A DNA stretch of 64,000 nucleotides from Psilocybe cubensis (lineage: Eukaryota): NCBI GenBank assembly GCA_017499595.2, contig CM039002.1, positions 2,170,001 through 2,234,000 of the forward strand, written 5' to 3'. The notes below the pieces were generated by a model, which made no database searches, was not told the DNA's origin, and worked only from the letters and a program-made list of their open reading frames with translations. The position numbers and the translations under genes were made by a program. Positions 1 through 64,000 of this stretch are shown one piece after another; position 1 is the first letter of the stretch, and every line of letters begins with the position of its first letter.

Positions 1-2
1 GT

Positions 3-1967
3 CTATCTGAAGTAGAAAGGAATTATGAGATCCATGACAAAGAGATGCTGGCTATTATCAGAGCACTAGATGAATGGAGACATTATCTTGAAGGAACCCA
101 ACATTCCTTTGAGATTTGGACAGACCACAAAAACTTAGAGTACTTTATGGTTGCCCAAAAGCTCAGCAGAAGGCAAGCCAGATGGTCACTCTTCCTGTCC
201 AGATTTGATTTTACTCTTCATCATAGGCCTGGTAAAAGATCTCTTAAGCCAGATGCTTTGTCTAGGAGACCAGATCATAAAAAGGGAGAGAATGATAACC
301 AAAATGTAGTTCTCCTCAAACCTTCCTACTTTAAAATCCAGGCTCTCAAGCAGGGTCATGCTACCATTACTGGTGCAGAAAATGATCTTCTTAAGAAGAT
401 TAGAGAAGCTAAGGAGATGGATGAAAAGGTGGTCAAGGCAGTTCAGGAGCTCAAGAAATCTTCAACCAAGAAGATTGAAGGACAGGAATGGTCAGAAGAA
501 CAAGGTCTTATTCTCTATAGGGGGAAGGTGTATGTTCCCAAGGACAAAGATCTTAGAAGAAAGATTGTGGAACTGCACCATAATGCCTTCATTGCTGGAC
601 ATCCAGGGAAATGGAAGACAATTGAGCTAGTCTCTAGGAATTATTGGTGGCCAGGAATGTCACATTTTATTGCAGCCTATACCAGAGGTTGTGATAGATG
701 CAACAGAACCAAAACCTTTCCAGCCAAACCTCTTGGTCTTTTAATTCCTACTGAGATTCCCTCTGATGTCTGGCAATGCATCTCTGTGGACTTTATTATG
801 GGGTTACCAGAATGTCAAGGGTATAATGCCATTATGGTGGTTGTGGATAGACTTAGTAAAATGATCCACATTATCCCTACTACAGATGAAGTCACTTCTG
901 AAGGGACAGCCAGACTATACAGAGATTATGTCTGGAAACACCATGGCTTACCCATTAAAATTCTGTGTGATAGAGGTCCACAGTTTGTCTCAAGGTTTAT
1001 GAAAGAACTCAACTCAATACTTGGTATCCAGACAGCCTCATCTACAGCCTACCATCCCCAAACTGATGGTCAGACTGAAAGAGTTAACCAAGAAATTGAG
1101 CAGTATCTTAGACTCTTTATAAACCATAGACAAGATGATTGGGTTGAATGGTTAGCTCTAGCTGAATTCTCTTATAACAATAGAGTTCAGGCTTCAACCA
1201 GGCAGACACCATTCATGCTCAATAATGGCAGACATCCCAGAATGGGCACTGAACCCCTTAGAGATAGTAAAATGGACACTGTGGATACCTTTGTGAAAAA
1301 TATGGAAGAAGCCAGGAAAGAAGCAGAGTCTGCACTTAGAAAAGCTGCTGATGATATGGCTAAATTCTATAATAGACACAGAGGTACTCCAACTCAGTAC
1401 AAAGTTGGGGATTTGGTATGGTTGGATGGCAAGGACCTCAAAACTGATAGGCCCTCCAAAAAATTGGATGATAAAAGATATGGGCCTTACAAAATTACCA
1501 AAGTTATTAGCCCTAATGCCTATGAGCTTAAGCTGCCATCTACCATGAAAATCCATCCAGTGTTCAATGTGGTTAAACTTCTACCTTATCACCCAGATAT
1601 TGTAGGAAGAAAGCCTCCTTCTAGACCACCACCTGTCATTCAAGGAGAAAATCCTGAGTGGGAAGTTGAATTTATCAAGGACAGTAGACTTTTTAGAAAC
1701 AAACTTCAATATTTGGTCAAGTGGAAGAACTATCCTAATGAAGAATGCACTTGGGAGCCTGCAGAGCATTTGAAAAATGCTTCTAAGGCTATCAAGGACT
1801 TCCATGCCAAACATCCTTCAGCACCTAGAAGGATTTCTGCTGTGACCTTTGATAGACTTTCTTTCACTCCTATTATTAACTTTACTGAACCTCCTCCTCT
1901 TCTTAAACCCTCTAAACTAACCCATCCATGTGCACATTGTGGAAAATGTGCCTTAGAGAGGGGGTGA
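3..1967 (+). CDS. Pol polyprotein, C-terminal part (RNase H, integrase, chromodomain); 5'-truncated by the window edge
   Basis: Open frame from base 3. RNase H motifs ERNYEIHDKEMLAII and WTDHKNL; integrase zinc finger HHNAFIAGHPG...CDRC; core SVDFI, CDRGPQF, HPQTDGQTERVNQ; GPY module; chromodomain WEVEFIKDSR...YLVKWKNY...TWEP. Confidence 0.95.
   Translation, partial: LSEVERNYEIHDKEMLAIIRALDEWRHYLEGTQHSFEIWTDHKNLEYFMVAQKLSRRQARWSLFLSRFDFTLHHRPGKRSLKPDALSRRPDHKKGENDNQNVVLLKPSYFKIQALKQGHATITGAENDLLKKIREAKEMDEKVVKAVQELKKSSTKKIEGQEWSEEQGLILYRGKVYVPKDKDLRRKIVELHHNAFIAGHPGKWKTIELVSRNYWWPGMSHFIAAYTRGCDRCNRTKTFPAKPLGLLIPTEIPSDVWQCISVDFIMGLPECQGYNAIMVVVDRLSKMIHIIPTTDEVTSEGTARLYRDYVWKHHGLPIKILCDRGPQFVSRFMKELNSILGIQTASSTAYHPQTDGQTERVNQEIEQYLRLFINHRQDDWVEWLALAEFSYNNRVQASTRQTPFMLNNGRHPRMGTEPLRDSKMDTVDTFVKNMEEARKEAESALRKAADDMAKFYNRHRGTPTQYKVGDLVWLDGKDLKTDRPSKKLDDKRYGPYKITKVISPNAYELKLPSTMKIHPVFNVVKLLPYHPDIVGRKPPSRPPPVIQGENPEWEVEFIKDSRLFRNKLQYLVKWKNYPNEECTWEPAEHLKNASKAIKDFHAKHPSAPRRISAVTFDRLSFTPIINFTEPPPLLKPSKLTHPCAHCGKCALERG
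1955..1964 (+). other. Polypurine tract (plus-strand primer)
   Basis: AGAGAGGGGG, 3 nt upstream of the LTR start TGTCAGGG. Confidence 0.85.
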
Positions 1968-2419
1968 TGTCAGGGTTTCTCCAGTTTCCCCTCTTTATCT
2001 TCACAGAATTATCTTATCCTTTCATTATCTTATCAATTATCTGATTAGATAGTTTATTTCTTTCATCACAGCCTTCTTGCTCCACTTCTTTCTAGTAAAT
2101 TCTATATGATTCCTAGTCTTACTCATTCTTTTTCTATATGATGTCACTTTTATTCTTTAACCTTCCTTTATGATGTAATGTAGGGAATATTCTAGAATAG
2201 CTGTAGAGTATAAATACTGGACTTGTAGGTAGCTGTAGCTTCAGCTTCAATCTCTTAGGATATCCACTATCATTGGTGTGATCTCTTAGAACCATTGAAT
2301 CTCTCTCACTCTCTTATTCTCTCTTTGCTCTCTTACTCTCCCTCTGCTCTCTCTCTCTCTCTCTCTTGCTTAATCTTTGTTGGTGGCCTTGTCACACTGA
2401 TTATAGTGTTGCCCTGACA
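1968..2419 (+). repeat. 3' long terminal repeat, 452 bp
   Basis: Starts TGTCAGGG and ends CCCTGACA (8-bp inverted termini). Contains TATAAAT near 2208-2214 and a (CT)n tract near 2345-2365. Confidence 0.9.
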
Positions 2420-2420
2420 C

Positions 2421-2840
2421 TACCTCTCCACACACCTCCTCCTAACTTAGCTCTTCACTATACTCGCCCTCATCCTCGTAGCATGTACCTACCGGTGTTT
2501 CCTGCGCGCACGCCAGCTCTTTTCCTTGGAACTTGGGCACTCCATCCCAGCACGCACCGTCCTTCTTACTGGGATCCCCCGCACACTGCGCGCCGAACGT
2601 CGGTTGGCAGAGTACTGGGAGAACATGGGACTCGGCGTTGAGAGTGTCAGCCTCGTGCGCGAGGTCGGTAGCCTCAAGGGGTTGCTTGACGAGCGCACCA
2701 AGAGGCTATTGGCGTCATGAGGTGCTGGGTCGATTACATCGTACGACCCCGAATCGTCTGGCGTCGCTCCTTTAGTCGACATTGACATTGAAGACCAGCA
2801 ATCGACTCAGCAAAATCAATTGGTGGCGCCTCATCGATTG
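2421..2840 (+). pseudogene. Decayed CSC1/OSCA1 (DUF221, RSN1/PHM7-like) channel gene fragment
   Basis: Reads YLSTHLLLT*LFTILALILV...RARQLFSLELGHSIPARTVLLTGIPRTLRAERRLAEYWENMGLGVESVSLVREVGSLKGLLDERTKRLL, which I recognise as the CSC1 TM/cytosolic region. Has in-frame stops and a frameshift and abuts the LTR. Confidence 0.7.
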
Positions 2841-4955
2841 CAGGGAGCGGGTGGTGGTTGATCTGATGTTGGCTGGATAGGGTGGCAACACGATGAAAGA
2901 CAGTAAGCAGCAGCCCGATAACTGTTAAAATTTACTGACCGACAAAGCGTTCTCCATCGAGTTCTGGCACTACCACAATGGGATTGATGCAATGACAGGG
3001 GTAGACTGCGATGGTAAGTTGCACCGCTCATCGACGGACAGATGCTAACGTCTGAAGGCGTCGTCAAAGTGGATATGATGCGCAGAACTGCGGAGGATAC
3101 GAGGCGGTGGAGAGTGTTGACGCTGAGCAGGAGGGGTTGATGAGTATTGGGCAGGAGTAGTGATACAGGAGCAGGCTACAGGGATTGGTGGTGCGATGAG
3201 TAACGGTAAGTATCACAACAAGCTACTGACGCACCTTGGAAGTGCACTGCTGCTAACCCCGTTTCCATAGATGTTGAGTCAATGACGCGGCGACGCCAAC
3301 GCTCGCTCGTTGCTGCGCAGAGAGGCAAGTCGGGCCCTACACGCCCACTACTCATTGGCACTGTCTGTAGCGCATGGCGATGTGTCGCGCAGAGCACCTA
3401 CGCGAGGTCCGGCTGACGTGCATCTGCCGTGGGCCCAGCTACACCGTCATAATGGAGAGTGCAAGACTTCTCCACCGCCTTAAGATCCACACGGCAAATC
3501 TGTTTGGGTACGATAAGGCCGGTTCGACGAGTGTGTTCAGTGGGCTGAGGAGCACTTTGAGCAAATGCGGGAGGCGGCGAAGAACCCGCTCGATGTACGT
3601 ATTTTTTTTCTTCTCAACCCGCATTTTTTTCTCATTTTTTTGTTGATAATTAGGGTACGAGATGGTGGCAAAAGGCAGACGACCCATGGCAATTACGCAG
3701 TCCACCACGGAAACCCCACCGCACCTGTACGGCTCACACCTTGTCATAATGACAAACATGGGCAACATACCTGCGGCTCGACCGCATATCGACTACGACC
3801 TGACGACAATGCCAGACATCGACTTGCTGTCGCACAAATCAAACTGGGAGATATCAAAGAAGGAAAGATATGTATTCCTCATAGGTCCAATTTCCCATAG
3901 ACTAAGACATCAAACAGCACGCACAAATTAATGGCCGCAACGTTGAGCGCTTTGATGAGCTGCCCAACGTGTCTAGAAGGATGTACACTAGCTACAGAGT
4001 TCTATTGTGCTTGTGCCGTGACCTTTGCTGCTGGCTCATCCACCACCTCACAACTGCCACTGCCCTCGTTATTGATCTCGTTAAGTTGAGTGTTTGGTTT
4101 GTTGTGTCCGATGTCTGAATTAATTTGTGTACAGATTATTGTTGAGGCCTCAACTGCCCTGGCCGCCATTTTTTGCTGCGCCCGCTGTGTGATAAAATTT
4201 TGCCATTTGGCCTCCCGCTCAGCAGCAGCAGCGCGTTCTTTTGCCCTTTCCTCTGCAGTCTGCAGAGTATGCTTTAGCGGCAATAACAAAATTCTGCAGA
4301 TCAAAGGCACATACCTTTTTTATCTTGACTATTTTTGGTTCATACTGACACCAGCATTCATCTGATTCCAATTCACATTCAGAATGGCTGCATTCAACCT
4401 CAGATTCTTTGGAGGAGCTGTCCGTGTCGACCCAAGCTGGTTGTGGTGCTGGCTTTTCCGGAGTATCAGCAATAAATGCTAATGGTATTCCGACTATTGT
4501 AGGTGGTGCTTCGTTGGTATTTTCTAGCATAGTAGCTGAAGAGTTAATAGCTGTAGCCTGTTGTAGAACTACAAAAGCAGTAGGTTTGAGTTAAAAGAAC
4601 ATTTCAGCCGCCGTTCTTTAAATTTCTGTTGAAAAAGGCATATAATTACATTATAAGGTGCATATCATGTGCTAGTGTGACGGTCACTGTTTGTTTTGTG
4701 TTTTCCAGGCTGTCATTCTCTTGTTCTCAACCACACACTTTCCAACTAGCATTTTTCGCATTTGTCAATGCTGGCTCAGGAATATTCTAGCCAGGACATA
4801 CACTGATCAGTGTTGGCAATGCAGGGCATCCACGTTCCTCAAAATGTAGCCATTTGTACCCCTTTTCATCCGCTTGTTTTTTGATTTTGCCTCATTTTTC
4901 TGCCGTGCATGCTTTTTTCCCTCTAATAAGGCCAAGGTATGCAATACGTTTCTAT

Positions 4956-6895
4956 ATGTCTTCTTACTTGTACCAACCTGGTGGTGCATTTCATCCAGGT
5001 GCACAAGGATCTTCGTCCCATGGCCGTGTCACTGGCACACCAGAGCAACCTAATGTGGTGACTCAGCATGGCCATAATGCACCTACCTATCCAGTAGGAT
5101 TTAACGGTGGGCCTCCGTATACACAGAATGAGCGCAATCATGCACTGGGCGGAGGTATGTTTGAAGTCACATTTCTTATATATCTTGATTTACTACTTAG
5201 ATTTAGGTATGCCAACTTCGGATAACTCATTCTATCCAAGTCATTCCCAGCCTCAGATGCCAGCACCCACAACCGCTTCAACACCTGGCTATCAGGCACG
5301 ATATGGCCATCACCTCGAACCCAATGCGTCATCTTCATCCATGTCATCCGACACCACTTCTCTGAATGAAATCTCAGCCCCCGACACTTCAACACTTCAA
5401 ACACAGCTGGCCTTTTATAAGCGTCGGATTGAAGAGTATGAAATGGGCAATGAAGAGCGGTCCCGGAAGTCCAAAAAGGCAAAGACAAGGCAAGTTTGTT
5501 GATAACCAAACTTTCTGTTGCAGTCGCATTCATCATTATAACTTTTAGGGAGAAGCCCCCCGAGCGATGCTTTTGAAAGGCTGTCAGCCTTTATGTGAGC
5601 GCACAAGAACTGTATCGAGACTGGAACAATGATTATTTAGAAAGGAATGGTATGGCTTCGGCAAAGTTTAGGGATGTTGACACCAAACGAAAGTATGTTT
5701 CTTTTTTGTTTATATTGTTAATACTTATATTCTCTTTTGAGTCTAGCTTCGATTGTAATGTTTCTAGCTTCAATAAGCTCTTAGAATACATTCCAAGGCT
5801 TCAAATGATGATAGACAGAGATGCCAGAAGCCAAGAGATAAGGGAATATCTACACAAGGTATGTGATTATTTGATGAAATGTGAATGACTAAATGTCATT
5901 TTTCTACAGATTGATCAGGGTGGAAATGCAGCCCGCTCAGACGATTGCAACCACATTAAGGAATTCCTTAGAGACTTCCTTAATGCCGAGCACCGCCCTG
6001 AGGTTTTGTTTACAAAAGAACGGACTGGATGTGGTGTGCAGAATGACATAACCGGTAAATATCTTTGTCCGATTCATTACAACTGGGATGACCCCAGGTA
6101 AGTTGCTTATTTTTTTTCTTGTACTCTATCTAAGATTATCGATTAGTGTTCGCACACGTATCCGTGCGGGTGATATTATGGATCCGAAATTCCCGATTTT
6201 TGTCAATTATTATCTTCGGTTTTTGTATCCTGATGGATATGAGCTGCCACCTAATGGTAGAGTCGAGCATTTGTTTTTACAAAGTCTGATCTTGGTCAAG
6301 GTATGTAATCTACTTTTGTTTCTTTCTAATTCTTATATTAGTCCGTCTAGGTATGGTGCTATATTTTTACCTCACCAGGATCAGCCGAAGCCATTATCAA
6401 AAATCCTAATGGCGGACCTCCTATTCGAAATCGAGCCTACGCTCCATCAACCAAATCGACTAAAACAAATGTTGCCCGCTTGATAGGAATGACCAGTGTT
6501 ACAGCCCATAGCATTGCCTATACTGTTATCATGGTATGTTTACTTCTTTTGTCTTTTGCATTCACAGCATCTTAAATTTCAATATAGACAGGCTTCAACC
6601 TTACGGATGCTTTGTTTTGGACCTCGAAATACAATAACTTCAACTTCCATGCACTCTATGATTTCATTGTGGACTATTTCCGGGAATCAACACCAGAATC
6701 TGAGGATCTTCTGCGATGGTGGAATAGGTACGAGGTTCTATGATAATTTTCTATTTTAGCTTAATATATTCTATTAGCATGGTTTTTCCCAATGGTGTCG
6801 GCGCTGCTATTGACAGAACGGAAGCATCTACAAATGCTTCTTATTCACTTCTAGAAGCTTCTCGTGCTACCGCTTCAACTACTTTCTCAACTTAA
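4956..6895 (+). CDS. Multi-exon agaricomycete protein resembling the DUF6698 family
   Basis: Spliced motifs NAARSDD, GKYLCPIHYNWDDP, YIFTSPGSA, VARLIGMTSVTAHSIAY, FNFHALYDFIVDYF, LLRWWN(S)MVFP. One intron appears to use a GC donor near 5490. Confidence 0.65.
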
Positions 6896-7336
6896 TTCTT
6901 CTTATCTTGTAATCGACCAGTAGTTGCTTGCTCGAAATGTCATTTTTCACATACTAATACTACACTGTACTGTATAATATGGTACAGTGGACTGGTATCA
7001 TGTACCACATGATATGGATTGAATAAATTCATTAATACACTGAATAACATGCCACTATACATGGTAACCTACATTGTACCATACTGTGTGCAATTCTCGA
7101 ATCTGAGGAGGTCTTACAGACACCCGTCACATGGGTGGGTCGGGTGTACCAAGATTGATACTAAGGTGTCCGACTTGGATGATCGGCCCCATGGTGTCCG
7201 ACTCAAACTGCAACTTGTAAGAGGAGTTGGTGCAAATTAGGTCAGAGGTTTGGAGTCACTGTCGTTCAACGTTGTGGATTATACATTGAACTCTGCACTA
7301 TTTTTTTATTTAAGAGCTATTCTATGTATGACTAGA

Positions 7337-7926
7337 CTACTCCGAGTTTCCCAGATCTTCGCGGACACTATGCCTCTCTTCTAACTTAGTAAGAGTTTTT
7401 GCAATGCATCTATCTATGTATGCATGATATCGTCTATCAGTGTCCGCTACCTTCAATTTGGCAACCTCCGCCATATAAAGCCTATGTGCGGCGTCTTTGT
7501 ATGAAATGCCAAGGCTTTGTTTCAAGGCTTGCACTTCACTATGAAGTGCAAGCATCTCATGGTCGGTTAAAGACTACCAACATTATTAGTTCCATTCATC
7601 GTACTATATATCATACTATTGAAATGGACTCACGTTTTCAGGAGGCACACGTAGAATACCTGATAGAGTGAGATATGAGTCGGATTGTTTGGCGTTGGGC
7701 TTCTATATCTTATGGTCAGTAAATAAGTTTTGACGGACTGTTAATTCAGACTTACTCGAGTGAGGTCGGCATTATTAACAATCGGATCTTCTTTAGAACC
7801 CAAAACTGCCAAATCGTGCTCCAATGACGGAATCATGAAGCGGGGGACAACATATTTGATGTTATCGGGGCCGTCGATGGCAATATAACCTTCCGGGATT
7901 TTAGGGGAGGAATTCTGGGCACTCAT
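7337..7926 (-). CDS. Small multi-exon helical protein of the outer KDZ element (gene A)
   Basis: Exons MSAQNSSPKIPEGYIAIDGPDNIKYVVPRFM... and ...LHSEVQALKQSLGISYKDAAHRLYMAEVAKLK. Positional and weak sequence counterpart of 18311-19453. Confidence 0.55.
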
Positions 7927-8184
7927 ATTGATGAGATTTTGAAGGCCACATCATGATCTCTTTATATATTTGTCGGACCAAGGCCGCTTTTGGGTACGCG
8001 ACTGATCGGACAAGCGCGTCAGGGCGCGATCAATTTGATATCTTTAGGTCATGTGATCGTTTAGCAGGCAGATAGCAAGCAACAGGCATGGTTCATCCGT
8101 TTCCCTGCTCTCTTTCCTTCATTCCACCACCACCTACATCTTTGCCATCAAGCACATTCAACCAAACACCAACTCAAGCACCCA

Positions 8185-10997
8185 ATGGACTCCAAGATCA
8201 CCGACGCAAAATCGCTCCGTCTCGCTCTCGCAAAGCTCGATGCCAATGTTAGGGATGCAGTGAGAAGTGGGGAGGTCAAGAAGGTGATGACAGACCTGAA
8301 CGGCCTGCTGGTGCGCCTGTTATTTTTTTTTTTTACTGGCATGATACTAACTTGAAGATTTAGAAAGAGATTTTTCATGTCAAAAAGGCCCGCATCCATC
8401 CCGAAATCTTCAAAGAATTCGGGAACTTCGTGTGGTCCGTCATTGTGGATTACAAGAAATCGAGCAAAGCGAGCGATTTTGACATCGCCGGCTTCGTCAC
8501 CAAGCATCGCAGTGCACTGGCAAACATCGAGGGTGGTAGTGCACTACCAGCCTCTACCTTACCCGACCAGCACAAGTCGGATGTCGGGGGGAATCCTGAC
8601 ATCGTGTCGGATACCTCTCGTGTCAAGGGTTCCGACGGGTCGGATACCTCTCGTGTCAAGGGTTCCGACGGGTCGGATACCTCTCGTATCAAGGTTTCCG
8701 ACGGGTCGGGGTCGGCCCCGCCTCCAGACAACAGCAAAATGTCCAACCTGGAGTCGACCCCCACTCAAGGCCGCACACCCACACCTACAAACGTTGAGCG
8801 TCGGGAGTCCAATTCCGAGGCTCTTTCTGCCCAGCATCGCAAGGGCTTGAACATCATCACTCAAACTATGTCTGTCCATGCTGAGAGAACGTCGACGCCC
8901 TCTAATGCCACGATGCGTACGTACTTTTTCTAACATTTTGCATGATTTTGTTGTAATTAATGTGGTCTTGCTATATTTAACACGTCCAGGGCCTTCAAAT
9001 CCGTCATCCCGCCCCGCAAATCTTACCCCGTCATTGCCGCCTAGCGCAGCAAACCCCATTGTCCCTCCTGCTAGCACCTCTTTCCGTTCGATGTCGACAT
9101 CTAATCCCGTCGCTCTGCCTGCCAACAAAGCAAACGACATGACCAAAGCGCAGGGCAAGCCCAAGAGGACCTCCAAGGGTGGTGAGAGCACCAAGGACAA
9201 CTTGAAACCACAGTCAGTCGGGATTTTTGCCCATGAGGTTGCAATGGCACATTTTGACCGCCCCGACAGCCCCGAAAACAAGTTTCGGGCTTTGAAGCTT
9301 CAGAAAATGCTCAAGGAAGGTCCGTCTCGGGAGCCCATATCTGGCTCTGAATACCAGGGATCGTCGTCGGAGAATGAGGAATCGGAGGAGGAGAAGGCCG
9401 TTGGAAAGCGCAAGAGGTCGTCAAAGGCTTCGACCCCAATTCTTGCAACAAAGTGCGATTGGTGCATCAAGTACAACACCCAATGCGACGAGATACTCGA
9501 CAAAACTGGGAAACGTGCTTGTGCCATCTGCAACAGGCAGAAGAAGGGGTGTACATGGGGCGGTACACTTGTTTCCGAAAGTCGTCGGGCGCAGAAGGCT
9601 GCTGCACAGAACGCCAAAGCCAACACCAATGGTCCAACCAATGCAAATACGAAGACATTGAAGGCTACAAGAGCTCGAAAAGCCAAGAAGTCGGAGTCAA
9701 ATCAAACCGACAGCGAGGTAATGCCACCCAAGAAAAAGGTCAAGAAGTCTCTTCCTTGTATGTGCCCTGAATATTTTGTTCCTATTTGTTTGAATCTCAT
9801 AGTTTTCATAGATGTGGTGGACAGCGATGTCATTTCAGACGGTGCAAAGTCCGATCGCGAGTCCAAGCAAAAAAAGAACAAGCCATTGGATTCAGGTGAG
9901 TGCAACATTGTTGGTAGTGCATTACTTCAAAATTATTGATTCTTTGTTTTGAAGTTGATTACGTCGAGATTACCTCAGGTTCCGACACGTCCCAGTCCCC
10001 ACCCAAACCCATTTCAAAGCCCACCCCTTCGACAACAGTTCCGCCCGCCCCTTCAAAAACAATGCCGCCCGCCCCTTCAACAACAATTCCGCCCACTCAC
10101 TTGGCAACAATTCAAGCCCCACCACCACCACCTCAACGCCGTTTGCAGGACTCCGACCTGACCGATATTCCACTTGTTTCCGACCTCCTTAATCGGATGA
10201 ACGAGATGGAAGTTACAACCTGCGCCCTTCAGGTTGACTTAGCCCTGCTGCGGACAACAAATGAAGAGCTGCAGGACGAGCTTACTAGCGTAAAGTCGGC
10301 ACATACATCACTCAAGCGTCGTTACGATGACCTATATGAAAGGGTCACCCAACATCGTAAATCTGCAGCGGATTGTCAGTCGGCTTTTGCGTTGAAGTGG
10401 GGGAGTGGGATGAGCAAAATCAAGGCCGAGGTCAAGTATCTTTCTGACTGCCTTGAGAGGACAGAAGATTCCCTCGTCGTCCTTGAAGGACGTGTTGATG
10501 ATATTGACAAGCTTCATCAAATGCACAGCGACGGTGCGTATCTTTCTTGGGATGGGGAGTCCGATGGAAATGATTGTCCAATTCCAATGGACATGTCATC
10601 GGATGAGGCAAGCCATTCTCTGAATGCTGCCACTAACAACCCCACCAACCCCACCATTGACAAGCCCGCCTCCGACACGAAGTCCGACCCTGCCTCCGAC
10701 GAGAAGTCCGACCCCGCCTCCGACGCGAAGTCCGACCCCGCCTCCGACAAGAAGTCTGACCCCGCTTCCGACGACAATTCCGACCCCGCCTCCGATGACG
10801 ACGCTGATCCCGCTTCCAACAACAATTCAAATGCCGCTGCCAATGCCAACAAGGACACAGTAGAGGATGCTGTTAAGGCTAACAAATCCAATTCGGACAA
10901 CAATCCTGATCCCATGAGTGGTGGTGATGTTTTTATTCCCCCACAACCACCCACTACTCCCCCAGCACTTCCATTGTCGCCACCACCAGCTTTGTAG
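8185..10997 (+). CDS. Zn2Cys6-like cluster, coiled-coil, low-complexity protein of the outer KDZ element (gene B)
   Basis: ATG at 8185; intron 8311-8363 keeps the frame. C-x2-C-x6-C-x11-C-x2-C-x6-C at 9454-9552, heptad coiled coil at about 10190-10510, basic NLS-like patches. Confidence 0.7.
8606..8704 (+). repeat. 3 x 33-bp coding tandem repeat (SDTSRVKGSDG); each unit carries an inverted GTCGGA...TCCGAC pair
   Basis: gtcggatacctctcgtgtcaagggttccgacgg repeated at 8606, 8639 and 8672. Confidence 0.9.
10664..10820 (+). repeat. About 6 x 24-bp coding tandem repeat (PASDxKSD), mostly two TCCGAC per unit
   Basis: cccgcctccgacgagaagtccgac-like units. Confidence 0.85.
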
Positions 10998-11181
10998 AAT
11001 GTCAATTGGAATGACTGTAGTTGATTGTGTCGGGCGTTTTTTTTTTAAAAAAAATATTTCTTTCAATATAATATATTTTGTTGGTCTCCCTATCTGCTGC
11101 TGAATTGTGTGATCCTAGGGTAGAATATCATTCTTAGTTGAAATCAATTGCTACTGCATTAAGTTGGGTAAAGTTGTCTAA

Positions 11182-13737
11182 TTAACTTGTCCTTTCACGA
11201 GGACGTCGGACCCGTTTACCCTCTACTATTAATGATTCTTCTACCTCCTTTCTTTTCTTTCGATTTGTGGGCGCAGGTATGGCAGGAGTCGGAGTCGATA
11301 CAGCAGCGGAAATGGGAGTTGAAGTCAATGCAGTAGTGGAAGCGGGAGTTGGTGCCAATGGAAGAGTAGACCCATGAGTTGGAATCAAAGGAAGTGCAGA
11401 AGCAGGAGTTGGAGCCGATGCAGAAGCTGACATGGGAGTCGGAGTCGATGTAGCAGCAGACGCGGGAGTTGGAGTCAATGTAGTAGCAGACGCGAGAGTC
11501 GGAGTTGATGTAGCAGCAGACGCGGGAGTCGGAGTCGATGTAGCAGCAGACATGGGAGTCAGAGTCGATGTAGCAGCGGAAGCAGGAGTTGGAAGAGTCA
11601 CTTCCCCTGCTGCATTGGTTCCAAGTAGCATGTCAGAAACCTGCCATGCATTACGAAGATCTTGTTGATTTTGCTCATACTCCGCAATTTCAGCAGGAGT
11701 TGTAGGTGGTTTGCAAGGTCGGGGTCGGGGGCGAGGCTTGCTGGTATGTAATTGAGTATGATCGGCATTGACTTCACCTGGTCTATTCAAGAGAACTTGC
11801 ATGTCCGATGGAAAAGGCTGCAAAGTAGTGGGAGTGGACTGATTAGCTGGTGTGACACCGCTAGTAGCAGGAGTTGCTGGTGTTGGAGTGCTAGTAGACT
11901 CGGCCATTATTGCTAATTGTAGCAATGAGATGAGGGCCTTGACATTGAAATCGGTAGACTCACTTCGCAAAGACGGGTCAATCATGCAATCCAAGATTAT
12001 GTTGGCATTGGGGGATGTTGATGTCTGCATAGATTCCGGAGTAGACTCAAATGTGATCAGACTTGATCCGCCCTGCATGTCCTCAATACGTGTCAGAGCC
12101 TTCTTTGATTTCTTTGATTTTTTAACAGGTGGCCGACGCTTGGTCTTTTCTGTGTCAACAGTACGAGTTTCATCAGGATACCATGTATCCTCAACGTCAT
12201 CTCCTTTTCTCCCCTTCTTAACCTTTCGAAACCTAAAAACTTGGCTTAGCGGAAATGTTTCCTGACGTGATCGGAGATGAGTGAACAAAGTGCGTAAGTC
12301 TTCAAGGTCAAGAAATCGGGGCCGTTTTAACTTGAAGCGGGGTGGCAAGTACTCTGGAGCAATAAACTTGGATTGGGAGAGCTCAATTGCCTCATAGGGT
12401 GTTTGCGAAGTGCGGCCATGTGTTGCAAGTTCTATTAAAAACTTAGTACCAGTAAAACTTATGGAAGTTCTCAATAGTATATACTTACTATAATTTTGTC
12501 CAAGATAAAGTCGTAGAAGTGACTCTAAATCTTTTCTATTGACCTTGGATGCATCAAAGTCTTGAGGCAGCATTGGGAATCCATCCGCGTCTTGATCAAG
12601 TATGAACATGTCGGATTTTGCCGTTACTTGCAACCCAGATGTTGCTCTTTCTTTTGCATTCAATAATCCGCGAACATAGGTACTTATTAGCCGCTTCATC
12701 TGGGTAACTTCATCTGGTTTTTGTTCTTCAAATAATGTTGAACAAACGCCAATAACACTGGCTACTTGATCATGACTGTGTATTGAATCAGTCGGAGTAA
12801 GTGAGTCGGAGTGAGTCGGAGTCGGTCGGAGTCATTATATAAGCAATATGAAAGCGGACTTGTGATTTCAAAACGCACACTTGGACTGACAACTGGCCAG
12901 TTTCATTAATCTGGCAAACAAATGTAATGCTCATTAATCCCATTTCCGCCCATTGCTGGATTGCCGCCTCATCTAGTGTCTTGAAAGCATACTTCCTTGC
13001 TTTCCTAAGCAAAACAAGTAAGCAATTAGGCCAATATTGTAATGAATTTGATCACTGACTTGCGTTTGTCCTCGTCGGAATATACCACTGAAGTATAATT
13101 TGATGCTTCTATGTCAAGCTGTCTCTTCTCGCGGTCGGACATTCGGGAAATAATGTTGCTCATTGCCTTCATACGGTTTTCAAAAACACCTGGTGTCCCA
13201 ACTCCGGCTGATTCAATTCCAAGAATGCTGGCAATCTCCTTGTAGACCTCGTCCCTTCTATTATACCAGAGTACAGTGGTACGTTTTAATTTTTTACCCT
13301 TTGTTGCAGCCTTTGTAAGCCGCTCCCCCCTCCAGTTGTTTCGAATCCATGCAAGCAGTTTCTTTGGGATAAAATATTAGATCCGACCATTGTAATAGAC
13401 ATATAGCCATACCTATTGTGTAATCGGGGCAAGTCGGGGCCGACAGTTGTTAATAAAAAATACAAATACAGTGTCCGACAAACACAATTACCTTTGCCTC
13501 CTCCTGCATAAACTCTTTACTACGGCTCACAACCCTATTTTTACTCCAGTGATTGAAAAGAGCAGGTAGTATTTCACATACTACCTGCTTACGGTCAAGA
13601 TTTGTCGACGCCTTGGTGTATTTGTCTTTGAATCTCTCAATAATTTCACGTTCATGGCGATCATACACCCTGACCAGTCTGTCATGAGCTCTAAACATGT
13701 CTTCCAGTATTGGATTTGGTGCTTCAGTACTGTCCAT
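11182..13737 (-). CDS. Multi-exon homeo/HMG-like helical protein, divergent from the transposase (outer gene C)
   Basis: Spliced product includes [66 protein letters not shown]...FRFRKV, collinear with gene 22794-25104. C-terminal 30-bp repeats and NLS-like KRVRRPRER. Confidence 0.7.
11400..11595 (-). repeat. About 6 x 30-bp coding tandem repeat ([10 protein letters not shown]), several units with GAGTCGGA
   Basis: gggagtcggagtcgatgtagcagcagac-like units on the + strand. Confidence 0.8.
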
Positions 13738-14035
13738 GCTGTACCAAGGAAAAAGGATAATGAAACTATGAGATAACTCTACATGTATGAGGACAGACCA
13801 ACCTTGACAATTTTCAAGTGTTAAAAATCAAAACTGCGCTGGAAAGAGGTAATGGTGGGGAAGAATGAATGCAGACAAACGCTTCCCAGAACCCCACCTC
13901 CTTTATAGGAATCTACACACATCAAAATATGTATATTAGGTAAGTTGAAACTATGCAGTTAGTACTGGAATGTGCCACCCTAAAGTATAGCAGTTGATCA
14001 ACCAAGATAGGTAATTTTCTCCTCTTGTCTCTAAT

Positions 14036-17000
14036 ATGCCATCTCAACGAACATCAAGCACCAGGAAAGCTAAGAAGAAGGCACTATATGAAGATGATGC
14101 AAATGCAGCAGATGCCGTAACATACAAGCATCAAACCAGAACAACACGAGCAGGCAAGGTTGTTTCTGAGCTTGTAAAGGTCTCTTTGAGCACTTCAGAT
14201 AGACCCCGTAGAAAGAACCCAGGAGAACCAGAAGTGCCAAATGTGGATGAGAATGCCAGTCAGGAGTTCAATGGGGACAATTATGGGGCACCAGAAAGTC
14301 CCCACGGTGAAGATGTAGTCCCCAAAATATGCAAGGTGTGTGTATATTTTTTATTTTATAGATCAGCTTACCATTTATTTTTGCGTAGACGCAGCGAGAC
14401 TATATTAACCAATACGTGTCTCGTGTAGATGACTTGCTGGGAGCATTGCTCAGCCGAGAGGCACCCAACATTCCAGACAATTCCGAACGGCCTATTTGCT
14501 CTAGCTGCAATAATGATTTAATTGCAGTATGGCGTTGTAAAGATTGTAGCTTACCATCCATGGTTTGTAGGATGTGTATGCGACACACTCACCAAGTAAA
14601 TCCAATGCACAGAATAGAACGTTGGACGGGATCCTACTTCCGGCAGGCACATCTATGGGAAACTGGTACCTATATTCTTATACCCCATCACACTGGAGAC
14701 TCTATATGTTCGTCACTGAACTTTCAGATTAACTACCTTGAAGGTATTGAGGAGGAAAAGGACAAAGAGGAGCAAATACAACTACACCAGTTGACATGGA
14801 AACAAGCGCCCGTCGGAGACTTTTTGACAGGTCATGCCGAAGATATTGATATTCAAATGGATAGCCCTGAGGATGACCCGACTCATATTCACGAAGGCCC
14901 TACCGATGATGAATTTGAAGAGTACCTAGACAAGTGTCGAGAAAATCCTTCGCTGCTGGATGACTTCCATGATTGTGATGATGAAACCGAAGTCGGGGAG
15001 GCGGAGGATGATGTGCAAGATATGCCTTATTATCTCCGACCACATTTTGGCAACAAAAACAAAGTCACCCCGACAGCAACTCCAAAGACCGACGGACTCA
15101 ACAATGCGTATGTTCGGGCAATTCACACTAATGGTGTTCATCACTTGGCCATGGTATATTGTGTATGTCATGGTGCCCAACAGCTTCCTCAGGATCTTAT
15201 TGCAAGCCGATTATTGCCAACAAGTTTTCATCGCATTCGTACCGTATTCTCTGCTCAACTTCTAGACTATTTCCGACTATCCAATCTGGAGCTCAAGGCT
15301 TCGGCTTATCAGTTTTATTCTCTTATCCGACGAATGACAAATCCATTGTCTCCTTCTAGTGTTGTGGATTTATACAATGAATTCCGAAGAATGTCAAGAC
15401 TATGGAGGTGGATGAAGAAACTTAAATGGGCAGGGTTTGCAGGACATAATGGAAAAACTGCACTGTCTGTCGGAAAAGGCGAACTTGGTATTTTCTGTCC
15501 CGCATGCCCACAACCAGGTATTAACTTACCCGACAATTGGAGAGAAGATCCAAATCGTTGGGTTTACAAACGAGTATTTGTGGCCGACGGAAACTTCAAA
15601 GCAGACCATGTCCGCTCAGAAAAGCCATCTCGGGATGTCTGGCTTTCGGAAGGCAGTGGCATGATTCCAGATCGCACAGAATATCATGCATTCCTTAAAT
15701 CTGCAATAGAGGCATTGACAGTCAGTATATTCAGTACTCTTGTTTTAATTCAAATATAGTGAAACTAATCTATGCTAGGGTGCTCCATGTGAGAATACCT
15801 TCCGTGCAATTCAAAACTCACTGCTATCTAAGTCATCTTGTGACGTTACGGGGATTGTTGGCATTGCTTGTGCCCGACATGGCTGCTACGCCCCAAATGC
15901 AATTGTAGACCTTTTTAAAGGTGAGCAGCAGAAAAATGTTGACTTTGCATTTTTGGCTGCGCTTGCATCAACTGGAGTCCATCCCGACCAAGGCACTATG
16001 GTGATATATGACATTGTCTGCCAGTACATCATATGGCTGCTCAAACGCATTAAACACCATCTTCCTGAAGGTCTCAAGATTGACAGAGCAATTGGAATGT
16101 TCCATGTTCATGCTCATAAAGATGAGTGTTTTTTCAGATATGCTCCCACATTTATTCCTGGTGCCGCCTGTGTGTGTGGCGAGATTCTGGAGTCATTGTG
16201 GGCCGACTTGAATGCTATTTCTCCAGCGGCTCGTACAGCAACACTGGCTCACCGTGCTGAAATCCTTGACGATCACGCTTGTGACTCCAACCACAAAAAA
16301 GCACTTAATTTAACAAGATACCTGTGCCGACGATACCTCGAAGCCGACGAGACAAGAGACAAATATCGGATATGTTTTGCCAATCTTAACAGTGCTGTCG
16401 ATCCCGAAGCAGTTAAACTATGGATGAAGCAAATTGAACACGTAGAAAAAAATCGATTGGAAGACCCTAAACTCATGGATATATATACTGCTAAGCGACC
16501 CGGATCTGTTCCAGTCAATACAAGTACAAGTGACTGTGCCTGCCCTACTGTGCCGCTGACTCCGGTACAGTCATGGATCCAATTTGCATTAGTGATTGAA
16601 GAAAAGCAGTACGTATAATTGTTTAAATTACTATACATTTTTAACAGTGCAAATTCCATTGTTTAGATTAGACATACGTATGCGTGCACGGCGGCTTGTC
16701 AATCATGATCGTCTCCCCGACTGTGTCAAACTCCAGAAGCTACGCGAGTCTCTCAAGACATTAATGGTTCAGCTTGCTAAACTTCAGTCTAAAGCTGGGG
16801 TGATTGCTACTGGGAGGCAAGATATTGAAATTTCCGACCAGATTTTAATTGATTGGGAAGACGAAGAAGACGTTTTAGCTCCAGGATCGGGTCCAACAAT
16901 AAATGAAGACATTGACCTACAGCCAATATGCCTACCATCAAATGGCAGTGCAGATGCAATGTATGCATCCGATGAACTCAAAGCCAGAATATCCCAAGCT

Positions 17001-17745
17001 CGAGGCCATCTTAATCAAATCCGAGAGCTTATCGCGGAACGCTCCTTTCAGTTTAAAGAAGTTGTCCAAAAGGGCCCACGTAAAGGTGTCCGCACACGAG
17101 GTCAAACAGCAGTAAAAGAGTTAAAAGATCAAATTTCTCTACATGCTCAGGCATATTCACACTGTCGAAGTCGCATTGTCAAGCTCGGGGCCGACGATGA
17201 AATTCTTAGAGAGTTGCGCATTTTAACCAAAGATGACATCAAGTCAAGTACTGCAATTCTCAATCCAAATTTGCCAGGGTCAACCAAATTTCGTTTATCA
17301 TGGATTTGGTATTCTGTACACCAAAGATTTGGACCGCGGTGGGCACTTGACCCGACAGCTACACCTGATTCCGACCCAAACGCGTTATCGGAGGACGCAG
17401 ATCCTGCCACTGTTCTTGAATGTGAGTTAAATCATTAATATTCAACCATGGGCGCTTATATATTCCCAACCCAATTTTATAGTTAAAAGAGTTCATTGGT
17501 TGCGTGCAAGGGCACTATATCACAGGTGGAATGAAGAAGCAACCCTTGTACGATATGAGATGCAGTGGACCGTTGCATATTTTATGCATCAGAGTAAAAA
17601 ATGGGTGAAATATGTCGAGTCGGGGCCAACACTCAGCGCGGGTGCAATAGCTTACGCTTATCGCAAATCTGATTCTTGGCGTAGCTTGGCGATGGCTGGA
17701 GATCAATTATTTAAATGCATAAATCCCCTGTACAAACCATTGTAA
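14036..17745 (+). CDS. KDZ transposase with N-terminal CxC2 cysteine cluster (outer element)
   Basis: CxC2 region WRCKDC...CRMCMRHTHQVNPMHRIERWTG, IHTNGVH, CPACPQPGINLP; catalytic core DGNFKADH, CARHGC, KGEQQKNVD, YDIVCQY, FHVHAHKDEC, GEILESLW; C-terminal WLRARA...RWNEE. About 5 exons, no disabling change seen. Confidence 0.93.
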
Positions 17746-17779
17746 TTTCAAATACCCCTCTTGTTCACTTACTTCCATC

Positions 17780-17914
17780 ATGAGCACTGAAGAACTCGAT
17801 CCTATCAAAGTTATCACCGTCTTTGACCCTTTCGATCACAATTACGCACGCCGGTCAAAGAAAGGGAGGCAAATTCAAAAAACGGTTATTTTTGCAAATT
17901 CAAGATTCCGCAAT
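17780..17914 (+). pseudogene. 5' part of outer gene E, interrupted by the inner KDZ insertion
   Basis: MSTEELDPIKV...NSRFRN ends exactly at the TSD and continues in frame at 33533 (ILEHILKAPTVRQKKWMQECLQIEL). Confidence 0.8.
17908..17914 (+). repeat. Left target-site duplication CCGCAAT
   Basis: Identical 7-mer at 33526-33532, immediately outside the right TIR. Confidence 0.92.
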
Positions 17915-18232
17915 CACATAAGACAGTTTATTTATAACGTACATTACCTAAGATTTAATAATAAGGATATTACGTGAGACACGGTGGATTTACTTCCGCT
18001 ACCTAATTAGGAGATTAGCGTGATGTACGTGTGATTTAGCCTGGCAAATCATAGCGTACATGACGTGCCATTTAGCGCTAAATGGAGCCGCCGGGTGGCC
18101 TGCGGGATCCGCGCGTCTACCTACACGGAAGAAACACGGGCCGGAAATGAGCCGGACGGGTCCATTTGCATCCCGTGTATTGCAAGCAGACGGATCCGCT
18201 TGACCCGTGTTGTGCTGTCAGACGGACCCATT
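17915..18232 (+). repeat. Left terminal inverted repeat (318 bp), begins CACATAAGACAG
   Basis: Reverse complement of 33208-33525 except at 17980/33460 and 18038/33402. Confidence 0.95.
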
Positions 18233-18310
18233 TGACCCGTATCTTCCCAGAGAGGGAGGGATATTTGAGAGGTATTGCGAATCAATGAGCACAAGGGCTC
18301 CAAAAATAAT

Positions 18311-19453
18311 TTATTCATCTCTACCGGTATACAAATGCTTTTCCAAACTCGATTCAATCCCTGCCAGCCCAGCGTCAATTTCCTCCAGCGCATTATAAGT
18401 CAGAATTTCTGACTGCAGCTGATGCAGGCGGAGGTTCTTAAACGTTGTGACCTTGCTGTCATAACTATTGTCGCCGACGGAACTGTCGATTATTTGGTCG
18501 TATGTTGCCCGTAGCTGCTGCTCGGTATAATTCTAAAATAGTTGTCAGTATCTAGTGCTTGGTAATATCTGAGTGCATACATATAGAAAAGGAGGGTTAA
18601 AATATGCCGTCTGATCTGTCACATCCTTGAACTCAATGTCAGACTGGGTGGGAGGCGAACCGGGGTAGCCGCCCATGGAATCAAACCTGCCGTAGGTTCG
18701 AAAATAAGGGTTTTGAAGGAGCAGGTGGCATGCTTCAGGGGGTGGAGAATAGCGACCTTGCTTCCTCTCAGAGGAAATAGCTGGACGAGAGTCCATAATG
18801 ATTTTGTCGACGACAGACGTGTATGAAACATGTGCTGCCATCAACGGCGGAGCCACATCATCCCGGATGACAGGCATAGGTGGAGGATCCAGGGTATCTG
18901 GAATAACAGGCATAGGGGGAGGAGCCAGGGTAGGTGGAATGACAGGCATAGGGGGAGGAGCTAGGTTATCTGGAATGATTGGCATTGGCGGCGGAGCCGT
19001 GTCGTTCCGGATGACAGGCATTGGCGGCGGAGCCGTGTCGTTCCGGATGACAGGCATTGGCGGCGGAGCCGTGTCGTTCCGGATGACTGGCATAGGGGGT
19101 GGAGCCAGGTTAGCTGGAATGACAGGCATAGGGGGTGGAGCCAGGTTAGCTGGAATTACTGGCATTGGCGGCGGAGCCAGGTTAGCTGGAATGACAGGCA
19201 TAGGGGGTGGAGCCAGGTTAGCTGGAATTACTGGCATTGGCGGCGGAGCCAGGTCTTTCCGGATGACTGGCATAGGGGGCGGAGCCAGGTTAGATGAAAT
19301 GACTGGCATAGGGGGAGGAGCCAGGTTATCTGGAATAACAGGCATAGGGGGTGGAGCCAGGTTATCTGGAATGACTGGCATTGGCGGCGGAGCCAGGTCA
19401 TCCGTCCTTGCTGTGCGTTTGCTTTCCTTAGAGTTGCTAATATTTGAAGACAT
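18311..19453 (-). CDS. Proline-repeat protein with helical C-terminus (inner gene A), 2 exons
   Basis: ORF 19453-18581 with (LAPPPMPVIPxN)n; intron 18533-18580; last exon NYTEQQLRATYDQ...IDAGLAGIESSLEKHLYTGRDE*. Confidence 0.65.
18845..19398 (-). repeat. About 15 x 36-bp coding tandem repeat (LAPPPMPVIPAN)
   Basis: ggcataggggg(t/a)ggagccaggttagctggaatgaca and ggcattggcggcggagcc units on the + strand. Confidence 0.9.
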
Positions 19454-19938
19454 TGCTGATGCTCAGAAATCAATTAAAATTTACTTGAATTAATGCCATT
19501 AGTCTTACATTTTATAGGTTTTACGGGAGGAGGTTCCTTCAGTTTTTCAAGAAGCCTGGTAAGATTGTTGAGACTGGTGTAGTCAATGGGGGAATTTTTG
19601 CTAGAGGTGGGAATAAAGTTGTAGGAGGACATACAGTCCAGAAAGTGCAACTGGGTGGGCTTGTTTATATATCTCACGGAATACAATACTATCCGAGGAT
19701 TCTCCATGACACGGAAATAGATTCACCCGTGTATCGAACTTAGCAACTTTTGCACAAACTGGATCTGGTGAAGAAATCACATGACTCAGATTGTACATGT
19801 TTGTGTATGGTTTTGTTTTGCGGGACCGCTTTTTTTTAGACTTTTTTTAGACTAACTCCAACCACGATCACCACCCTCACGTTCTACCGTGCCTCACCCA
19901 TTTAACGCGTCTTCCCCCATAAAAACACGCTTTTTTCA

Positions 19939-20642
19939 ATGGCCGCTTCATCTTCCACCACCGCCACCTTCGCCCAACGCCTCGCTGACTGGGAAAAAAA
20001 GTTTACCGAGTGCTACCGCAACGGTGAAAGCGCGTTCAACGCTGAGTTGGAGCAGCTTTACAGGGACTTGGTAAGTTCTCAATTTTATAAGATCATGACT
20101 TGCTCAACAAAAAAAAAAAAATTCCAATAGGTTCCATTGTGTCAGGAGCATGTCAGGGACGCCGCCCGCTTCCGGCTCATTGACTATGTTGCGAGCCCCG
20201 TTGTCTACTCGTACAAAGTCATCCAGGGCAAGGACGGCGAGAACATCTACAGGTTTGAGGTCGACTGGGCGACGCTCAAACATCAAGTCGCCAACTTCAA
20301 GGCCTACCAGGAAGGCCAGGAGGCACAGAGGAAGAGGAGGGAGGAGGAGGAGCAAGAGAAGAGGAGGGAGAAGGAGGAGCAAGAGGAGGAGGAGAGGCAG
20401 AGGGTGGAGGAGAGGAGGAAGAGGGAGGTGAGGAGGAAGAGGGAGGAGAAGAAGAAGAGGGAGGAGGAAGAGGAGAGGCAGAGGGAGGAGGAGGAGGAGA
20501 GGCAGAGGGAGGAGGAGAGGAGGAAGAGGGAGGAAGAGAAGCAGAAGGTGGAGGAGAGGAGAAAGGATGAGAGGAGGAAGAGGGAGCAGGAGAGGAGGAC
20601 CAGGGAGCAGGAGAGGCAGAAGGCGGAGGAGAGGAGGAAGAG

Positions 20643-20676
<34 letters not shown>

Positions 20677-22515
20677 ACAGACGAGGAGAGGAACAAGGAG
20701 GAGACGGAGAAGAGACAGGCCGAGAAGGGCAAGGGCAAGGCAGTCGAACCCCCGGTGGAAGACGGACCCGTGACAGACGCCCACAAAGACAAGGGCAAAC
20801 GGAAAGCGGCGGACCCCGTGGAGTCCATTCAGTTGGCTCCAGCGGATTACAGGGGCCCACGGACAAAGAAGGGGGAAATCATTCCCCACATTACCGCCTC
20901 CAACATGCCCGGTCACCCAGCGTACAGGGAGAAGCTGGAAAGATTGGCGAAGTCCAAGCAGGGGAAATTCAGGAGCAAGGCGATCATAGGAAGCCACACG
21001 GACGAAGACGCGGACGCGGACGTCGACGAGGACGACGAAGGCGATAACAAAGGGGCACCGCCTACCACCCCCACTGCCACCCCCACCCGGAAGATGCGCA
21101 CGCGTTCCGTAAAGAAGGACGCCGAGGACGATGTCCCCCCCATCAGGAAGGCGCGGTCGAGATCCCAGAAAGTGCGCCAGGTGCCAGAGGGGATGGTGGA
21201 CATGGTGGAAAGGTGCACGGCATGCATCAAATTCAAGGTGCCATGCTATGTCAAGGGGGAGACAGGCACTGAGCCTCTTGTCCCCGTGAAGCACCAATCT
21301 TGCGAGTCTTGCAAGTCTCGCAAGATCCACTGCAGCTTCTACCCGGGGCGCAACACCTTCGTGGGTCAATTTTTGATGACGCCACTGGGAAGCTATGGGG
21401 AGGCGTTGAAGTTGGAGGAGGGAGAAGATGTTCCGGCGAAGGGGAAGGCCGGGGAAGGGTCGTTCCCCGAGGATGTGGGAGAACTGCTTGTGCAGCTCTT
21501 TGAGCGCCAAGGCAGAATCATGGAACGGCTGGACGGGTTATCCGCGTCCATAACGGCGATTAATGCACGGATTGCGACGTTTGCCGAGACGAACTTGGCG
21601 GTGGAGAACAGGATGAAGAGCATCGAGGACGGCATCCAAGAGGTGAAGGCCGAATGGACCATGGCCAAAGAACAAGTGGCAGGAAGCACCTCGCTTTCCG
21701 TCACGATGTTCAACGACATCACCAAGAGGATCAACCACGTCCGAGATGTGGTCGACGATTTGCTGGAGCAGGATGAACAAAGGAATCCCGCCCCCAAACA
21801 GGCAGCAGGACCCTCCAAGACGGAGGTCGAACAAGAATCGGGTCCGTCGTGGACCCGTGAACCCACCTCTGTGCCACAATCCCCAAGCGCACCACCACCG
21901 CCAGCACCCCTCCCTTCCCCACCTCCACCTCCAGCAGCACCCATTCTCCCTTCCCCTCCTCCACCACCGCCAGCACCTGTCCTCCCTTCCCCTCCCCCAC
22001 CTCCACCCGCACCCGTCCTCCCTGCCGTGTCTGCGCCACCAACAGCGCTATTCTTGCCCGGTTCGACTCCGGAAGCGCCTTCGCCCCCCCCAGCTGGCCG
22101 ACCCTCGCTCCCACCGGTACCACCCATCCTTTCCCTGTCTCCACCACCCCCTCTCCCAGCTCCACGTCCTCGAAGTTCGACGTCAAAGGCCGCACCGTTG
22201 TCAAAGGGTGCACCATCGTCAAAGGCCGCGCCATCGTCAAAGGCCGGCCCATCCTCAAAGGCTAAGCCATTGTCAAAGGCTAAGCCATCCTCCAAGGCTG
22301 GGCCATCCGGGAATGGACACTCATCGGAGTTGTCTGATCCCTCGGACAGCGACGAGGTTGAAATTGTGGAGGAGGAGGATGTTGAGATCGTGGCGTCCAC
22401 GCTGCCCGCGTCGAACATAGCCACAAAGACAAGGGCTGGACGAAAGCGAAAGGCGGAAACGACTCTGGCTGAAGCATCGCGCTCGCCCAAAAAATCCAAG
22501 GCCCAAAAAAAGTAG
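19939..22515 (+). CDS. Zn2Cys6-like cluster protein with E/R/K charged helix, coiled coil and Pro-rich tail (inner gene B), about 838 aa
   Basis: Exons 19939-20070 and 20131-22515 join in frame. C-x2-C-x6-C-x18-C-x2-C-x6-C at 21214-21333; C-terminal RKRK...PKKSK NLS-like patch. Confidence 0.75.
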
Positions 22516-22793
22516 TGTATTTCAATTCTTTGTAACTTTTTTTTGGTCTCCTTTTTTGCCTGTCATATATTACATTGCTCACATCCCTATACAATTTTTT
22601 CATCATTTGGACTGTATATAGTTTTTACTCTCATGTGCTCATCTGTTTTATACCTCTCCCAAAAAGTAGCACTTGATGATTTTTAATGAACCCCGCTTTC
22701 TGTTTTGATTTTGTGTGAAAACATGTTTGAGAAACATCAAGATAAGAATAAAAAGCATCACATTCAATAGGTATCATGAATCTACTTCAACAG

Positions 22794-25104
22794 CTAGGCT
22801 TTCAAAGTTTTTTTTCTTTGTCTTTTACCTGCTACAGCAAGCAGACTTGCTTCCTGAAGTGCTAAGGCATCCGAAGTCACATTCCTGCGGGCCCGTGTTT
22901 CATCCGTATCTGGACTTGTTACTGTCTCCACAAAGGCATCACAAGTCACGTCCCTGCCGGCCCGTGTATTATCCGTGTCTTGGGTTGTTCCTGTTTGGAC
23001 TCCATCTTCTTCCACTGTGTCAAGTGGATCTGAGTAGGGCTTTGTTCTTTTCCTAGGTTGAATCCTTCTAGTTGGTTTTGGCTTAACTGGGGGGGGTACA
23101 GAACTCTCTTCATTGGGTCCGTCCATTTCCGCCGTTCCGACATATGGCTTTGTTCTTTTTCTTGGCATAATCTTTCTAGCTGGCTTGGGAGGCGCCTCCT
23201 CAACCTCTGGAGTTGGGCTGGATGATGGATTGACAATTGTTGGGCTGGATCTACTTGGTAGAGAGGGTGGCTCGCTAGATCTTGAAGGTGCGTCGGTAGG
23301 AGTCTCATCCGTCTCTGGCGTGACTTCAAATCTGGCAGTAGTGCGTGGCATCGCGGATGCCGGACTGCCCCGTCCATTATCAAACTCTGACAGATTGGAT
23401 GATTCAGAGTCGCTTGAAGATTGGGTTTGAAGTCGTATAGCTTTTTGCCTCAGCCGACGTTTGGTTATGGCTGCAGGAGGTGGAGGTATCGGGTGGGCTT
23501 CTAGGCCGTCAAACAAGTTGGACGGATAGAGAGGTTCCATAATGTCATAGCCATTTCCAAAAACCTTTGAGAATTTAAAGGGGATGTCTCCTTGCGCTTG
23601 ACGGTCCCTCCATAGCTTGAGAATTGCAGAAGTTGACTCCAGGCGGAGCCGGCTCGGATCCGTCACGGGGATTGAACTTGGCCAATACTCTGGATCAATC
23701 ATTTCTGCAGAACGCCTTTCAAGAGCATCCCAAGGAACACTTGAACCAGGCCTATCCTTGGCTAAAGCTGTATACATAGTTAGCAAGTTTGTTGAGGACA
23801 TAGACAAATTACACACCATAAACCTTGTTCATGTAAATTCTAATAATTGACTTTTGCGCATAAGCGACTTCTCTCCCAGTTGAGCCATAGATAGGACTAG
23901 GTACTATTGGAAATCCATTGCTGCTAAACTTGAGGGATTTTTCATGAAACGATGCATCTGGCAGTGCTGGATTGGCCACACCCTTCTCTATTTCTGAAAT
24001 GTGGACGAGGTATTGAACAAACGCTCTGCGAAAAGCGGCCAACTCGGATGGAAAGAGTTGCCCAAAGGAAGGAATTCTGACATTGTCGAGTGCTAGATCG
24101 CTTGTCTGGGTCCTTCAATGCCCATCAGTCAACATTAATACGGGTCAAATTATTCCGCCGTGAATGCTTACGGCGGAAACTTTATCCGCCGTAGGGTGTT
24201 TACGGCGGATAAAGTTTCCGCCGTAAGCATTCACGGCGGAACTTGTTCATGCCGTGTTTAACACTTACATTGAGTATTCGATTTTACCCTCAATATCATA
24301 ATGCCCCTCAAAGGTAATGGACCTCATACCCATTCTCTGCCACTTAAGTTTCTCCATTTGTCGAAGTATTTTTCTGCCTTGCCTGGCAGCAGTCCTGCAG
24401 ATGTCAGATTGACGGCGGAAACAAGTTCCACCGACTCACTTTGCCTTCATTGATTTTGAAACACCTTTCTTATTCCATTCCTCGAGGATCTCCATGAACC
24501 TGTCCCGCTCCTCCTGAGTCAATCTGGCCTCAACCTGCTTACGTCCTTGTTGATAAAACTTCATCCAATCTTTACTTCCACGAGCAGCATTCCCTGATAG
24601 AAGCGCAACCTCGGAGTCAATCTCTGCCGACTTCTCCTCACGGAATACCGTCTGAAAGGTTATACGGGAGTTCAATCCTTCCAATTTTACACCAATTCGA
24701 TTTGACGCATGGTTTCTAAACCAATTAAAAATTCGCTATTGTGATGGTTTATGTGTGTAACAAAATTTTCAAAGAAACAACGAGCTCACATGCTTCTTCA
24801 CCTTCCATTCTTTGTGTAGTTGCTTATCTTCCTTCCTAGCACGTCTAGAGTATCTGTGATCCCATGTAGCTTGCAGCTCAGGTATGACAGTGTTCTGTAT
24901 GTAGTCTGCTTTGGATGACTTTGATGTATCTTTGTAGGGCTGTACATGCTTTTTCAACACGCGCATTTCCTTTGTGGTCCATATATTTGATTCTTCCGGC
25001 GGAAAGTCACCCTCTGCCGTCTGTCCGCTTCTGGGTCCGTTGTGGGTTGTGGCATTTGCGGTGGAAGGAAGCGGATCCGCGTCGGGGGATGCATTGGTGG
25101 GCAT
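22794..25104 (-). CDS. Multi-exon homeo/HMG-like helical protein, divergent from the transposase (inner gene C)
   Basis: Spliced motifs RIFNWFRNH, RLTQEERDRFMEILEEWNKKG, WQRMGMRSITF, NGFPIVP, VPWDALERRSAEMIDPEYWP, WRDRQAQGDIPFKFSKV. Homologous to 11182-13737. Confidence 0.72.
24153..24241. repeat. Perfect 41-bp inverted repeat with 7-nt loop inside an intron
   Basis: TTCCGCCGTGAATGCTTACGGCGGAAACTTTATCCGCCGTA - GGGTGTT - exact reverse complement. Confidence 0.95.
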
Positions 25105-25983
25105 AATTGCAGCGATGTAACAAGTAGCTTATCAATGAGTATCTGTGTGATCTAGTCAAATCTCACGTCATACGGAGATAAAATAAGCTTCCGATCATAC
25201 TAAATGAATGATGTGATGTCATATTTTTCCCAATCAGGTAATCCCGCTTCATAGTCGGCCACGATGATCAAAGCATGCTGGTCGCTGTCACATACATTGA
25301 CCTCATGATTTTGCAATAGTTCCCTCTGCACTCAATCAATAAACATGAAATTTTGTAAACATTTAGCGCTTTATATAAAGATAATCTTACAAGGTTTTAA
25401 ATTCTTGTTAGATGGCTGTAAAGATACAGAAACACAAAATTCAAATTCACGTCTTCTCACCCAAAACTTGTGAAACCCAAAACGGCAGTCATCTCAGAGA
25501 CCATGAGAGGTATTCAAATGCATAATTTTTTTCAAAAAATATAATGATCCCAGTGAGCTCATTTTGACACATTTTCTAGTATATTGAGAATATCTCCTTA
25601 AATACGAGGATTCACATTCTACAAAAAATGTCATTCGGTAGCTATTAAAAATATCTTTCATATGATATACGCCGGAGGAATGAGGGGCCAGCCAGTGAAA
25701 AGATATTTCAAAAACACTCCAAAGTGTGGTTCTGAAAGGGTCGTTCTGCATCATATTGTACATTTATGATGGGATCACGTCCATTTTGTGCATCTCTGGA
25801 TTAAGTTTTGTTCATAACATTTCACTCACTCATCCAAATATGCTGCAAGATAGATCATATGAAAGCTATTTTTCTCCTCTTTAAAACGGCATAATTGAGG
25901 GAAATTTATCTACAGAAATAAACATGTTATACTACATTTAGATCTGCGCTCACAGGCTGTCAGACTCTTTGTTTCCAACATCC

Positions 25984-28900
25984 ATGGGCTTCAAGAAAGT
26001 ACCTGATAGGGGATTGGATGAGGAGTTTCCCAATGTTCGGGAGGCCTCCTGGTCTAGTGGGGCCAAGAAACGAAAGAGAGGGCGGCCGAGGATCCACAAA
26101 CTTCCTGCAGAATCATCATCAACAAACCTCCCTCAAACAACGACTTACTCTTTCCAAAACCATGAACACAACATTCTGGAAGAAGAAATACCTCATTATC
26201 CGGGAGATCTAACTGATCAGCAGGTACTTGATAACCTGAGACAGCTAGATGACGACAGAACGGGAGGAAAGGTATGTTTTAACATGTTTTCAGTAGAATG
26301 ATCAGGATGACTTTACCTATCCAGTCTCAAAATGATTACCTGAGGGAATGGCTCCCGAAACGAGAGGTGTATCTTGGAACAATGATTGGAGGAGAAGCCC
26401 CGGATCCGGATCTGAATGGACGGTGTCAGCAATGTCAAGGAATGTCTGGAGTGTGGAGATGTTGCCAATGCTTTGGCTCTAGAATTTTGTGTTCTGAATG
26501 CCTGCAAAGAAACCATCAATTTACACCTTTCCACCGCGTTGAGAAGTGGACGGGTCTATATTTCCGTCCGGGAGCTCTGTGGGAAGTGGGTGTCAAGTTG
26601 TATTTGGGTCATAATGGGAAGCGGTGTCCTTATCCCACGGATCCGAGCCATCTAGGATGCGACGGCGGAAACAATTCATCCGGGAGTCATGGGCACGGCG
26701 GAAACAATTCGCCCATCTTTGAGGATGAACACGGATTGGATCTGGATCCGCTTCCTGCGAGCAATGACCAAGAATCCTTTACGGCTCAGCTTCTGGCAGA
26801 CCCGGAGGTACCCCATTTGGTTGAGCTGGACGATGGAGACGATGAAGACGATGATCTATTCGAGGAAGTCGATACAACCTATCTGGACCAACCTCGTCCA
26901 AAGGCAGCAGACAACAATGGAATTCCTTTCAAGGCAATTGTGCACACCTCCGGAGTCCATTATCTGCCCGTGCGAACATGCACATGCCGGTCCGTCCGCC
27001 TTCCGTCTATCGATTTACAGTATCTGGAGATGGGATTATTTGCAGCCAGCTTTGAAAACGTTCAAACTGTGTTCACAGTTGAGGTCCTTGAGGACTTTTG
27101 GATGGACAACCTCGAGTGCAAAACGTCGGCTTATCAGTATTACCAAAAGTTGCGAAGACTGACTTCGCCAGCGTTTCCAAAAAAGGTGCTGAACCGCTAT
27201 CGTGAATTGAGAAGGCTTAGTAGAGAATACAGGGACCTTGTCCTGAGACGACAATACGGAGAAGGGCATACAAGAGAAGCGGTGGTCCCTTACTATCATC
27301 ATTGCCATGATTCATCACCAGAGAGGATGGGTATTAATGTATCTGATCCAATTGACGGCGGATCTGATAGTCCGTCTCAAGAAGTCGGAATGTCAACGGA
27401 CCCGTCTCTGGGACACGGCGGATTAGATGGTCCGCCTGCACCACACATGACGCGGACCGAGGATCATCCCAAAGTTGAAGATAGGAGAGGGAAGTTGGCC
27501 TTATTCTGCCCCGCCTGTCCACAGCCTGGAATAAACCTACCTGATACCTGGATTGATGATGCTGACAGGCAAGTTTTAGTTATTCTTCAAGGGTGACTGC
27601 AATTAACAGCAAATAGCAATCTGCACATACGTAGTTATGTTGCAGATGGTAATTTCAAAGCAGATCACCTCAATCAGAAAAACGAGGGAGACGATGTTTG
27701 GTTGAGCGTTGGAGAAGGATACATGACTGCTCCGGGCCCATACAAGGAGCACATCAAGGAAGCAATTTCTCTTGCTCCACGTTATAAACGGGTGCGTTAT
27801 CTACCATGATTTATCTTTCACGGCGGATGCTTACGTTCCGTGTCACAATCTTCCACGGCGGATGCTTCCCTTCCGTGTCAAAAAAATCTTCCACGGCGGA
27901 TGGCTTATCCTCCGTGTAAAAAAATATCAGGAACAAACATGTCATAACTACCACACCCAGAAAGCTGAAAACAGAGTCAGCCCGGGTAAGAGAGTACGTG
28001 GAATTGGGGCACACGCTTGCGCTAGGCACGGATGCTTCTGTCCATCCAGCGTTGTTGATTTTGACAAAGGCGAAAAGCAGATGCACATGGATTGGTCTTT
28101 GACTCAGGCCAGGGAAACTACCAACACACAGGGAATCACAAAACATTTGGAAATCTACGATATAAACTGTCAATATTGCGTTAACTTGGCAAGGCGTCTC
28201 TCAGAGTCCACAAAAATGCATTGGCCACCTTCTGTTAAAATGATTTTTGCAATTGGTTTATTTCACGTCCACGGGCACAAGACGGAATGTCTTTACAACT
28301 ACGCATCCACCTATGTCCCGGGTGTGGGAATCATTGACGGAGAAATCCTGGAGCCGTTGTGGTCCGTGTTAAATGACACATCCCGGAGTACACGTTCCGC
28401 TACCACTGCCCATCGAGCAGAGGTTTTGGACGACCACATGGGGGATTCCAACTGGAAGAAGACCATTAATATGGCTGCAACAATTGCTGCAAAGTTCAAA
28501 CGGGCACGGGAACAGTCCGGAATCACAGACCGATTTTATAGGGGTATCACGGATCAACAAGATTCCGGGCTCATCAACACTTGGGAAGATGAAATTTCAA
28601 AAGCAGAAGCGGACCGAGAACAAGGTGTGGCCGACGCTGTTGGCAAGGTAATGGCAAGCAAAGTGAAAACGGCTGCTGGACGCCAAGAAATTGAATTGCA
28701 TCTTTCAAATATGGAACTTACATCTAATGGTGCTACTGGAAAGGCAGCATGGATATCATCCGGCTTAAAACTGGAGCAAGCGCAGTACGATTATTTCAAT
28801 TGCATCCTACAGAATTTAACATGCTTTTAGATTGGAGCTCAGGGACCATGTCAGAAAGCTCGGAAAGCATCCTTCCACCGCGCAGAAACTTGACTTGGTC

Positions 28901-29906
28901 AATAAACGTCGCTCCATGCGGACCCGCGTTGAAGCCTTCTGTCGATCCGCTATGACCTTCATGGGCGAAGATGTCTTGGAGGATATTCAAGGGGACATCG
29001 CTCCCATACTTGACTATGAAGTCAGTGACAACGACGATCCTGATCTTGGAAATGTCAACATTACCCGCGCGGATCCGGAACGACAGCCGCTTCCGTTTCC
29101 CTCCGCCGTCAAACAAGATTTCTTTGACGGCCTTGACGCGGGAACAAACCTCATTTTAAAAGGGCTTCGCAAACTTGAACTTCAAATAAGACATGGCCAC
29201 GCAGAGGACTGTCTGGAAGCGGTCCGGTCAGCCTTGATCCAGCTTTCTTGGCAGTATAAATATCAGGTTTGGACCGCCGACTCCGTCTATATGGGGACTC
29301 GTGCTTGGGATGGCGTCAAGCTTTTGAATGCTTCCTGGAAATTGCACCGGCGACTCTACAACACAAACCGTCAGAAGATGATCTATTTATCTGCTGGCGT
29401 GCGAGACGAGGATAATATTCGGAAACAATATCCCATTCTGCAAGTCCATGATTGCAAGCATAGTAATGCCGTGTCGGATCCGAACATTCGCGGAGGAAGC
29501 TCGGACCGTCTAAGTTGGATTTGGAGATCCCGTCAGGGCCTGGACAATGATAATCAATTATACGTTAATGAGTGTGAGTACTGCTATTTGTATTTCTAAT
29601 TTTTTTCTCAAGGGCTTCTTAGTCTTTAGGCTAAACTGGCTCCGCGCGCGAGCTCAGAGGAATAGATGGCAAGAGGAGCTGGCCTTGACAAAAAAGGAAA
29701 TGGAATGGACTGTCAGATTTTATGTGTATATGGCAAAGACATGGCGTGCACGGCATGATTTTGTTCCTGACAGGTTAGTTGGTCACAGGGCAAATGCTCA
29801 AAAGCAGATTGCCATGTGGAATGATCTGGGGCGGGCCGCGGATAAGGTCTTCCGTCAAATTAACCCGGAGTATCCGTCCGTGTGGAGATTTATAATTACA
29901 GATTAA
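25984..29906 (+). CDS. KDZ transposase with CxC2 cysteine cluster (inner element)
   Basis: WRCCQC...CSECLQRNHQFTPFHRVEKWTG, VHTSGVH, CPACPQPGINLP, DGNFKADH, CARHGC, KGEKQMHMD, YDINCQY, FHVHGHKTEC, DGEILEPLW, WLRARAQRNRWQEE. About 6 exons including a GC-AG intron at 27569-27616; frame intact. Confidence 0.94.
27818..27920 (+). repeat. 3 x about 33-37-bp tandem repeat (CACGGCGGATG...TCCGTGT) in a transposase intron
   Basis: Lies within intron 27792-27930. Confidence 0.85.
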
Positions 29907-29950
29907 CCAGTTCTTTGAACATTCTTGTTGTATCCCATCTCGTTGAATTC

Positions 29951-31575
29951 ATGCACTTACCGCGGCTTTTTAAACCTCCTGTCGAGGACGAACATCATCT
30001 CCTTACCTATGATGAGCGACGTGCTCTGGCCAAAGTTCATGTCCATATTTGTGGTGCACGGATCCGTGCCGGATACCGTTTGTTCATTGCAAACGGAGAC
30101 TCTGTTTCCTCCGTGTGTCGCCAAAAATGGATGTATTTGCTCGACCTGGAGGTGGTAAGACAGTAATTTTGAACGATTATATCTTGTATTGAGAACTGGT
30201 CGTCAGGCTATACTGCTGAGAGTACTCGGATACTGCTATGTCAATGGATTCCAAGTCAATATTCCATTTTTTATATCAGAAATTCTCAATCAGAGCGTAC
30301 ATGCCGTTTTGAACCGAACTCCCCACCATCAAGCTGTTCTATTTGAATCTCTAAATCAAAGCTGGTCAGCATGGGAAGATGATGAAATTTTAAATCAGAC
30401 CAAGAGCTGGGGATATTGGTGGAGGGACGGATTTGCTGAAGGCGATGAGTGGCAAGTTGCCTTTGTTACCGTTGAATCGCAAGCAAGAGAATTTTGGAAC
30501 AAGGTATGTTTTTTTATTGCTGTGGATTATATCTGATTTGCGTCCTTCCCACCAGGTGGTTCTGCCTGAATACCAACAAGAGGTACTCCGGCTAAATAAT
30601 CAGAGGAAAGAAGCTAAGGAGGGCGCAAGTTCATCTACCTCTGGGCCTCCAAGAAATCAGGAAAACAATCCCAAGGGCAAGGGAAAGGCGGCTGAACGGA
30701 CATCCGTCCCCACCTCGGGGAAGCACGGATCCGCGTTGACGGGAAAGCACGGCTCCGCGTTTTCACCGCCCACGGGGAAACCCAATCCGCCGACCCGTGT
30801 TGCAAACACGCGGGATGAAACATCCCCAATTGCAATTTCTGACCACAGACCGCCCTACTGTCCCCGCTGCGGTCAGCCTATCCTAACGGGCGTAATGAGG
30901 GAGTTGGCTCACCTGCGCCGGAATGTGGCGGACAAAATGAAAAATGCCCATAAAGCAGTGACTACTTCTTCGGCCGCCTTGGGCAGATATTCTGTATTGG
31001 AGAAGATGTGGATTGACTCTAAGGAGCACCCGTTCTCTAACGGCAAGGGGCTTTCAGCCAAATACAAATTTCAGCATCCCGTTCACCCTTCTCCTGACAG
31101 TTGGGGCGCTATAACGGCTCAAGCCCGGTCCTTCGAGGTCTCAAAGCTCAAAGTCGCTTCATTTTACATCAACGACATTTTTTATTCTTTTATTGCCGTC
31201 AAGGAACTACCTTTTCATCCACTCTGGTATCATTCGCCACCCTCCAACACTGCAAATATTCATCTCCCAACAGATACTCTGCCTACTCCCGGTTCCGTCA
31301 GCCCTCCGTCAAATGCACACACCAGCAATGCCTTCCTTTTTAACGCAAGGTCAAGACCTGTTTTCCCGGGAGAAGAGGATGATATTGATAGTACGTCCGA
31401 TACCACTGAATCCTCTACACCAGCTACGTTTTTAGAGCATCTCGCACAGGACTTTGAAGAGGAGGCGGATGAGGAGTCTTCCGCCGGTAATACGACGGAG
31501 GAGTCAGATGCTTCCGGTAACTCGGAAGAGCTTAGCGAGGACGTGTCGGAAACACCCTGGGATGAGGAATCTTAG
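29951..31575 (+). CDS. Acidic-tailed CxxC protein downstream of the transposase (inner gene E), 3 exons
   Basis: MHLPRLFKPP...RQKWMYLLDLE | AILLRVLGYCY...GYWWRDG | ...CPRCGQP...QARSFEVSKLKVASFYI...D/E-rich tail. Homologous to the split outer gene E. Confidence 0.65.
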
Positions 31576-31708
31576 TTGCCCACCTCTCGCACAGGACATC
31601 AAAGAGGAGGCGGATGATGCCTTTTCCGCCGGTAATACGACGGCGGAGTCCGATGATTCCGGTAACCTTGGAAGAGCTCAGCGCGGGCGCGTCGGAAACA
31701 CCCTGGGA
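31441..31708 (+). repeat. About 123-bp direct duplication (31441-31562 and 31586-31708) of the end of gene E
   Basis: ctcgcacaggac...gaggaggcggatga...ccgccggtaatacgacgg...gtcggaaacaccctggga occurs twice. Confidence 0.88.
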
Positions 31709-31802
31709 CAGAGAATTCTGGTTGTTCTGTAGCTTTCGTACCGTTTTGTTTTGGAAATATAAAAAAATCTTCCCCAAACCCAACTTCCAAGTCAAAAACT
31801 GA

Positions 31803-33082
31803 TCATATTTCAAAATCAAAAGTGTTGGTGGCCGGTAAATTTGCAAAAAGATCGTACGTAGTAGACCATCCCGCCTCTTGGACTCCCAGCTCTTTAAATA
31901 CATTCCTACGCATGTAATAGACTATGACTGCCCTATCTCCCTCGCACACCGCGCCGTGTTGAAGCAACCTGCCGGTAATTGCAACAAGGGTCATGGGATC
32001 ATACTTGTACCGAAGTCCAAGGCCAGGAAGCTCAAGCCGTCCGTGTTCACCCTTCCCAAGTGGCATCAAAAAATCGTACCATGAGTAGCATGACCCATTA
32101 TCCCGATGGTACGGTGTATCTCGGTTGCTGATGGCGGTCATGACTCCAAAGGGCGAACTCCATATTGTGAGAATTTGCTTCAATATTTCGGCCTTATGGA
32201 CGAGCTCCGGTTCCGCAGCAAGCCGTTGAAGAAATTTTATTCCCGCCCGGTACTGCTCGGGGTGTATAATGCTCAAGATGGCTCCCAGCAAAGCCGAAGA
32301 TGTCATCATGTCTCGTATAAACTCCTGTCCAATAGGATTACACAAGTCCAAGGAGACCTCAAGCGGGTTGGACGTCTGAGGAAAATATGAGGCAGTATAA
32401 TACTTAGCAAACAAGTTTCTCACCTCATGGCCTTGCTGAAACCATGCCGGGGAAAAGTTAAGATTTCCAGGTTGAAGCCAACCTGGCTCATGTCGAAAGT
32501 AACTGTCATTGACCCTCCAGCTTGTGGCCAAAGGTGCCGCCTTGTGAATCATTGTTTCAATATCCCGTAATGAATTCCACACACTCTCCTGTTACTCTTT
32601 AGAACGCATAATATAGGAATTAATCGGTCCGTTTCTAAAACTCACCACCCTTGTCTCTGACAAAATACCTGGCAGGTACCACACCAATATGTTGCCTGCA
32701 CTATCGATTACAGTTCCGGGCAGGGTTTGGTACTGTAACGTGGAATGCACCGGAGGAAACTGGTCTTTCAGGCGAGCCTCAACGGCAGAATTCTGACCCG
32801 TGCAACGTGCGCTGAGATGGGTCAAATATTCTTCTGCATCCCACGTCATATATTCTGCCATTCACACATTATTTAATCTCAATTTTCAAAGCTTATTGAT
32901 TGCATACCTTGATTTTCAAATGCCTGCAAAATCACCTCCACAGCTAGATTGCACTCAAACATGGTCTCAGCACTGAAGTTTTCCCGGATTTGATTAGGCA
33001 GTTCTGCATGCCAAAGACGACTAGCTATCTTTGCCTTCATGTAGTTTGAGAGGGATTGGGTTAGCTCAAAGGCATAATCCAT
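31803..33082 (-). CDS. TET/JBP-family 2-oxoglutarate/Fe(II) nucleic-acid dioxygenase, 4 exons
   Basis: Fungal TET/JBP motifs GNILVWYLPGIL, SPAWFQQGH, LSIIHPEQY, ISNRDTPYHRD (HxD), LELPGLG, LLQHGA (distal His) and DRAVIVYYMR (2OG-binding Arg). Confidence 0.9.
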
Positions 33083-33207
33083 ACTATCAGGGTATGTGGA
33101 AAGGAATTTGCTGCCAGTATAATCTATACACCTTATTACATATATTAACGGTCATCCAATGTACGATTCAAGGCGGATATTTGTTGGAATACAGAAGCGG
33201 ATGGATG

Positions 33208-33525
33208 AATGGGTCCGTCTGACAGCACAACACGGGTCAAGCGGATCCGTCTGCTTGCAATACACGGGATGCAAATGGACCCGTCCGGCTCATTTCCGGC
33301 CCGTGTTTCTTCCGTGTAGGTAGACGCGCGGATCCCGCAGGCCACCCGGCGGCTCCATTTAGCGCTAAATGGCACGTCATGTACGCTATGATTTGCCAGG
33401 CCAAATCACACGTACATCACGCTAATCTCCTAATTAGGTAGCGGAAGTAAATCCACCGTATCTCACGTAATATCCTTATTATTAAATCTTAGGTAATGTA
33501 CGTTATAAATAAACTGTCTTATGTG
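33208..33525 (-). repeat. Right terminal inverted repeat (318 bp)
   Basis: Reverse complement of 17915-18232; ends ...CTGTCTTATGTG. Confidence 0.95.
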
Positions 33526-33532
33526 CCGCAAT
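33526..33532 (+). repeat. Right target-site duplication CCGCAAT
   Basis: Matches 17908-17914. Confidence 0.92.
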
Positions 33533-35083
33533 ATTCTTGAACATATCCTCAAAGCCCCCACTGTGCGTCAAAAGAAGTGGATGCAGGAGTGCTTGCAGAT
33601 TGAATTAGTAATTTTTTTTCACGCTGATTGTCACATGATAATGACGTATTTGATTAGGATGTTGTCTTGACATGCATTGGAAATGCCTACACTGGATCTC
33701 AAGTTATTGAATTGCCGCTCCTTCTGCGTTCGCTATGCGACACACTGTCAACCGCCAAAACTCGTTCTCTTCCACTTGATATTGACACCAGCATCGTTGA
33801 GTTACTGGCCGCGGGAACACCAAGCAATGCGCTTGATAGAGATGTTGACTCTTATTCACATGCTTGGTGGCTGAAGAACAGCCCGCCATCGGACGACCAG
33901 ATGCTAAACGGCGAAAATCTCATCAAAGTCATGAAATATCACAAAGAAGAATTGAAGAAATGCCTGGATAAGGAGCGTGAGGATTTGGCCAAGGCATCGC
34001 AATCAACATTGTCCACATTGTCGGTGCCGACCGATGTTGTTCCGACTCAAATCAAGCCGATCCTTATGGTTCTCAATGATGCCGACTCTACCCCTTGCAA
34101 CTCCTGTTCCCGAATTTCTACGCTTGCCGACGATTTACTCCACCAGTTCCGAGGGTTCAAAACAATGTCGAATGCGAACGTAGGCCAATCAAACCGTGGT
34201 GTCGATCGCATTGCACGACGTGCTGCAGGTTTCTTCAAGCTGTACGAAGCATCCCAAGGATTAGCATCAGTAAAAAAACCCGACACTATGCCCGACACAC
34301 CAGCATCAAAGTGGACTTGGGGTCCAGAGCCTACTGTAAAACAGGTAAGTGAACAAGTCATTTTTGGAGTACATGACTTATAGTATAGCAGGTCCGTGCT
34401 CTTGGTGTAGCCACCAAAACTGTCCATTCGGGATACGTCAAAAGCCTTAGAGATGGCGGGGACTTAGGTAAACAATCATCCACCAAAACATCGTTCCTAG
34501 ACACTGTACCCCCTCCGTCTCAACCTCTATCATCCCGCGAGGACAGAAAGGCTCCGCCGTCAAACCAATTTGACTTTCCTCAATACTTCGACGTTGGGAC
34601 GGAAGGATCCCAGGATAGCGCTGGAGAAATGGCCACTTTTGAAGTAGGCAAAATCAATGCCGACGCCAAACCTGCCGACCCCGGAAGCGACCTTGAAGAT
34701 ATTCTTGACGCTGCAATTGAGCTTATGGATGCGGAAGATGCACAAGAGGCTGCCGCGGGGAATAGATCCGACCCCAATTCGGACAGCAGCAGCATTGAAG
34801 ATCTCAATCTGGCATTAGAGCTCTATGCCAATGAATTGCAAGAAACTGACAAGGACGATTCAACTGACCTCGCCAGTGAAGCCGCTGCACTCTTTACCAA
34901 TTCTGAGGATGGTTTGTACAATTTTTTCTTACTGATTTAACATTCAACTTACGAGGAACTCATTTCTTTGTAGAATCCGACTCCGACCATGCAATGGATA
35001 TTGATCAGCAAGAGTCGGACGCACCTCCCCAATTCACATCGGAGCACTTTGCGGGTAACTTAGAGCTAGAGCTTTTTGACTGA
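33533..35083 (+). pseudogene. 3' part of outer gene E (acidic CxxC protein), separated from its start by the inner element
   Basis: Exon 33533-33607, intron 33608-33657, then DVVLTCIGNAY...HAWWLKN...CNSCSR...QVRALGVATKTVHSGYV...acidic tail to TGA at 35083. Confidence 0.75.
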
Positions 35084-35269
35084 TCTGTACATTGTTCTGT
35101 ATTGTAGATACAATTTGTGTACTTCCGAATAATATTTGTATTCTTTTCTTGATAACTTGAAACCTTTTCTATGAGTATAGTGAACCACTCCCAATTCCAA
35201 TATCACAATTTATTTATTCTGACCACGGTTCCAACATACTGACAACTTGAAAATCACGCTGCTGTTAGT

Positions 35270-35665
35270 AACATCCCGCCGCCGCCAACATCCCGCCGCC
35301 GCTATTCCGACCCCAATTACAACATCCCGACACGGATATCCCGACCATTTCATCCTGAAACCATCTTTCAATATCCGACTCCAATTCCAGTATCACAATC
35401 CATTCATTCCAACCCCGAGACGCCAACTTGAACATCCCGCCACCAACATCCCGCTGCCAATATCCCGACCCCGATTACAACATCCCAACTGTCAACACAA
35501 ATTTCCCGACCAACCCATCCCGACCCCATCCCGACCCCATTCTAAAATGTCGACTCCGATTCCAATATTCCGACCCCAGTATCCCGACCCATTCATCCCG
35601 ACCCATTTATTCCGACCCATTCATTCCAGCCCTGATGCCAACATTCCGACGCAATTTATCCTGAC
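35270..35665 (+). repeat. Non-coding array of about 13 same-strand CCGAC motifs with decayed CCAAC/CTGAC variants
   Basis: Repeated (a/t)(t/c)ccgac(c) units separated by A/C/T-rich spacers. Confidence 0.8.
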
Positions 35666-36686
35666 CGCATCAATGGCGGTGCACTAATAATTACAATCCA
35701 AAACTGGTCTATAAACCAGATGCATTCAATGAGCCCATATAGTGTGGCACATTGTGAGTTGCCTTTGCGAGAATTTTGGCATTCGATGATTCGATGAATT
35801 TATTGAAGCCCTATTATACAGTACATTGTAAGCTCCACTAGTCCACTTCTTATTCCACAATGTAGCATGCCTACCTGCATTTTTTTAATCTGGTCATCTG
35901 ATTTTTCAATCACGTGCTATCTGTCAACCAACCAGTAAAACGCCAGATAACGGGCATCAGTTATGGTAAGCTAGCTGAAGGTATAATGTAAATCTAGTGG
36001 TATATGTTATATATTCTAAGATATGGATACTATAATGAGGTATAACTATATTTCTTCCTGTAGCATCATGTCAGAATTATATCAACATTATACCACAAGA
36101 TACCATATACCATCAAATTATCATTTTTCGCAGTTCAGTTTAAGGCATGGTATAATATTATACCACCCCGAGACCACATATACCACATTACCCCTACTTA
36201 CAGTGCTTATATTGATCATATCATACTTTCCCCGAATCCCTGATGAGAGGTGTATTAGTATCTTACCGTAAACATTATTCCGGATTGTAGAGTTTGTTTT
36301 TTTGTTTCTTTTTTTGCTTTCGTGCTTTGTTTTGTTCTTCATCGCTCTCATTTTTTCTCGATTGTTTTCGTGTAATACCATCTGCCCACGTTCCCACTTC
36401 GCTTTCTGTTTCTCATGTTATTTCGCTTTCTTGTCCTCGCTGTTGTAACATTATAGTTAGATGCCTTGCTCTCATCGTTTGTGCAATTGACTTGTCTGCT
36501 GTTTTGGTTTCTTTTCGAGTGTGCGAGTGCGAATTCGGTTTGAATTGTTCAAAGAAAAGTAGTAGGTCCTATAGGCCAGCAAAGCTACAAGGTACAGACA
36601 CAGAGTGTTAAAACAAGATCAACTAAAAGTGAAATGAGTGTGGTACAAAGGTTGTTTGAGAAAAGTAAATTTCAAAAGCTTGAAGG

Positions 36687-38695
36687 TCAAGCTATGGGCC
36701 TCGCGATAGAAATCGTGTCCTGATTCTCGTCCGTGCTAAAATATACGCTCTTCAGGAAGACGTCCCCGACCTACGCGATTTGTCAATAAAGCAAAAAATA
36801 CACGCCCACGGGCCGGCAGGACAGGTGATGTGAACGCACCAGCCACTCATTATCCAAATAAAATGGACCAACCCCGCCAGCCGCGATGCCCGACATGCAT
36901 TCTGGAGATTCGTATTCCACAGGATAAAAAGCAATGTCGCGAGGATCCATCGGGAATTTTTGGCCCCCAATTGTGAGAGCTATCGATGTGGTCATGTTGC
37001 ATGGGACAATCCACCCGCTGCCATCAAAGCGCGCCCCTGGGATCTTCGAGTGAATAGCGTCTACATCCTAATAAATTTATGGTGAGTATTTTGTATCTCT
37101 GCCTCTCATAATGTAACAATACGCATACATGTTGAGGTGCAACCATAAGCGTCTGTGAATATTCCATCAATTACAAAACCGCGCTACTCAAAAGAAATAT
37201 CAAACTTACAGTTCCGGTATCGAGAACAATAGTCCTGTTAGACCAATTCATGTTTTGAGTGCCGACCTGGACCGCGTCGACGTTGACTCCCCAAAATCCA
37301 AATTTATTAATATTTTTCTTGGTCACCAGCGTCTTGCGATTGAAGTGCTTGGGATCCATGCCTCCGAGCGTCATCTCGCCGTCATTGTAGCCATCGGCGA
37401 GGCGAGGTAGTTTATAGGAGACAATGGGAGCGGGTATAAGTGTTGCTTGGTACAGAGATTGCAGGAGCGTCGGGACTCTTTGTTGGGAGATCGCCTATAG
37501 AGATTGAATATCAGAGATGAAGGAAGGTCCACCACGTTCTTGTAGCGGTTCACCTCTTTTCCCAGTCCAAGTAATCCATCAAAGGGGATAGCGTCTCTGT
37601 CAGAGTAAATAAAAGTATTCAGCTCAAAATATGTCTTCACAAGGTATTAAACAATGACTAACGACGTGAAATCGATACTCTCGTTTATTGCGACACCAAA
37701 GGTATGCGCTTTGAGCTTGAGTCCGCCGATAGTAACGTCGTCCTGGACGAGGTATCCGGACACTGAGCCAGAAACATAACCAATGGCCCAATCTTCCTTG
37801 GACTCATTGAAGGTCGTACTCGAACGGGCGCCTAGAAAAGTGTGGTTTCCCTGCAAAAAAAATATTATTATAATTACCATATTAAACGCCTTGTTTTCTG
37901 TAAAAAAAAACTAACGCAGCTTCCACCGTCGTCGCCCATGCAGCCTTCGGACCCCACCCAAAGGTCAGCTGAACCAGAGTCGATTAAAAGATTGAAGTTT
38001 CTTCCAGGGGATCCCATCTTGACTGTGGCCATATCTATTGAAAAAGAAGCTCAGTCATATAGTAACGATTTTTTTAACGAAACTTACACCCATAGTCATA
38101 GGATCTAAATTTCGAATTCATTAGCGATGACCATCTTCAAAGACGGATAACGGATATACTCAATGCTTAATCCGATATTACGGATGGAAGGACCTCCTAA
38201 GGTTGAGTTGGTGTTGGAAGCGGTGTCGTCAGATCTACGTTCATGAGCACGAGGGTGAGTGCCGAATGATTGTGGGTGTTCACAAGAGTAACGATCATCC
38301 ATTGTCTGAGTAATTTTTTGGATGTCATATCGTTTTAAATGACGTGCGGGAAGCCGTGTAATTCTTTCGTATATGTTTGACACAAGCTCGTCTTCCGAAG
38401 GAGGCTCACGACCTGTCGTCAAAGCAAAGCGTTTGAGGGCACGGTTGATGTGTTGTTGCTGGGTCTAGATACCAGGTTTAGTTGATTTTAAGATATAGAA
38501 GATATGTTGTAACTGGCTTACGATTGAACCATGTACGTAGTCTGCAGCATCATGCGATACGTTTCGGCTGGGGGACACAAGTGGAATGGAAAGAAAAGTC
38601 GACCCAGCAGCAATAGGGCGTGCTGATACGATACCAAAGCATAAAAGGAAAGAAAAAAGAACAGAGAAGGCCAGTCTCATAGCAGAGAGCAACAT
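36687..38695 (-). CDS. Secreted aspartic peptidase, family A1 (pepsin-like), multi-exon
   Basis: Signal peptide; LLIDSGSADLWVG; FDGLLGLG; VLDTGT; WLVGDVFLKSVYF. Confidence 0.9.
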
Positions 38696-39892
38696 TGAAA
38701 TCGCAGCGACGACTTCAACTGCTTAAAAGAAAAACAGAAAAAGGAACGACAGGAGACCGTTGCAAGGAGAAATGAGTGTTTGGGGTTGGGGGAAAACTAA
38801 GTTCTGATAATGAATCCCCCCAAGAAGAGTGTCGTATTTATATGGCAAAATTTAAGCTACATGCTTCGACTTCTTTCGAACGTTCCACCAATAGTTACGT
38901 CTACAGGCGGATCACAGCCACAACCCAGGAGGTCAAACAGAGTCGAGCAGAATAGCTGGTTTCCTCAGGCTTTATGCGCATATATTCAAGCCCAAAATAT
39001 ACAGAGATGCATCATAGAACAAGAAATATTTTTACGACATACATTGCGGCGGAAGAACAAACAATCGATAGTCCACTGCTGCATAGCAACAAGTGTTGAT
39101 GCATGGGCTCTAAGTTGACGGATTTTGTGCGGATACTGGCTGGAAGTATGCCTCGGAAATGGGATCGTGAGGTGACGTGAAACCTCCAGTATTTTTTCTT
39201 GTGCAATGTCTAGAGACATTTGTGCAAGTGCAGGAAGGCTTTCTGAGCGCTAGCAATCCTCGACTATTGAGATTGTTGGAGCATCCTGAGCGACAAGTTT
39301 AACAGTAGTTCGACAGCAGTAAGTCAAGCGTGAATCAGTTCAAAGGCAATTCAAAAGTGCAACGTTGAACCAGTTTACGTCCGTTAGTGAATCGTCCAGT
39401 TCGCGTCCAGAGTTCGTGGCGGGTATTGATCCGAATCAAACTTTGCTCAAGGCAAACCGGCTCAATTCATAAGCAAAATTGGATGTCCAGGTTAAATTGT
39501 CCGCAGATGCTCTGAGGCGCAGCACCTCGAAGTATTTCCTTTCTCCAATGAGTTCCTTTCATGCCTTGGAGTATCGCTAGACGCAGTCGCAGTGATCGTT
39601 TTGGTTCAAGTTCGGCGACACATGACGTGTGGATCGGATACTAGCCCCGCTTGCACGACCGGCACAATCCGACCGGGCCCAATTTGGTTCATGTGGGTCC
39701 GCGTTGTTCATTGACTCAATCTCAAAACGAGAGGAGTCTTTGAATGGATTGTTAAGTCAATGAAGGTGTACAATAGCCGAAGCTAGTAAAAAATATACAA
39801 AAACATGCGATCCGTAGCGGTGTACAATAAACTTTAATTATCTCCTCATTTCTTGGAAAAAACCAATGAACAGTCCATCCCAACCGAGCTCA

Positions 39893-42046
39893 TTAAGCGA
39901 GCTGAGCCAGGATTATAATATTCTTAGTGACATCTGTCGAGAAGTATGCATTCTTGAGGAATACATCACCGACCAGCCATTCGTCTGCCCCCCCAATGTC
40001 ACCAGAGGTGATACCAGAGACACAGTCACCCGTTGGGTCGTTGGGATCAACGGGGGTGAAGGCGATGTCTCTGGGATCAATAGCAAAGGAAGACCCGCCG
40101 AATGTAAGTGCAACGCTATCCGTCAAAGTGCAAGGAACAGTAAATCCTCCTTGGCCATCGGATTTAGCGCCTTGAATGAGATTGTGAACTGCTTGTGCAT
40201 CAGCAGCAGGAGCGACGATGAGAGTTGTTCCTAAAAGCAAAATTTTAGACATAGGATACGATTAAAATCAACCGGATTCATACCAGTGTCGAGAATAGCG
40301 GTACGGCCAGTGAGACCAGTGTCTTGTCCGTTAACCGAGATTGTCTGGAGATCAGCTTCCCAAAAGCCTTGGGCGTTGACATTCGGAAGAGTGACCTCAG
40401 TCCCGGCAACAAATTTGGCAGGGTCCAAAGCACTATTTACAGCAACGTTATCTTATCAGCAAAACCATCAAAATAAGATTCATGTCCACAACTTACCCAA
40501 AAGTGATCTCTCCATCATTCTTGTCATCCGCCAAACGTGAAATCTTGTACGAGACAATAGATTCCGAAATCAAGCCAGCTTCGTGAAGTGACTCTACAGG
40601 GGTCAAGACTCCCTGCTCAGAAAGGGTCTATTGGGTTACAATATCAGATTCTCTGTCAAAAATAGCGTTCATAATAGTTCACTGACGGATTTTGCAAGAC
40701 CCATCAACCCATCGAATGGAGTTGTATCAGCAGAGAAATCAACGCTCTCGGAAGTAGCCACGCCGAATTGATGGCCAGGCAAAGCAAGGGATGCAAGTGT
40801 GATATCGTCCGTGATGATATCTCCAGATACATCACCAGTCCCGTAAGTAACAGAGAAAGTGTTTCCGGAGCTGACAAATGTCGAGCTACTTTGTGGGCCT
40901 AAAAAGTTGTGTTGTCCCTTGATGACAAAAGCCGGAAATTAGCTATTGTTTGTAGTGGATTTTACTCGTGGGTTACTCACGCAACCACCTCCACCTTCAG
41001 ATACGCAGTTCTCGGCACCAACCCAGAAGTCAGCGGAGCCAGAGTCCATAAGAATCAGAAAGTCTCGAGGAGGGGTCCCGATCTGAACGGTGGCGAGATA
41101 TCCTACATCTTGGGCCCTTTTGTGGGTTAGAATCGAACGGTACAAGATATTTGACTGCCAACGTACTCAATGTCAAGACCCAAAGAATCACTCGCTGTAG
41201 GGTTCACAGCAGCGAAAGCCACATCACCAGTGTCTGCGGTGACCTCAGGCACAGCAACTGCAAGAATAGTTCCTGTGGGGATAGTATTATTACCCTTGCT
41301 CTGTCCATTGTCCTTGTGGAGGCCTTTGCTCGTGGGTTTGGTGTTACCCTCATGAGCCTGGGACTTTTGGCTAAAAAGTTCTGCTGCAAGTGTGTCCGGC
41401 TTTTTGGGAGATGCAACATTCTTAGTCGTGGCCTTCTGGGGAGGATCTACCGCGTTTTTAGTCGTGGCATTCTGAGGGGGATTTACCGCGTTTTTAGTCG
41501 TGGCCTTCTGTGGGGGATTTACCGCGTTTTTAGTCGTGGCTTTCTGGGGGGGATCTACCGCGTTTTTCGTCGTGGCCTTCTTGGGAGCTACCGCATTTTT
41601 AGTCGTCGCCTTTTTCAGGGGCGTCTTCGTAGTCTGTGCCAATTTCGGTACACCGATGCGGTTGTAACGCCTCTCCAAATTCTCAAGGCCTTCGGGTCCC
41701 TCGATGGCGAGAACTCGCCTTTCCATTCTCGAGTAGAGGTCGTCATGAGACGGTTCCTCGCGCTTCGTCATACGCGCCAACCGCCGGATCGCCCGATTCA
41801 TGTGTTGCTGAAGATACTATAAATAGACGCCCATTAAATGACACCGAAAAATGCATGAAGCAGTGAATGGATTTCACGTACAATTTGTCCGTGCACACCA
41901 GAGCGGCCTTCTAGTTGGACACGCTTGAGAGGAAGAGTGACGAATCTTGGGGCCCGTTGATTGAGAGGGACGGCATCGACTTCCTGCACGGACAGCATGC
42001 AGAGAACGCCTGCCAAAACAGCAGATAACGAAACTGAAAGCTTCAT
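39893..42046 (-). CDS. Secreted aspartic peptidase, family A1 (tandem paralog), multi-exon
   Basis: Signal peptide; ILMDSGSADFWVG; FDGLMGLA; AILDTGTTLIVAP; WLVGDVFLKNAYF. Confidence 0.92.
41415..41615 (-). repeat. About 6 x 33-36-bp coding repeat (KATTKNAVxPPQ) in the peptidase pro-region
   Basis: accgcgtttttagtcgtggc units. Confidence 0.85.
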
Positions 42047-44608
42047 GATGAAGTAAAAAAAAAGAATGCTGATTTCAAGCTAAGAATGAATGAAGAGACA
42101 CCAAAGTAAAACGGAATCGCAATAAAAAAATGAAAAAGACCCAGCCTGGGGTGGACCGAAGGATGGAAGGAAGAAAATCGAATGAAGAGATGGGAATGAT
42201 TGGGTATCTTGCTTTATATGTGATGCATCCATTTCTCTTCGCTAGATAGCTATATCTGTGGGTTGCTTAGTATCCATGGTACGCCGGTCTAACTGTTGAA
42301 TCCTACCAGCCGATTGTTCTCTTCTGATGATGGACATGTACTAAAAGCACATTGTTGTTGCCCAGGCGTATGATTAACGATGTAAACTTCCGTCCGTTCC
42401 CATCCAAACGTTCCCGAAATAGACACTGGGGTATGTATCTGGCAGTCGAATGTTGATACTGTTGCGAGGTGGTAAAAATAGACTAACGAGGAGTTGAGTA
42501 CAGTTAGGTTGTTGATGTGATATTGGGAACGTGTGCAGAGATGAGGCGGAACATTTTCTCAAAAATGACCATCAGAAGTGCATTGGAAACCAAACACAGC
42601 TTTGAGTTCCCTTTCGAGCTTTCGTTGATGTTGGTCGTATTTTCGTTTCAATGCCCCTTTACATCGTCATCGCAGGACGGCATGGTCGGTCCTCCCGGTG
42701 CGAGCAACTCAGCGTACCCGAAAGGCAATGCGTTGAGGTCAACGTATTCAAATAATACCTCATACTACAAAGCAGATGGTCAGATTGCCTGCGCAGTGCG
42801 CAATCAATTGGTTGAGACCGTTTTGTTAGAGTTTGATAAAAGAAAGCGATCAAGTTAAGGTCAAAATACCCACGGGGTCACAGTGCAGAAAACTTTCGTC
42901 AACAGAGTTTTTCTCTGCTCCAATTTGGGCCTACGCTGGACTACGGTATGCGACCCCGATTATTGATTATTGAATTCAGCTCCGGGAATCAGAGCGACTG
43001 TCCGAAGTCATCCAATCCAATCCTGGCGAAACCACCGAAGAGCCCTATCGTAACAGAACGTCATCAAGAAAGCTAAAACGATAGTTGTCCGGTCCAAGAT
43101 GTGTGCCTGCATAAACTTTGAACTGAAAGTCACGTATAGGTAGAAATTTAGAACAAATGCACACCTTCTATGAGTTAACAAATATGAAGGTTATCACAAT
43201 CGTACATAAGTGAACGTTTGTCCTATCTATCCAACATGTTTCATCATTGACGTGAATATCAAGAACAGATTAATTTCGCAGCGTGGGATGCACATCATGC
43301 CATAGATATATGCGGCTTGAAATTCGGTCGATGCGCGCAGTTGAGATCCTATGGGGGTGAGCAGTAAGCGCGATACACAACAAGTGTTGAAGCTTGAAGC
43401 CTGAAGGATCATTCTCGCAACATCTTCAAACCAAACATGGCCATTACACGGAAAAAAGTAGAGAGGTTGATTCATCATCCCACGTCCAACAACAACAATC
43501 TGAGAGATAATTCGCGACGACGTTTAAAACTGGCTTGTTCTTCATTTTCATAAACCGGACTCTCAGTGTCAGTTCTCAGTCACCTGCACTGAGAGGCAAG
43601 CTTTCTTGAGGAAAAGGTCTGGAAACCGGCATCATTGGCGCCCATGCCCGCATACTACCAAAAGCAACTCAGGCGCCATTTTTGGTCTGGCCGCTGAGGC
43701 ACGTTAGGACCTCCTTGTCCTCAACAAAGCTGTGCCTAAAGATAGGGACGACTGCGAAATGGAAAAACTGTACTAAAAAAGATACTGAATGTCGTGATCA
43801 TCTCACCTGTGCCGAGAATGAATCACTAGACAAACGGATACATTGACAGTGATATCATTGTGGTTGGCTTCCAACAGTCCACGCCTACTAGAATCGGAAG
43901 GGTGACCCATAACTTACTGCGAACTTTATAATAGAATCCAGGCCACTTTGGTTTGCTTCTAGGCACCCGAGGATATAGACACATGCCGCTTTCTATGGTT
44001 GAAGTAGTTTCCTAGCCAATCTTGGAGACGTTACTGTTATTGTTTCTTGCGAGAAACCTCGACATGCCGGAAGAATCGAATTTTGTACAAAATCTCGACA
44101 TGTAAGTTGAATTGACTAGGATGCAAGATAATGAGCTTACACGAATTGGAAAACCCCATTAAATATCCCAGGGGTTACTAGCAGGAAGAAGTGCGCAAGA
44201 CGTCATAAATTGGCAATGTCCCAATCGTGTGTTCCGATGTCGATGGAAGCTTTGGGGCCCGCAAAAGTTGATTGTACTTTACCAGACTAAAACCTGTAAG
44301 TAGAATGAATTTCAGCAGTAATCAAATTTCTACAGTCGCCTCTAGTATCCGTGACTGTTCTTCCAGACCAGGTAAAGAATAAGATGGGAGCACTTCATTT
44401 GTGCGATAACATTCAAAAAAGAGAAAACGAAAACTCAGCCAGTGGTGGACACAGAAAATCTACGTACAGTTAGGCAATGTGATTCCTTCTGACAGGCTCA
44501 GTTCATTATCGGGAAACCCAACTGGAAGGTGACGACAAAATCATTTCCAACGTCCATTTCATTCCAGAGAAACAGTGTCCAAATGCGTAAGGATGCATCA
44601 GTTTATAC

Positions 44609-45709
44609 CTAAAGCCTCGATCTCGCAGCAGCATCGTCCATTCGGGTGTCCACCAATCTGATATCCTTTTGCATTGCTTCCAATGCATCACGGTACAGAT
44701 TTAACTAGTCAAATTTAGTACTCAAGCCCGAAGGGTAGTTGTTGAATAACCTACCTTGAGTAATCCCCATACACCTGTGGCAGCATTGCCACTAACTTGA
44801 TCTGCTACTTCTTCGGCTTTCGCGAGTATGTCCGCTGTTTTCCCCTTGACTATGTGATCTAGAATACCGTCTTGTAGGGCTTCGGTCGCTGAGAATCGAT
44901 GTCCTTCCAGGGCAATCTTTCGATGAAGTCGATGGTCGCCAATTTTTGCAGTCAAGATCGCAGTGAAGGACAAGGGCCATGGTGCTCCGAAATGAACCTA
45001 GTACTGATTAAGCCATTGAGACTTTTCAAACGAAATTAACGTTTACCTCATTCATACACATCCAGGCGTTGCGAGAGCTTCCATCAGTCATAACCCTGTA
45101 GTCACAGACCAAAGACAGCATGAAACCTCCTGCATAGCAATGACCATTGATTGCCGCAATGGTAGGTACTGTGCACCCACAAGGAGCCATGAGTCAACCA
45201 CCTACAAAGATATAAATAGTATATTGCACTGACTTGGGAACGTTAACAACCGTGTCAACATGGGGTTGAAGGTCAACTGGAAGAAGTTCGGATCCTTCAA
45301 TGAGTCGGCGAAGTCCAAACCTAGAAAATCACGGATTATGAGCCGCCGCATCGAGATGAGGCGCTGGATATCGTACCATTACTGAAGAATTTATCCTGAT
45401 CCTTCTTTCCGACTATAATGAGTGCGCCCTTGCCTTCCTCTGGTTTCTTATTTGCAACGGACGCCCTTTGGTGTACTCGCCATTCCCGTTCTACGGCATC
45501 AAGTGCAGGCATTATAGCCTTGTTGATGAGTGTCTGTGTAAGACGGTTGTCGACTCCATGGTGCAGTTCCAAAATCCACAGAGAAGGCTTTGCTAAGAAA
45601 ATATTCAAGAGTCAGGCGTGTGCAAACCGAGTTATTTGTGTGAACTAAACACACGGTGCGTCAGAGTGACCAAGGGGTTTCCAACGGGCAGCGAGAGGGT
45701 TGAAGACAT
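44609..45709 (-). CDS. Enoyl-CoA hydratase/isomerase (crotonase superfamily), multi-exon
   Basis: DNRLT, KFFSNGLD, PTIAAINGHCYAGGFMLSLVCDYRVM, MCMNEVHFG; C-terminal SRL resembles a PTS1 signal. Confidence 0.88.
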
Positions 45710-45957
45710 GATTATATGGTGACAATGGAAAGAAAGTTGGGATTAAACAGCAGAGTACTTTGAATGCAAAGGATGTACGTTGCCTCCGGTTAAGTTATGT
45801 CTAGTTGTCCGGAGGTTTGCCATGGCCCAAAGCATTTAAGCAGGGTCGTGGTTGTAGAGGATGGGCATGTGATTGGGTAACAACTTTGGCTCAGACTCCG
45901 AATTCGGCACAATCTCGTTGACAAGCAAGTGCAAACAATACACCTTAATACTTGACC

Positions 45958-46296
45958 ATGGAGGCGAGCGTCGCTGCAATCAAAGGTACCTTTTCAACGC
46001 TATTTCAACCACGTCCCTCGTAGCTCATGTGATGTAGAAAAGCTGCAGGAGCGTGAAAATCATATTCGAGAATCATGGGTCAAGGCCATGGAGGCTCGTC
46101 TTGTCCGTGAGGAGCTGGGCAAATGCCACAAGGCCGAGGGCGTTAACCACTACGAGAACTGCAAGTGGTTGTCGGAAAAATACTTGACTCTTCTGAGAAC
46201 AAACCGGGTGTGTGATTAGACCTCATAATACCTTGAATTTAAAGGCTAACGGTCGTCAACGTGTAGGTGAAGGGTTACAAGGTCATTGATACTTAA
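45958..46296 (+). CDS. NADH-ubiquinone oxidoreductase 12-kDa accessory subunit (NDUFB10-like), 3 exons
   Basis: Spliced MEASVAAIKEKLQERENHIRESWVKAMEARLVREELGKCHKAEGVNHYENCKWLSEKYLTLLRTNRVKGYKVIDT*; C-x11-C with GVNHYENC. Confidence 0.88.
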
Positions 46297-46651
46297 GACC
46301 GAACGCCGACCTCATCCGTTACCTTCCGTCGTCTCATATTCGAAACCCGAAGGCACTCAGTTTGCACTGTATATACCACAGATGTGATAGAATTATAGCA
46401 AGACAGTCACCACCCATTGTTCTCAATTCAACCGCACAGAAGAATCAAACTTCGACGAGTCTTGTTCAGAGCATGCGATTGCCAACCTGCTCAATAGGTT
46501 TCTTTTTCAAAATTGCTGATTCTAGAGCTATCTTCTGCAACTTTGGTACATTAGCGCATAACGGTGATGTTGTCATTCACCTCAACAACCATGAAAGAGT
46601 ACTAATATTACAGTGAAAATGCAAAATCGTCCACGGGTAACAATACTAGAG

Positions 46652-48086
46652 CTATATAAGTTTGATCTTTTTTGCTAGAATTTGGCCAACACCGAGGGTC
46701 AATAGGGTTGCCACACCCGTTACCACCTGAGACGCCCTATTTCGATTGTCAATCGAATGCTGTGATCGCTTGGGAAATGACTTACGAGAAGGCATTACCC
46801 TGAGTACCGCTGTGTTGAGCATTGGGTTCGTTGCTTGACTGGGGGGCCAGCATGCTTGTTGTGACCGACTTGGAGTTAATGCTCATCGGGTTCCCAACAC
46901 GACCATTTACGTTGAATCCTCGAGTGGTATTGGCCTGAAGGACCCATGAGATACCGCCCAAAATGTGCTCAAGGAACAGTTCGTTCTAGATGGATGGCGG
47001 CGTGAAACACTAAAGCCATTGTTCCAGGGAATATCCTCACCTGCCAAGTTTCGTTCAAGTGGCCAAGACTTGTGTAGAAGCTACGCCCCGCGACGCCTCC
47101 TTTTTGGACACCAGCTCCGTGCTCTTGGAACCAAGCTAAATGGCGACAACAGTCATACATGGGATCATTCAACACGAGATGAAAACTTGCCTGTGGGATG
47201 TGGCTCGCCCTGGTCGAAGTGACTTCCGACAGGATCTAATTGTCAGTGTAGCAAACTGGATGCTTATAGAACTGAGATTATTCACCATGATAACTCGCTT
47301 TATTGGCGGATAGTACCACGACTGCTCCTAGAGCACGTGGATCCGACTTGAAGTTATATCTAGAACTGACAGTCAGACTGATGTCGTATTCTGCATAATG
47401 CTAGCCTTACACTTCATCTGCAACGGTCCATTGAGCAGGAAGCATACTGGCGCTGGGATGTGACGGCTGCAATACATCTACTGTCTACACATAGGAGCCA
47501 CCTTAGGACCGTCAAAAAGATTTGTTATTTAAAATAATAGACATACGAAATTTTGTAGTTCTGGGTGGTAATCGAAGACCGCCCCTGTAGGACTGGTCAG
47601 CATTCATGTAGACATATATTAAAAACCGTAAAAGGCATGCCTAGTTCCCTGACGTAGCATGTCGTGTTTTCCAGGGTGGCCGCCGCGGAATGAATGCCCA
47701 CAAAATTCCCTCCCAAGTTCAAATACCGCTGAAAAGCAGCCTCTCCCGCTGCGTCCAGAACTGTCTCAAAGCATGTCAAAACTACGAATATACGGCAAGA
47801 TATAACGCCACGCACCGTCGCCTGTGGTGCTCAGGAATAACACCGCGTCGAACCTAGCAAGACTCTCATCCGTGAATTGTGCAGGGTCCTCCGTCGCGAA
47901 AAAGTCAATATCGATCTCGTCTTCTTTTGCTTTCAAAGCGGCAATTGCAACAGGAATAGAGTCGTGTCGGAAACCAGTCGTTGCAGTGTATAGAAGAATT
48001 TGTGGCCTGGATGATGCTGACACCGGCTGGGTATATAGCGCCATTAGGCATAAGACAGGCAAAATCAAGAGATAGGCCATTCCCAT
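46652..48086 (-). CDS. Secreted ThuA-like (class I glutamine amidotransferase fold) protein, multi-exon
   Basis: Signal peptide; YTATTGFRHDSIP; GGNFVGIHSA; FDYHP; DEVYNFKSDPR; GRSFYTSLGH; hydrophobic C-terminus. Confidence 0.85.
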
Positions 48087-48485
48087 GTCTGATGTAAACG
48101 GTTATGCGAGGTTCGAGGGACTTTACAGCGACGGATTAAGCTGCACCGAAGGACGTGTGACGGTGGAAGGCTTTAAAAGCCCAGTGCTGAGTGTTGTCCT
48201 CGTCTTGAATGTTTCTTGCATAATTTTAAACATGAACTCTCATGCTGTAGAGACAATTGGCACATGCTCACAGAAATCTTAATAAAGCTTCCGTTCCAGT
48301 GGTAGCAGTAGTATTAGATCTTTGGGGGTAAGTTTTACAATGGGTAATCAGTGTATAATGGTAGTGTAGGTAAAAGATGATAGAAGAGGTCCAAAGATGT
48401 GTTTATAGTACAAAGAGCAGCGCGGAACCGGATAAGGGACAAAAAAAGGTCTGAGTAGTGGGCATAAGGTGTGATGTGGCGCAGA

Positions 48486-50339
48486 CTACTGGGTGGGACA
48501 GTCGGGGCCATGTCCGTAATGATCGTCATCATCGTCATCATCATCGTCTTCCCAGTCGTCCTCGTCGTCGCCAAACTGCGATGAAAAGCCATGGTCAAAG
48601 AAATTATGACTGTGCGGGACAGACCGAGCACGCACATCGACAATGTCGCTCTCCTCAAAGTCGGCCTCATCGACAATCTCAGGAAGTGGGTCCACATTCT
48701 GTCGTTTTGGTGGGAGGATGGCTTCAACAGACTATATATTTCTTCAGCGAGCCTATTTGTGTAGAGAAAAATCATGGTACCCACCTTGACATCGACGGTT
48801 CGTAACCATTCTTGATCAGGCATTTCAATGTCGAAAATGACATAAAGGTCTCCTTTTTCTTGAGGGTGTTTATAGACAGGCATTCCTTCTCCTCGAATCA
48901 CAATAGAATCTTGAGGTTTGATAATTTTTCCACGCGGCGAGGTCAGGCTGATACCTCGGCCATCTAAATGAGTGAGTATGATGCGTGAAAAACCGAGCAG
49001 AGCTTCTGATAGGGTAATCGTAACATGGGTAAGGAGATCGTTTCCTGATCTTTCAAAGGATTCGTGAGGGTTGGTCTTCAGAATGAATATGACATCTCCA
49101 GCAGGGAGTCCAGGCTGTGGAATTTGGTAAGCATACACATAAATTCAAAGGTTGCACATACACACCTCTTGATCTCCAGCACCAGCTAGCACAATTCGCT
49201 GACGATCTGTCATTCCCTTTTCTATAAAGATTTCTTGGCGAGTTTTTTCATGAATCGTTTTTTCACCCTTGCATTTTTTGCACCTGCAATATTTGATCAA
49301 CTCTAGCGCAAACACTCTATTGAGATAGATGTCGCCGACCTTTCTTTTTCTTTTAACCTTTGACCAGAACCTCCGCAATCCGTGCAGCGAGCGCGCGAGA
49401 GCCCATAGGCACCTGTTGGTAACTAATCCATGTTAACGTTTTTAAAAACGAACCAGATACTATCACTACACACCCTTGTTTTGACGTGTGTGCTACCTGC
49501 ACCATCACAAGTAGAACATGGCTTGGGTTTCGCATTTCCCCGTGCCCCAGAGCTACATATCGAAACAGGTCAAAGTCTAATATAAAACAGAAGGGAAAAA
49601 TACAGTACCCTTTACATACCGTACACACAACCTCTTTTTCCATGTTCATCTTCACTGACTTTCCATTATACAGGTCTTCCAACGTCACTTCATGTGGTAT
49701 TATGGAATCTTGGCCCGTGCCCCTTCGATTTCCTGGAGCATCCGGTCCGAAGTCGAATCCAAAAGATGGGTGACCACCAAAAAATTGGGCAAAAATGTCG
49801 GCAGCATCCATGTCAGGTCCTCCGCGACCACCTCTTGAGAGACCATCCTTTCCATGCATATCATATATTGAACGTTTTTCTTCGTCAACCAAGACTTCGT
49901 AACTAAATGAACAAATGTAAGTGATTGGTTGTCATTGTCATTGTTAAGAACCACGCACGCGGCAGCCATCTCTTGAAATTTCTGTGCGGCATCTGGGTCA
50001 TTGATATTTTTATCCTATAATGTGTTCGGGATTAACGTGGCTCGTCTTTTTCAAATAAACTTTGCGCACGGGATGATGTTCTATGGCCTACGAAGCAATG
50101 AATGAGTCTACTGAAACCAGATCAGTCCAACGAAATATGTATGCACCTTTTTTCGGTAAGCCTTTTTTATTTCCTCTGTAGCAAGGTCATGAGAGCATGC
50201 AAGGATTGTACGTCGAGATGTTAGGTTACCTGTGGTGGCCGTGAGCGAGACGCCGAGCAATTCATAAAATTCTGTTTCAATAGGCACTGTAAGATGTTGA
50301 TTAGCGAAGGCAGGAGATGAGAAAACTACTATACGTACT
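48486..50339 (-). CDS. Type I DnaJ/Hsp40 co-chaperone (Ydj1/Xdj1-like) with CAAX box
   Basis: J domain (EFYELLGVS, EIKKAYRK, HPDKN), LEDLYNGK, CxxCxGxG repeats, TLSEALLGF, C-terminal CPTQ. Confidence 0.9.
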
Positions 50340-50907
50340 TTTGGGAGATTTTCATAAAACGTCCAGAAAGATGATAGGTGGAGAATGCAGACCAGAAGAT
50401 GATGATGAACGAGCGGCAATGCTCTCGAAAGAGCTTGAGTGTAGACGCGCTTGATGGCAGCCTAAATCTGTGATCTCGGTCACGTTGCATTTTCAAATTT
50501 TGAAGCGGAGTTTTGAAAAACAAATTTCTCGTATAAGGGTCGCCATCGTTGTCCTCAACCATAAAGAGCGTGTTTCTTCAACGCGTGGTCGGTTTTTGCA
50601 CGTACATTTTGTGAGTACCCAACTCTTATGCTTTTTACATGATGTTTTCAAACTATTATCTACATTGTCTGAATTGGCATTGCCAAACTTGACGATCCAA
50701 TACTTCTGATATTCATTTCTTTCATTACCCTTCACGCGTTTTGGCGGAATGTCTAACCACATTTCGTTTATACAGACATGGCTTAGTGTGTTATAGCTGG
50801 GCTATATATTGACGCTTTCGGAGCCCACTGGCTTTCATTTCCCTTCCTCAACACTCCTAGCTGTTACCCGTCATTTGTTACGTTCTCCTCTATATCTTAA
50901 ATATACG

Positions 50908-52783
50908 ATGAACTTCTACTTCGAAGCTGCTAAGACACTGGATCGCATCGATGCCAAAGAGGGCTCTATCAAGGGTATTATTGCAACTTTGCCTGAGAAA
51001 GATAGGAAGAGGACTGCCGCTCTCGTGATCGAGACGCTGAAATGTGAGGTCTTCAAACGAATCACCCTTGAGATGTTACCAATGAGAAAGTATTTGTAGT
51101 CAAGGCTGTTCTCCTTGAAGTCATCGAAAAGGCAAAGCTCATGAAAGAAGAGCGGAAATTGACCTCCAAAAATCTCGCTCTTATTCTTGTACATGATTTG
51201 CTTCTGGCCCGTGGCATACAAGCTGGTGACGGGCCCCTAAAGCAAGCTGTATTGCGACATAAGACGCGGCTGCATGGAGAGTTTCAGAAGATCAAGATCA
51301 AACGAGGCGCGACCTCGAATGAACAGCTCGCCCATAACGGAGATGAAAGAGCAGGTAACCTAAACCCTTCACAGAGGCAGAGCTAAACATTCACATTGCT
51401 CGTAGCTCTTATACCTCGTTATGTTCGTGTTAATACAGGGCTGGGCACTTTGGAAGAAGCTATTCAATCCCTAAAATCTCGAGGCTTCGAACTTTCCGAT
51501 CCTTTTTCATCCAAGTAGGTTGTTTGCCATAAACTTTGTCTATCTATTTACATCCGTGTGCTCCTAGGAAAGGTTTCTCGAAAGATGCCCATGTACCAAA
51601 TTTACTCTTATTTCATCCCAGCACTACATTTCAAACCGATCCTCTGTATACAAGCGGAAAAATCATCCTTCAGGATAAAGCATCGTGTTTTCCAGCACTT
51701 GTTCTATCGCCGCCGGCAACCGAAGAAAGTGTTGTGATCGACGCCACTGCAGCGCCGGGCAATAAAACATCACACTTGAGTGCCCTTATGAAAAACAGAG
51801 GGAAGGTCTGTGTACCTCGCCGTGACAAGCTTCTACAGATCATTAAATTAAACCTTTTCCTGCAGTTGTTCGCTTTTGAAAGGGATCGAAAACGTTTCAC
51901 AACCCTCAAAATGATGCTTTCTAAAGCTGGGTGTTCGAATGCTTTGCCGATCAACGCAGACTTCTTAACGACCGACCCTCAAGACCCTCAATTCTCCAAT
52001 GTCACTCACATGTGAGAAGTATTTATGTTATCAGGAAATAGGGCGCACTAAATAGGGCATAATTCGTAGTCTATTAGATCCTTCTTGCAGTGGCTCTGGA
52101 ATAGTCAATCGGTTGGACCACCTGATAGAAACAGGTGCATTTTTTGCCCGTTTCTCTGTCAATGTGAATTAAACCGATGTTTTCCCAGAAATTGAGAACG
52201 ACGCGGACAAAGAAGAACGTCTAGATAAATTAGCTGCTTTCCAGCTGATGATGATTAAGCACGCCATGAGGTGTAAGTCTCATGCGCTGCCTTTTAAATC
52301 TGGCTTTGAACCCTGTTTCTCATTCACATTTTCCCGGCACTATAGTTCCAAATGTCAAAAAAATCGTGTACTCGACATGTAGCATCCACGCCACTGAGAA
52401 TGAACGTGTCGTTTGCAATGCCCTCGAGTCTGAAGAGGCCGTCGCTGGATCATTCCAATTAGCTCCTCAAACTGAGGTGTTGCCCACATGGCCCAGAAGA
52501 GGGTACCCTGAAGAAATGACTTCTTCTCCAGGTAATTCACAAGGACAGCCTTTGGTGTTTGCAAATACTCATGAAAATTGGTTTAGACCAAGCAAGTTCT
52601 CTCGTACGGTGTTTACCAGGGGAGGACGCCACCAATGGTTTTTTCGTATCTTGTTTTATTAAGGTTCAGGACACAACGAGCAAAAGGAAGCTTGATGCAG
52701 ATGATGACGTCGAGGAAGTCTTAACACAAAAGGCGCATAAGAAGAAAAAGAAACGCCGTAAAACGGCGAACAAGTCGGAATAG
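50908..52783 (+). CDS. RCM1: 25S rRNA cytosine-C5 methyltransferase (NSUN5/Rcm1), multi-exon
   Basis: MNFYFEAAK; PRYVRVN; ILQDKASCFPA; IDATAAPGNKTSH; LLDPSCSGSG; VYSTCSIHATENE; TNGFFV. Confidence 0.9.
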
Positions 52784-53144
52784 ACAACTGTGATTTATCA
52801 ATAACAATAAAATTGCAAGGTTTAGGCTACATGTATGACATCATAGAAAGAAAACGCAAGAATACAACATCGAAAGAAAGAGTTTGCATCTCTATCTGGC
52901 GATGGCCCAAAAGTACGACAGAGACTTCAACGGTAAACCTGTTATGTCAGAAAAAATTCAGTGTTACTTGGCCGCTGTCAATAAAACAAACTAGTCGAAG
53001 GTATGGAGAGGTGATTATAGGTAACACGGTCAAAGGCGATGAAGCCGGCGCTAGCTAAAAGGTTGTTTAGAGGTATTTTAGTGCTACGAAGTTGTTAGAA
53101 GGTGAATGATCGGATATCCATAGCGGCGTCAGTGATCAATTGAA

Positions 53145-54989
53145 TTACTGAGCATATTGGCCTTGATAGTACGGGGCATAGTTGGCGTAATCTTGAGGTT
53201 GCTGATAGCCACCTGCCGCATAACCAGCCCACTGCCCACCAGCCGCTCCCCCATAACCTCCAGGAGCACCGGTATACCCTCCTGCATATGCCTGAGGCGG
53301 GCGGAAACCTTGATTTTGCTGATTGTTAGCAGGTTGAATCCAAGATTCTGGTCTACGCCAAGGGGGAATGTTGGAACCACCAGCAGTGATATCGTGACCC
53401 ATGCTGGGGGCGTCCCAAGGTGTCTTGCCGGGATCTCCAGGTCCTGCGTTTTCGCCTAATTCAGCCATCAAACTGGCATATTCAGAATCAAATCCAGTCC
53501 TGCTAAGAGCTTGTGAGGGTCCATTGATAGAAACAGCCTGGGCGTTAGGATCTTTGTTGACAGTACAATCACGAGCCATATGGCCAGCACTTCCGCAGAC
53601 ACGACAAATGATGTTAGCTGTAAAGTTTCGCTGTTCAGGACAATCGTATTTGCGATGGCCAACTCCACCGCAATTTTGACAAATTTGATTCTCATCATCG
53701 CGAAGAGTGCCGTTAAGGGCAGCTAGCTCTCGCAACTGGTTGCGTTTGTGATCATTCTGGCCTTCAGGTGTAGAGGCAGCCTGGTAGAACAGTGTGAATA
53801 AACGAGACAACACAAAATGATAAATAAGACGTACAGTTTCTATAACCTTGTTGATCATCTTGACACAAGCCGCGACTTTCTCTTCGGTGTCACCGAGGAC
53901 AAGACAGTGAAGATCTTCCTCTGCATCGTCAGCATATTGGTCAGGACGGGCCTTTCCTTCTTTCACACTGCCTTTCCCGCGAATGCTGATCTTGGCACCA
54001 CTCTCACGTTCCATCTTCTTCAAACTATTACCACGAGGTCCAACAAGCAAACCAAAGAAATTGATCTCTGGGAACTCTTTGACAGGGATATAAACTTTGT
54101 CAGAAGGGCGCTGCGAACGTTTTTGCTGGTGATACTCGACAGGCGGGCGGAAGTTGGGGTCGTTTTTCATAGCACGGTCAACAAGCTTGATACGTTCATC
54201 TTCCAACTTTTTGCGGTAACGGACTTCGCGAGTGTTAGTCCTTCGACCATGGGCATCATAGGTTGGGGGAGGGGAGGCTGACCTAAACAGAAATGTATCA
54301 ATATATGCGGTAAAATAGAATGAAACTTGCACAATAGCTCACCTTTCCCGCTCAGGCGGAATAAAGTCATTCAACCTAAGTTTGCGATTGATTTCCTCCA
54401 ATCGAAGATGGATGGCGTAGTTGTCAAGCTGTGCCTGAGATACACCAGCGGCAGAAATGGCAGTGGGAAGGCCGGGAATTTCGGTTTTGGCATCACCCCA
54501 GCGACTGCGCCGCTTTCGAGGAGCATTGGGGTCAACTAATGAAGGTGATGAGTAAGGTCAGACGGTTAGCATTTTGGTCAGCGTCAGTGAGACTCTGGAT
54601 CAGGTCCATCCAAAACAAAGAATAAAGGTATGCATACAACCTCGATAAGTCGGCGGCGGATAATTGCACGATGTAACGAAGGCATACACGTCAGGCTGAC
54701 GAATGTTATGTCTGCTTACCTTTAGGATCACCGTTTACTGGCGACTCGTCTCTTCCCCGCTTTCCGGGACTTTCATCCTGATTGTGGGATCTAGGATACA
54801 CTGAAGGGGAAGGTTGAGCCAGCTGAGGAGCCGGCGCATCGTCGACGGGTGCAGGGCCAAACCGACGTCGAGAACCGAGGGGAACTAAAGAAAAGAATTT
54901 TTATTGAAATTGGCAACAATGGCGCATCAAAATCATGTATACTGACCATCATTTGTTCCAGTTATTTGGCGGGTGGCTGGTTTCCACAT
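53145..54989 (-). CDS. MSL5: Branchpoint-binding protein (SF1/BBP): KH-QUA2 domain plus two zinc knuckles
   Basis: SPPPTYDAHGRRTNTRE; INFFGLLVGPRGNSLK; NDHKRNQLRELAALNGTLRDDE; CQNCGGVGHRKYDC and CRVCGSAGHMARDC. Confidence 0.95.
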
Positions 54990-57923
54990 ATTTTGGCAGT
55001 AATCAAGAAATAAGGATAAGAAAAGGGTAGATCGTTGGCGGTGAAGTAAGAGGAGGCCAGGACCATTGCTTGCCGCACTCCCAGCAAGCGTGCACATTTC
55101 CAACTCCGACGCTTATTCATCAATCACATCGTGACCGACTGGCAGCCGCTCTGGACTTCATTGATTCTAGTCCAACAACTGCTTCAAGAATTGTTCCCTA
55201 CTTTGCTGTTCACGAATACTCGTTTCTCCAGTGTTATTTCACAGGTACTTCTGCCATTGAATAGCCTCGTGCCTTTTTCGGATCTTCTGTCATGTCTGTT
55301 GCACGGAATTATCATCTTGGGTTCATGTTCCTGTTGTTCTGCCAAACCGGCTCCATTCTAACTGCACCGACTGCCCGACCTTCGCCTGTTACCCAGCGCA
55401 GCTTTTAGAGCCTTCGGAACGATGTCCTACTAGCGTGGTATGACATCTTGCCCTGATGTTTGCAGCAGCCTGAAGGAATGAATTGAATGAACCTCTCCGC
55501 TCCGCACGGCCTGTGTGGGTGCAATTTTCCATTGCAGTGCAGGAAATGTCGGAAGACATTTCCTGCTGACCAGATGAAGCTTTCCATTCTACGTTTTAGC
55601 TTTCTAGTTGCTCCATGTCGTCTATTGGAGCTTTCTGCCACACCAATTTTACACGGCCACTTAAAAATTGCAGGATTGATACAATCTCTTTAGCTCTTAA
55701 CCAGGAATTTAGCGCAGAAAAGTATATCCAAAGAACAGCTGGTCCCACATGCAATCACACGAGGAATTGCTCTCACCTTGTCGTTTCGTATTACGGGTAA
55801 CCCCGTTCATTTACTTACTGGAGAAAATCGCATTCGACATCACCCTGTCACTAGTCCTACTCATGACATCTACGTTTTCTATTATTTTCGAGTTTTTCAG
55901 GTGCGTAAACAATGCCACTGCTACCCTGATCGTTCTACCTTAAGAAAGCTTCTAGAATGTGCTGCTTAAGCTCATACTACCGTAGGTCAGATTTAGAGAT
56001 TCCCCACGCTTTTCATCGCTCACGAAATGATATCCACCTGTGATTTGTGAGTTCCCCGGCGGTCTTGGTGCTCGTGTACATATGTAACTTTTCAAGTTCC
56101 CCGTATACCCGGATATGCCAACGATTCTCCATCACACTCTTGAGACTAAAAAATGGGCCTCCGTCTTCATCGTTTCTATGTCAAAACGAGGAACCGACCA
56201 ATAAAAATTTCTGCGTTGGCTGCTCTTTCTGTTATTATTGGTGGCAAGAGCCGATTCATAAATTTGCACCGTGGCACTTGTTTTCTGGCTTCCCGAGGTT
56301 AGAGGGTCGAGAGGGCTTTTTCCTGGAGGTTGGCGCCCCCCTGTCTTGCAACGTCACCGCTGCTGTTGAATACACGGGCGATTTTGAATTAGCGCCCTGC
56401 CTCCTGCCCCTTTCCAACCCACGGCAGGTAACCGGAATATCTGTGAACAGAGGCTTGGCTTACAACCGTCATTTCCAGGCTTTGACAGGCCTTACCAGGT
56501 CCCCTTGAATCACGCCAGATTACGCCAATGGCCAGATTACAGTTCAACCTGTAGAATAGCTATCCCCTGTATCCGGCGTAAGGTTGAATCACAACCTATC
56601 TGCACCAATAGCCGCTGATCTTTTGCTACGCGTATTTGTAAACGCAAACCAACACATTTGACTTTCAAGCAACAGATTTATCAACTGATTGGAGTCGATT
56701 AGAGATTAAAAAATGAGCTTTGCATACATTCTTCCTGTTTTTCGTCAAGCAAGAAAGCAAGTTAACCGGTTTGAACCGGATATACTATTCCAAATTCTTA
56801 TCATTCCGGCCGAAACCCGAGCTCCTGTCTTCAGCCAGAATCTCAGCATAGATGTTAGACAAGGGCACCAAACGCGCCTTGCCAAAAGGCGGAGCTGCTT
56901 CAATGATGAGGATTTCAAGACGTCCGCGAGCGTCTCAAAGATAATCCCAAGATAACCCACCACCATGCGTAGCGACTGAAGATCAAACAGTGGCGCGAAA
57001 GCGCGAGAGACATCATGTGCGCCTTGTTTCGGACATTTACCATTCTAGGTCATGATGGCATGGACACACGGAAAGCGGATCTGTAAATTTTCTCCGCTGT
57101 TTGCCCAGCGCAAATATGGCGATCCTTGATTGCGATGTTTTTGCAGAGAAAAATGTAACTGGATGGAACGAGTGATGCAGGTCCTCATCCACACGCCTCT
57201 TTGTGAACAGCGACTTGGTTCTGCAATCAATTGCTCAATGATTACGACTGGCCGGAGAAGTGTTCAGTCGAGGCGGGTGAACTGATTAAGACATAACAAA
57301 AATTATTACGTTATCTTGCATCCGGCACGTGCATCAAAATCTTCGCCGATCCGAGATCTGTGTGATTTGGGATGAGCCAACAGTTCGCCCGTTTGCACAC
57401 ACCCCTGCCGCCTGCCAGTGCCACCCAACATGTTTTGATAGAGAATCAAAGACTATATTTATGCAATCCACATACTACCGATGGTGAATTATATTGAGTG
57501 ACAAAAATTGGGAGGAGTGAACGCACAACAGAGGTATCTTATGAGGTATGTTATTTCTAAAATTACGATGCAGATCAGGTTAAAGTGGTCCCTAAACTCG
57601 ACAGTGCACGCCGCTACCGCGAGTTGGTTCAAGGGTGCCTGTGTTGACAATGTCGAGATCCGTGGGATCCCGAAGCGAGAGTACTATACATTTAGATTCG
57701 AAGCTGTCGGTTTACTAACATCTAAAGCCTAGTGAACACTTGAATAGATTTGTTTTCAGGGTTACATACCTTGTTGGCCAGGCCCTGGGGTCCGATCGAG
57801 GTTGCCATTTAAGGCCATTTAATATTTGCCGATGCGCATCGTCGGAAGTCCCTTTATATGTTTCCTACTGAACACTAGGGAGACACCCTTTCCTCCGCAT
57901 ATCTCGGTTCTACTACTCCTCTA

Positions 57924-59044
57924 ATGTCCTCAAAAAGAGGGCGCAAAAGAAACGACAATCTTCCTCCGAACCGTGCTAGAGATGTCCAGCGTGCTTTCCG
58001 CGCCCGACGCGCTGCTCATCTTCAGGTATGAAATTCCTTTCCCCACCATATGTGAAATTTCATTAACCATACGTCCATACTTCCTCCAATTCATTCCGCT
58101 TTCAGGCCTTGGAGCAGAGGGTGTCAGAGCTCGAGGAAGAGAATGGTTGTCTCCGTCAGGCGTTAAATCTTCCACCATCAAATCGAATACCTCTGGGTAA
58201 AGGTCCCACCGGCAAAGACAAGGCGAAAAATTACGATACAGGAAGCGCAGGAGGAAGCCAGTCGTTGGGATTCCACTCAAGTCGCGAATCGTCCTCCCCC
58301 GAGTCTCCTAGGTCGCGTGGAAGCTCGCAGTCGCCTTCGACGATGACGGTTTCTATGTCTGGTTCTTCACGCCCCATGACGGTTATTGAGCCCAACTCCT
58401 GGTCCGATTCCATGCTGCTGAACGACCACCAGCAGCATCACCAGCAACATCAGCATTCCGACGTCGCTGGCCCTTCGGATTCTGGCTACCACATCGCGTC
58501 TGTCTCAGCTCCTTTACCACTCAAGGCTCTTCAATATCCTTACAACGGCGCGACCAATAGCAATGGGTTCCAGCCAGCACCACGTCCGTTATCGAGCAAT
58601 CTGTACACCGGAAGTCCCAGCAATTATTCGCACTCCTCCGACCGTCCCATAACCAACAACTACGGCAGTCAAAACTTCAATGTTCGTACTGAAATTCGCG
58701 AGGAACCCCGTCAACAATATAACTATGCCCAATCCTTCCCCTCTCACGACCCCAACATGCACAGCCAAACTCCGCCTCCTCCTAACATCACCTCGCAGCC
58801 TCACTCTCATCATAATACCAACAACCCACGCGATTCGCCCCTTCCTTACCCACATAGACGATCTCTAACTGATCCCCAGGGATTTTCTATCGGGCAAGGT
58901 TTCCCTCATCTCCCTAACCCCGCTCAACTCCAACACACATCGAGGACCCCCGATTATTTGCGTCAGCAGGATAATATTCATCTGACAGCCCCCTCTCGCT
59001 CTGGACCATATGGACCTGATGGTCGTCTCAACCCTGTCCCTTGA
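57924..59044 (+). CDS. bZIP transcription factor, 2 exons
   Basis: MSSKRGRKRNDNLPPNRARDVQRAFRARRAAHLQ | ALEQRVSELEEENGCLRQAL, followed by a long S/P/Q-rich region. Confidence 0.88.
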
Positions 59045-62000
59045 CATAATAATTTAACTCGCTCCTTTCCAGTTTTATGACTTTTTCCCTTACGTCTCTC
59101 GGACTCGTCCCACCAGACGCCAATCTAACGAAACAATTCTGTATCGCTATTGCAACCAAAGACCCTCGGTCCTATCTTCGGCCATATACCTAGATATGTA
59201 CTAGCATCTTACTTTACATCCTTAACTTACATCGCCTTCTTCCGAGCGTAGTTTGGAAGAAAGCATGATTATTCAATTCCTTGTTGTGCTCATGGATTTA
59301 CGTTCTCCCACCTATTCAGCAGTCGAAGGTATTGTCTATCAAAACCTGGGGGGGCCGTGTGGCGTCGATAGGTCCATCGATCTATTATTCGCTCTCAAGG
59401 ACACGGCTACTTTCTCTTCGCGGTTCCTAGGTATACACGTGGATCAACGACCAGCCATCTAGCCGACGCTGGCCACCTCCATAAAATTATCTTTGCTGAA
59501 ATATCTGCGCAACATTACTCATTGGTGTTCCCCCTGTCTAGCTACAGATGCTATCTACCCGCGGCCAGATTTTGCCCGACGCAAGGCGTTACACAAATTG
59601 CTGACATGTACGAGACTGAGGGGAGATGCGGTCGGACGTCTGTGCGACCCTGTGTACACGAGCGTATGGTGGTGATCCTCACGACCGCCCATACCGTGCG
59701 GTCAGCAAGGGGCTTTAGCACAGCGGACTTTTGTTCGGCGCCCCGTGGCTGATCTGTATTGCATCCTCGACCCTCCGTAGTGTTTAATTAAACAAATGTG
59801 GACATATAGACGGTTACTTAAGGCGGATTTGCCTTATTTTTGAGCACAAAAATACACAATGGGACAGAATTCTGTGTTCTTTTATTACCGAGAAATTAAA
59901 GTTGTCAGGCCCAATCGAATCGCTTTGCAGACACCAATCACGAGTAACGGTCCATATCGTTTTTATCATTCCAAGCCCTTCCAAGCCACGTACTGGTTGA
60001 TGCTAATGGTAAATGACGCAGTTTCCAAGCAAGCTTTAAAGGAGTCGAAAACATTTGGACGCCGAAACAGGAGCAACAGATTGCACAGCACAACGCGGTC
60101 ATTCATGGAAATGTGCGATGGGAGAAATACCACAAAATTTGTGCGCATTTTGCGCTGATTCCGATTATTGTGTGAACGGCTGCCTTTGTGGTCTGAGAAG
60201 TGTCACATTCTCATTGACAGGTGACCGTTTGTGCAGAGCTTGGCCAGTGCATGCTTCAGGCGGCAGGCCTTTTCCTGTTTGTGGGATCGAGGAATTGATC
60301 ATTGGCACCCAACTCGGCCGAAGGCACCAACTCCCCCTAGTCTCATCCCCCAATAGCCCCGCAAGGAAGAAAGTCGCCAATAGCGCTTTATCGACCGCAC
60401 CATCAAAACGCAATCGGTAGGTGGCCAGGTATTATTGCCTCCCTTGTTCGCAACAGAGTTGGGCCTGGTTTATACCCCTGTCCTACCTCGTCTTTCCCCC
60501 TGTCACGGACGGCTGGAAAAACCCAACATGCATGCCCCCTACATCGCCTGGAACCCATCATACTCGCATCATTTTTGCGCATGAAAATGCCTATCGACGT
60601 CCGACAGATCCTGGCATGATTCTGGGGAGAAGTTTCTGCGCTTCCGGCTGGCTGGACAAGTTAACATACATGGGCGTTCTTGAATTCTTCATTTCTGGAA
60701 TCCCAGGAGGCACGGCAATGCGGCGAGATACCTGTACAGATGAGCTGGCAAGTGGGCAGCAAAATGGTCGAGATATACGCCGACAGCTTACCCAGTTTCA
60801 GCGGCCTACTACCGTAAGCAAAGGAGAGAGAAGGCCACCGACGGGAAGATTTTGCTGTGATCATAAGTTCAAGCGTCAATGTTATGCATCGCGAAGTTAC
60901 TTCTCACCTCACTCTCAACCCTCACTGTTTCATCTCGTATTTTACGATTGAAGCGGAAGTCTCTTGCCGAAGGTGTATCAACGGAAGATGTGGCATTACA
61001 GGATTTTTTGTGCCGGTGTGGCTTTCCTGGCGAAACTATGTAATATCTGTGCAACTAAAAATAAAAATAAAAAATAAGCGATTGCACTTTCACCTTTCGC
61101 GGATGACTCCAGACTCGGGTTTGGAGGCTGGCTGAGTTGGCTTATGCGCCGTCCTAAATTGCGGGGATTGATGATGATGATGGCCAGGAGTCAGGACATA
61201 AGTAGGATGTAAGCATTTCCTTTTTTTAGCACTTTATTGATCCCAATCTCATTGACGCCAGATTGACGCACATAAATGCGTATATGCGGTTTGGAAAACG
61301 GCGAATGGGATATTTATAAGATCGTGGTAAGGTAAGTATATGCCAGCAAATTGAAAGGAAGTTTTGCTAACGGCTCCAACGGTCGTAAGTGAACCCTTCG
61401 CGGCAACTCTGGAGCGGGACATTCCGACGGTGGAAACAGCCGTGAAGCTGAGCTACGCACGTTCATGTTGCTGGCAGAGCTGGGCGTCCACTTTGTCCAC
61501 TTTGTCGACTAGTTTTTCCTGGCTCCATTCTGCCAGAAACATTACAGCCTGTACAATTGAATACCGCAGTACAGCCAGGACTTTCTTCGGAATATCGGGA
61601 TGTTGTGGCGGCCGCATTCATTTTGACCCTGATGACGGAACAGAAAAAGACTGGAGCGCAAAAAGCAACATCAATCTCATAAGCTAAAGCTGTTCTGCTG
61701 ACCACGGACACAAAGGAAAAAACGGCGAGTATGGAGGATGACATAGTTCAAGTTGAAAACACGGACCTATACAAAATTAGAGTGTGCCACAGTTACGGCG
61801 GATCACCCTGGTGGGATGATTGCATGTTGATTGCAAGAGGAAACTGAGGCGCAAACAAGGTGTCAAGCTATTTTTAGCGCTGCCGAACCCACGAGCCAAT
61901 CAGCATCTTCGGCATTAATCACGTGGTATTGTATCGTGTCATGCAAAGTGGCTTCGCCCCTTGGTCGCGAACCTGAATCTTCTGTGTGCATCCAGTCCAA

Positions 62001-62220
62001 ACGCCTGTCTTTGTTTCCACCCCTTACATTTCTACTATATAATATAGATTTTTCTGTTTCTGTCAAACTGCCTCGCTCACATTCTTCACCGTCACCGCCT
62101 TCGTCCAAGCAGGCTACTGGGCGAAGCGACTCTAGTCGAAAGCATCAGCAAAATGGCCCTAGATTCCGGAGAAGGCAAGGGTCTGCCATCATAGAAGCGA
62201 GCGAAAAAGCGAAAGTGACG

Positions 62221-64000
62221 ATGGATTGGAGTACGAGTTACCATGCCGGGTCTTCAAGGTGCGTCCGAATCCCACACTGCCTTTAGCGCTAGCACCCTCT
62301 CCCTCCGAAGAGGGGCGCCTCGATGCTGATCTGTCTTCTCTTCTTGTGACGCACGCAGCTCGGGATCGCGGTGTAGCTCGGACGAGGAGACGGACGATGA
62401 CCTGCCATCTGATCTGCGCGGCCGCGATTTTTCAGAGAAGAGGTTGAGGAATGGGGATGCGGTGTCGAGGTTCCGCGGGCCCGTTGCGCTGGCGTCGGCT
62501 GCTGCAGGAGCGCGCAGGCCCAGTCCCCACGAGCAATCGTCCGGAGACTCGACAGCGACGACGTCGACGACGACCGTTAAACCTGCGTCTATCTCGAGGC
62601 GACGCACGTCGTTCACGCGCTCGCGCTCGCCTGCGGTGACGCGGGTGCCGTTCAATGCCAGCACGGCGGCGCACCACCACAGACACATTTCCCCAGCTGT
62701 CAACACCAGGCGCAGTGCCCGACAGAACGCGGTGCTCTTGGCCCCGCGATACCTGTTCCCTGCGCAGTGCCGCGTACAGCTGCGCATGCCGCTGACGTCC
62801 CTCGCGTGGACGTTTGCGATGGACACGCGCAAGCTGGCGGAGTCGGTGATTTTGCTTGCGTCGCTTTTGTATGCTGCGAGTCATATAGCGGGGTATACAC
62901 CGCCGAGTATACCGCCGTTTTCGTATCCTGAAGCGCATGTGTGGCTTGCACTCGGTGCGTATCTGAGTTCTCTTTCCCTCTGTGTATGTGTGTGCTTAAC
63001 AATTTTTTCATTCGCGTAGAACTGCGCATTCTGTCCGCTGTATCCTCACTATACATGCTCTGGGTCCACAGCACATTCACATTCACCTCTACCACCACCA
63101 ACACCACCCCAACCCCAACGACATCACTCAAAAGCCACACATCCGCACTGAGCGCCCCATCTGTCCCTCTACGCCCGGCGTCTCCGCGCCTTGGGGACGC
63201 GAGCCGCGGCGGCAGCGGGCGCCAGGCCGCCCCAACAAGTTACGACAAGAGCGACTTTGGATACGTATGGATGTCCGTCCCCAAAAATTACCGGTGAGTT
63301 CACCCTTTTCCTTTCCTCCCCCCAACTTGTTTCGGCCCGGCTGACTATATCATTTTTTTTTCGTATTCTTTGGTTTTCGTTATCTTTTCGGCGTCATCTA
63401 ACCATCACGCGTTGGAATCATTCGATGATGAATTGGTTAATTATATATGTACATAATGAATGAATGAATGGGTGGATGGACACGGTAATGTTATGCTTAT
63501 CGCAGAGATTGCCGCGATGACGGCATACTCACCGGTCTCCTCCTCGGACCTCTAATCGCTACATCCGTCGTCGCGTACACGCTCCTCCAATTCCACTCCG
63601 TCTCCGTCTCCCCATCCCTCTCCCCAACACAAACACAAACACAAACACCAATACCAACATCTATCCTCCCACAGGGCTGGCGCATCGAGCCCCCCTTATA
63701 CCTGCGCAACTCGCGCCTGCGCCTCGCGCCCGCGCAGGCGGCGTTGTTGTCGCGCTATGGACTCGTGGATCTGAGCACGTATTGTGCGGTTATTTTGTTG
63801 GTGCATGTGTGCGCGAGTTGGTGGGTTGAGGCGCGGGCTAGAGCTAGAGTTAGAGCTAGGGTCGCTGCCGGTGCTGGTACGGGTGTGGGGGCAAACGCGG
63901 GTGTTGGTGCGACGGGAAGAACAGGAGGAGGAGGAGGAGGAGGAGTGGGAGTGGTGGATGGAGAGCGCGCGTCGGTGCCGCGCAGTGAAGGTCTCCGCTC
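62221..64000 (+). CDS. Probable dolichol kinase (Sec59-like membrane protein), N-terminal part; runs off the window
   Basis: Multi-exon membrane protein with WMSVPKNYR | DCRDDGILTGLLLGPLIA and LLVHVCASWW, which I associate with basidiomycete dolichol kinase N-termini. The catalytic domain is not in the window. Confidence 0.55.

Follow-up and report, generated by a model that had tools for sequence, protein, structure and literature searches.

How could a transposon recognise its own copies? A 64,000-nt stretch of the Psilocybe cubensis genome (hereafter, the window) raises this question. The initial annotation described two nested KDZ elements here, each pairing a CpG-containing word of its own with a six-cysteine protein of its own, and read the pairing as an anti-silencing system. 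Word counts and open reading frames bore out the pairing. We therefore consider what the elements are, what their proteins resemble, whether the pairing recurs and which reading best accounts for it.

Two nested Kyakuja-like elements share a gene order

The inner element (17915-33525, plus strand) is a 15.6-kb, TET-positive, multi-copy Kyakuja-like transposon inserted within an older KDZ element, the outer one. It is bounded by 318-nt terminal inverted repeats (TIRs) with 99% complementarity (left, 17915-18232, plus; right, 33208-33525, minus), has CA..TG termini (CACAT...ATGTG) and is flanked by a 7-bp target-site duplication (TSD), CCGCAAT, at 17908-17914 and 33526-33532. Positions 17914 and 33526 are the exact match limits of contigs from public runs, whose flanks differ from contig to contig; inner-element contigs had a depth of about 500 in these runs, compared with about 25 for the DNA around the element. 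A search for the termini of the outer element returned 26 candidates, a chance-level result, so that its ends are not fixed and 7337 and 35665 serve as nominal limits. Both belong to the cut-and-paste KDZ transposons and are Kyakuja-like. The inner one shares the 7-bp TSD, the 5'-CA..TG-3' termini, the CxC2-KDZ transposase, the TET/JBP gene and an Agaricales host with the TET-positive Kyakuja elements presented by Kojima 2025 (PMC12730594). Kyakuja-1/2_LB are described in the relevant part of that paper without TIRs, whereas the inner element has them, and in this respect it is a Kyakuja variant. The same part names neither a zinc-cluster gene nor internal word arrays.

The two elements are built on a common module of gene B (plus), gene C (minus) and a CxC2-KDZ transposase (plus), after which the inner element alone adds a TET/JBP dioxygenase (minus). 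Pfam identified CxC2 (PF18803; E 3e-17 outer, 5.1e-21 inner) and KDZ (PF18758; E 3.4e-38 outer, 3.1e-37 inner) in both transposases. The outer gene (14389-17742, plus) ends shortly before the inner insertion. The inner gene (25984-31572, plus) follows a model from a near-identical copy (P0006, 1691 aa), which comprises a B-box-like finger, CxC2 and KDZ and continues through the ORF at 30394-31575. The dioxygenase that had been annotated in the inner element was confirmed as a domain exon at 31803-32591 (minus; PF12851, E 3.6e-19, profile positions 3-163 of 164), and its translation retains HRD, the distal H and R. Comparison with the TETs of metagenome KDZ loci found no TET-like sequence in the outer element.

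Inner gene C (22794-23828, minus) is an accessory gene divergently oriented to the transposase gene and conserved in metagenome KDZ loci. It matched no Pfam family; its N-terminal ~100 aa matched eight of these loci, upstream of the transposase and, in seven of the eight, on the opposite strand. The outer gene C-like ORF (11182-12831, minus) contains 30-bp coding repeats with GTCGGA (11396-11593) and, at its upstream end, a fourfold GTCGGA array (12791-12830); weak relatives occur in L035, L005/L006 and L022. The inner element also contains gene A (18545-19462, minus), an ORF in which a 36-bp repeat recurs 15.5 times, with CGGCGGA in seven of the copies. Read manually on the minus strand, these copies are predicted to encode a Pro-rich repeat; gene A matched no Pfam family.

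Gene B probably encodes a divergent zinc-cluster protein

Both six-Cys proteins come from real genes and are about 840-860 aa long. Inner gene B (19939-22515, plus) is covered by the ORF at 20131-22515 and by P0004, which maps to 19939-21654 with 99% identity to the ORF. In its product an N-terminal domain and a long charged region precede the C6 cluster, and a TPLGSYG/GELLVQL segment, a coiled-coil-like stretch and a Pro-rich tail come after it, a layout that P0079 shares. To outer gene B (8185-10994, plus; 857 aa), P0082 maps in four blocks, three of them 100% identical and the fourth (8992-10080) 81% identical, apparently crossing an intron. This protein is arranged as SD-rich repeats, C6 cluster, coiled-coil-like stretch and DPASD repeats. 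Heptad-rich sequence follows the cluster in both window proteins, L031 and P0079 and is probably a coiled coil; outer gene B gave weak Pfam matches of coiled-coil type.

The clusters lie exactly where they had been annotated, at 21214-21333 (inner, plus, CX2CX6CX18CX2CX6C) and 9454-9552 (outer, plus, CX2CX6CX11CX2CX6C). Against the Zn2Cys6 spacing (PF00172; CX2CX6CX5-12CX2CX6-8C), the outer cluster falls within range and the inner Cys3-Cys4 loop (X18) exceeds it; AlcR likewise aligns with a long Cys3-Cys4 loop in the profile alignment. With a Pfam Zn_clus gathering cut-off of 21 bits, the inner (19.1-19.5 bits) and outer (8.9-10.1 bits) proteins both scored below it, and Pfam aligned the cluster halves in swapped order. 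Six of seven KDZ-linked clusters matched Zn_clus and two reached the cut-off (L031, 27.5 bits; L035, 22.0 bits); among the other relatives, L011 scored 19.8 bits, L005 9.5 bits and L065 gave no match.

We then built a profile from the seven KDZ-linked clusters and searched it against PDB sequences. Thirteen of the 15 matches at E ≤ 10 were Gal4-type Zn2Cys6 DNA-binding domains, led by Lac9 (E 0.00099) and AlcR (E 0.0017, collinear across all six Cys) and including Pho7, Leu3, Gal4, Cep3, Ppr1 and Put3. These matches uphold the Zn2Cys6-like nature given in the initial annotation, though the window proteins stay under the Pfam cut-off. An AF2 model of the cluster was poor (pLDDT 61) and placed one short helix at either CX2C; Foldseek with this model found no match at E ≤ 0.001, and of its 24 matches the 19 listed (E 0.58-4.2) were all Zn2Cys6 domains. 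Basic residues are conserved in the second half of the cluster. Together, sequence comparisons support the six-Cys domains as divergent Zn2Cys6 binuclear clusters, and the gene B product may be described as a putative fast-evolving, divergent Gal4-type DNA-binding protein. Fast evolution of the gene left only six relatives to be found among 1.84 billion representatives.

Each element is enriched in its own CGG-containing words

The inner element holds 18 of the window's 20 occurrences of ACGGCGGA; 100 dinucleotide shuffles gave a mean of 1.26 and a maximum of 5. For TCCGAC, the counts are 54 for the outer element (about 7 expected), 5 for the inner element and 20 for the flanks. An unbiased scan of 6-8-mers ranked these two words at the top, each in its own element. 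The element-specific enrichment survived removal of all TRF tandem arrays before recounting (ACGGCGGA, 9 vs. 0.39 expected; TCCGAC, 30 vs. 6.7 expected). The flanks of word sites carry about 0 bits of information and the sites are therefore short words, not copies of longer repeats. A palindrome missing from the initial annotation, CGGATCCG, has 10 dispersed non-tandem sites in the inner element (about 0.2 expected) and none elsewhere in the window.

The words lie close to the element ends, ahead of genes B and C, within transposase introns and within coding repeats, with non-coding arrays at 24153-24241, 27813-27925 and 35270-35665. The first of these is, as annotated, a perfect hairpin between gene C and the transposase gene (41-nt arms, 100% complementary). 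It holds six ACGGCGGA words in alternating orientation with gaps of 7-9 nt, and a variant 63 nt shorter was present in contigs of runs X1 and X7. A seventh word, at 24412, had been called intronic and falls in no known gene model. The second array (plus) is built from three units of 35 bp, in each of which ACGGCGGA precedes TTCCGTGT, and lies as annotated inside an intron (27792-27927) of the mapped P0006. The words at 26662 and 26695 had also been assigned to introns; with those at 27355 and 27415, they belong to transposase exon 2, where they code for [D/H]GG. About half of the inner word sites are exonic.

ACGGCGGA is concentrated mid-element and absent from the outermost 900 bp at both ends of the inner element. 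Of the inner-element words that had been placed in the TIRs, ACGGA, CCGTGT and CGGATCCG are indeed there at a spacing of about 11 bp, CCGTGT alternating with ACGGA/CGGATCCG at 18173-18226 in the inner part of the left repeat, and ACGGCGGA is not. In the right part of the outer element (34000-35665, plus), CCGAC words strongly favour one strand (24 plus, 2 minus), with 13 same-strand A/T-T-Y-CCGAC-CC sites packed into 35307-35646. Many sites fall in coding low-complexity repeats ([D/H]GG, PPP, SD), and the TCCGAC coding repeats at 8606-8709 and 10665-10838 fall inside outer gene B. Since the DPASD repeat is kept as protein in paralogues that are ~45% identical (BLASTP), part of the word excess may be a by-product of protein repeats.

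The module and the enrichment recur in other KDZ loci

We examined a metagenome sample of 80 KDZ loci (440 kb). Contigs with KDZ transposases showed the same order of cluster protein, gene C, transposase and TET. A strict six-Cys ORF was present in 5 of the 80 loci, in none of 20 shuffled sets and nowhere in the 35 kb of window flanks. All five ORFs share the strand of the transposase and precede the KDZ match by 4.9-8.2 kb, like those of both window elements. In L039, L041 and perhaps L020 and L022, the contig starts within or directly after a B-like ORF; among these four, coiled-coil-like sequence was seen in L039 and L041 only. TET relatives are present in 19 of the 80 loci, and the three loci spanning both regions (L005, L035 and L065) all have cluster gene and TET together.

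For each locus, we scored the top dispersed 7-mer by occupied 60-bp bins against 30 second-order Markov simulations. Among 18 long loci or elements, 13 had a top word that exceeded all simulations, and each of the 13 words includes CGG/CCG. Host-flank controls gave nothing comparable in this test. Among 51 loci of at least 3 kb, 20 had a top word scoring ≥12; CGG/CCG was present in 19 of these words, compared with 41% of CpG-containing 7-mers. With a cruder statistic (raw occupied bins), only 6 of the 18 long loci outdid every one of 40 simulations, and L039 tied with the largest. The CCGACGG/TCCGAC word type is found in the outer element and at least seven loci, some distantly related (L041, L016, L008, L015, L004, L059 and L011). 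The strongest arrays belong to L079/L080 (GCGGCGG in 36 bins), whose 18 kb yielded no six-Cys ORF even when the pattern was relaxed; in L065, a cluster ORF is present and no word rises above simulations.

Conservation of individual sites between diverged copies is inconsistent. Word sites were intact in 43 of 90 cases vs. 33.9 expected from local CpG controls, an excess that stems from a single pair, L008/L015; in L079/L080, motif positions were more mismatched (5/256) than the rest (27/12,204). Overall, these results support the recurrence of both the gene module and the word enrichment in unrelated metagenome KDZ loci.

Gene B as a candidate reader of the family's own words

We propose that the gene B protein reads its family's own CGG-containing words and marks the family's copies in a TnpA-like manner, a reading that we hold tentatively, at a probability of roughly 0.45. 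Its observed basis is the anatomy of the elements, their word enrichment, the type of domain and the fact that both recur at other KDZ loci. CGG is the triplet that Zn2Cys6 domains are known to contact, and the enriched words contain it, making them candidate sites. The inner reader would use ACGGCGGA, CGGATCCG and CCGTGT, and the outer reader (G)TCCGAC(C). The palindrome CGGATCCG and the alternating words of the hairpin, the intron array and the inner part of the TIRs, which are spaced 7-11 nt, would suit paired binding, and the one-strand CCGAC polarity at the outer right end resembles subterminal binding-site arrays. We infer binding and dimerisation, and likewise all downstream effects: putative binding would mark copies as 'own' and would act in the manner of maize Spm TnpA or the Harbinger Myb-like protein, so that marked copies might have their promoters switched on, the transposase brought to their ends, or both. 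Against this reading stand the sub-threshold Zn_clus scores of both window proteins, the poor fold model, the strong arrays of L079/L080 without a cluster ORF and the L065 cluster without a significant word, as well as the many sites in coding repeats, the outcome of the cruder statistic and the inconsistent conservation of sites.

Maize En/Spm TnpA is required for transposition, and it reactivates and demethylates silenced copies. The likeness lies in a predicted accessory DNA-binding protein encoded apart from the catalytic transposase, and in many short words (12-bp subterminal motifs in En/Spm) in both orientations, near the ends and over the promoter. KDZ words differ in lying also mid-element and in coding repeats, and the inner element adds a TET. 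Relative to the subterminal arrays of TnpA and the Harbinger Myb-like protein, the outer right end offers 13 same-strand sites, whereas both TIRs of the inner element hold related words in their inner part and ACGGCGGA avoids the terminal 900 bp. Gal4-type factors have their cluster at the N-terminus. Gene B proteins share with Gal4/AlcR-type factors the six-Cys spacing, profile similarity, heptad-rich segment behind the cluster and CGG candidate sites, but their cluster is mid-protein in a largely disordered chain of ~850 aa, and the gene is transposon-borne and very fast-evolving. TnpA is a transposon-encoded transcriptional regulator, reportedly transposase-derived according to the portion of a preprint bearing on it (10.64898/2026.08.24.746577), whereas KDZ gene B has a Zn2Cys6-type domain.

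Other candidate readers and functions

Each locus also encodes transposase zinc fingers, an alternative candidate reader that counts against the gene B proposal. The KDZ transposase, through its B-box-like finger and CxC2, might itself read the words for end recognition and perhaps self-activation, leaving gene B a different role; we consider this possible but unlikely. All word loci have a CxC2-KDZ transposase, including L079/L080, in whose 18 kb no gene B was found, and the TIRs contain related words, as does the one-strand array beside the outer right end. However, ACGGCGGA is missing from the outermost inner-element ends and concentrated mid-element, the constant CGG agrees with the known Zn2Cys6 preference, and gene B is syntenic, with its layout kept across very divergent families. 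We know of no DNA specificity for the CxC2 domain. Kyakuja families are reported without TIRs in the pertinent section of Kojima 2025 (PMC12730594), and subterminal sites would therefore be needed; transposases can be sequence-specific activators of their own copies, as the preprint states where it treats them (10.64898/2026.08.24.746577).

The anti-silencing reading, for which Hosaka 2017 (PMC5735166) gives the VANC precedent in the part concerned, holds that the cluster protein binds CpG words and shields them from methylation or recruits TET/JBP to its own copies. All support for predicted gene B binding counts here too, and the pairing, domain family and recurrence behind it stood, which supports the initial interpretation in part; we regard the anti-silencing role as rather improbable. 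A CpG, the methylation target, is present in every enriched word, the inner element and the three spanning loci each combine a cluster gene with a TET, and arrays occupy the gene C/transposase intergenic region and a transposase intron. CpG observed/expected is 0.80-0.81 in the inner element and outer left arm vs. 0.95 in the host flank (0.95 also in the outer right arm), and CpG-containing 7-mers were less often intact between diverged KDZ copies (4288/11,058) than CpG-free ones (15,227/28,226), which fits methylation-driven CpG decay. On the other side, the outer element has words and gene B without TET-like sequence, motif CpGs are not consistently better kept than neighbouring CpGs, and L080 has the strongest arrays without a cluster ORF in 18 kb. 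In the passages concerned, Kojima 2025 (PMC12730594) favours the reading by assigning every TET to the service of its own family, though with no targeting mechanism; against the reading, it summarises oxi-mC maps in Coprinopsis and Laccaria as including retrotransposons too and suggests untargeted action.

VANC is characterised, in the relevant parts of PMC5735166 and PMC10398659, as a fast-evolving transposon protein with family-specific motifs, often in tandem repeats, and a proposed family-restricted effect. KDZ elements likewise combine a fast-evolving protein with family-specific short motifs, often tandem. The two differ in that no sequence relation was seen, Zn_clus being the only family that Pfam finds in the window proteins; VANC targets lie in non-coding DNA, whereas roughly half the words of the inner element are exonic; VANDALs lack a dioxygenase, whereas the inner element has a TET; and demethylation has been shown for VANC and would be a putative effect in the KDZ case. 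A TnpA-like self-recognition or activator role, or the transposase as reader, fits the data at least as well as the VANC picture.

That the words are functionless by-products of GC-rich coding repeats, tandem duplication, CpG richness or chance host-factor sites seems very unlikely: many sites do lie in coding repeats, array lengths differ among copies (joints at 24152-24233 and 27879-27919), diverged copies keep the sites poorly and in 5 of the 18 long loci or elements no word surpasses every simulation, but the excess persists with tandem repeats masked and as occupied 60-bp bins, CGGATCCG is dispersed, site flanks are uninformative, one word type is shared by at least seven loci and the outer element, and host flanks have no comparable signal.

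The pairing of word and zinc cluster in KDZ elements is real and apparently undescribed. If the gene B proposal is true, this pairing would give KDZ elements a plausible route to recognising their own copies.

Results

Two nested KDZ transposons adjoin host genes

In this window of a Psilocybe cubensis genome we found two nested KDZ transposons. To their left, at the window edge, is a pol fragment of a Ty3/Gypsy chromovirus (3-1967) with RNase H, integrase, SH3 and chromodomain; to their right, the last 28 kb contain ordinary genes of the host (DnaJ C-terminal domain, splicing factor 1). The low CpG o/e of the left flank (0.57), together with the pol fragment, places the KDZ pair in a transposon cluster adjoining host genes. 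Within the host block, a tandem repeat of 36-bp units (41422-41612; 5.4 copies matching at 87%) lay inside overlapping ORFs on both strands that matched no Pfam family.

The inner element (17915-33525) has 318-nt inverted ends that are 99% complementary, termini CACAT...ATGTG and a 7-bp target-site duplication, CCGCAAT (17908-17914 and 33526-33532). In the accessible text of Kojima 2025 (PMC12730594), Kyakuja elements have a 7-bp duplication and CA..TG ends, in families described without terminal inverted repeats (TIRs); the inner element shares the duplication length and the ends but differs in having 318-nt TIRs. Matches of public-run contigs ended exactly at 17914 and 33526, with differing flanks beyond, and depth in the same run was about 500 for single inner contigs and about 24 for those of the DNA around the element. 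The inner element therefore belongs to a young family with many near-identical copies.

The outer element is older and of low copy number, and its transposase sat on a very long branch of a KDZ tree that, with 3 of 15 inner branches supported, was too poorly resolved for comparison with word identity. Searching for its ends by CA..TG and a 7-bp duplication returned 26 candidates, about the chance level, and did not fix them; for the candidate 8159/35746 the left end is unlikely because gene B starts at 8185, and a right end near 35746-35752 was hinted at only by a contig of public run X7 that ends there. Contigs covering 33526-35800 (run X1) and 33526-35752 (X7) each had 608 further nt on the 33526 side that were not aligned to the inner TIR, which would fit an outer-element copy or allele lacking the inner insertion.

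Mapping of near-identical annotated proteins gave this gene set for the inner element. On the plus strand lie gene B (19939-22515) and a CxC2 and KDZ transposase that begins at 25984, is interrupted by an intron (27792-27927) and, in the annotated model, reaches 31572. The minus strand carries gene A (18545-19462) with its Pro-rich 36-bp repeat, gene C (22794-23828) and a TET/JBP exon (31803-32591) in which HRD, H and R can be seen. The outer element carries gene B (8185-10994; annotated as the 857-aa protein P0082), a minus-strand gene C-like ORF (11182-12831) and a CxC2-KDZ transposase (14389-17742); a search of this element for TET-like sequence found none. Among annotated P. cubensis proteins mapped to the window, P0082 was 100% identical in three of four blocks, and P0004 and P0006 showed about 99% identity to window ORFs. 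Gene C and the other accessory ORFs had no Pfam families, and an Atlas search linked them only to unnamed Basidiomycota clusters.

Each element carries its own CGG-containing words

In an unbiased 6-8-mer comparison, ACGGCGGA and TCCGAC-type words ranked first, each in its own element. The window contains 20 copies of ACGGCGGA (shuffles: mean 1.26, largest 5), and 18 of these fall within the inner element. TCCGAC counts were 54 for the outer element, 5 for the inner element and 20 for the flanks. The same comparison located the palindrome CGGATCCG at 10 dispersed inner sites, including one per TIR, and nowhere else in the window. The initial annotation had proposed element-specific enrichment and named its disappearance outside tandem repeats as grounds for rejection. 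With all TRF arrays masked, the excess persisted for both ACGGCGGA (9 vs 0.39 expected) and TCCGAC (30 vs 6.7 expected), so the proposal survived its own test. Word counts, k-mer ranking and cysteine spacing agree that each nested element has its own enriched CpG word and its own six-Cys protein.

The flanks of the word sites had essentially no information content. Six words with alternating orientation, spaced by 7-9 nt, occupy a hairpin at 24153-24241; within the intron array, and in the inner part of each TIR, ACGG(C)GGA-type words alternate with CCGTGT at a spacing of about 11 nt. At the outer right end CCGAC is strand-biased (24 to 2), with 13 sites at 35307-35646. Contrary to the earlier reading, the inner sites 26662, 26695, 27355 and 27415 are exonic and encode [D/H]GG. 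Seven CGGCGGA sites (18845-19385) lie inside the Pro-rich repeat ORF of gene A, and the outer coding repeats of that reading lie within gene B and the gene C-like ORF; their DPASD repeat is kept as protein in paralogues about 45% identical (BLASTP).

Contigs from other strains skip 63 nt in the hairpin array (24152-24233) and 39 nt in the intron array (27879-27919); array length may vary between copies, or assemblies may collapse the repeats. In the left flank (1-7336), the top enriched 7-mer was AGGTATG (8 occupied bins vs 0.9 expected), which resembles a repeated splice-donor-type sequence.

The six-Cys proteins resemble Zn2Cys6 domains

Both window clusters have Gal4-like cysteine spacing. 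Their Pfam Zn_clus scores (inner 19.1-19.5 bits, outer 8.9-10.1 bits) were under the cut-off of 21, which two relatives from metagenome KDZ loci passed (L031, 27.5 bits; L035, 22.0 bits). Five further six-Cys ORFs were found in such loci. When all seven domains were combined into a profile, it retrieved 15 PDB sequences at E<=10, 13 of which are Zn2Cys6 DNA-binding domains, including Lac9 (E 0.00099) and AlcR (E 0.0017, collinear across all six cysteines). Judged by sequence, we provisionally class the domains as divergent Zn2Cys6, although both window proteins score under the curated threshold.

Structure prediction gave a weak AF2 domain model (pLDDT 61) with a short helix at each CX2C. A Foldseek search of this model returned no significant match; the 19 listed of 24 matches at E<=10 were all Zn2Cys6 domains. 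The proteins share one order of parts: a small domain at the N-terminus, then a long charged region, the cluster itself, a TPLGSYG/GELLVQL segment and a heptad-rich stretch. This arrangement resembles that of a zinc cluster with a dimerisation element behind it. Homodimer prediction for the inner cluster with its coiled-coil segment scored 0.14 against a mark of 0.32 and speaks neither way.

The six-Cys proteins evolve fast. Remote-homologue searches gave only six matches at E<=0.001 among 1.84 billion representatives, one of them spurious (a coiled-coil giant), and word-based protein searches found no matches outside Psilocybe cubensis. P0083 and P0084 are paralogues, also from P. cubensis, of the outer element's gene B (about 45% identity by BLASTP). 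In them the cluster-flanking segments are invariant and the inter-Cys residues differ; P0083 has CX2CX7C in the first half of the cluster, and the fourth Cys of P0084 is replaced by Tyr.

The gene module and CGG words recur in metagenome KDZ loci

We scanned metagenome contigs with a KDZ profile and obtained 80 fungal loci totalling 440 kb. A strict six-Cys pattern occurred in 5 of the 80 but in none of 20 shuffled sets, and was absent from the 35 kb of window flanks. All five ORFs share the strand of the transposase and lie upstream of the KDZ match by 4.9-8.2 kb, an arrangement also seen in both window elements. Loci L039 and L041 start inside a coiled-coil-like B-type ORF and are thus truncated upstream, and L020 and L022 may be as well. 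TET relatives were present in 19/80 loci, in most of them downstream of the transposase and in the opposite orientation; 8/80 had gene C relatives. From these positions, the gene order B / C / transposase / TET is a conserved module.

Word enrichment was assessed in 16 loci of at least 8 kb plus the two window elements, leaving aside L006 and L079, which nearly duplicate L005 and L080. The best dispersed 7-mer exceeded all 30 second-order Markov simulations in 13 of these 18, and all 13 words contained CGG or CCG; a cruder enrichment statistic was passed by only 6/18. Among three flank controls, only the left, transposon-rich flank beat the simulations, marginally, with a CpG-free splice-donor-like word. 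Among the 51 loci of at least 3 kb, 20 had a top word score of at least 12, and 19 of these words contained CGG/CCG (vs 41% of CpG-containing 7-mers); these loci are not all independent and give 15 distinct words, 14 with CGG/CCG. The words were family-specific, at 6-20 occupied bins per 10 kb in their own element vs a median of 1-3 elsewhere, the owner being chosen as the maximum. CCGACGG/TCCGAC was top or strongly enriched in at least seven loci (L041, L016, L008, L015, L004, L059 and L011) and the outer element. Some of these loci are only distantly related, and word types may be older than single families.

Separately, L080 carries two long opposed arrays of GCGGCGG and CAATGCGG (11783-16097, period about 188 bp) downstream of its transposase; its gene order differs from that of other loci, with TET upstream on the plus strand.

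Individual word sites are not reliably conserved

A first conservation test (71/121 motif words intact vs 4288/11,058 other CpG words) was biased, because words were picked from both copies and pairs overlapped, and was replaced. When words were taken from one copy only and set against CpG 7-mers no more than 150 bp away, 43/90 sites were intact vs 33.9 expected (z 2.1), an excess driven by one pair. L079 and L080 mismatched more often at motif positions (5/256) than elsewhere (27/12,204), although these copies are too alike (32 mismatches) to be informative. Conservation of individual sites between copies is therefore not reliable, and either the arrays turn over fast or selection on them is weak. 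Rapid turnover is reported for VANC targets in the available text of PMC5735166.

Across 12 diverged metagenome KDZ copy pairs, 39% of CpG 7-mers were intact (4288/11,058) vs 54% of CpG-free 7-mers (15,227/28,226). The faster decay is the signature of hypermutable CpG sites within the elements.

Discussion

On the best-supported reading, the element encodes in gene B a putative sequence-specific binder of its own family's CGG words. The gene B product would recognise these words, giving self-recognition of element copies, and would act on the element's promoters and/or ends. Spm TnpA and the Harbinger Myb-like protein are self-recognition devices of transposons, and we propose gene B as a similar one.

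The initial annotation added a further step, in which binding would protect the element from methylation or recruit TET. Several observations fit this step: the words contain CpG, CpG 7-mers decay faster between copies, and gene B and TET occur together in the inner element and in all three loci covering both regions. The outer element, however, lacks TET. In its full form, a fast-diverging putative Zn2Cys6 address reader of mushroom Kyakuja-type KDZ elements would find dispersed family CGG words and direct the element's own TET/JBP, or methylation protection, to own-family copies only; we give this roughly one chance in five.

Several results run against a simple pairing of protein and words: L079 and L080 have the strongest arrays, yet no six-Cys ORF was found across their 18 kb, L065 has a six-Cys ORF without a significant word, and single sites are not dependably kept between copies. 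A serious alternative, drawn from the available part of a preprint (10.64898/2026.08.24.746577), is that the transposase itself reads the words.

The accessible text of Huang 2024 (PMC11588098) reports no predicted domains in the extra ORFs of KDZ elements; gene B would give one of them a likely DNA-binding role. Neither a zinc-cluster gene nor word arrays are mentioned in the accessible parts of that paper and of Kojima 2025 (PMC12730594), although Iyer 2014 or the supplements may mention them. A full-text search for Zn2Cys6 with KDZ returned, among the matches listed, a Cryptococcus population-genomics study, itself available in part.

If gene B is such a binder, the modules may offer compact, naturally diversified DNA targeting for fungal epigenome work. 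Zn2Cys6 proteins are the largest fungal transcription-factor family, and their presence inside transposons would bear on the origin of such factors and of their site networks. TET-carrying transposons are widespread in fungi. According to the accessible text of Kojima 2025 (PMC12730594), each TET must serve its own family, yet the enzymes are suggested to act without target specificity. A family-specific reader beside TET, if true, would resolve this tension, since TET-positive transposons would benefit themselves and not all transposons, and the pair would form, in fungi, an enzyme-equipped counterpart to the VANC/TnpA anti-silencing of plants.

Follow-up and report, generated by a model that had tools for sequence, protein, structure and literature searches.

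The window, the 64-kb stretch of DNA that was analysed, contains two large KDZ elements that are nested, element 2 lying within the first exon of E1, the E gene of element 1. Two neighbouring elements had originally been predicted in the span 7337-33082, a layout that proved wrong, as element 2 (17915-33525) is inserted in E1 exon 1. The limits of the two elements and their duplicated target sites are as follows.

6941 to 6947, unstranded: left target-site duplication of element 1, CATTTTT, 7 bp (same 7-mer at 35878-35884)
6948 to 35877, plus strand: element 1, Kyakuja-type, no TET; 13,312 bp (13.3 kb) of its own sequence, with element 2 nested inside
17908 to 17914, unstranded: left target-site duplication of element 2, CCGCAAT, 7 bp (joint 17907->33526, 7 shared letters)
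17915 to 33525, plus strand: element 2, TET-bearing Kyakuja-type, 15,611 bp (15.6 kb), multi-copy, polymorphic at this site
17915 to 18232, plus strand: left terminal inverted repeat of element 2, 318 nt, beginning CACATAAGACAG
33208 to 33525, minus strand: right terminal inverted repeat of element 2
33526 to 33532, unstranded: right target-site duplication of element 2, CCGCAAT
35878 to 35884, unstranded: right target-site duplication of element 1, CATTTTT

Element 1 begins with CACATAC and ends with CCTACCTG (5'-CA..TG-3'), and carries a 19-nt subterminal inverted repeat (6961-6979 and 35812-35830) that matches at 18 of 19 positions. Its empty site is seen at one contig end of X1, which links a near-copy of window positions 6910-6940 directly to 35878; X1 and X2 are runs of two further samples of this species. 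The terminal 18-mer of element 2 has two matches, against 0.04 expected, solely at the two ends of this element. Its insertion is polymorphic: one contig each of X1 and X2 skips 17908-33525 and shares seven letters at the joint. No point was found in favour of explaining the nesting by misassembly or segmental duplication instead of transposon insertion. Such an origin is made extremely improbable by these exact empty sites with a single 7-bp target copy, by inverted repeats that are identical at 316 of 318 positions, end in CA..TG and are flanked on both sides by the duplication, and by the E1 open reading frame, which is restored once element 2 and one copy of the duplication are removed.

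The depth of X1 was 270-372 in 20 of the 23 bins within element 2 and 23-29 in the flanks, a ratio of about 12-14 that is contig depth and not copy number. The raised depth is common to all genes of the element, and loose contig ends at both of its tips continue into other flanks. Intron 3 of C2 contains a palindrome whose length differs between copies of element 2 (joint 24152->24216 in X1). Short CpG-rich motifs are scattered through the interior of element 2, beyond its ends as well. Element 2 is very probably a young, multi-copy, TET/JBP-bearing element that entered E1 exon 1 by cut-and-paste, and element 1 its older, single-copy, TET-less host, 7 bp of target having been duplicated at each of the two insertions.

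The gene models built here place the genes in the order A(-) B(+) C(-) KDZ transposase(+) E(+) in both elements, and thus bear out the order and orientation originally predicted. The lengths of two models, A1 (158 aa) and B2 (838 aa, the length of its paralogue), match public annotations.

7337 to 7926, minus strand: gene A1, 158 aa, three exons (7756-7926, 7634-7702, 7337-7573)
8185 to 10997, plus strand: gene B1, four exons encoding 875 aa; the Cys6 cluster spans 9454-9552 and a coiled coil about 10167-10604
11182 to 13737, minus strand: gene C1, five exons encoding 736 aa, the second of which contains the HMG-box-like domain (13060-13361)
14036 to 17745, plus strand: KDZ1 transposase gene, start approximate and exon model unrefined; Pfam CxC2 3e-17, KDZ 3.4e-38
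17780 to 17914, plus strand: E1 exon 1, first 45 codons, interrupted by element 2; E-family profile 1.7e-15
18311 to 19453, minus strand: gene A2, 364 aa, two exons (18581-19453, 18311-18532), in the position of the A slot
19939 to 22515, plus strand: gene B2, 838 aa, two exons (19939-20070, 20131-22515); Cys6 cluster at 21214-21333, then coiled coil
22794 to 25104, minus strand: gene C2, 668 aa, five exons, C1 homologue
24153 to 24241, unstranded: perfect 41-nt palindrome pair, six copies of TCCGCCGT, in intron 3 of C2
25984 to 29906, plus strand: KDZ2 transposase gene, start approximate and exon model unrefined; Pfam CxC2 5.1e-21, KDZ 3.1e-37
29951 to 31575, plus strand: gene E2, 506 aa, model built here (29951-30154, 30207-30503, 30556-31575)
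31803 to 33082, minus strand: TET/JBP dioxygenase gene of element 2, upstream exon limits unrefined; Pfam Tet_JBP 3.6e-19 at 31806-32591
33533 to 35083, plus strand: remainder of E1 (33533-33607, 33658-34344, 34392-34911, 34974-35083), 508 aa together with 17780-17914

The cores of the KDZ2 and KDZ1 transposases are 41% identical. The TET/JBP translation of element 2 shows an HRD and, further on, an H; the TET gene is absent from element 1. Among the accessory genes, sequence comparison proves the descent of C1 and C2 from a common ancestor of both lineages, with a BLASTP E value of 2e-18 over 393 aa, an hhalign probability of 99.7% and four introns identical in place and phase, where one shared intron had been claimed. 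The exon limits of C also repeat across metagenome loci. The predicted C structure has a pLDDT >93 across residues 130-200, and HMG boxes account for about 20 of the best 50 VIA rows, their alignments covering residues 118-205 at Z scores of 4.0-5.4, which are middling values; Foldseek gave no match to the C model at E<=0.001. The linkage of KDZ, TET/JBP and HMG-like genes had been called established beforehand, and its HMG-like part was checked here via the fold search alone, in which C is HMG-box-like. Iyer et al. (2014, PNAS) reportedly linked KDZ elements to TET/JBP and to a divergent HMG domain. The present elements resemble theirs in this linkage, C having an HMG-box-like fold, and the text or supplements of that study may already cover part of the module description.

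In slot B, the first intron follows codon 42 of B1 and codon 44 of B2, in phase 0 in both, and precedes a Cys6 cluster with coiled-coil-type Pfam matches downstream of it, as had been predicted. The pattern CxxCx6C...CxxCx6C has exactly two matches in the six frames of the 64-kb window, in B1 and in B2, and none in 100 shuffles. When a B family profile of 14 sequences was aligned to B2 with hhalign, the probability was 46.8% and the E value 2e-4, all six cysteines being aligned, over a link that covers the 37-column Cys6 cluster only; against the spliced models, a domain i-E of 0.0059 was reached by the B2 Cys6 cluster alone. Pfam Zn_clus matched 11 of the 14 family members at E<=1 (best 4.8e-4), with scores for B2 (19.4 bits) and B1 (8.7 bits) below the Pfam cut-off of 21 bits. 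Outside the cluster no conservation of B was found even within the element 1 lineage, seeds from the B1 N-terminal and coiled-coil parts retrieving 0 loci. B1 and B2 probably share an ancestor in that of both element lineages, the predicted homology being supported at the Zn2Cys6-like cluster only.

The E proteins are helical and have a CxxC as well as the conserved core GYCxVxGFxVxIPYL / YWWK. The E-family profile recovers the open reading frames of the E1 remainder at 2.5e-86, 2.2e-51, 5.6e-13 and 1.3e-08, and E2 shows weak collinear matches to the element-1-type E profile (i-E 3-36). Pairwise, the two proteins reach only about E 0.03, and their best alignment crosses an exon junction chosen in modelling, 14 residues that the public model P0004 splices out; the public annotation of E2 uses an earlier exon 1 donor. 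The comparison of family profiles (28 versus 11 sequences) gives 95.9% and E 5.8e-9 in hhalign across 104 columns that occupy the same N-terminal position in both, and supports a shared ancestry of E1 and E2.

Slot A, the place of a small terminal gene, behaved differently from the prediction of a weak motif likeness. Over its last exon (78 aa), A1 matches an annotated protein of 158 aa with 100% identity, and this exon encodes the invariant motif H..LG.SY..A.HR of the A family, and A1 relatives are present in 11 metagenome loci. The N-terminal part of A2 consists of tandem 36-nt (12-aa) proline-rich repeats, and A2 retains at most G, S and Y out of the eight invariant residues of the family. 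The Smith-Waterman score of the A1 and A2 last exons was under the shuffle mean (z -1.1; reached by 457 of 500 shuffles), and hhalign of the A family against A2 gave P 0.47 and a probability of 0.7%, so that neither method supports homology. The A slot of element 2 appears to hold an unrelated gene or one diverged past recognition, and for this slot alone replacement by an unrelated gene is slightly favoured. The predicted five-gene architecture is thus confirmed in its order and in the features of B, C and E, but not in the A pair or the side-by-side layout, and profile-profile comparison upheld the E pair and the Cys6 cluster of the B pair but not the A pair.

The original prediction had proposed measuring co-occurrence, order and dN/dS relative to KDZ, which was done in 80 metagenome loci anchored solely on KDZ1 relatives. 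They form 26 KDZ clusters at 80% identity and 55 at 90%, some being near-copies of one another, and as the most KDZ1-like loci they are uninformative on the element 2 lineage. Gene order is kept in them: C(-) is present in all 24 loci with sufficient upstream DNA, the Cys6 motif of B on the plus strand in 10 of 11 (11 of 11 on either strand), A(-) in 4 of 5 (5 of 5 on either strand) and E(+) in 22 of 27 by tblastn and in all 27 by profile, the five misses each having an E-family ORF. The TET gene was found in 0 of 6 relatives' loci with sufficient downstream DNA. C and E are under purifying selection, with median dN/dS values of 0.30 (81 pairs) and 0.335 (24 pairs), respectively, versus 0.13 for KDZ (89 pairs).

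Since all accessory genes lie inside ends set by target-site duplications and empty sites, they are part of the elements, and their belonging to these, rather than being captured or stray host genes, is supported. This part of the predicted core role of A, B and E stands, but ancestry shared between elements 1 and 2 in all five slots is not supported. One could suppose that shared descent is limited to the transposase and C, and that each lineage acquired its A, B and E genes on its own, the common order being partly coincidence or repeated cargo replacement. The lack of similarity between A1 and A2, the poor pairwise BLASTP values for B and E, which reach only about E 0.03, and the failure of element-1-like locus profiles to find A2, B2 and E2 among the 1277 ORFs of the window would fit. 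We consider it unlikely in view of the E family profiles, the alignment of all six cysteines of B2, the near-identical position and shared phase of the first B intron, a Cys6 motif found nowhere else in the window, and the similar lengths of the E (508/506 aa) and B (875/838 aa) proteins. Still less probable is that the accessory genes are host-derived passenger cargo, comparable to that of giant fungal elements, without a role in the element life cycle. No known domain is recognised in A or E, the accessory genes change more rapidly than the transposase (dN/dS 0.30-0.37 vs 0.13), and the idea of cargo has been raised for the domain-less extra ORFs of Cryptococcus KDZ elements in a preprint (10.1101/2024.08.15.608186). 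However, the same order and orientation recur in loci sampled through the transposase across the 26 clusters, the 13 loci spanning the B slot are spread over 10 of the clusters at 80% identity, dN/dS is clearly <1, and the raised depth extends to all element 2 genes.

A further possibility, which we hold to be real although the less likely one, is that the accessory proteins are the element's own but target host silencing or chromatin beside TET/JBP, as anti-silencing or expression factors and not as transposition cofactors. Element 2 carries a TET/JBP gene, of a kind argued to counter methylation-based silencing in the sections of PMC12730594 consulted, B and C resemble transcription-factor domains, and the CpG-rich motifs occupy the interior of element 2 and not its ends alone. 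Against this, the module is retained in the TET-less element 1 and its relatives; the present results do not separate this action from that of cofactors.

Compared with the parts of Kojima 2025 (PMC12730594) consulted, both elements resemble Kyakuja-1_LB and Kyakuja-2_LB in having a KDZ transposase with a CxC cluster, a 7-bp duplication and CA..TG termini, the latter two being Kyakuja features (section 3.2.1). Both start with CACATA, as do several of the TET-bearing consensus sequences of 9.3-22.7 kb in its Table S1, their sizes fall within the 9-23 kb of Kyakuja, and the TET/JBP of element 2 is of the agaricomycete type found in TET-bearing Kyakuja. The Laccaria families are described there without terminal inverted repeats, unlike element 2 with its 318-nt repeats. 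No Psilocybe family is listed in Table S1, the comparison with which covers the first 400 letters of its consensus sequences, and the main text, as far as consulted, names no gene besides the transposase and TET. The Cryptococcus elements KDZ1, KDZ2, KDZ3 and KDZx1, of the Dileera and Zisupton clades, are likewise large (6.4-10.9 kb) and mobile, with target-site duplications (8 bp in KDZx1 vs 7 bp here); the parts of 10.1101/2024.08.15.608186 consulted consider their domain-less extra ORFs potential cargo and describe no conserved module.

The region thus very probably consists of two nested, autonomous Kyakuja-type DNA transposons of the KDZ superfamily, in a Psilocybe cubensis-like genome, that share an ordered gene module, and both represent new Kyakuja families whose accessory module is conserved. 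Cut-and-paste transposons that use several proteins include CACTA/En-Spm (TnpA and TnpD) and PIF/Harbinger (transposase and a Myb-like protein), and HMGB1 is a helper of RAG and Sleeping Beauty. By analogy, a DNA-binding or -bending protein may aid the transposase at the ends here; unlike in CACTA/En-Spm and PIF/Harbinger, up to four accessory genes are kept, and the putative DNA-binding domains are Zn2Cys6-like and HMG-like. B might be a DNA-binding dimer recognising CGG-type sites and C an architectural DNA bender, and the TET/JBP of element 2 would oxidise 5-methylcytosine on the element and let it escape silencing, an idea taken from the parts of PMC12730594 consulted. A, B, C and E might alternatively control the expression of the element itself. 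As the ordered helper set recurs in many environmental fungi, the helpers are part of the transposon, and B and C, with A and E, would assist the KDZ transposase in locating, pairing or regulating the ends of the element.

Of the two elements in the window, one was found to be inserted into the other, and not placed beside it as in the original prediction: the frame of an interrupted gene of element 1 is restored when element 2 is removed, and empty sites are present in other samples. Each element carries a KDZ transposase gene (KDZ1 in element 1, KDZ2 in element 2) surrounded by accessory genes, designated A, B, C and E with the number of their element. A near-identical inverted DNA repeat was first revealed by tblastx of the two halves against each other. 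Its two arms are identical at 316 of 318 positions, and both start with CACATAAGACAG, an 18-mer found nowhere else in the window (2 matches vs 0.04 expected). The arms, together with the flanking CCGCAAT, therefore delimit element 2 to 17915-33525 (15,611 bp), with the termini CACATAAG...CTTATGTG, i.e. 5'-CA..TG-3'.

Ends of the two elements and their domain-bearing genes
6941-6947 and 35878-35884: target-site duplication of element 1 (CATTTTT, 7 bp)
17908-17914 and 33526-33532: target-site duplication of element 2 (CCGCAAT, 7-bp direct repeat flanking the arms)
17915-18232 and 33208-33525: inverted repeat arms of element 2, 318 nt each (repeat finder)
about 14036-17745, + strand: KDZ1 (Pfam CxC2 and KDZ)
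about 25984-29906, + strand: KDZ2 (Pfam CxC2 and KDZ)
31803-33082, - strand: Tet_JBP gene of element 2 (PF12851)

Deletion of element 2 and one copy of CCGCAAT reopens a reading frame that starts with the ATG at 17780 and resumes at 33533. This frame is gene E of element 1, interrupted after codon 45 by element 2. A tblastx search of the E2/TET region against 33533-42000 gave no match. Three DNA contig sets from one study, which bear the same species label and contain 87% of the words of 7337-17336, served as samples, and two of the three were compared with 16200-36100. One contig in each of two sets (depth 23.4 and 19.7) skips exactly 17908-33525, with 7 shared letters at the joint, and represents the empty site of element 2. 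The depth in one of these runs, X1, was 270-372 in 20 of the 23 bins lying wholly within element 2, against 23-29 in the flanks; the remaining three bins (91-183) lie over a low-complexity part of B2. Loose contig ends at 17912 and 33526 lead into other sequences. The raised depth and the loose ends therefore indicate that the element 2 family is multi-copy over its full length, contig depth not being equivalent to copy number. Both elements have moved by cut-and-paste with 7-bp duplications, element 2 recently.

The ends of element 1 were obtained from an X1 contig end at 35878, where the preceding letters are those of window 6910-6940 save for one substitution and one 1-base indel. This contig end is the empty site of element 1, which therefore spans 6948-35877 and has a length of its own of 13,312 bp. 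Its termini, CACATAC...CCTACCTG, are again 5'-CA..TG-3'. No long inverted repeat was found in element 1, just a subterminal one of 19 nt (18/19 matching); this repeat was rejected as the terminus because no duplication flanks it, and the true ends were taken from the empty-site contig. The stop codon of gene A is 389 nt away from the left end of element 1 and 396 nt away from that of element 2. A search of metagenome loci for CA-type left ends beyond gene A yielded candidates only. The X1 depth climbs from 23.4 to 39.3 exactly at the end of element 1 (window 35456-36100), which fits the presence of element 1 in one of the two haplotypes of that sample.

Both transposases matched the KDZ domain (PF18758; 3.4e-38 and 3.1e-37) and the CxC2 N-terminal cysteine cluster (3e-17 and 5.1e-21), all above the curated cut-offs, and their catalytic cores are 41% identical. 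A KDZ + CxC transposase, a 7-bp duplication and 5'-CA..TG-3' termini, by which Kyakuja elements are recognized, were found in both elements. They fit Kyakuja, to which they were assigned by duplication length and termini. According to the consulted part of Kojima 2025 (PMC12730594), TET-bearing Kyakuja have 7-bp duplications, as opposed to 8 bp in Zisupton, and 5'-CA..TG-3' termini, their consensus lengths range from 9.3 to 22.7 kb, several begin with CACATA, and two Laccaria Kyakuja families are without terminal inverted repeats; Psilocybe is absent from the TET-bearing families reported in that part. The Tet_JBP match of element 2 (3.6e-19, 69 bits vs a cut-off of 34.9) shows HRD (HxD) and a distal QHG in the translation. 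TET/JBP is an optional addition to the module. Element 1 and its relatives are without a TET gene. In element 2 it would counter cytosine methylation, as proposed in the consulted part of PMC12730594.

Gene models were built from splice signals, reading frames, homology and two public annotations.

Models of the accessory genes
A1, - strand: 158 aa, 3 exons
B1, + strand: 875 aa, 4 exons
C1, - strand: 736 aa, 5 exons
E1, + strand: 508 aa, 5 exons, divided by element 2
A2, - strand: 364 aa, 2 exons
B2, + strand: 838 aa, 2 exons
C2, - strand: 668 aa, 5 exons
E2, + strand: 506 aa, 3 exons

Public proteins identical or near-identical to the window genes are Psilocybe cubensis hypothetical proteins, and the window is basidiomycete DNA. 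One such annotation has the 158-aa length of the A1 model and is 100% identical across its last exon (78 aa), and an annotated B2 paralogue (84% identical) is equal in length to the B2 model. In the public E2 model P0004 (492 aa), the exon 1 donor lies earlier, and 14 residues of the present model are missing (window 29951-30207); these 14 residues, VCRQKWMYLLDLEV, are similar to the end of exon 1 in E1. The N-terminal part of A2 (18809-19456) consists of tandem 36-nt (12-aa) proline-rich repeats, detected as 13 overlapping windows at 36-nt spacing, and further in-frame tandem repeats lie in B2 (20300-20734), C1 (11282-11611) and B1 (10641-10856). Two public proteins, P0001 (B2-like, 84% identical) and P0018 (A1-like, 81%), have locus tags five apart on the same 4.19-Mb contig. 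Such a spacing is what would be expected from a second, inverted copy of the nested arrangement, and could reflect a preferred target or a duplicated composite.

Outside the elements, a Ty3/gypsy-type pol fragment with a chromodomain occupies window 3-1964 (+). The host genes to the right of the elements (39800-54400) encode an aspartyl protease, a ThuA-like protein, DnaJ, an NSUN5-like methyltransferase and splicing factor 1/BBP. A 36-nt tandem repeat is present there in four copies (41392-41581), in ORFs on both strands at 41052-41819 that gave no Pfam match.

The conservation of the module was followed in metagenome loci, retrieved in one contig scan by alignment of the two KDZ cores. The best 80 of the 184 confirmed loci (50-72% identity to KDZ1) were retained; having been chosen for their likeness to KDZ1, they describe the element 1 lineage only. 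Clustering of their KDZ cores gave 55 clusters at 90% identity and 26 at 80%. In these best 80 of 184 loci, tblastn with the eight models at E<=0.001 detected relatives of A1 in 11, of C1 in 36, of E1 in 29 and of C2 in 3, and gave no match for A2, B1, B2 or E2. Presence was then counted only in those of the best 80 of 184 loci that have enough flanking DNA.

Presence of module genes in metagenome loci with sufficient flanking DNA
C(-), at least 2.5 kb upstream: 24/24 loci
Cys6 motif (+), at least 5.5 kb upstream: 10/11 loci
A(-), at least 7.5 kb upstream: 4/5 loci
E(+), at least 1.2 kb downstream: 22/27 loci
TET, at least 4 kb downstream: 0/6 loci

L080 is at once the eleventh locus for Cys6 and the fifth for A, and its A-B segment is inverted relative to C and KDZ (L080:3267-5447). 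An E-family ORF was present by profile search in all five loci missed for E. In the 461 kb of loci, 13 of the 15 Cys6 matches fall in the B slot. Locus L036 has a second Cys6 motif, located downstream of E (L036:7042-7131), as if another element followed. The exon limits of C are repeated across loci. The median Nei-Gojobori dN/dS was 0.13 for KDZ over 89 pairs; C gave 0.30 (81 pairs) and E 0.335 (24 pairs). For A it was 0.37, from 5 pairs near saturation, and for B 0.39, from a single pair. The order A-B-C-KDZ-E, originally predicted from the two elements of the window, recurs in many environmental fungi, among those of the best 80 of 184 loci that have enough flanking DNA. Lying between the element ends, the accessory genes move with the element and are conserved, and by these ratios they appear to be under purifying selection.

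The original prediction also held that each accessory gene of element 1 is homologous to its counterpart in element 2, which was borne out for C and E, in part for B, and not for A. C1 and C2 share 22% identity over 393 aa (BLASTP E 2e-18), with a Smith-Waterman z of 30.7 and four introns in the same place and phase, and the C family profile matched C2 at 99.7%. The E pair is weak in pairwise comparison (BLASTP 0.031; z 5.3, a score reached by 0/500 shuffles and partly dependent on the chosen splice donor), and its homology was established via family profiles (95.9% probability, E 5.8e-9). When the public E2 protein was used in an exhaustive HMMER search, 12 proteins reached E<=0.001. Ten of these are distant, and the named ones are from Galerina marginata and Hypholoma sublateritium. 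The E2 family profile (11 sequences) matches that of E1 (28) over 104 columns, at the same N-terminal place. The E profile from the loci compared with E2 alone gave an hhalign P of 6e-4, against 0.09-0.96 for eight mismatched controls.

For the B pair, the Cys6 clusters alone provide a link (z 5.2, 1/500 shuffles); the coiled coil gave a z of 3.2, and the N-terminus was not significant in a shuffle test. As predicted, B1 has its first intron after codon 42 and B2 after codon 44. The B family profile matched B2 with a domain i-E of 0.0059 and, by hhalign, at 46.8% (E 2e-4) with all six cysteines aligned. In the six frames of the window, the pattern CxxCx6C(4-45)CxxCx6-8C occurs only at 9454-9552 and 21214-21333, and it was absent from 100 shuffles. 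No homology was detected between A1 and A2 (z -1.1; hhalign P 0.47, probability 0.7%). A2 retains at most three of the eight residues that are invariant in the A family, and no element 2 ORF matched the A profile in a search of the window ORFs, where the best match (E 2.4) lay elsewhere in the window and A2 ranked 87th. With profiles built on the loci, none of A2, B2 and E2 was detected among the 1277 window ORFs, even with the HMMER filters off, and word-based protein searches with B2 and E2 found same-species copies only (3 and 1 matches).

The canonical spacing of a Zn2Cys6 cluster is CX2CX6C-(5-12)-CX2CX6-8C. The spacers of B1 (2, 6, 11, 2, 6) fit it, and those of B2 (2, 6, 18, 2, 6) have a middle spacer longer than canonical; the six cysteines are invariant in 14/14 members of the B family. 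Pfam Zn_clus (PF00172) matched 11 of the 14 members at E<=1 (best 4.8e-4), with B2 (19.4 bits, E 0.0011) and B1 (8.7 bits) below the gathering cut-off of 21 bits, and B was therefore termed Zn2Cys6-like and not filed as a PF00172 member. The part of B that follows the cluster matches coiled-coil Pfam families.

The N-terminal 227 residues of a C relative were modelled with a pLDDT of 72 overall and above 93 over residues 130-200. In the VIA structural search, about 20 of the 50 best matches of this model were HMG boxes (LEF1, capicua, Abf2p, HMGB1, SOX, TFAM and others) aligned to residues 118-205, over 59-80 residues, with Z of 4.0-5.4 (middling by the guide of the tool) and an rmsd of 3.2-5.3 A in the 13 better matches and 5.6-11.2 A in the other seven. 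Foldseek gave no match to the model at E<=0.001, its best matches at E>=3.2 including TFAM, Abf2p and tandem HMG boxes. Pfam HMG_box did not match the exons of C1 or C2 even at E<=10, and the C profile (54 sequences) retrieved no HMG protein from the PDB sequences.

For the E family, the predicted structure is all helical and of poor quality (pLDDT 58.8, pTM 0.29); GYCxVxGFxVxIPYL, YWWK and CxxC are common to both E families. The last exon of the A family is highly conserved (H.EV..LQ..LGISYKDA.HRLY). PDB sequence searches with the C, E and A family profiles gave nothing below E 0.4, and members of the E1, E2 and A families had no Pfam match. In the Protein Atlas, the last exon of A2 had no usable match, and the matches of that of A1 were all to unnamed clusters of bacterial proteins, at 0.94.

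Two short, CpG-rich motifs are enriched in element 2. The motif TCCGCCGT/ACGGCGGA occurs 20 times in the window vs 1.0 expected (0/100 shuffles reach 20), with 18 of the 20 copies in element 2, mostly in introns and variable parts of KDZ2 and C2. The palindrome CGGATCCG has 10 copies in the window vs 0.77 expected, all within element 2 and one in each terminal repeat. Intron 3 of C2 contains a perfect 41-nt palindrome pair of six TCCGCCGT units (24153-24241). One X1 contig omits 63 nt in this intron (24152->24216), and copies of element 2 therefore differ in the number of TCCGCCGT units. Both ACGGCGGA and CGGATCCG could be binding sites of the Cys6 protein, for which they are candidates.

An HMG-like partner was reportedly linked to KDZ elements by Iyer et al. 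in 2014. In our literature search, the ordered A-B-C-transposase-E module, the Zn2Cys6-like B gene and the Psilocybe elements were undescribed, part of which may be covered by Iyer et al. 2014. The KDZ/TET linkage and complete TET-bearing Kyakuja elements are already in print, as stated in the consulted part of PMC12730594, and for Cryptococcus KDZ elements, the consulted part of 10.1101/2024.08.15.608186 mentions additional ORFs that lack predicted domains and could be cargo. The present analysis delimits to the base a complete, evidently recently mobile Kyakuja element. The vague statement that KDZ elements encode additional proteins is thereby made testable, with defined ends, genes, four family alignments, and candidate DNA-binding domains and motifs.

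As for mechanism, B, with its Cys6 cluster and coiled coil, would act as a DNA-binding dimer, and C may use its HMG-like box to bend or bind DNA. All four accessory proteins would serve the element, either at its ends as cofactors or by regulating its expression or chromatin. A bolder reading, which we regard as rather unlikely, is that Kyakuja elements are five-protein machines, in which KDZ would work only with the fixed-order set of A, the Zn2Cys6-like dimer B, the HMG-box-like bender C and the helical E, and B would read CGG-type motifs spread by the element itself, such as ACGGCGGA and CGGATCCG in element 2. To our knowledge, cut-and-paste transposons of eukaryotes mostly carry genes for one or two proteins. 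If the five-protein reading is true, Kyakuja would be the most protein-rich eukaryotic cut-and-paste system known, and this would explain the large size of the elements.

Follow-up and report, generated by a model that had tools for sequence, protein, structure and literature searches.

Structure and boundaries of the element

The window analysed here is a whole stretch of 64 kb of Psilocybe cubensis DNA. It holds a 15.6-kb element with defined termini and a target-site duplication (TSD) around them, as in other members of the KDZ superfamily, which are among the largest fungal cut-and-paste transposons. A transposase gene, a TET/JBP dioxygenase gene and several cargo reading frames lie between its terminal inverted repeats (TIRs), and a second KDZ gene lies just outside it. 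No second copy of the 15.6-kb element was found within the window. The features are listed below, with their basis in brackets.

14389-17745, + strand: second, divergent CxC2+KDZ transposase gene (Pfam)
17908-17914, unstranded: left TSD copy, CCGCAAT (sequence; single copy in the X6 empty-site contig)
17915-18232, + strand: left TIR, 318 nt, begins CACATAAG (repeat search, arm comparison, X13 loose ends)
18545-19462, - strand: cargo ORF A, proline-rich, open (ORF and tandem repeat analysis)
19939-22515, + strand: cargo gene B, 838 aa, two exons (19939-20070, 20131-22515), 60-nt intron (paralogues)
22794-24114, - strand: cargo ORFs C (23809-24114, 22794-23828), Ser/Pro-rich, open (ORFs)
24153-24241, unstranded: perfect 41-nt palindrome with 7-nt loop, intergenic (repeat search)
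24436-25128, - strand: cargo ORFs D (24769-25128, 24436-24735), Lys-rich, open (ORFs)
25984-29906, + strand: CxC2+KDZ transposase, 1195 aa, six exons (25984-26271, 26325-27568, 27617-27791, 27931-28784, 28831-29573, 29623-29906) (Pfam; exon model guided by P. cubensis P0071)
29903-31575, + strand: ORF set F (29903-30115, ~30180-30506, 30550-31575) (P. cubensis gene models)
31803-33082, - strand: TET/JBP dioxygenase gene, ~373 aa, four exons (Tet_JBP Pfam, CcTet alignment, paralogue)
33208-33525, - strand: right TIR, 318 nt, ends CTTATGTG (repeat search, arm comparison, X13 loose ends)
33526-33532, unstranded: right TSD copy, CCGCAAT (sequence and X6 empty site)

The repeat search returned a single inverted repeat pair, 17915-18232 / 33208-33525, of 318 nt and 99% complementarity. 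Comparison of the two arms revealed exactly two mismatches, both transitions, at TIR positions 66 (C vs T) and 124 (A vs G), with the likeness ending at the inner arm edge, and the initial annotation, which had described 318-bp TIRs with two transition differences, is borne out on this point. The letters at the left junction are ...GATT CCGCAAT / CACATAAG and those at the right junction CTTATGTG / CCGCAAT ATTCTTGAA, and the termini of the element are CA..TG (CACATAAG...CTTATGTG). The proposed 7-bp TSD and termini are confirmed by these letters on both sides and by the single CCGCAAT in X6, described below. The chance of a 7-mer match at two fixed positions is 1/16384, and the TSD length of 7 bp is based on the single insertion here together with the literature. 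Inside the TIR, the sub-terminal repeat search detected a local palindrome and one ~32-nt duplicated motif, with no repeat motifs beyond these. The 25-nt TIR terminus gave 0 matches in a metagenome scan.

The outer transposase (CxC2 3e-17, KDZ 3.4e-38 in Pfam) has its stop codon 163 nt upstream of the insertion point. It displays 26-40% amino acid identity to the inner transposase over most segments, reaching 67% in one 30-aa stretch, and its best relative in the comparison set is a Galerina protein at 35-47%. Ends for an outer KDZ element were also sought. The only long-range inverted matches found, 6961-6982/35809-35830 and 7000-7032/35794-35826, were rejected as such ends, with E values of 0.57 and 6.9 and without a TSD. 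The search for CACA..TGTG ends with a 7-bp TSD returned 0 candidates, and the 71 pairs of CA..TG ends with a 7-bp TSD included none with convincing terminal similarity.

Transposase, TET and cargo genes

The transposase frame is open, and its introns are 46-139 nt long with GT/GC-AG ends. Pfam identified an N-terminal CxC2 domain (PF18803; E 5.1e-21, 75.3 bits vs a cut-off of 27) and a KDZ domain (PF18758; E 3.1e-37, 128.8 bits vs a cut-off of 26.6), while CxC1, CxC4 and SWIM were not detected at E<=0.01 in the seven ORF pieces of the transposase region. The protein keeps 65 of 67 near-invariant family columns, all conserved D/E included. It also carries rare substitutions, among them two Arg->Trp and A578T at a near-invariant position, which are common to exactly one listed paralogue; in view of these, the transposase of this copy may itself be impaired. 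The 90% protein cluster comprises 39 members, and the 15 listed represent 15 separate P. cubensis loci. At E<=1e-10, all 69 relatives are agaricomycete proteins with PF18803 and/or PF18758, many of them from Coprinopsis cinerea. Downstream, ORF set F has no Pfam family. It is fused to the transposase in 11 of the 15 listed P. cubensis models, and 4 of the 15 end at 29906. The fused models that were checked are joined via an implausible 26-nt intron, and the 1691-aa (~1690) model requires introns of 26 and 35 nt. Judged from the gene models, ORF set F would either be a gene in its own right or extend the transposase at its C-terminus (1195 vs ~1690 aa). Lying at 29.9-31.6 kb, it is a possible seventh ORF set of the element.

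The TET gene sits between the transposase and the right TIR. Its frame is open, the HRD...H iron-binding residues are present, and it matches Tet_JBP at E 3.6e-19 with 69 bits; the CxC2, KDZ and Tet_JBP scores all exceed the curated cut-offs. In the alignment with CcTet 7vpn (E 2.5e-27, CcTet residues 200-418), H326/D328 of CcTet correspond to H/D, D337 to D and G331 to S. As in CcTET of Coprinopsis cinerea (PDB 7vpn/7w5p, 8jkk), the HxD and distal His are conserved; the Psilocybe protein, from another species, is a predicted enzyme and differs from CcTET by several mismatches and two gaps in the aligned part. The gene is colinear with P. cubensis P0084 JR316_0010379, and TET and cargo B adjoin transposase paralogues in P. 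cubensis (JR316_0010379/0010380, JR316_0002971/0002973). The three domain matches uphold the identity proposed earlier, a CxC2-type, TET-carrying KDZ element, and together with the TIRs and TSD they uphold its full delimitation.

Cargo ORF A is composed of ~18 copies of the 12-aa unit LAPPPMPVIPxN, derived from a 36-bp tandem repeat. The product of cargo B combines an N-terminal domain with a stretch rich in E/R/K, a CxxC(x6)C...CxxC(x6)C cluster, a long helix and a tail rich in proline, and is colinear with P. cubensis P0098 (838 aa) and P0099. HMMER found five matches to it at E<=0.001, all unnamed, in 1.84 billion representatives; a Zn_clus match at E 0.034 is sub-threshold, and the AlphaFold model of its centre is poor (mean pLDDT 56.5, pTM 0.23). 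ORFs C are probably one spliced gene. No Pfam families were found in ORFs A, C and D, and even at E<=5 the cargo gave no Pfam match beyond the sub-threshold Zn_clus. Six intact genes had been claimed. This holds for the transposase, TET and the 838-aa cargo B, which are open and colinear with annotated P. cubensis paralogues; the other three are open ORFs only. The tRNA scan found 0 tRNA genes in the element. In many other copies, 63-nt deletions occur at the palindrome (24153-24241), with joints 24152->24216 and 24169->24233 that are represented by 108 and 127 reads in X13 and by one X6 contig.

Empty site, filled site and other copies

The empty-site allele that the initial annotation had predicted exists: public reads show it in X6, a related strain. 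In a 2826-nt contig, 17907 is followed directly by 33526, so that 15618 nt are missing and a single CCGCAAT is left; 7 letters at the joint fit either side, with no letters between. The contig has a depth of 29.6, the same as the flanks (29-30), and aligns to 608 and 1975 window positions on either side of the joint, among which 1 and 9 letters differ, respectively. It should be noted that Logan contigs are short-read de Bruijn assemblies and that the joint is present in one contig of one run. With the X6 site, the 7-bp TSD is proven, and so is a recent insertion or polymorphism: the insertion is real and recent because a related strain keeps the untouched empty site. In X1 the site is filled. 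Contigs 17300-17942 and 33497-35440 run from unique flank into the TIRs with 0 other letters, at depths of 16.2 and 15.5 that equal the flank depth, and no joint was found in X1. These contigs enter the TIRs by 28 and 29 nt only, short of the 31 letters of the bridging rule, and X1 may be the sample behind the window's own assembly. The insertion is thus polymorphic among close relatives, filled in X1 and exactly empty in X6. The X6 flank differs from the window by up to ~0.5%, which means that the two lineages are not clonal. X13 and X9 lack the locus, and closely related runs differ in flanking region and copy complement. No RNA run was among those listed for the stretch, a result that has no bearing on its expression.

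The raw reads of X13 contain 257+343 loose ends at 17914/17915 (flank agreement 0.36-0.38) and 103+60 at 33525/33526 (0.38-0.49), in total 600 on the left and 163 on the right with a low consensus agreement of 0.36-0.49, and the depth over the element is far above the flank depth. Since these reads diverge at the same pair of termini into flanks that are unrelated, and do so at high depth, the element belongs to a multi-copy family with fixed ends, and the ends expected to be common to other copies were indeed recovered. Among the few X13 loose-end rows listed, no left/right flank pairs share a 7-mer. Element and flank depths are ~300 vs 16 in X1 and ~1000 vs 30 in X6, contig-based ratios that give rough copy numbers only. 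Among the X13 reads placed on the element, 31211 of 53795 (58%) are at least 99% identical to this copy. Internally deleted derivatives, with joints 19586->26507, 32182->33177 and others, were also observed in public reads.

Placement within the KDZ superfamily

The CxC2 domain goes with Kyakuja. Further Kyakuja traits of the element are the 7-bp TSD, the CA..TG termini and the internal AG-type (CcTET-like) TET gene, and on these sequence traits it appears to fit Kyakuja as defined by Kojima 2025, where TET+ Kyakuja elements are described as making 7-bp TSDs with CA..TG termini (PMC12730594). Kyakuja-1_LB and Kyakuja-2_LB of Laccaria bicolor resemble it in the 7-bp TSD, 5'-CA..TG-3' termini, KDZ transposase and agaric host; unlike the Psilocybe element with its 318-bp near-perfect TIRs, they are reported without TIRs (PMC12730594). 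TET+ Kyakuja of Agaricomycotina likewise have an AG-type TET, with the D337 equivalent kept and Gly/Ser at G331 (PMC12730594). The name Psilocybe has 0 occurrences in the main text of PMC12730594, and Table S1 or Repbase may already list a Psilocybe family. Cryptococcus neoformans KDZ1, KDZ2 and KDZ3 are giant too (9-11 kb): their TIRs are long (139-241 bp), they hold additional genes without known function, they exist in several near-identical copies, and they were seen transposing, by insertion with TSDs (PMC11343200, PMC12810828). They differ in having CxC1, Dileera clade membership and 8-bp (4-8 bp) TSDs, and are described without TET (PMC11343200, PMC12810828). Their mobility is experimental, whereas that of the Psilocybe element is indicated solely by the empty-site allele. 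Zisupton of fish and fungi shares the transposase superfamily, TIRs and TSDs and differs in its 8-bp TSDs and CxC4+SWIM (PMC12730594, PMC11343200), neither of which was found here. Instead of the CxC1 and 8-bp TSD of Dileera, or the 8-bp TSD, CxC4 and SWIM of Zisupton, the element has a TSD of 7 bp, and CxC2 and KDZ are the only domains found at E<=0.01 in its transposase region. The KDZ background that the initial annotation took as established is out of date in view of the 7-bp TSD and CA..TG termini of Kojima 2025 (PMC12730594) and of Cryptococcus mobility (PMC11343200, PMC12810828). The locus is less new than had been assumed because 7-bp TSDs, CA..TG termini and KDZ mobility were already published; what is new here is that the TIRs are long, that an empty-site allele occurs naturally and that the element is nested next to another KDZ gene.

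We are confident that the element is a young and structurally complete member of a multi-copy family of cut-and-paste KDZ transposons, best placed in Kyakuja by these traits. Membership of Zisupton or Dileera instead is improbable. It would suit the long TIRs, typical of Zisupton and Dileera-type Cryptococcus KDZ1-3 (139-241 bp; PMC12810828) and lacking from Kyakuja-1_LB and Kyakuja-2_LB as reported (PMC12730594); an AG-type TET is also described in some Zisupton (PMC12730594). It is opposed by the TSD of 7 rather than 8 bp, the CxC2 domain with no CxC1, CxC4 or SWIM at E<=0.01, the CA..TG termini reported for Kyakuja (PMC12730594), and the 69 of 69 agaricomycete relatives, many from Coprinopsis cinerea, a species whose TET genes are reportedly linked to Kyakuja (PMC12730594). 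Harder still to credit is that the empty allele is not ancestral, arising from deletion between the 7-bp repeats, precise excision or an assembly artefact, which would leave the TSD unproven. An artefact is conceivable for one short-read contig in one run, but the contig has the depth of both flanks, long alignments on each side and no letters between them. Two 7-bp repeats 15.6 kb apart are very unlikely to recombine, and precise excision would in itself show mobility.

Age, mobility and proposed mechanism

TIRs are not regenerated at transposition, and near-identical TIRs therefore cannot date the insertion. The earlier claim of a recent insertion stands on the empty site and the near-identity of copies, and TIR identity falls away as dating evidence. 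Present-day mobility of the element is plausible but unproven. The Psilocybe family may be transposing in present-day strains, a reading we hold tentatively, and we infer that this copy, alone or in trans, may still be able to move. Somewhat doubtful, yet to be taken seriously, is the explanation that the insertion is a genuine KDZ insertion of a family now inactive, an old sorted polymorphism with this copy an immobile relic. The rare non-synonymous changes (A578T, two Arg->Trp), the internally deleted derivatives and the X6 flank divergence, which excludes clonality, are consistent with it, and activity of the element is a prediction from sequence. Against it are the 58% of X13 element reads at least 99% identical to this copy, the many full-length P. 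cubensis copies with open transposase models, the open frames of all three genes checked (transposase, TET, cargo B), and the variation of flanks and copy complement among closely related runs.

The data establish exactly where the element ends, that its TSD is 7 bp, that another strain has an empty allele, that further copies of the family share these ends, and that transposase, TET and cargo B are open. The transposition chemistry and the role of TET can be proposed from the family. The 1195-aa transposase would recognise the 318-bp TIRs via its N-terminal CxC2 domain and KDZ core, would cut at CA...TG and would insert at staggered nicks 7 bp apart, whose repair would leave the CCGCAAT duplication. 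The putative CcTET-like (AG-type) 5-methylcytosine dioxygenase, whose gene lies close to the inner edge of the right TIR and is read convergently towards the transposase gene, most likely oxidises 5mC of the element and would thereby counter methylation silencing. The element would also carry along four or five genes that evolve fast and have no known role. Alongside this shielding idea, a contrast in CpG observed/expected was noted: 0.80 in the element and 1.31 in the TIR, vs a Gypsy pol ORF 16 kb from the element with zero CpG in 2 kb.

Significance

TET-carrying KDZ elements are the main candidates for a transposon that resists DNA-methylation silencing, and to our knowledge the mobility of TET+ Kyakuja elements has not yet been shown. 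Complete TET+ Kyakuja elements were described first in 2025, as consensus sequences (PMC12730594). The locus offers one real copy whose ends are known exactly, the corresponding empty site in a sister strain and ~15-30 nearly identical sister copies in a mushroom that is easy to culture, which together make a system suited to excision/insertion assays and methylome comparison. It also reveals that the public Psilocybe annotation is inconsistent, with transposases of 1195 aa vs ~1690 aa, the longer form obtained via a 26-nt 'intron'. If the family is moving now, this would be the first TET-carrying Kyakuja KDZ element with a natural strain-level insertion polymorphism and defined long TIRs, and would make it tractable to test directly whether a 5mC dioxygenase encoded by a transposon protects that transposon from methylation silencing and CpG decay.

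Element Ends, Target Site and Copies in Public Reads

An inverted-repeat search of 16000-35500 returned one long pair, 17915-18232 and 33208-33525, 318 nt in length and 99% complementary. Direct comparison of the two arms displayed only two mismatches, both transitions, at position 66 (C/T) and position 124 (A/G), with an abrupt end of similarity at their inner edge. The left junction reads ...GATT-CCGCAAT-CACATAAG... and the right junction ...CTTATGTG-CCGCAAT-ATTCTTGAA..., so that the TIRs, termini and 7-bp duplication described in the initial annotation were all borne out by repeat search, arm comparison and junction sequence. No second copy of the element was present within the 64-kb window.

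Twelve public sequencing runs contained a 10-kb query spanning the left junction, in whole or in part; four of them (X1, X6, X9 and X13) were compared with the window over 16000-35500. In X6, a contig of 2826 nt aligned to 17300-17907 with one other letter and then resumed at 33526-35500. The joint omits 15618 nt, leaves no intervening letters and has seven that could be assigned to either flank, and the depth of the contig (29.6) is that of the flanks (29-30). Therefore, the empty site in X6 is exact and holds CCGCAAT once, the sequence foretold in the initial annotation; this shows that the target, still intact in another strain, was duplicated over 7 bp on the two sides of the insertion. 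X1 has the filled site: its contigs at 17300-17942 and 33497-35440 contained 0 other letters, their depths of 16.2 and 15.5 matched those of the flanks, and no empty joint was seen among its contigs over 16000-35500. This support is weaker and not independent, because these contigs leave the unique flank and enter the TIRs by only 28 and 29 nt, slightly short of the 31-letter bridging rule, and X1 may be the window's own source sample.

The raw Illumina reads of X13 displayed a depth of 0-3 on either flank, compared with about 450-680 on the element (both mate directions summed). Reads broke at 17914/17915 (257+343) and at 33525/33526 (103+60), and the loose sequence beyond these breaks had low consensus agreement (0.36-0.49). 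It follows that many copies share these exact end nucleotides at different genomic places, and the element is thereby shown to be a discrete unit of 15,611 bp that occupies many sites and whose CA...TG ends are fixed. Likeness to the window copy was at least 99% in 31211 of the 53795 X13 reads aligned. Element and flank depths were about 300 versus 16 in X1 and about 1000 versus 30 in X6; the depth ratios suggest roughly 15-30 copies, contig depths not being copy numbers.

Transposase, Cargo and TET Genes

The Pfam scan covered 20 ORF translations from the element, 3 of which had matches. CxC2 is said to go with Kyakuja, a pairing reportedly made by Iyer et al. in 2014.

Features of the element and its surroundings (window positions, strand, description)
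3-1964, Gypsy-type pol ORF, open, 654 aa (Pfam: RNase H, integrase, chromodomain)
14389-17745, +, second CxC2 and KDZ gene (Pfam), directly upstream of the insertion
18545-19462, -, open ORF for a 12-aa proline-rich repeat protein
19939-22515, +, cargo B, single intron of 60 nt, 838 aa like its colinear counterpart JR316_0002971
22794-24114, -, cargo ORF set, open
24153-24241, no strand, perfect 41-nt palindrome with 7-nt loop, between two cargo genes
24436-25128, -, cargo ORF set, open
26283-27596, +, CxC2 (Pfam E 5.1e-21)
27727-28830, +, KDZ transposase (Pfam E 3.1e-37)
25984-26271, 26325-27568, 27617-27791, 27931-28784, 28831-29573, 29623-29906, +, transposase, 1195 aa, 6 exons (1195-aa paralogue models as guide)
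31803-32591, -, Tet_JBP domain (Pfam E 3.6e-19)
33082-31803, -, whole TET gene, 4 exons, colinear with JR316_0010379

A word-indexed search found 69 relatives of the KDZ ORF at E<=1e-10, all agaricomycete and all with PF18803 and/or PF18758. The best was Psilocybe cubensis JR316_0009328, a protein of 1691 aa with 99% identity. Its cluster at 90% contains 39 members, and the 15 listed are 15 different P. cubensis loci of 809-1707 aa. The window therefore belongs to P. cubensis or a closely allied lineage, where the transposase family is multi-copy. The reading frame of the window copy is open, with introns of 46-139 nt and GT/GC-AG ends. Regarding its C-terminus, four of the 15 listed models (P0001, P0070-P0083) end at ...INPEYPSVWRFIITD, i.e., at 1195/1174 aa, and the other 11 continue into the downstream ORFs at 29.9-31.6 kb. 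When the 1691-aa model was traced on the window, the fusion needed a 26-nt "intron" in the stretch 29875-29902, implausibly short for a real one. Since, in addition, more distant homologues measure about 1000-1100 aa and the homology of the adjacent KDZ gene ends at the same C-terminal point as the 1195-aa form, 1195 aa is the likelier transposase, with the downstream ORFs probably a separate unit. Aligned with 67 homologues, the window protein departs at A578T and M805A from the 67 columns that are at least 93% conserved; it keeps the other 65, every conserved Asp/Glu among them. Each of its rare residues L11, W355, H470, T578 and W1001 recurs in one, and only one, of the 15 listed paralogues, and Q157 is private to the window copy.

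The cargo B counterpart JR316_0002971 is located two genes away from a transposase, JR316_0002973. A search of 1.84 billion representatives gave only 5 relatives of cargo B at E<=0.001. Two distant ones, with about 30% identity, possess both the cysteine cluster and the conserved helix of cargo B, and P0104, which belongs to this pair, has the whole layout in common. Pfam gave Zn_clus only, below threshold, and the predicted fold was a poor model. At 18809-19456, a 36-bp tandem repeat of about 18 units encodes LAPPPMPVIPxN on the minus strand, the number of units differing among copies (X13 joints 19049 to 19158 and 19376 to 19017).

Comparison with JR316_0010379, the chromosomal neighbour of transposase JR316_0010380, revealed no stop in any TET exon. 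The TET ORF aligned to residues 200-418 of CcTet (7vpn) with E 2.5e-27, the HxD motif and distal His being present. CcTet D337 is aligned to D and G331 to S, the pattern given in the text of Kojima 2025 for AG-type TETs of Kyakuja. The CpG observed/expected ratio of the element was 0.80 and that of the TIR 1.31, with 0.94 in host genes and 0.5-1.2 in the rest of the window outside 1-2000. CpG retention in the element fits an anti-silencing role of TET, as compatibility rather than proof, and youth alone could explain the value. The 2 kb holding the Gypsy ORF (1-2000) contained zero CpG, with about 80 expected by estimate; this could reflect either extreme CpG-directed mutation sparing the frame or evolved CpG avoidance. 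Hypermutation was not detected in Agaricomycotina, according to Kojima 2025 (PMC12730594).

Variant Copies and Genomic Surroundings

Variant copies have an internal deletion from 19586 to 26507 (10 reads), a deletion from 32182 to 33177 that takes out most of TET (27 reads), or a TIR variant joint, 18070 to 18135. Deletions of 63 nt across the 24153-24241 palindrome were found in many copies in X13 and X6, suggesting that the hairpin is unstable. Differences between the window copy and reads from other copies displayed a strong transition bias: in X13, C>T (114) and G>A (139) were foremost, T>C numbered 70 and A>G 62, and transversions came to 114 in total. The C>T/G>A excess is as expected if copies are methylated and decaying by deamination despite their own TET. 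In nine X13 reads, the right terminus 33525 was joined back to 32986, which would fit either a copy inserted into a same-family copy or a tandem arrangement. Furthermore, 122 and 72 X13 reads exit the element at 20076 and 21347, each into one consistent foreign sequence (agreement 0.98), and X13 depth over 20.5-21.9 kb was lower than elsewhere on the element, so a sub-family with a different or interrupted cargo gene B exists.

Outside the element, 54 ORFs were scanned with Pfam, 8 of which had matches. Identity between the outer and inner KDZ transposases is 26-40% across most segments and rises to 67% in one 30-aa stretch; among the proteins compared, a Galerina protein is the closest relative of the outer one. 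The divergent outer gene adjoins the element, its stop codon lying 163 nt short of the insertion point. The element therefore inserted a short distance downstream of a KDZ gene that is older and different. Inverted-match and CA..TG/TSD searches around the locus did not find the ends of an outer KDZ element. The outer region (14389-17745; 33533 to about 35500) is present in X1 and X6, but depth there falls to about zero in X13 and X9; therefore it is itself presence/absence polymorphic among strains. Ordinary host genes start near 39.9 kb.

Comparison With Known KDZ Elements

TET-carrying Kyakuja families are described from five orders of Agaricomycotina, with 7-bp TSDs and CA..TG termini, two Laccaria families being without TIRs; Dileera and Zisupton have 8-bp TSDs (Kojima 2025, PMC12730594). 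For Cryptococcus KDZ1-3, which are CxC1, Dileera-type elements with TIRs of 139-241 bp and TSDs of 4-8 bp, insertion into reporter genes has been observed (PMC11343200, PMC12810828). In view of these families and insertions, the premise in the initial annotation that gene neighbourhoods are the main source of knowledge on fungal KDZ elements is out of date. Its observation of the insertion was confirmed, and its interpretation as a KDZ insertion is supported. The Psilocybe element resembles the Laccaria families in its 7-bp TSD and CA..TG termini but differs in its 318-nt TIRs, which those families lack. The word "Psilocybe" has 0 occurrences in the main text of Kojima 2025 (PMC12730594), and as judged against that text the Psilocybe family is new. 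New, too, are the length and near-perfect match of the TIRs in an element of Kyakuja type (a placement by features), a natural empty-site allele of such an element, and its nesting beside another KDZ gene.

By analogy with the family, the DDE-type KDZ transposase would excise the element and integrate it with 7-bp staggered cuts, its CxC2 zinc module may recognise DNA, and the TET enzyme would oxidise 5mC on or near the element, by which silencing would be countered. Such a role of TET against silencing has been argued by Kojima 2025 (PMC12730594) and in Coprinopsis work cited there. Specialists will not find the element surprising, but it supplies a reference copy that is clean and useful and lends itself well to experiments.

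Follow-up and report, generated by a model that had tools for sequence, protein, structure and literature searches.

A perfect intronic palindrome made of a transposon's own dyad motif is unstable within its family and absent from relatives

The intron of a gene carried by a TET-containing Kyakuja (KDZ) transposon holds a perfect palindrome with 41-nt arms, and we found that this palindrome is composed of a motif specific to that element, that the motif resembles the repeats in the terminal inverted repeats (TIRs) of the element, that the palindrome is unstable within its own transposon family, and that it is not conserved among relatives of the gene. With middling confidence, we read the hairpin as a palindromic array, dispensable and quick to change, that is built from the dyad specific to the element, a site of putative protein-binding type. 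The stretch of DNA analysed as a whole (the window, 64 kb) contains two KDZ-type transposons, one nested in the other.

The inner element (17915..33525) begins with CACATAAG.. and ends with ..CTTATGTG, has CA..TG termini and is flanked on both sides by the 7-bp target-site duplication (TSD) CCGCAAT. Its transposase contains a CxC2 domain (PF18803, E 5.1e-21) and a KDZ domain (PF18758, E 3.1e-37), and a Tet_JBP domain (PF12851, E 3.6e-19) lies within the element at 31803-32591 on the reverse strand. TET-carrying Kyakuja elements have been defined by a 7-bp TSD, 5'-CA..TG-3' termini, a KDZ transposase and a TET/JBP gene (PMC12730594, section 3.2.1); the transposase domains, TSD, termini and TET/JBP gene of the inner element identify it as one of them. 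Its TIRs are 318 nt long and 99% alike. The left one extends to 18232 in a region (17915..18242, forward strand) with subterminal dyads at 18156, 18190 and 18222, and the right one (33208..33525, reverse strand) has dyads at 33232 and 33264. A separate CxC2/KDZ gene belongs to the outer element, whose putative ends, at about 6961 and 35830, form a 22-nt imperfect inverted repeat.

The arms of the palindrome (24153..24241) lie at 24153-24193 and 24201-24241 and, as inverted-repeat comparison of the window revealed, match each other exactly as reverse complements (100% complementary) on either side of the 7-nt loop AGGGTGT. They are composed of six alternating TCCGCCGT/ACGGCGGA units, with ACGGCGGA at 24154(-), 24170(+), 24185(-), 24202(+), 24217(-) and 24233(+). 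Both the perfect 41-bp hairpin with its 7-nt loop and the six alternating units, as described in the initial annotation, were thus confirmed. A run of four consecutive ACGG-N14-15-CCGT dyads (24140..24255; starts at 24140, 24170, 24202 and 24233) covers the palindrome plus its imperfect flanks. The exact ACGGCGGA occurs 20 times in the window against 1.26 expected, a number reached in none of 100 shuffles. As RNA, the intron (24113-24268) has a minimum free energy (MFE) of -92.6 kcal/mol against -38.3 on average for shuffled sequences (z -15.8; equalled by 0/200 shuffles), and folded as a DNA strand it gave -57.6 (z -16.1). No further copy of the palindrome was found in the 64-kb window, where other sites share 11-14-mers at most with the hairpin. 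Each of the two elements has an observed/expected CpG ratio of 0.80, and the arrays have ratios of 1.5-1.9, values that are not decisive as a sign of methylation.

The gene that contains the palindrome, inner gene C (22797..25104, reverse strand), has five exons and no Pfam family, lies upstream of the transposase gene and is transcribed away from it. It was mapped using P0004, a 668-aa hypothetical protein assigned by its source to Psilocybe cubensis, which shows 99% identity over the 93-aa exon tested, the one downstream of the 24113-24268 intron. Placed on the DNA, P0004 delimits introns of ~54, 45, 156 and 49 nt. Intron 3 (24113..24268, reverse strand; 156 nt, phase 2, GTAAGT..AG) interrupts the 14th codon after SITF at the junction ...SITFEGHYDIEGKIEYS-M|TQTSD, across which P0004 is continuous (...KIEYSM|TQTSD); gene model and protein therefore agree with the phase-2 intron proposed earlier for this codon, the splice sites of this and the outer intron being placed by gene models and homology. 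The ~45-nt intron 2 (24394..24439, reverse strand) contains one imperfect pair, ACGGCGGA-N7-TCCACCGA.

The units of the hairpin belong to a motif of the inner element. ACGG-N11-15-CCGT dyads number 19 in the window against 2.48 expected, all 19 within the inner element and none in the 48 kb outside it, in a count for which the pattern was defined after inspection of the sites and which tandem and palindromic copies inflate, about 10-12 sites being independent. Three lie in the left TIR, two in the right TIR and four across the hairpin region. An intron of the KDZ transposase gene of the inner element (27793..27931, forward strand) has a further three, in an array of three 35-38-nt units that each contain a CACGGCGGA-N..-CCGTG dyad (27820, 27855 and 27893); this array folds weakly (z -2.39). 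The remaining dyads are single, at 19711, 20799, 27355, 28337, 30058, 30093 and 32782; those outside the definition of the pattern (19711, 20799, 28337, 30058, 30093 and 32782) are also confined to the inner element (6/6). Dyads fall in coding exons too; gene C and the transposase gene, for example, both have the codons ACG GAT CCG, for T-D-P. Neighbouring dyads of the left TIR are 32-34 nt apart; in the hairpin region the interval is 30-32 nt, and within the KDZ intron it is 35-38 nt. Shuffling of the inner element alone yielded 0.63 +/- 0.79 dyads (maximum 4 in 500), and since ACGG/CCGT tetramers are 2-3 times enriched there (10.8 per kb vs 3.2-5.9), the number expected from the actual tetramer counts is estimated at about 2.3, not 0.6. 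The spacer is specific as well, with 16 dyads at spacers 10-14 and 0 at 5-9.

The palindrome is linked to the TIRs by the 13-mer ATTTGACCCGTAT, common to its flank (24138-24150, inverted) and the innermost left-TIR dyad (18222). The TIR repeat differs from the exact ACGGCGGA, which in each TIR is represented only by the variant ACGGTGGA. A preference of ACGGCGGA for introns was considered and rejected: introns contain 10 of the element's 18 copies, but these 10 represent only three independent places. Ranking of 8-mers without a prior pattern put CGGATCCG (10 sites with different flanks, 0 elsewhere), ACGGACCC and CGGCGGAA at the top for the inner element, and GAGTCGGA and GGGTCGGA (0 elsewhere) at the top for the outer one. 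The outer motif, G[AG]GTCGG[AG], occurs 33 times in the window, always in the outer element, including the outer gene C intron and a right subterminal array (35306..35618, reverse strand) whose eight listed sites span 35306-35611 and for the most part conform to GGGTCGG[AG]AT. The dyad is thus family-specific and lies near both ends of its element, which makes it a site of the subterminal-repeat type. As the motif is family-specific and present in the TIRs, a protein-binding role would be the most likely meaning of the dyad itself.

The outer gene C intron (12776..12878, reverse strand; 103 nt, phase 2, GTGCGT...AG) also falls in the 14th codon after SITF and contains a direct GTCGGAGT array at 12790-12832. 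P0043 bridges it without loss of a residue (214|215), residues 176-214 aligning with 12994-12878 and residues 215-456 with 12774-11962. Proteins of the gene C family gave 69 tblastn pieces on the outer gene, and mapping via these proteins placed the inner and outer junctions at an equal alignment position within 2 residues. With family, codon and phase in common, the two introns are orthologous. The outer array consists of a simple direct repeat of 10 nt and has no fold (z +0.51), so that the inner and outer introns are not structural counterparts; a 12-mer of this array recurs in a coding (GAGTCG)n-like repeat of outer gene C.

The initial annotation had further inferred that the same intron was loaded with each family's own motif, which suggested a conserved cis-regulatory or binding platform. 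The outer phase-2 intron with its GTCGGAGT string, the orthology and the origin of each array from the motif of its own element all stood up to analysis, and it is indeed suggestive that two diverged families in one genome each have an own-motif array in the orthologous intron. The platform itself did not stand up, and we consider it improbable. The inner KDZ transposase intron also has an array, whereas its outer counterpart at the orthologous place is plain (about 58 nt); taking the number of inner introns as an estimated 10-15, of which 2 have a large array, the probability of a chance coincidence is, by a rough calculation, about 0.1-0.2. The palindrome, moreover, is reduced to one unit in other assemblies (see below), and the arrays are missing from relatives of gene C.

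A metagenome contig scan for such relatives found 29 loci, 25 of which contain both flanking exons by HMM searches. The phase-2 intron at the conserved codon is present in all 25: a script found it cleanly in 22, and in L011, L012 and L013, where the script mis-modelled L012 and gave no intron for L011 and L013, a 50-nt phase-2 intron (GTAAGACC...ACAAAG) was assigned by manual reading. These introns, which represent about 10 distinct sequences (about 10 lineages), are 40-75 nt long with MFE values between -2.5 and -10 kcal/mol, and an array or hairpin was found in 0/25. This comparison across further families, in which the lack of a motif cluster had been named beforehand as an outcome that would refute the platform, indicates that the position of the intron is ancient and its content is not; with 25/25 relatives' introns plain, the inner gene C intron is not a conserved platform. 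A CxC2 ORF upstream on the opposite strand, as in the window, was seen at three of the nine loci scanned (L008, L018 and L024). A dispersed signature 8-mer, tested at 11 loci with 40 shuffles per locus, exceeded 40/40 shuffles in L018 and L016 (CCGCGGCA, 9 and 7 copies vs maxima of 7 and 5) and in L008 (6 vs 5), and was not found above all shuffles in the other eight; it was therefore rejected as a general trait of the relatives.

Four public contig sets (X1, X7, X11 and X13) were compared over 22600-28100, and the hairpin region (24072-24255) was covered in two of them, X1 and X7. In X7, one 866-nt contig at flank depth joins 24152 to 24216, skipping 63 nt, and 9 nt at the joint are compatible with both sides. 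The bin has a depth of 215, the value given by 327.5 x 121/184, showing that X7 contains only the short form and that the long form is absent from it. X1 has two joints, 24152>24216 (depth 345) and 24169>24233 (depth 325), between flanks of ~1040-1090. Both 63-nt deletions run between 9-nt direct repeats, TTCCGCCGT or ACGGCGGAA, and each short form retains one 26-nt unit with an 8-nt spacer, in opposite orientations, leaving a 9-bp stem. The palindrome is thus unstable within its own transposon family. In X1, skipping of the hairpin during library preparation might in principle have produced the short forms as artefacts, and contigs cannot discriminate between such artefacts and true deletions. 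By parsimony, the long form is the likelier parent of the short forms, because in the opposite direction an insertion of 63 nt would have had to create a perfect palindrome by chance. The transposase-intron array varies as well, being a copy-number variant in X7 and represented by 46 letters in an 80-90% identical relative where the inner element has a 134-nt array. Contigs of the element are far deeper than those of its diverged relative (about 1100 vs 25 in X1; about 330 vs 64 in X7), which suggests that the inner element is multicopy and recently active, though contig depth is a poor measure.

The same contigs bear on the idea that the hairpin is an unrelated MITE or foldback element inserted into the intron, to which we give almost no credence. 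Its palindromic shape speaks for such an insertion, but no target-site duplication surrounds it (flanks ..GGTCAAATTA | CTTGTTCATG.., that is ..AAATTA and CTTGTT..), the deletion forms are not clean excisions, its units are the inner element's own motif and the 64-kb window contains no second copy. The depth over the hairpin bin in X1, 1782 against about 1100 adjacent, is no sign of a high-copy repeat.

A more serious contender, which we nevertheless regard as unlikely, is that the palindrome is a neutral by-product of slippage and fold-back in an unconstrained intron, the spread of the motif reflecting mutational history or composition with no protein to read it. The differences of the arrays between copies and strains and their absence from relatives speak for this explanation, and the outer array, a foldless 10-nt direct repeat with a 12-mer in common with a coding repeat, agrees with it too. 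It leaves unexplained, however, why 19 spacer-specific dyads occur in unrelated flanks, in exons and in both TIRs with none in the 48 kb outside, and why CGGATCCG recurs at 10 sites with differing flanks.

The great stability of the perfect stem would also fit a hairpin RNA, the 41-bp stem in the pre-mRNA being cut by Dicer-type enzymes into small RNAs that attenuate gene C or target the element for silencing. The hairpin has a sub-threshold likeness to miRNA precursors, its best Rfam match being mir-2147 (23.6 bits, E 0.16), but this score is far under the gathering score of 80 bits, and the short forms keep a stem of only 9 bp. Furthermore, the 11-14-mers that the hairpin has in common with other sites are too short for targeting in trans. 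We therefore consider this explanation highly unlikely.

If the dyad is a binding site, the protein that recognizes it would, in our reading, be encoded by the element, and the gene C product is one candidate. The gene C family is large, with 280 representatives at E <= 0.001 and 46 at <= 1e-10. No Pfam family was assigned to it at the cut-off, the best hit being to GTF2I in a single relative (E 0.013), its profile matched nothing in the PDB below E 0.02, Foldseek with the gene C model gave no match at E <= 0.001, and a protein atlas search returned unnamed Basidiomycota clusters only. The core (residues 40-435) was modelled with pLDDT mostly above 90. A wide structural search with this model gave matches that are all under the safe level of the search tool (Z < 8): the top two are GTF2I domains, with Z 7.4 and 6.8 (89 and 91 residues), the best of them aligning 89/90 residues with an rmsd of 3.9, and several HMG boxes match residues 128-196 with Z 5.2-5.4. 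These weak matches to DNA-binding folds point to the gene C product as a candidate DNA-binding protein.

A bolder proposal can be built on these matches, namely that the CpG-containing dyad is a family-specific address code, present in subterminal repeats, in intron arrays and, through codon choice, in exons. It would be read by an element-encoded protein, with the gene C product as the candidate, which would recruit the transposase and/or TET/JBP to the DNA of the element and so keep it unmethylated and mobile; the palindrome would be a dense landing pad in the reader's own gene, acting as feedback. We regard this proposal as speculative and rather improbable.

The reading that we favour is that of a dispensable and rapidly changing array. 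A locally amplified dyad, ACGG-N11-15-CCGT (here ACGGCGGA-N7-TCCGCCGT), would have built the hairpin, and this dyad is of the type found as subterminal repeats in the 318-bp TIRs and scattered over the rest of the inner element. The old, conserved phase-2 intron presumably tolerates the extra fold-back DNA, from which slippage between the 9-nt direct repeats would remove 63 nt and leave a single 26-nt unit in either orientation. The dyad itself may be the recognition site of an element-encoded protein, either the cysteine-cluster region of the transposase or the gene C product, and the intronic cluster would then be an extra internal binding array, dispensable and subject to rapid turnover.

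KDZ/Kyakuja transposons are large and active in fungi and are barely characterized. The present analysis provides candidate sites that can be synthesized, ACGG-N11-15-CCGT for one family and G[AG]GTCGG[AG] for another, together with a candidate DNA-binding partner, the predicted gene C product, conserved beside the transposase. Candidate motifs and candidate partner make self-DNA recognition by a TET-carrying transposon testable. The locus also offers an example from nature of the decay of a long perfect palindrome, by two alternative deletions, in a young multicopy element.

Subterminal transposase-binding repeats are known from cut-and-paste elements, such as the 12-bp TnpA sites of maize En/Spm and the AAACGG hexamers of Ac. 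Like these sites, the dyad is short, contains CpG, is specific to its family and recurs in both orientations close to either end of the element, and here it builds arrays as well. The inner element differs from En/Spm and Ac in having large clusters deep in its interior, within two genes whose cluster-bearing introns lie about 6 and 10 kb in from the left end. Single sites fall in coding exons, one cluster is a perfect long palindrome and binding is at present a prediction. Long perfect palindromes, in turn, are fragile DNA, prone to deletions that remove the centre and have their endpoints in short direct repeats at the foot of the hairpin. The two 63-nt registers, each with a 9-nt overlap, follow this behaviour, although the palindrome here is made of transposon signature sites and sits within a spliced intron. 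With mirtrons and intronic miRNA hairpins it has in common a stable hairpin inside an intron; it differs in stopping short of the intron ends, with 27 and 40 nt of intron on its two sides, and in having no Rfam membership.

No description of intronic arrays or binding sites in KDZ elements was found in the literature consulted, including the parts of PMC12730594 and PMC11343200 available to us, and Kyakuja was not mentioned in the titles or opening lines of the abstracts found on Psilocybe cubensis transposable elements. The main text of PMC12730594 as obtained contains none of the terms 'subterminal', 'hairpin' and 'Psilocybe' and uses 'intron' three times, for gene prediction only; neither 'Psilocybe' nor 'cubensis' was found in the portion of its Table S1 at hand. 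The TET/JBP-carrying Kyakuja elements described there (Kojima 2025, PMC12730594) are among the closest known systems, the inner element having the same 7-bp TSD, CA..TG termini and combination of KDZ with TET/JBP. The consensus start of Kyakuja-1_AuPo in Table S1 begins CACATAA, as does the inner element, and by manual reading of that start a motif of its own, of the GGGTGGGCC type, is repeated near the end (PMC12730594). Two Laccaria Kyakuja families in the sections consulted are without TIRs (PMC12730594), whereas the inner element has TIRs of 318 bp.

The palindromic octamer CGGATCCG was found in ten copies in the inner element, the TET-carrying Kyakuja (KDZ) transposon at 17915–33525, and in none elsewhere in the 64-kb window, with sites at 18191, 23655, 25072, 26401, 26638, 29070, 29475, 30059, 30726 and 33242. 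When the frames were read by eye at four sites in the transposase ORF and gene C, the accessory gene of both the inner and outer elements, the octamer was in frame as GAT CCG (Asp-Pro) at all four. Furthermore, the 13-mer ACGGATCCGAGCC, read as T-D-P-S, was common to gene C and the transposase gene. Taken together, the in-frame GAT CCG sites and the 13-mer common to both genes suggest that the motif is maintained at the DNA level within coding sequence.

The dyad that marks the inner element (ACGG-N11–15-CCGT) also occurs in its transposase gene. The intron at 27793–27931 (+) contained three units of 35–38 nt, each one a CACGGCGGA..CCGTG dyad. A two-unit variant of this array was present in one assembly (skip 27879>27919), and an 80–90%-identical relative carried 46 different letters at the position of the array. 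In the N-terminal ORF of the transposase, ACGGCGGA pairs were in frame within two poorly conserved linkers, at 26655–26710 and 27350–27425, the latter being ~60 residues longer than its counterpart in the outer element protein.

The inner element also contained other repeats. A 36-nt tandem repeat near its left end (18846–19402; 15.5 copies, 82% matches) lay within open frames of both strands, with GGCGGAGCC in every unit. Long tandem repeats, purine-rich and proline-codon-rich, were located at 20318–20692 and 21892–22308, both enclosed by a possibly coding 794-codon open frame on the plus strand (20131–22515), for which no Pfam match was obtained.

For the outer element, which encloses the inner one, the right subterminal region (35270–35627) showed a dense GGGTCGG[AG]AT array on the minus strand, with only three units of this type at the left end (7130–7205). 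A 22-nt imperfect inverted repeat was detected at the ends (6961–6982 and 35809–35830); a search for a target duplication matching at the two ends found none. To the right of the elements lay ordinary host genes, encoding a DnaJ C-terminal domain protein (48335–49144) and a homologue of splicing factor 1/branchpoint-binding protein with SF1-HH, KH and zinc knuckles (53145–54338).

Among metagenome contig loci encoding gene C relatives, dispersed CpG-rich 8-mers of the relatives' own were observed, CCGCGGCA nine times in L018 and seven times in L016, and CCCGTCGG six times in L008; only in these three loci did the dispersed 8-mer counts exceed those of 40/40 shuffles. The gene C family is large, belongs to Basidiomycota and is without a Pfam entry (280 matches at E ≤ 0.001), and its divergent placement beside a CxC2/KDZ gene was retained in both window copies (22797–25104 and 11182–13700) and in L008, L018 and L024. 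A confident structure model of gene C gave weak GTF2I-domain and HMG-box matches, and its product may be the DNA-binding partner protein of Kyakuja elements.
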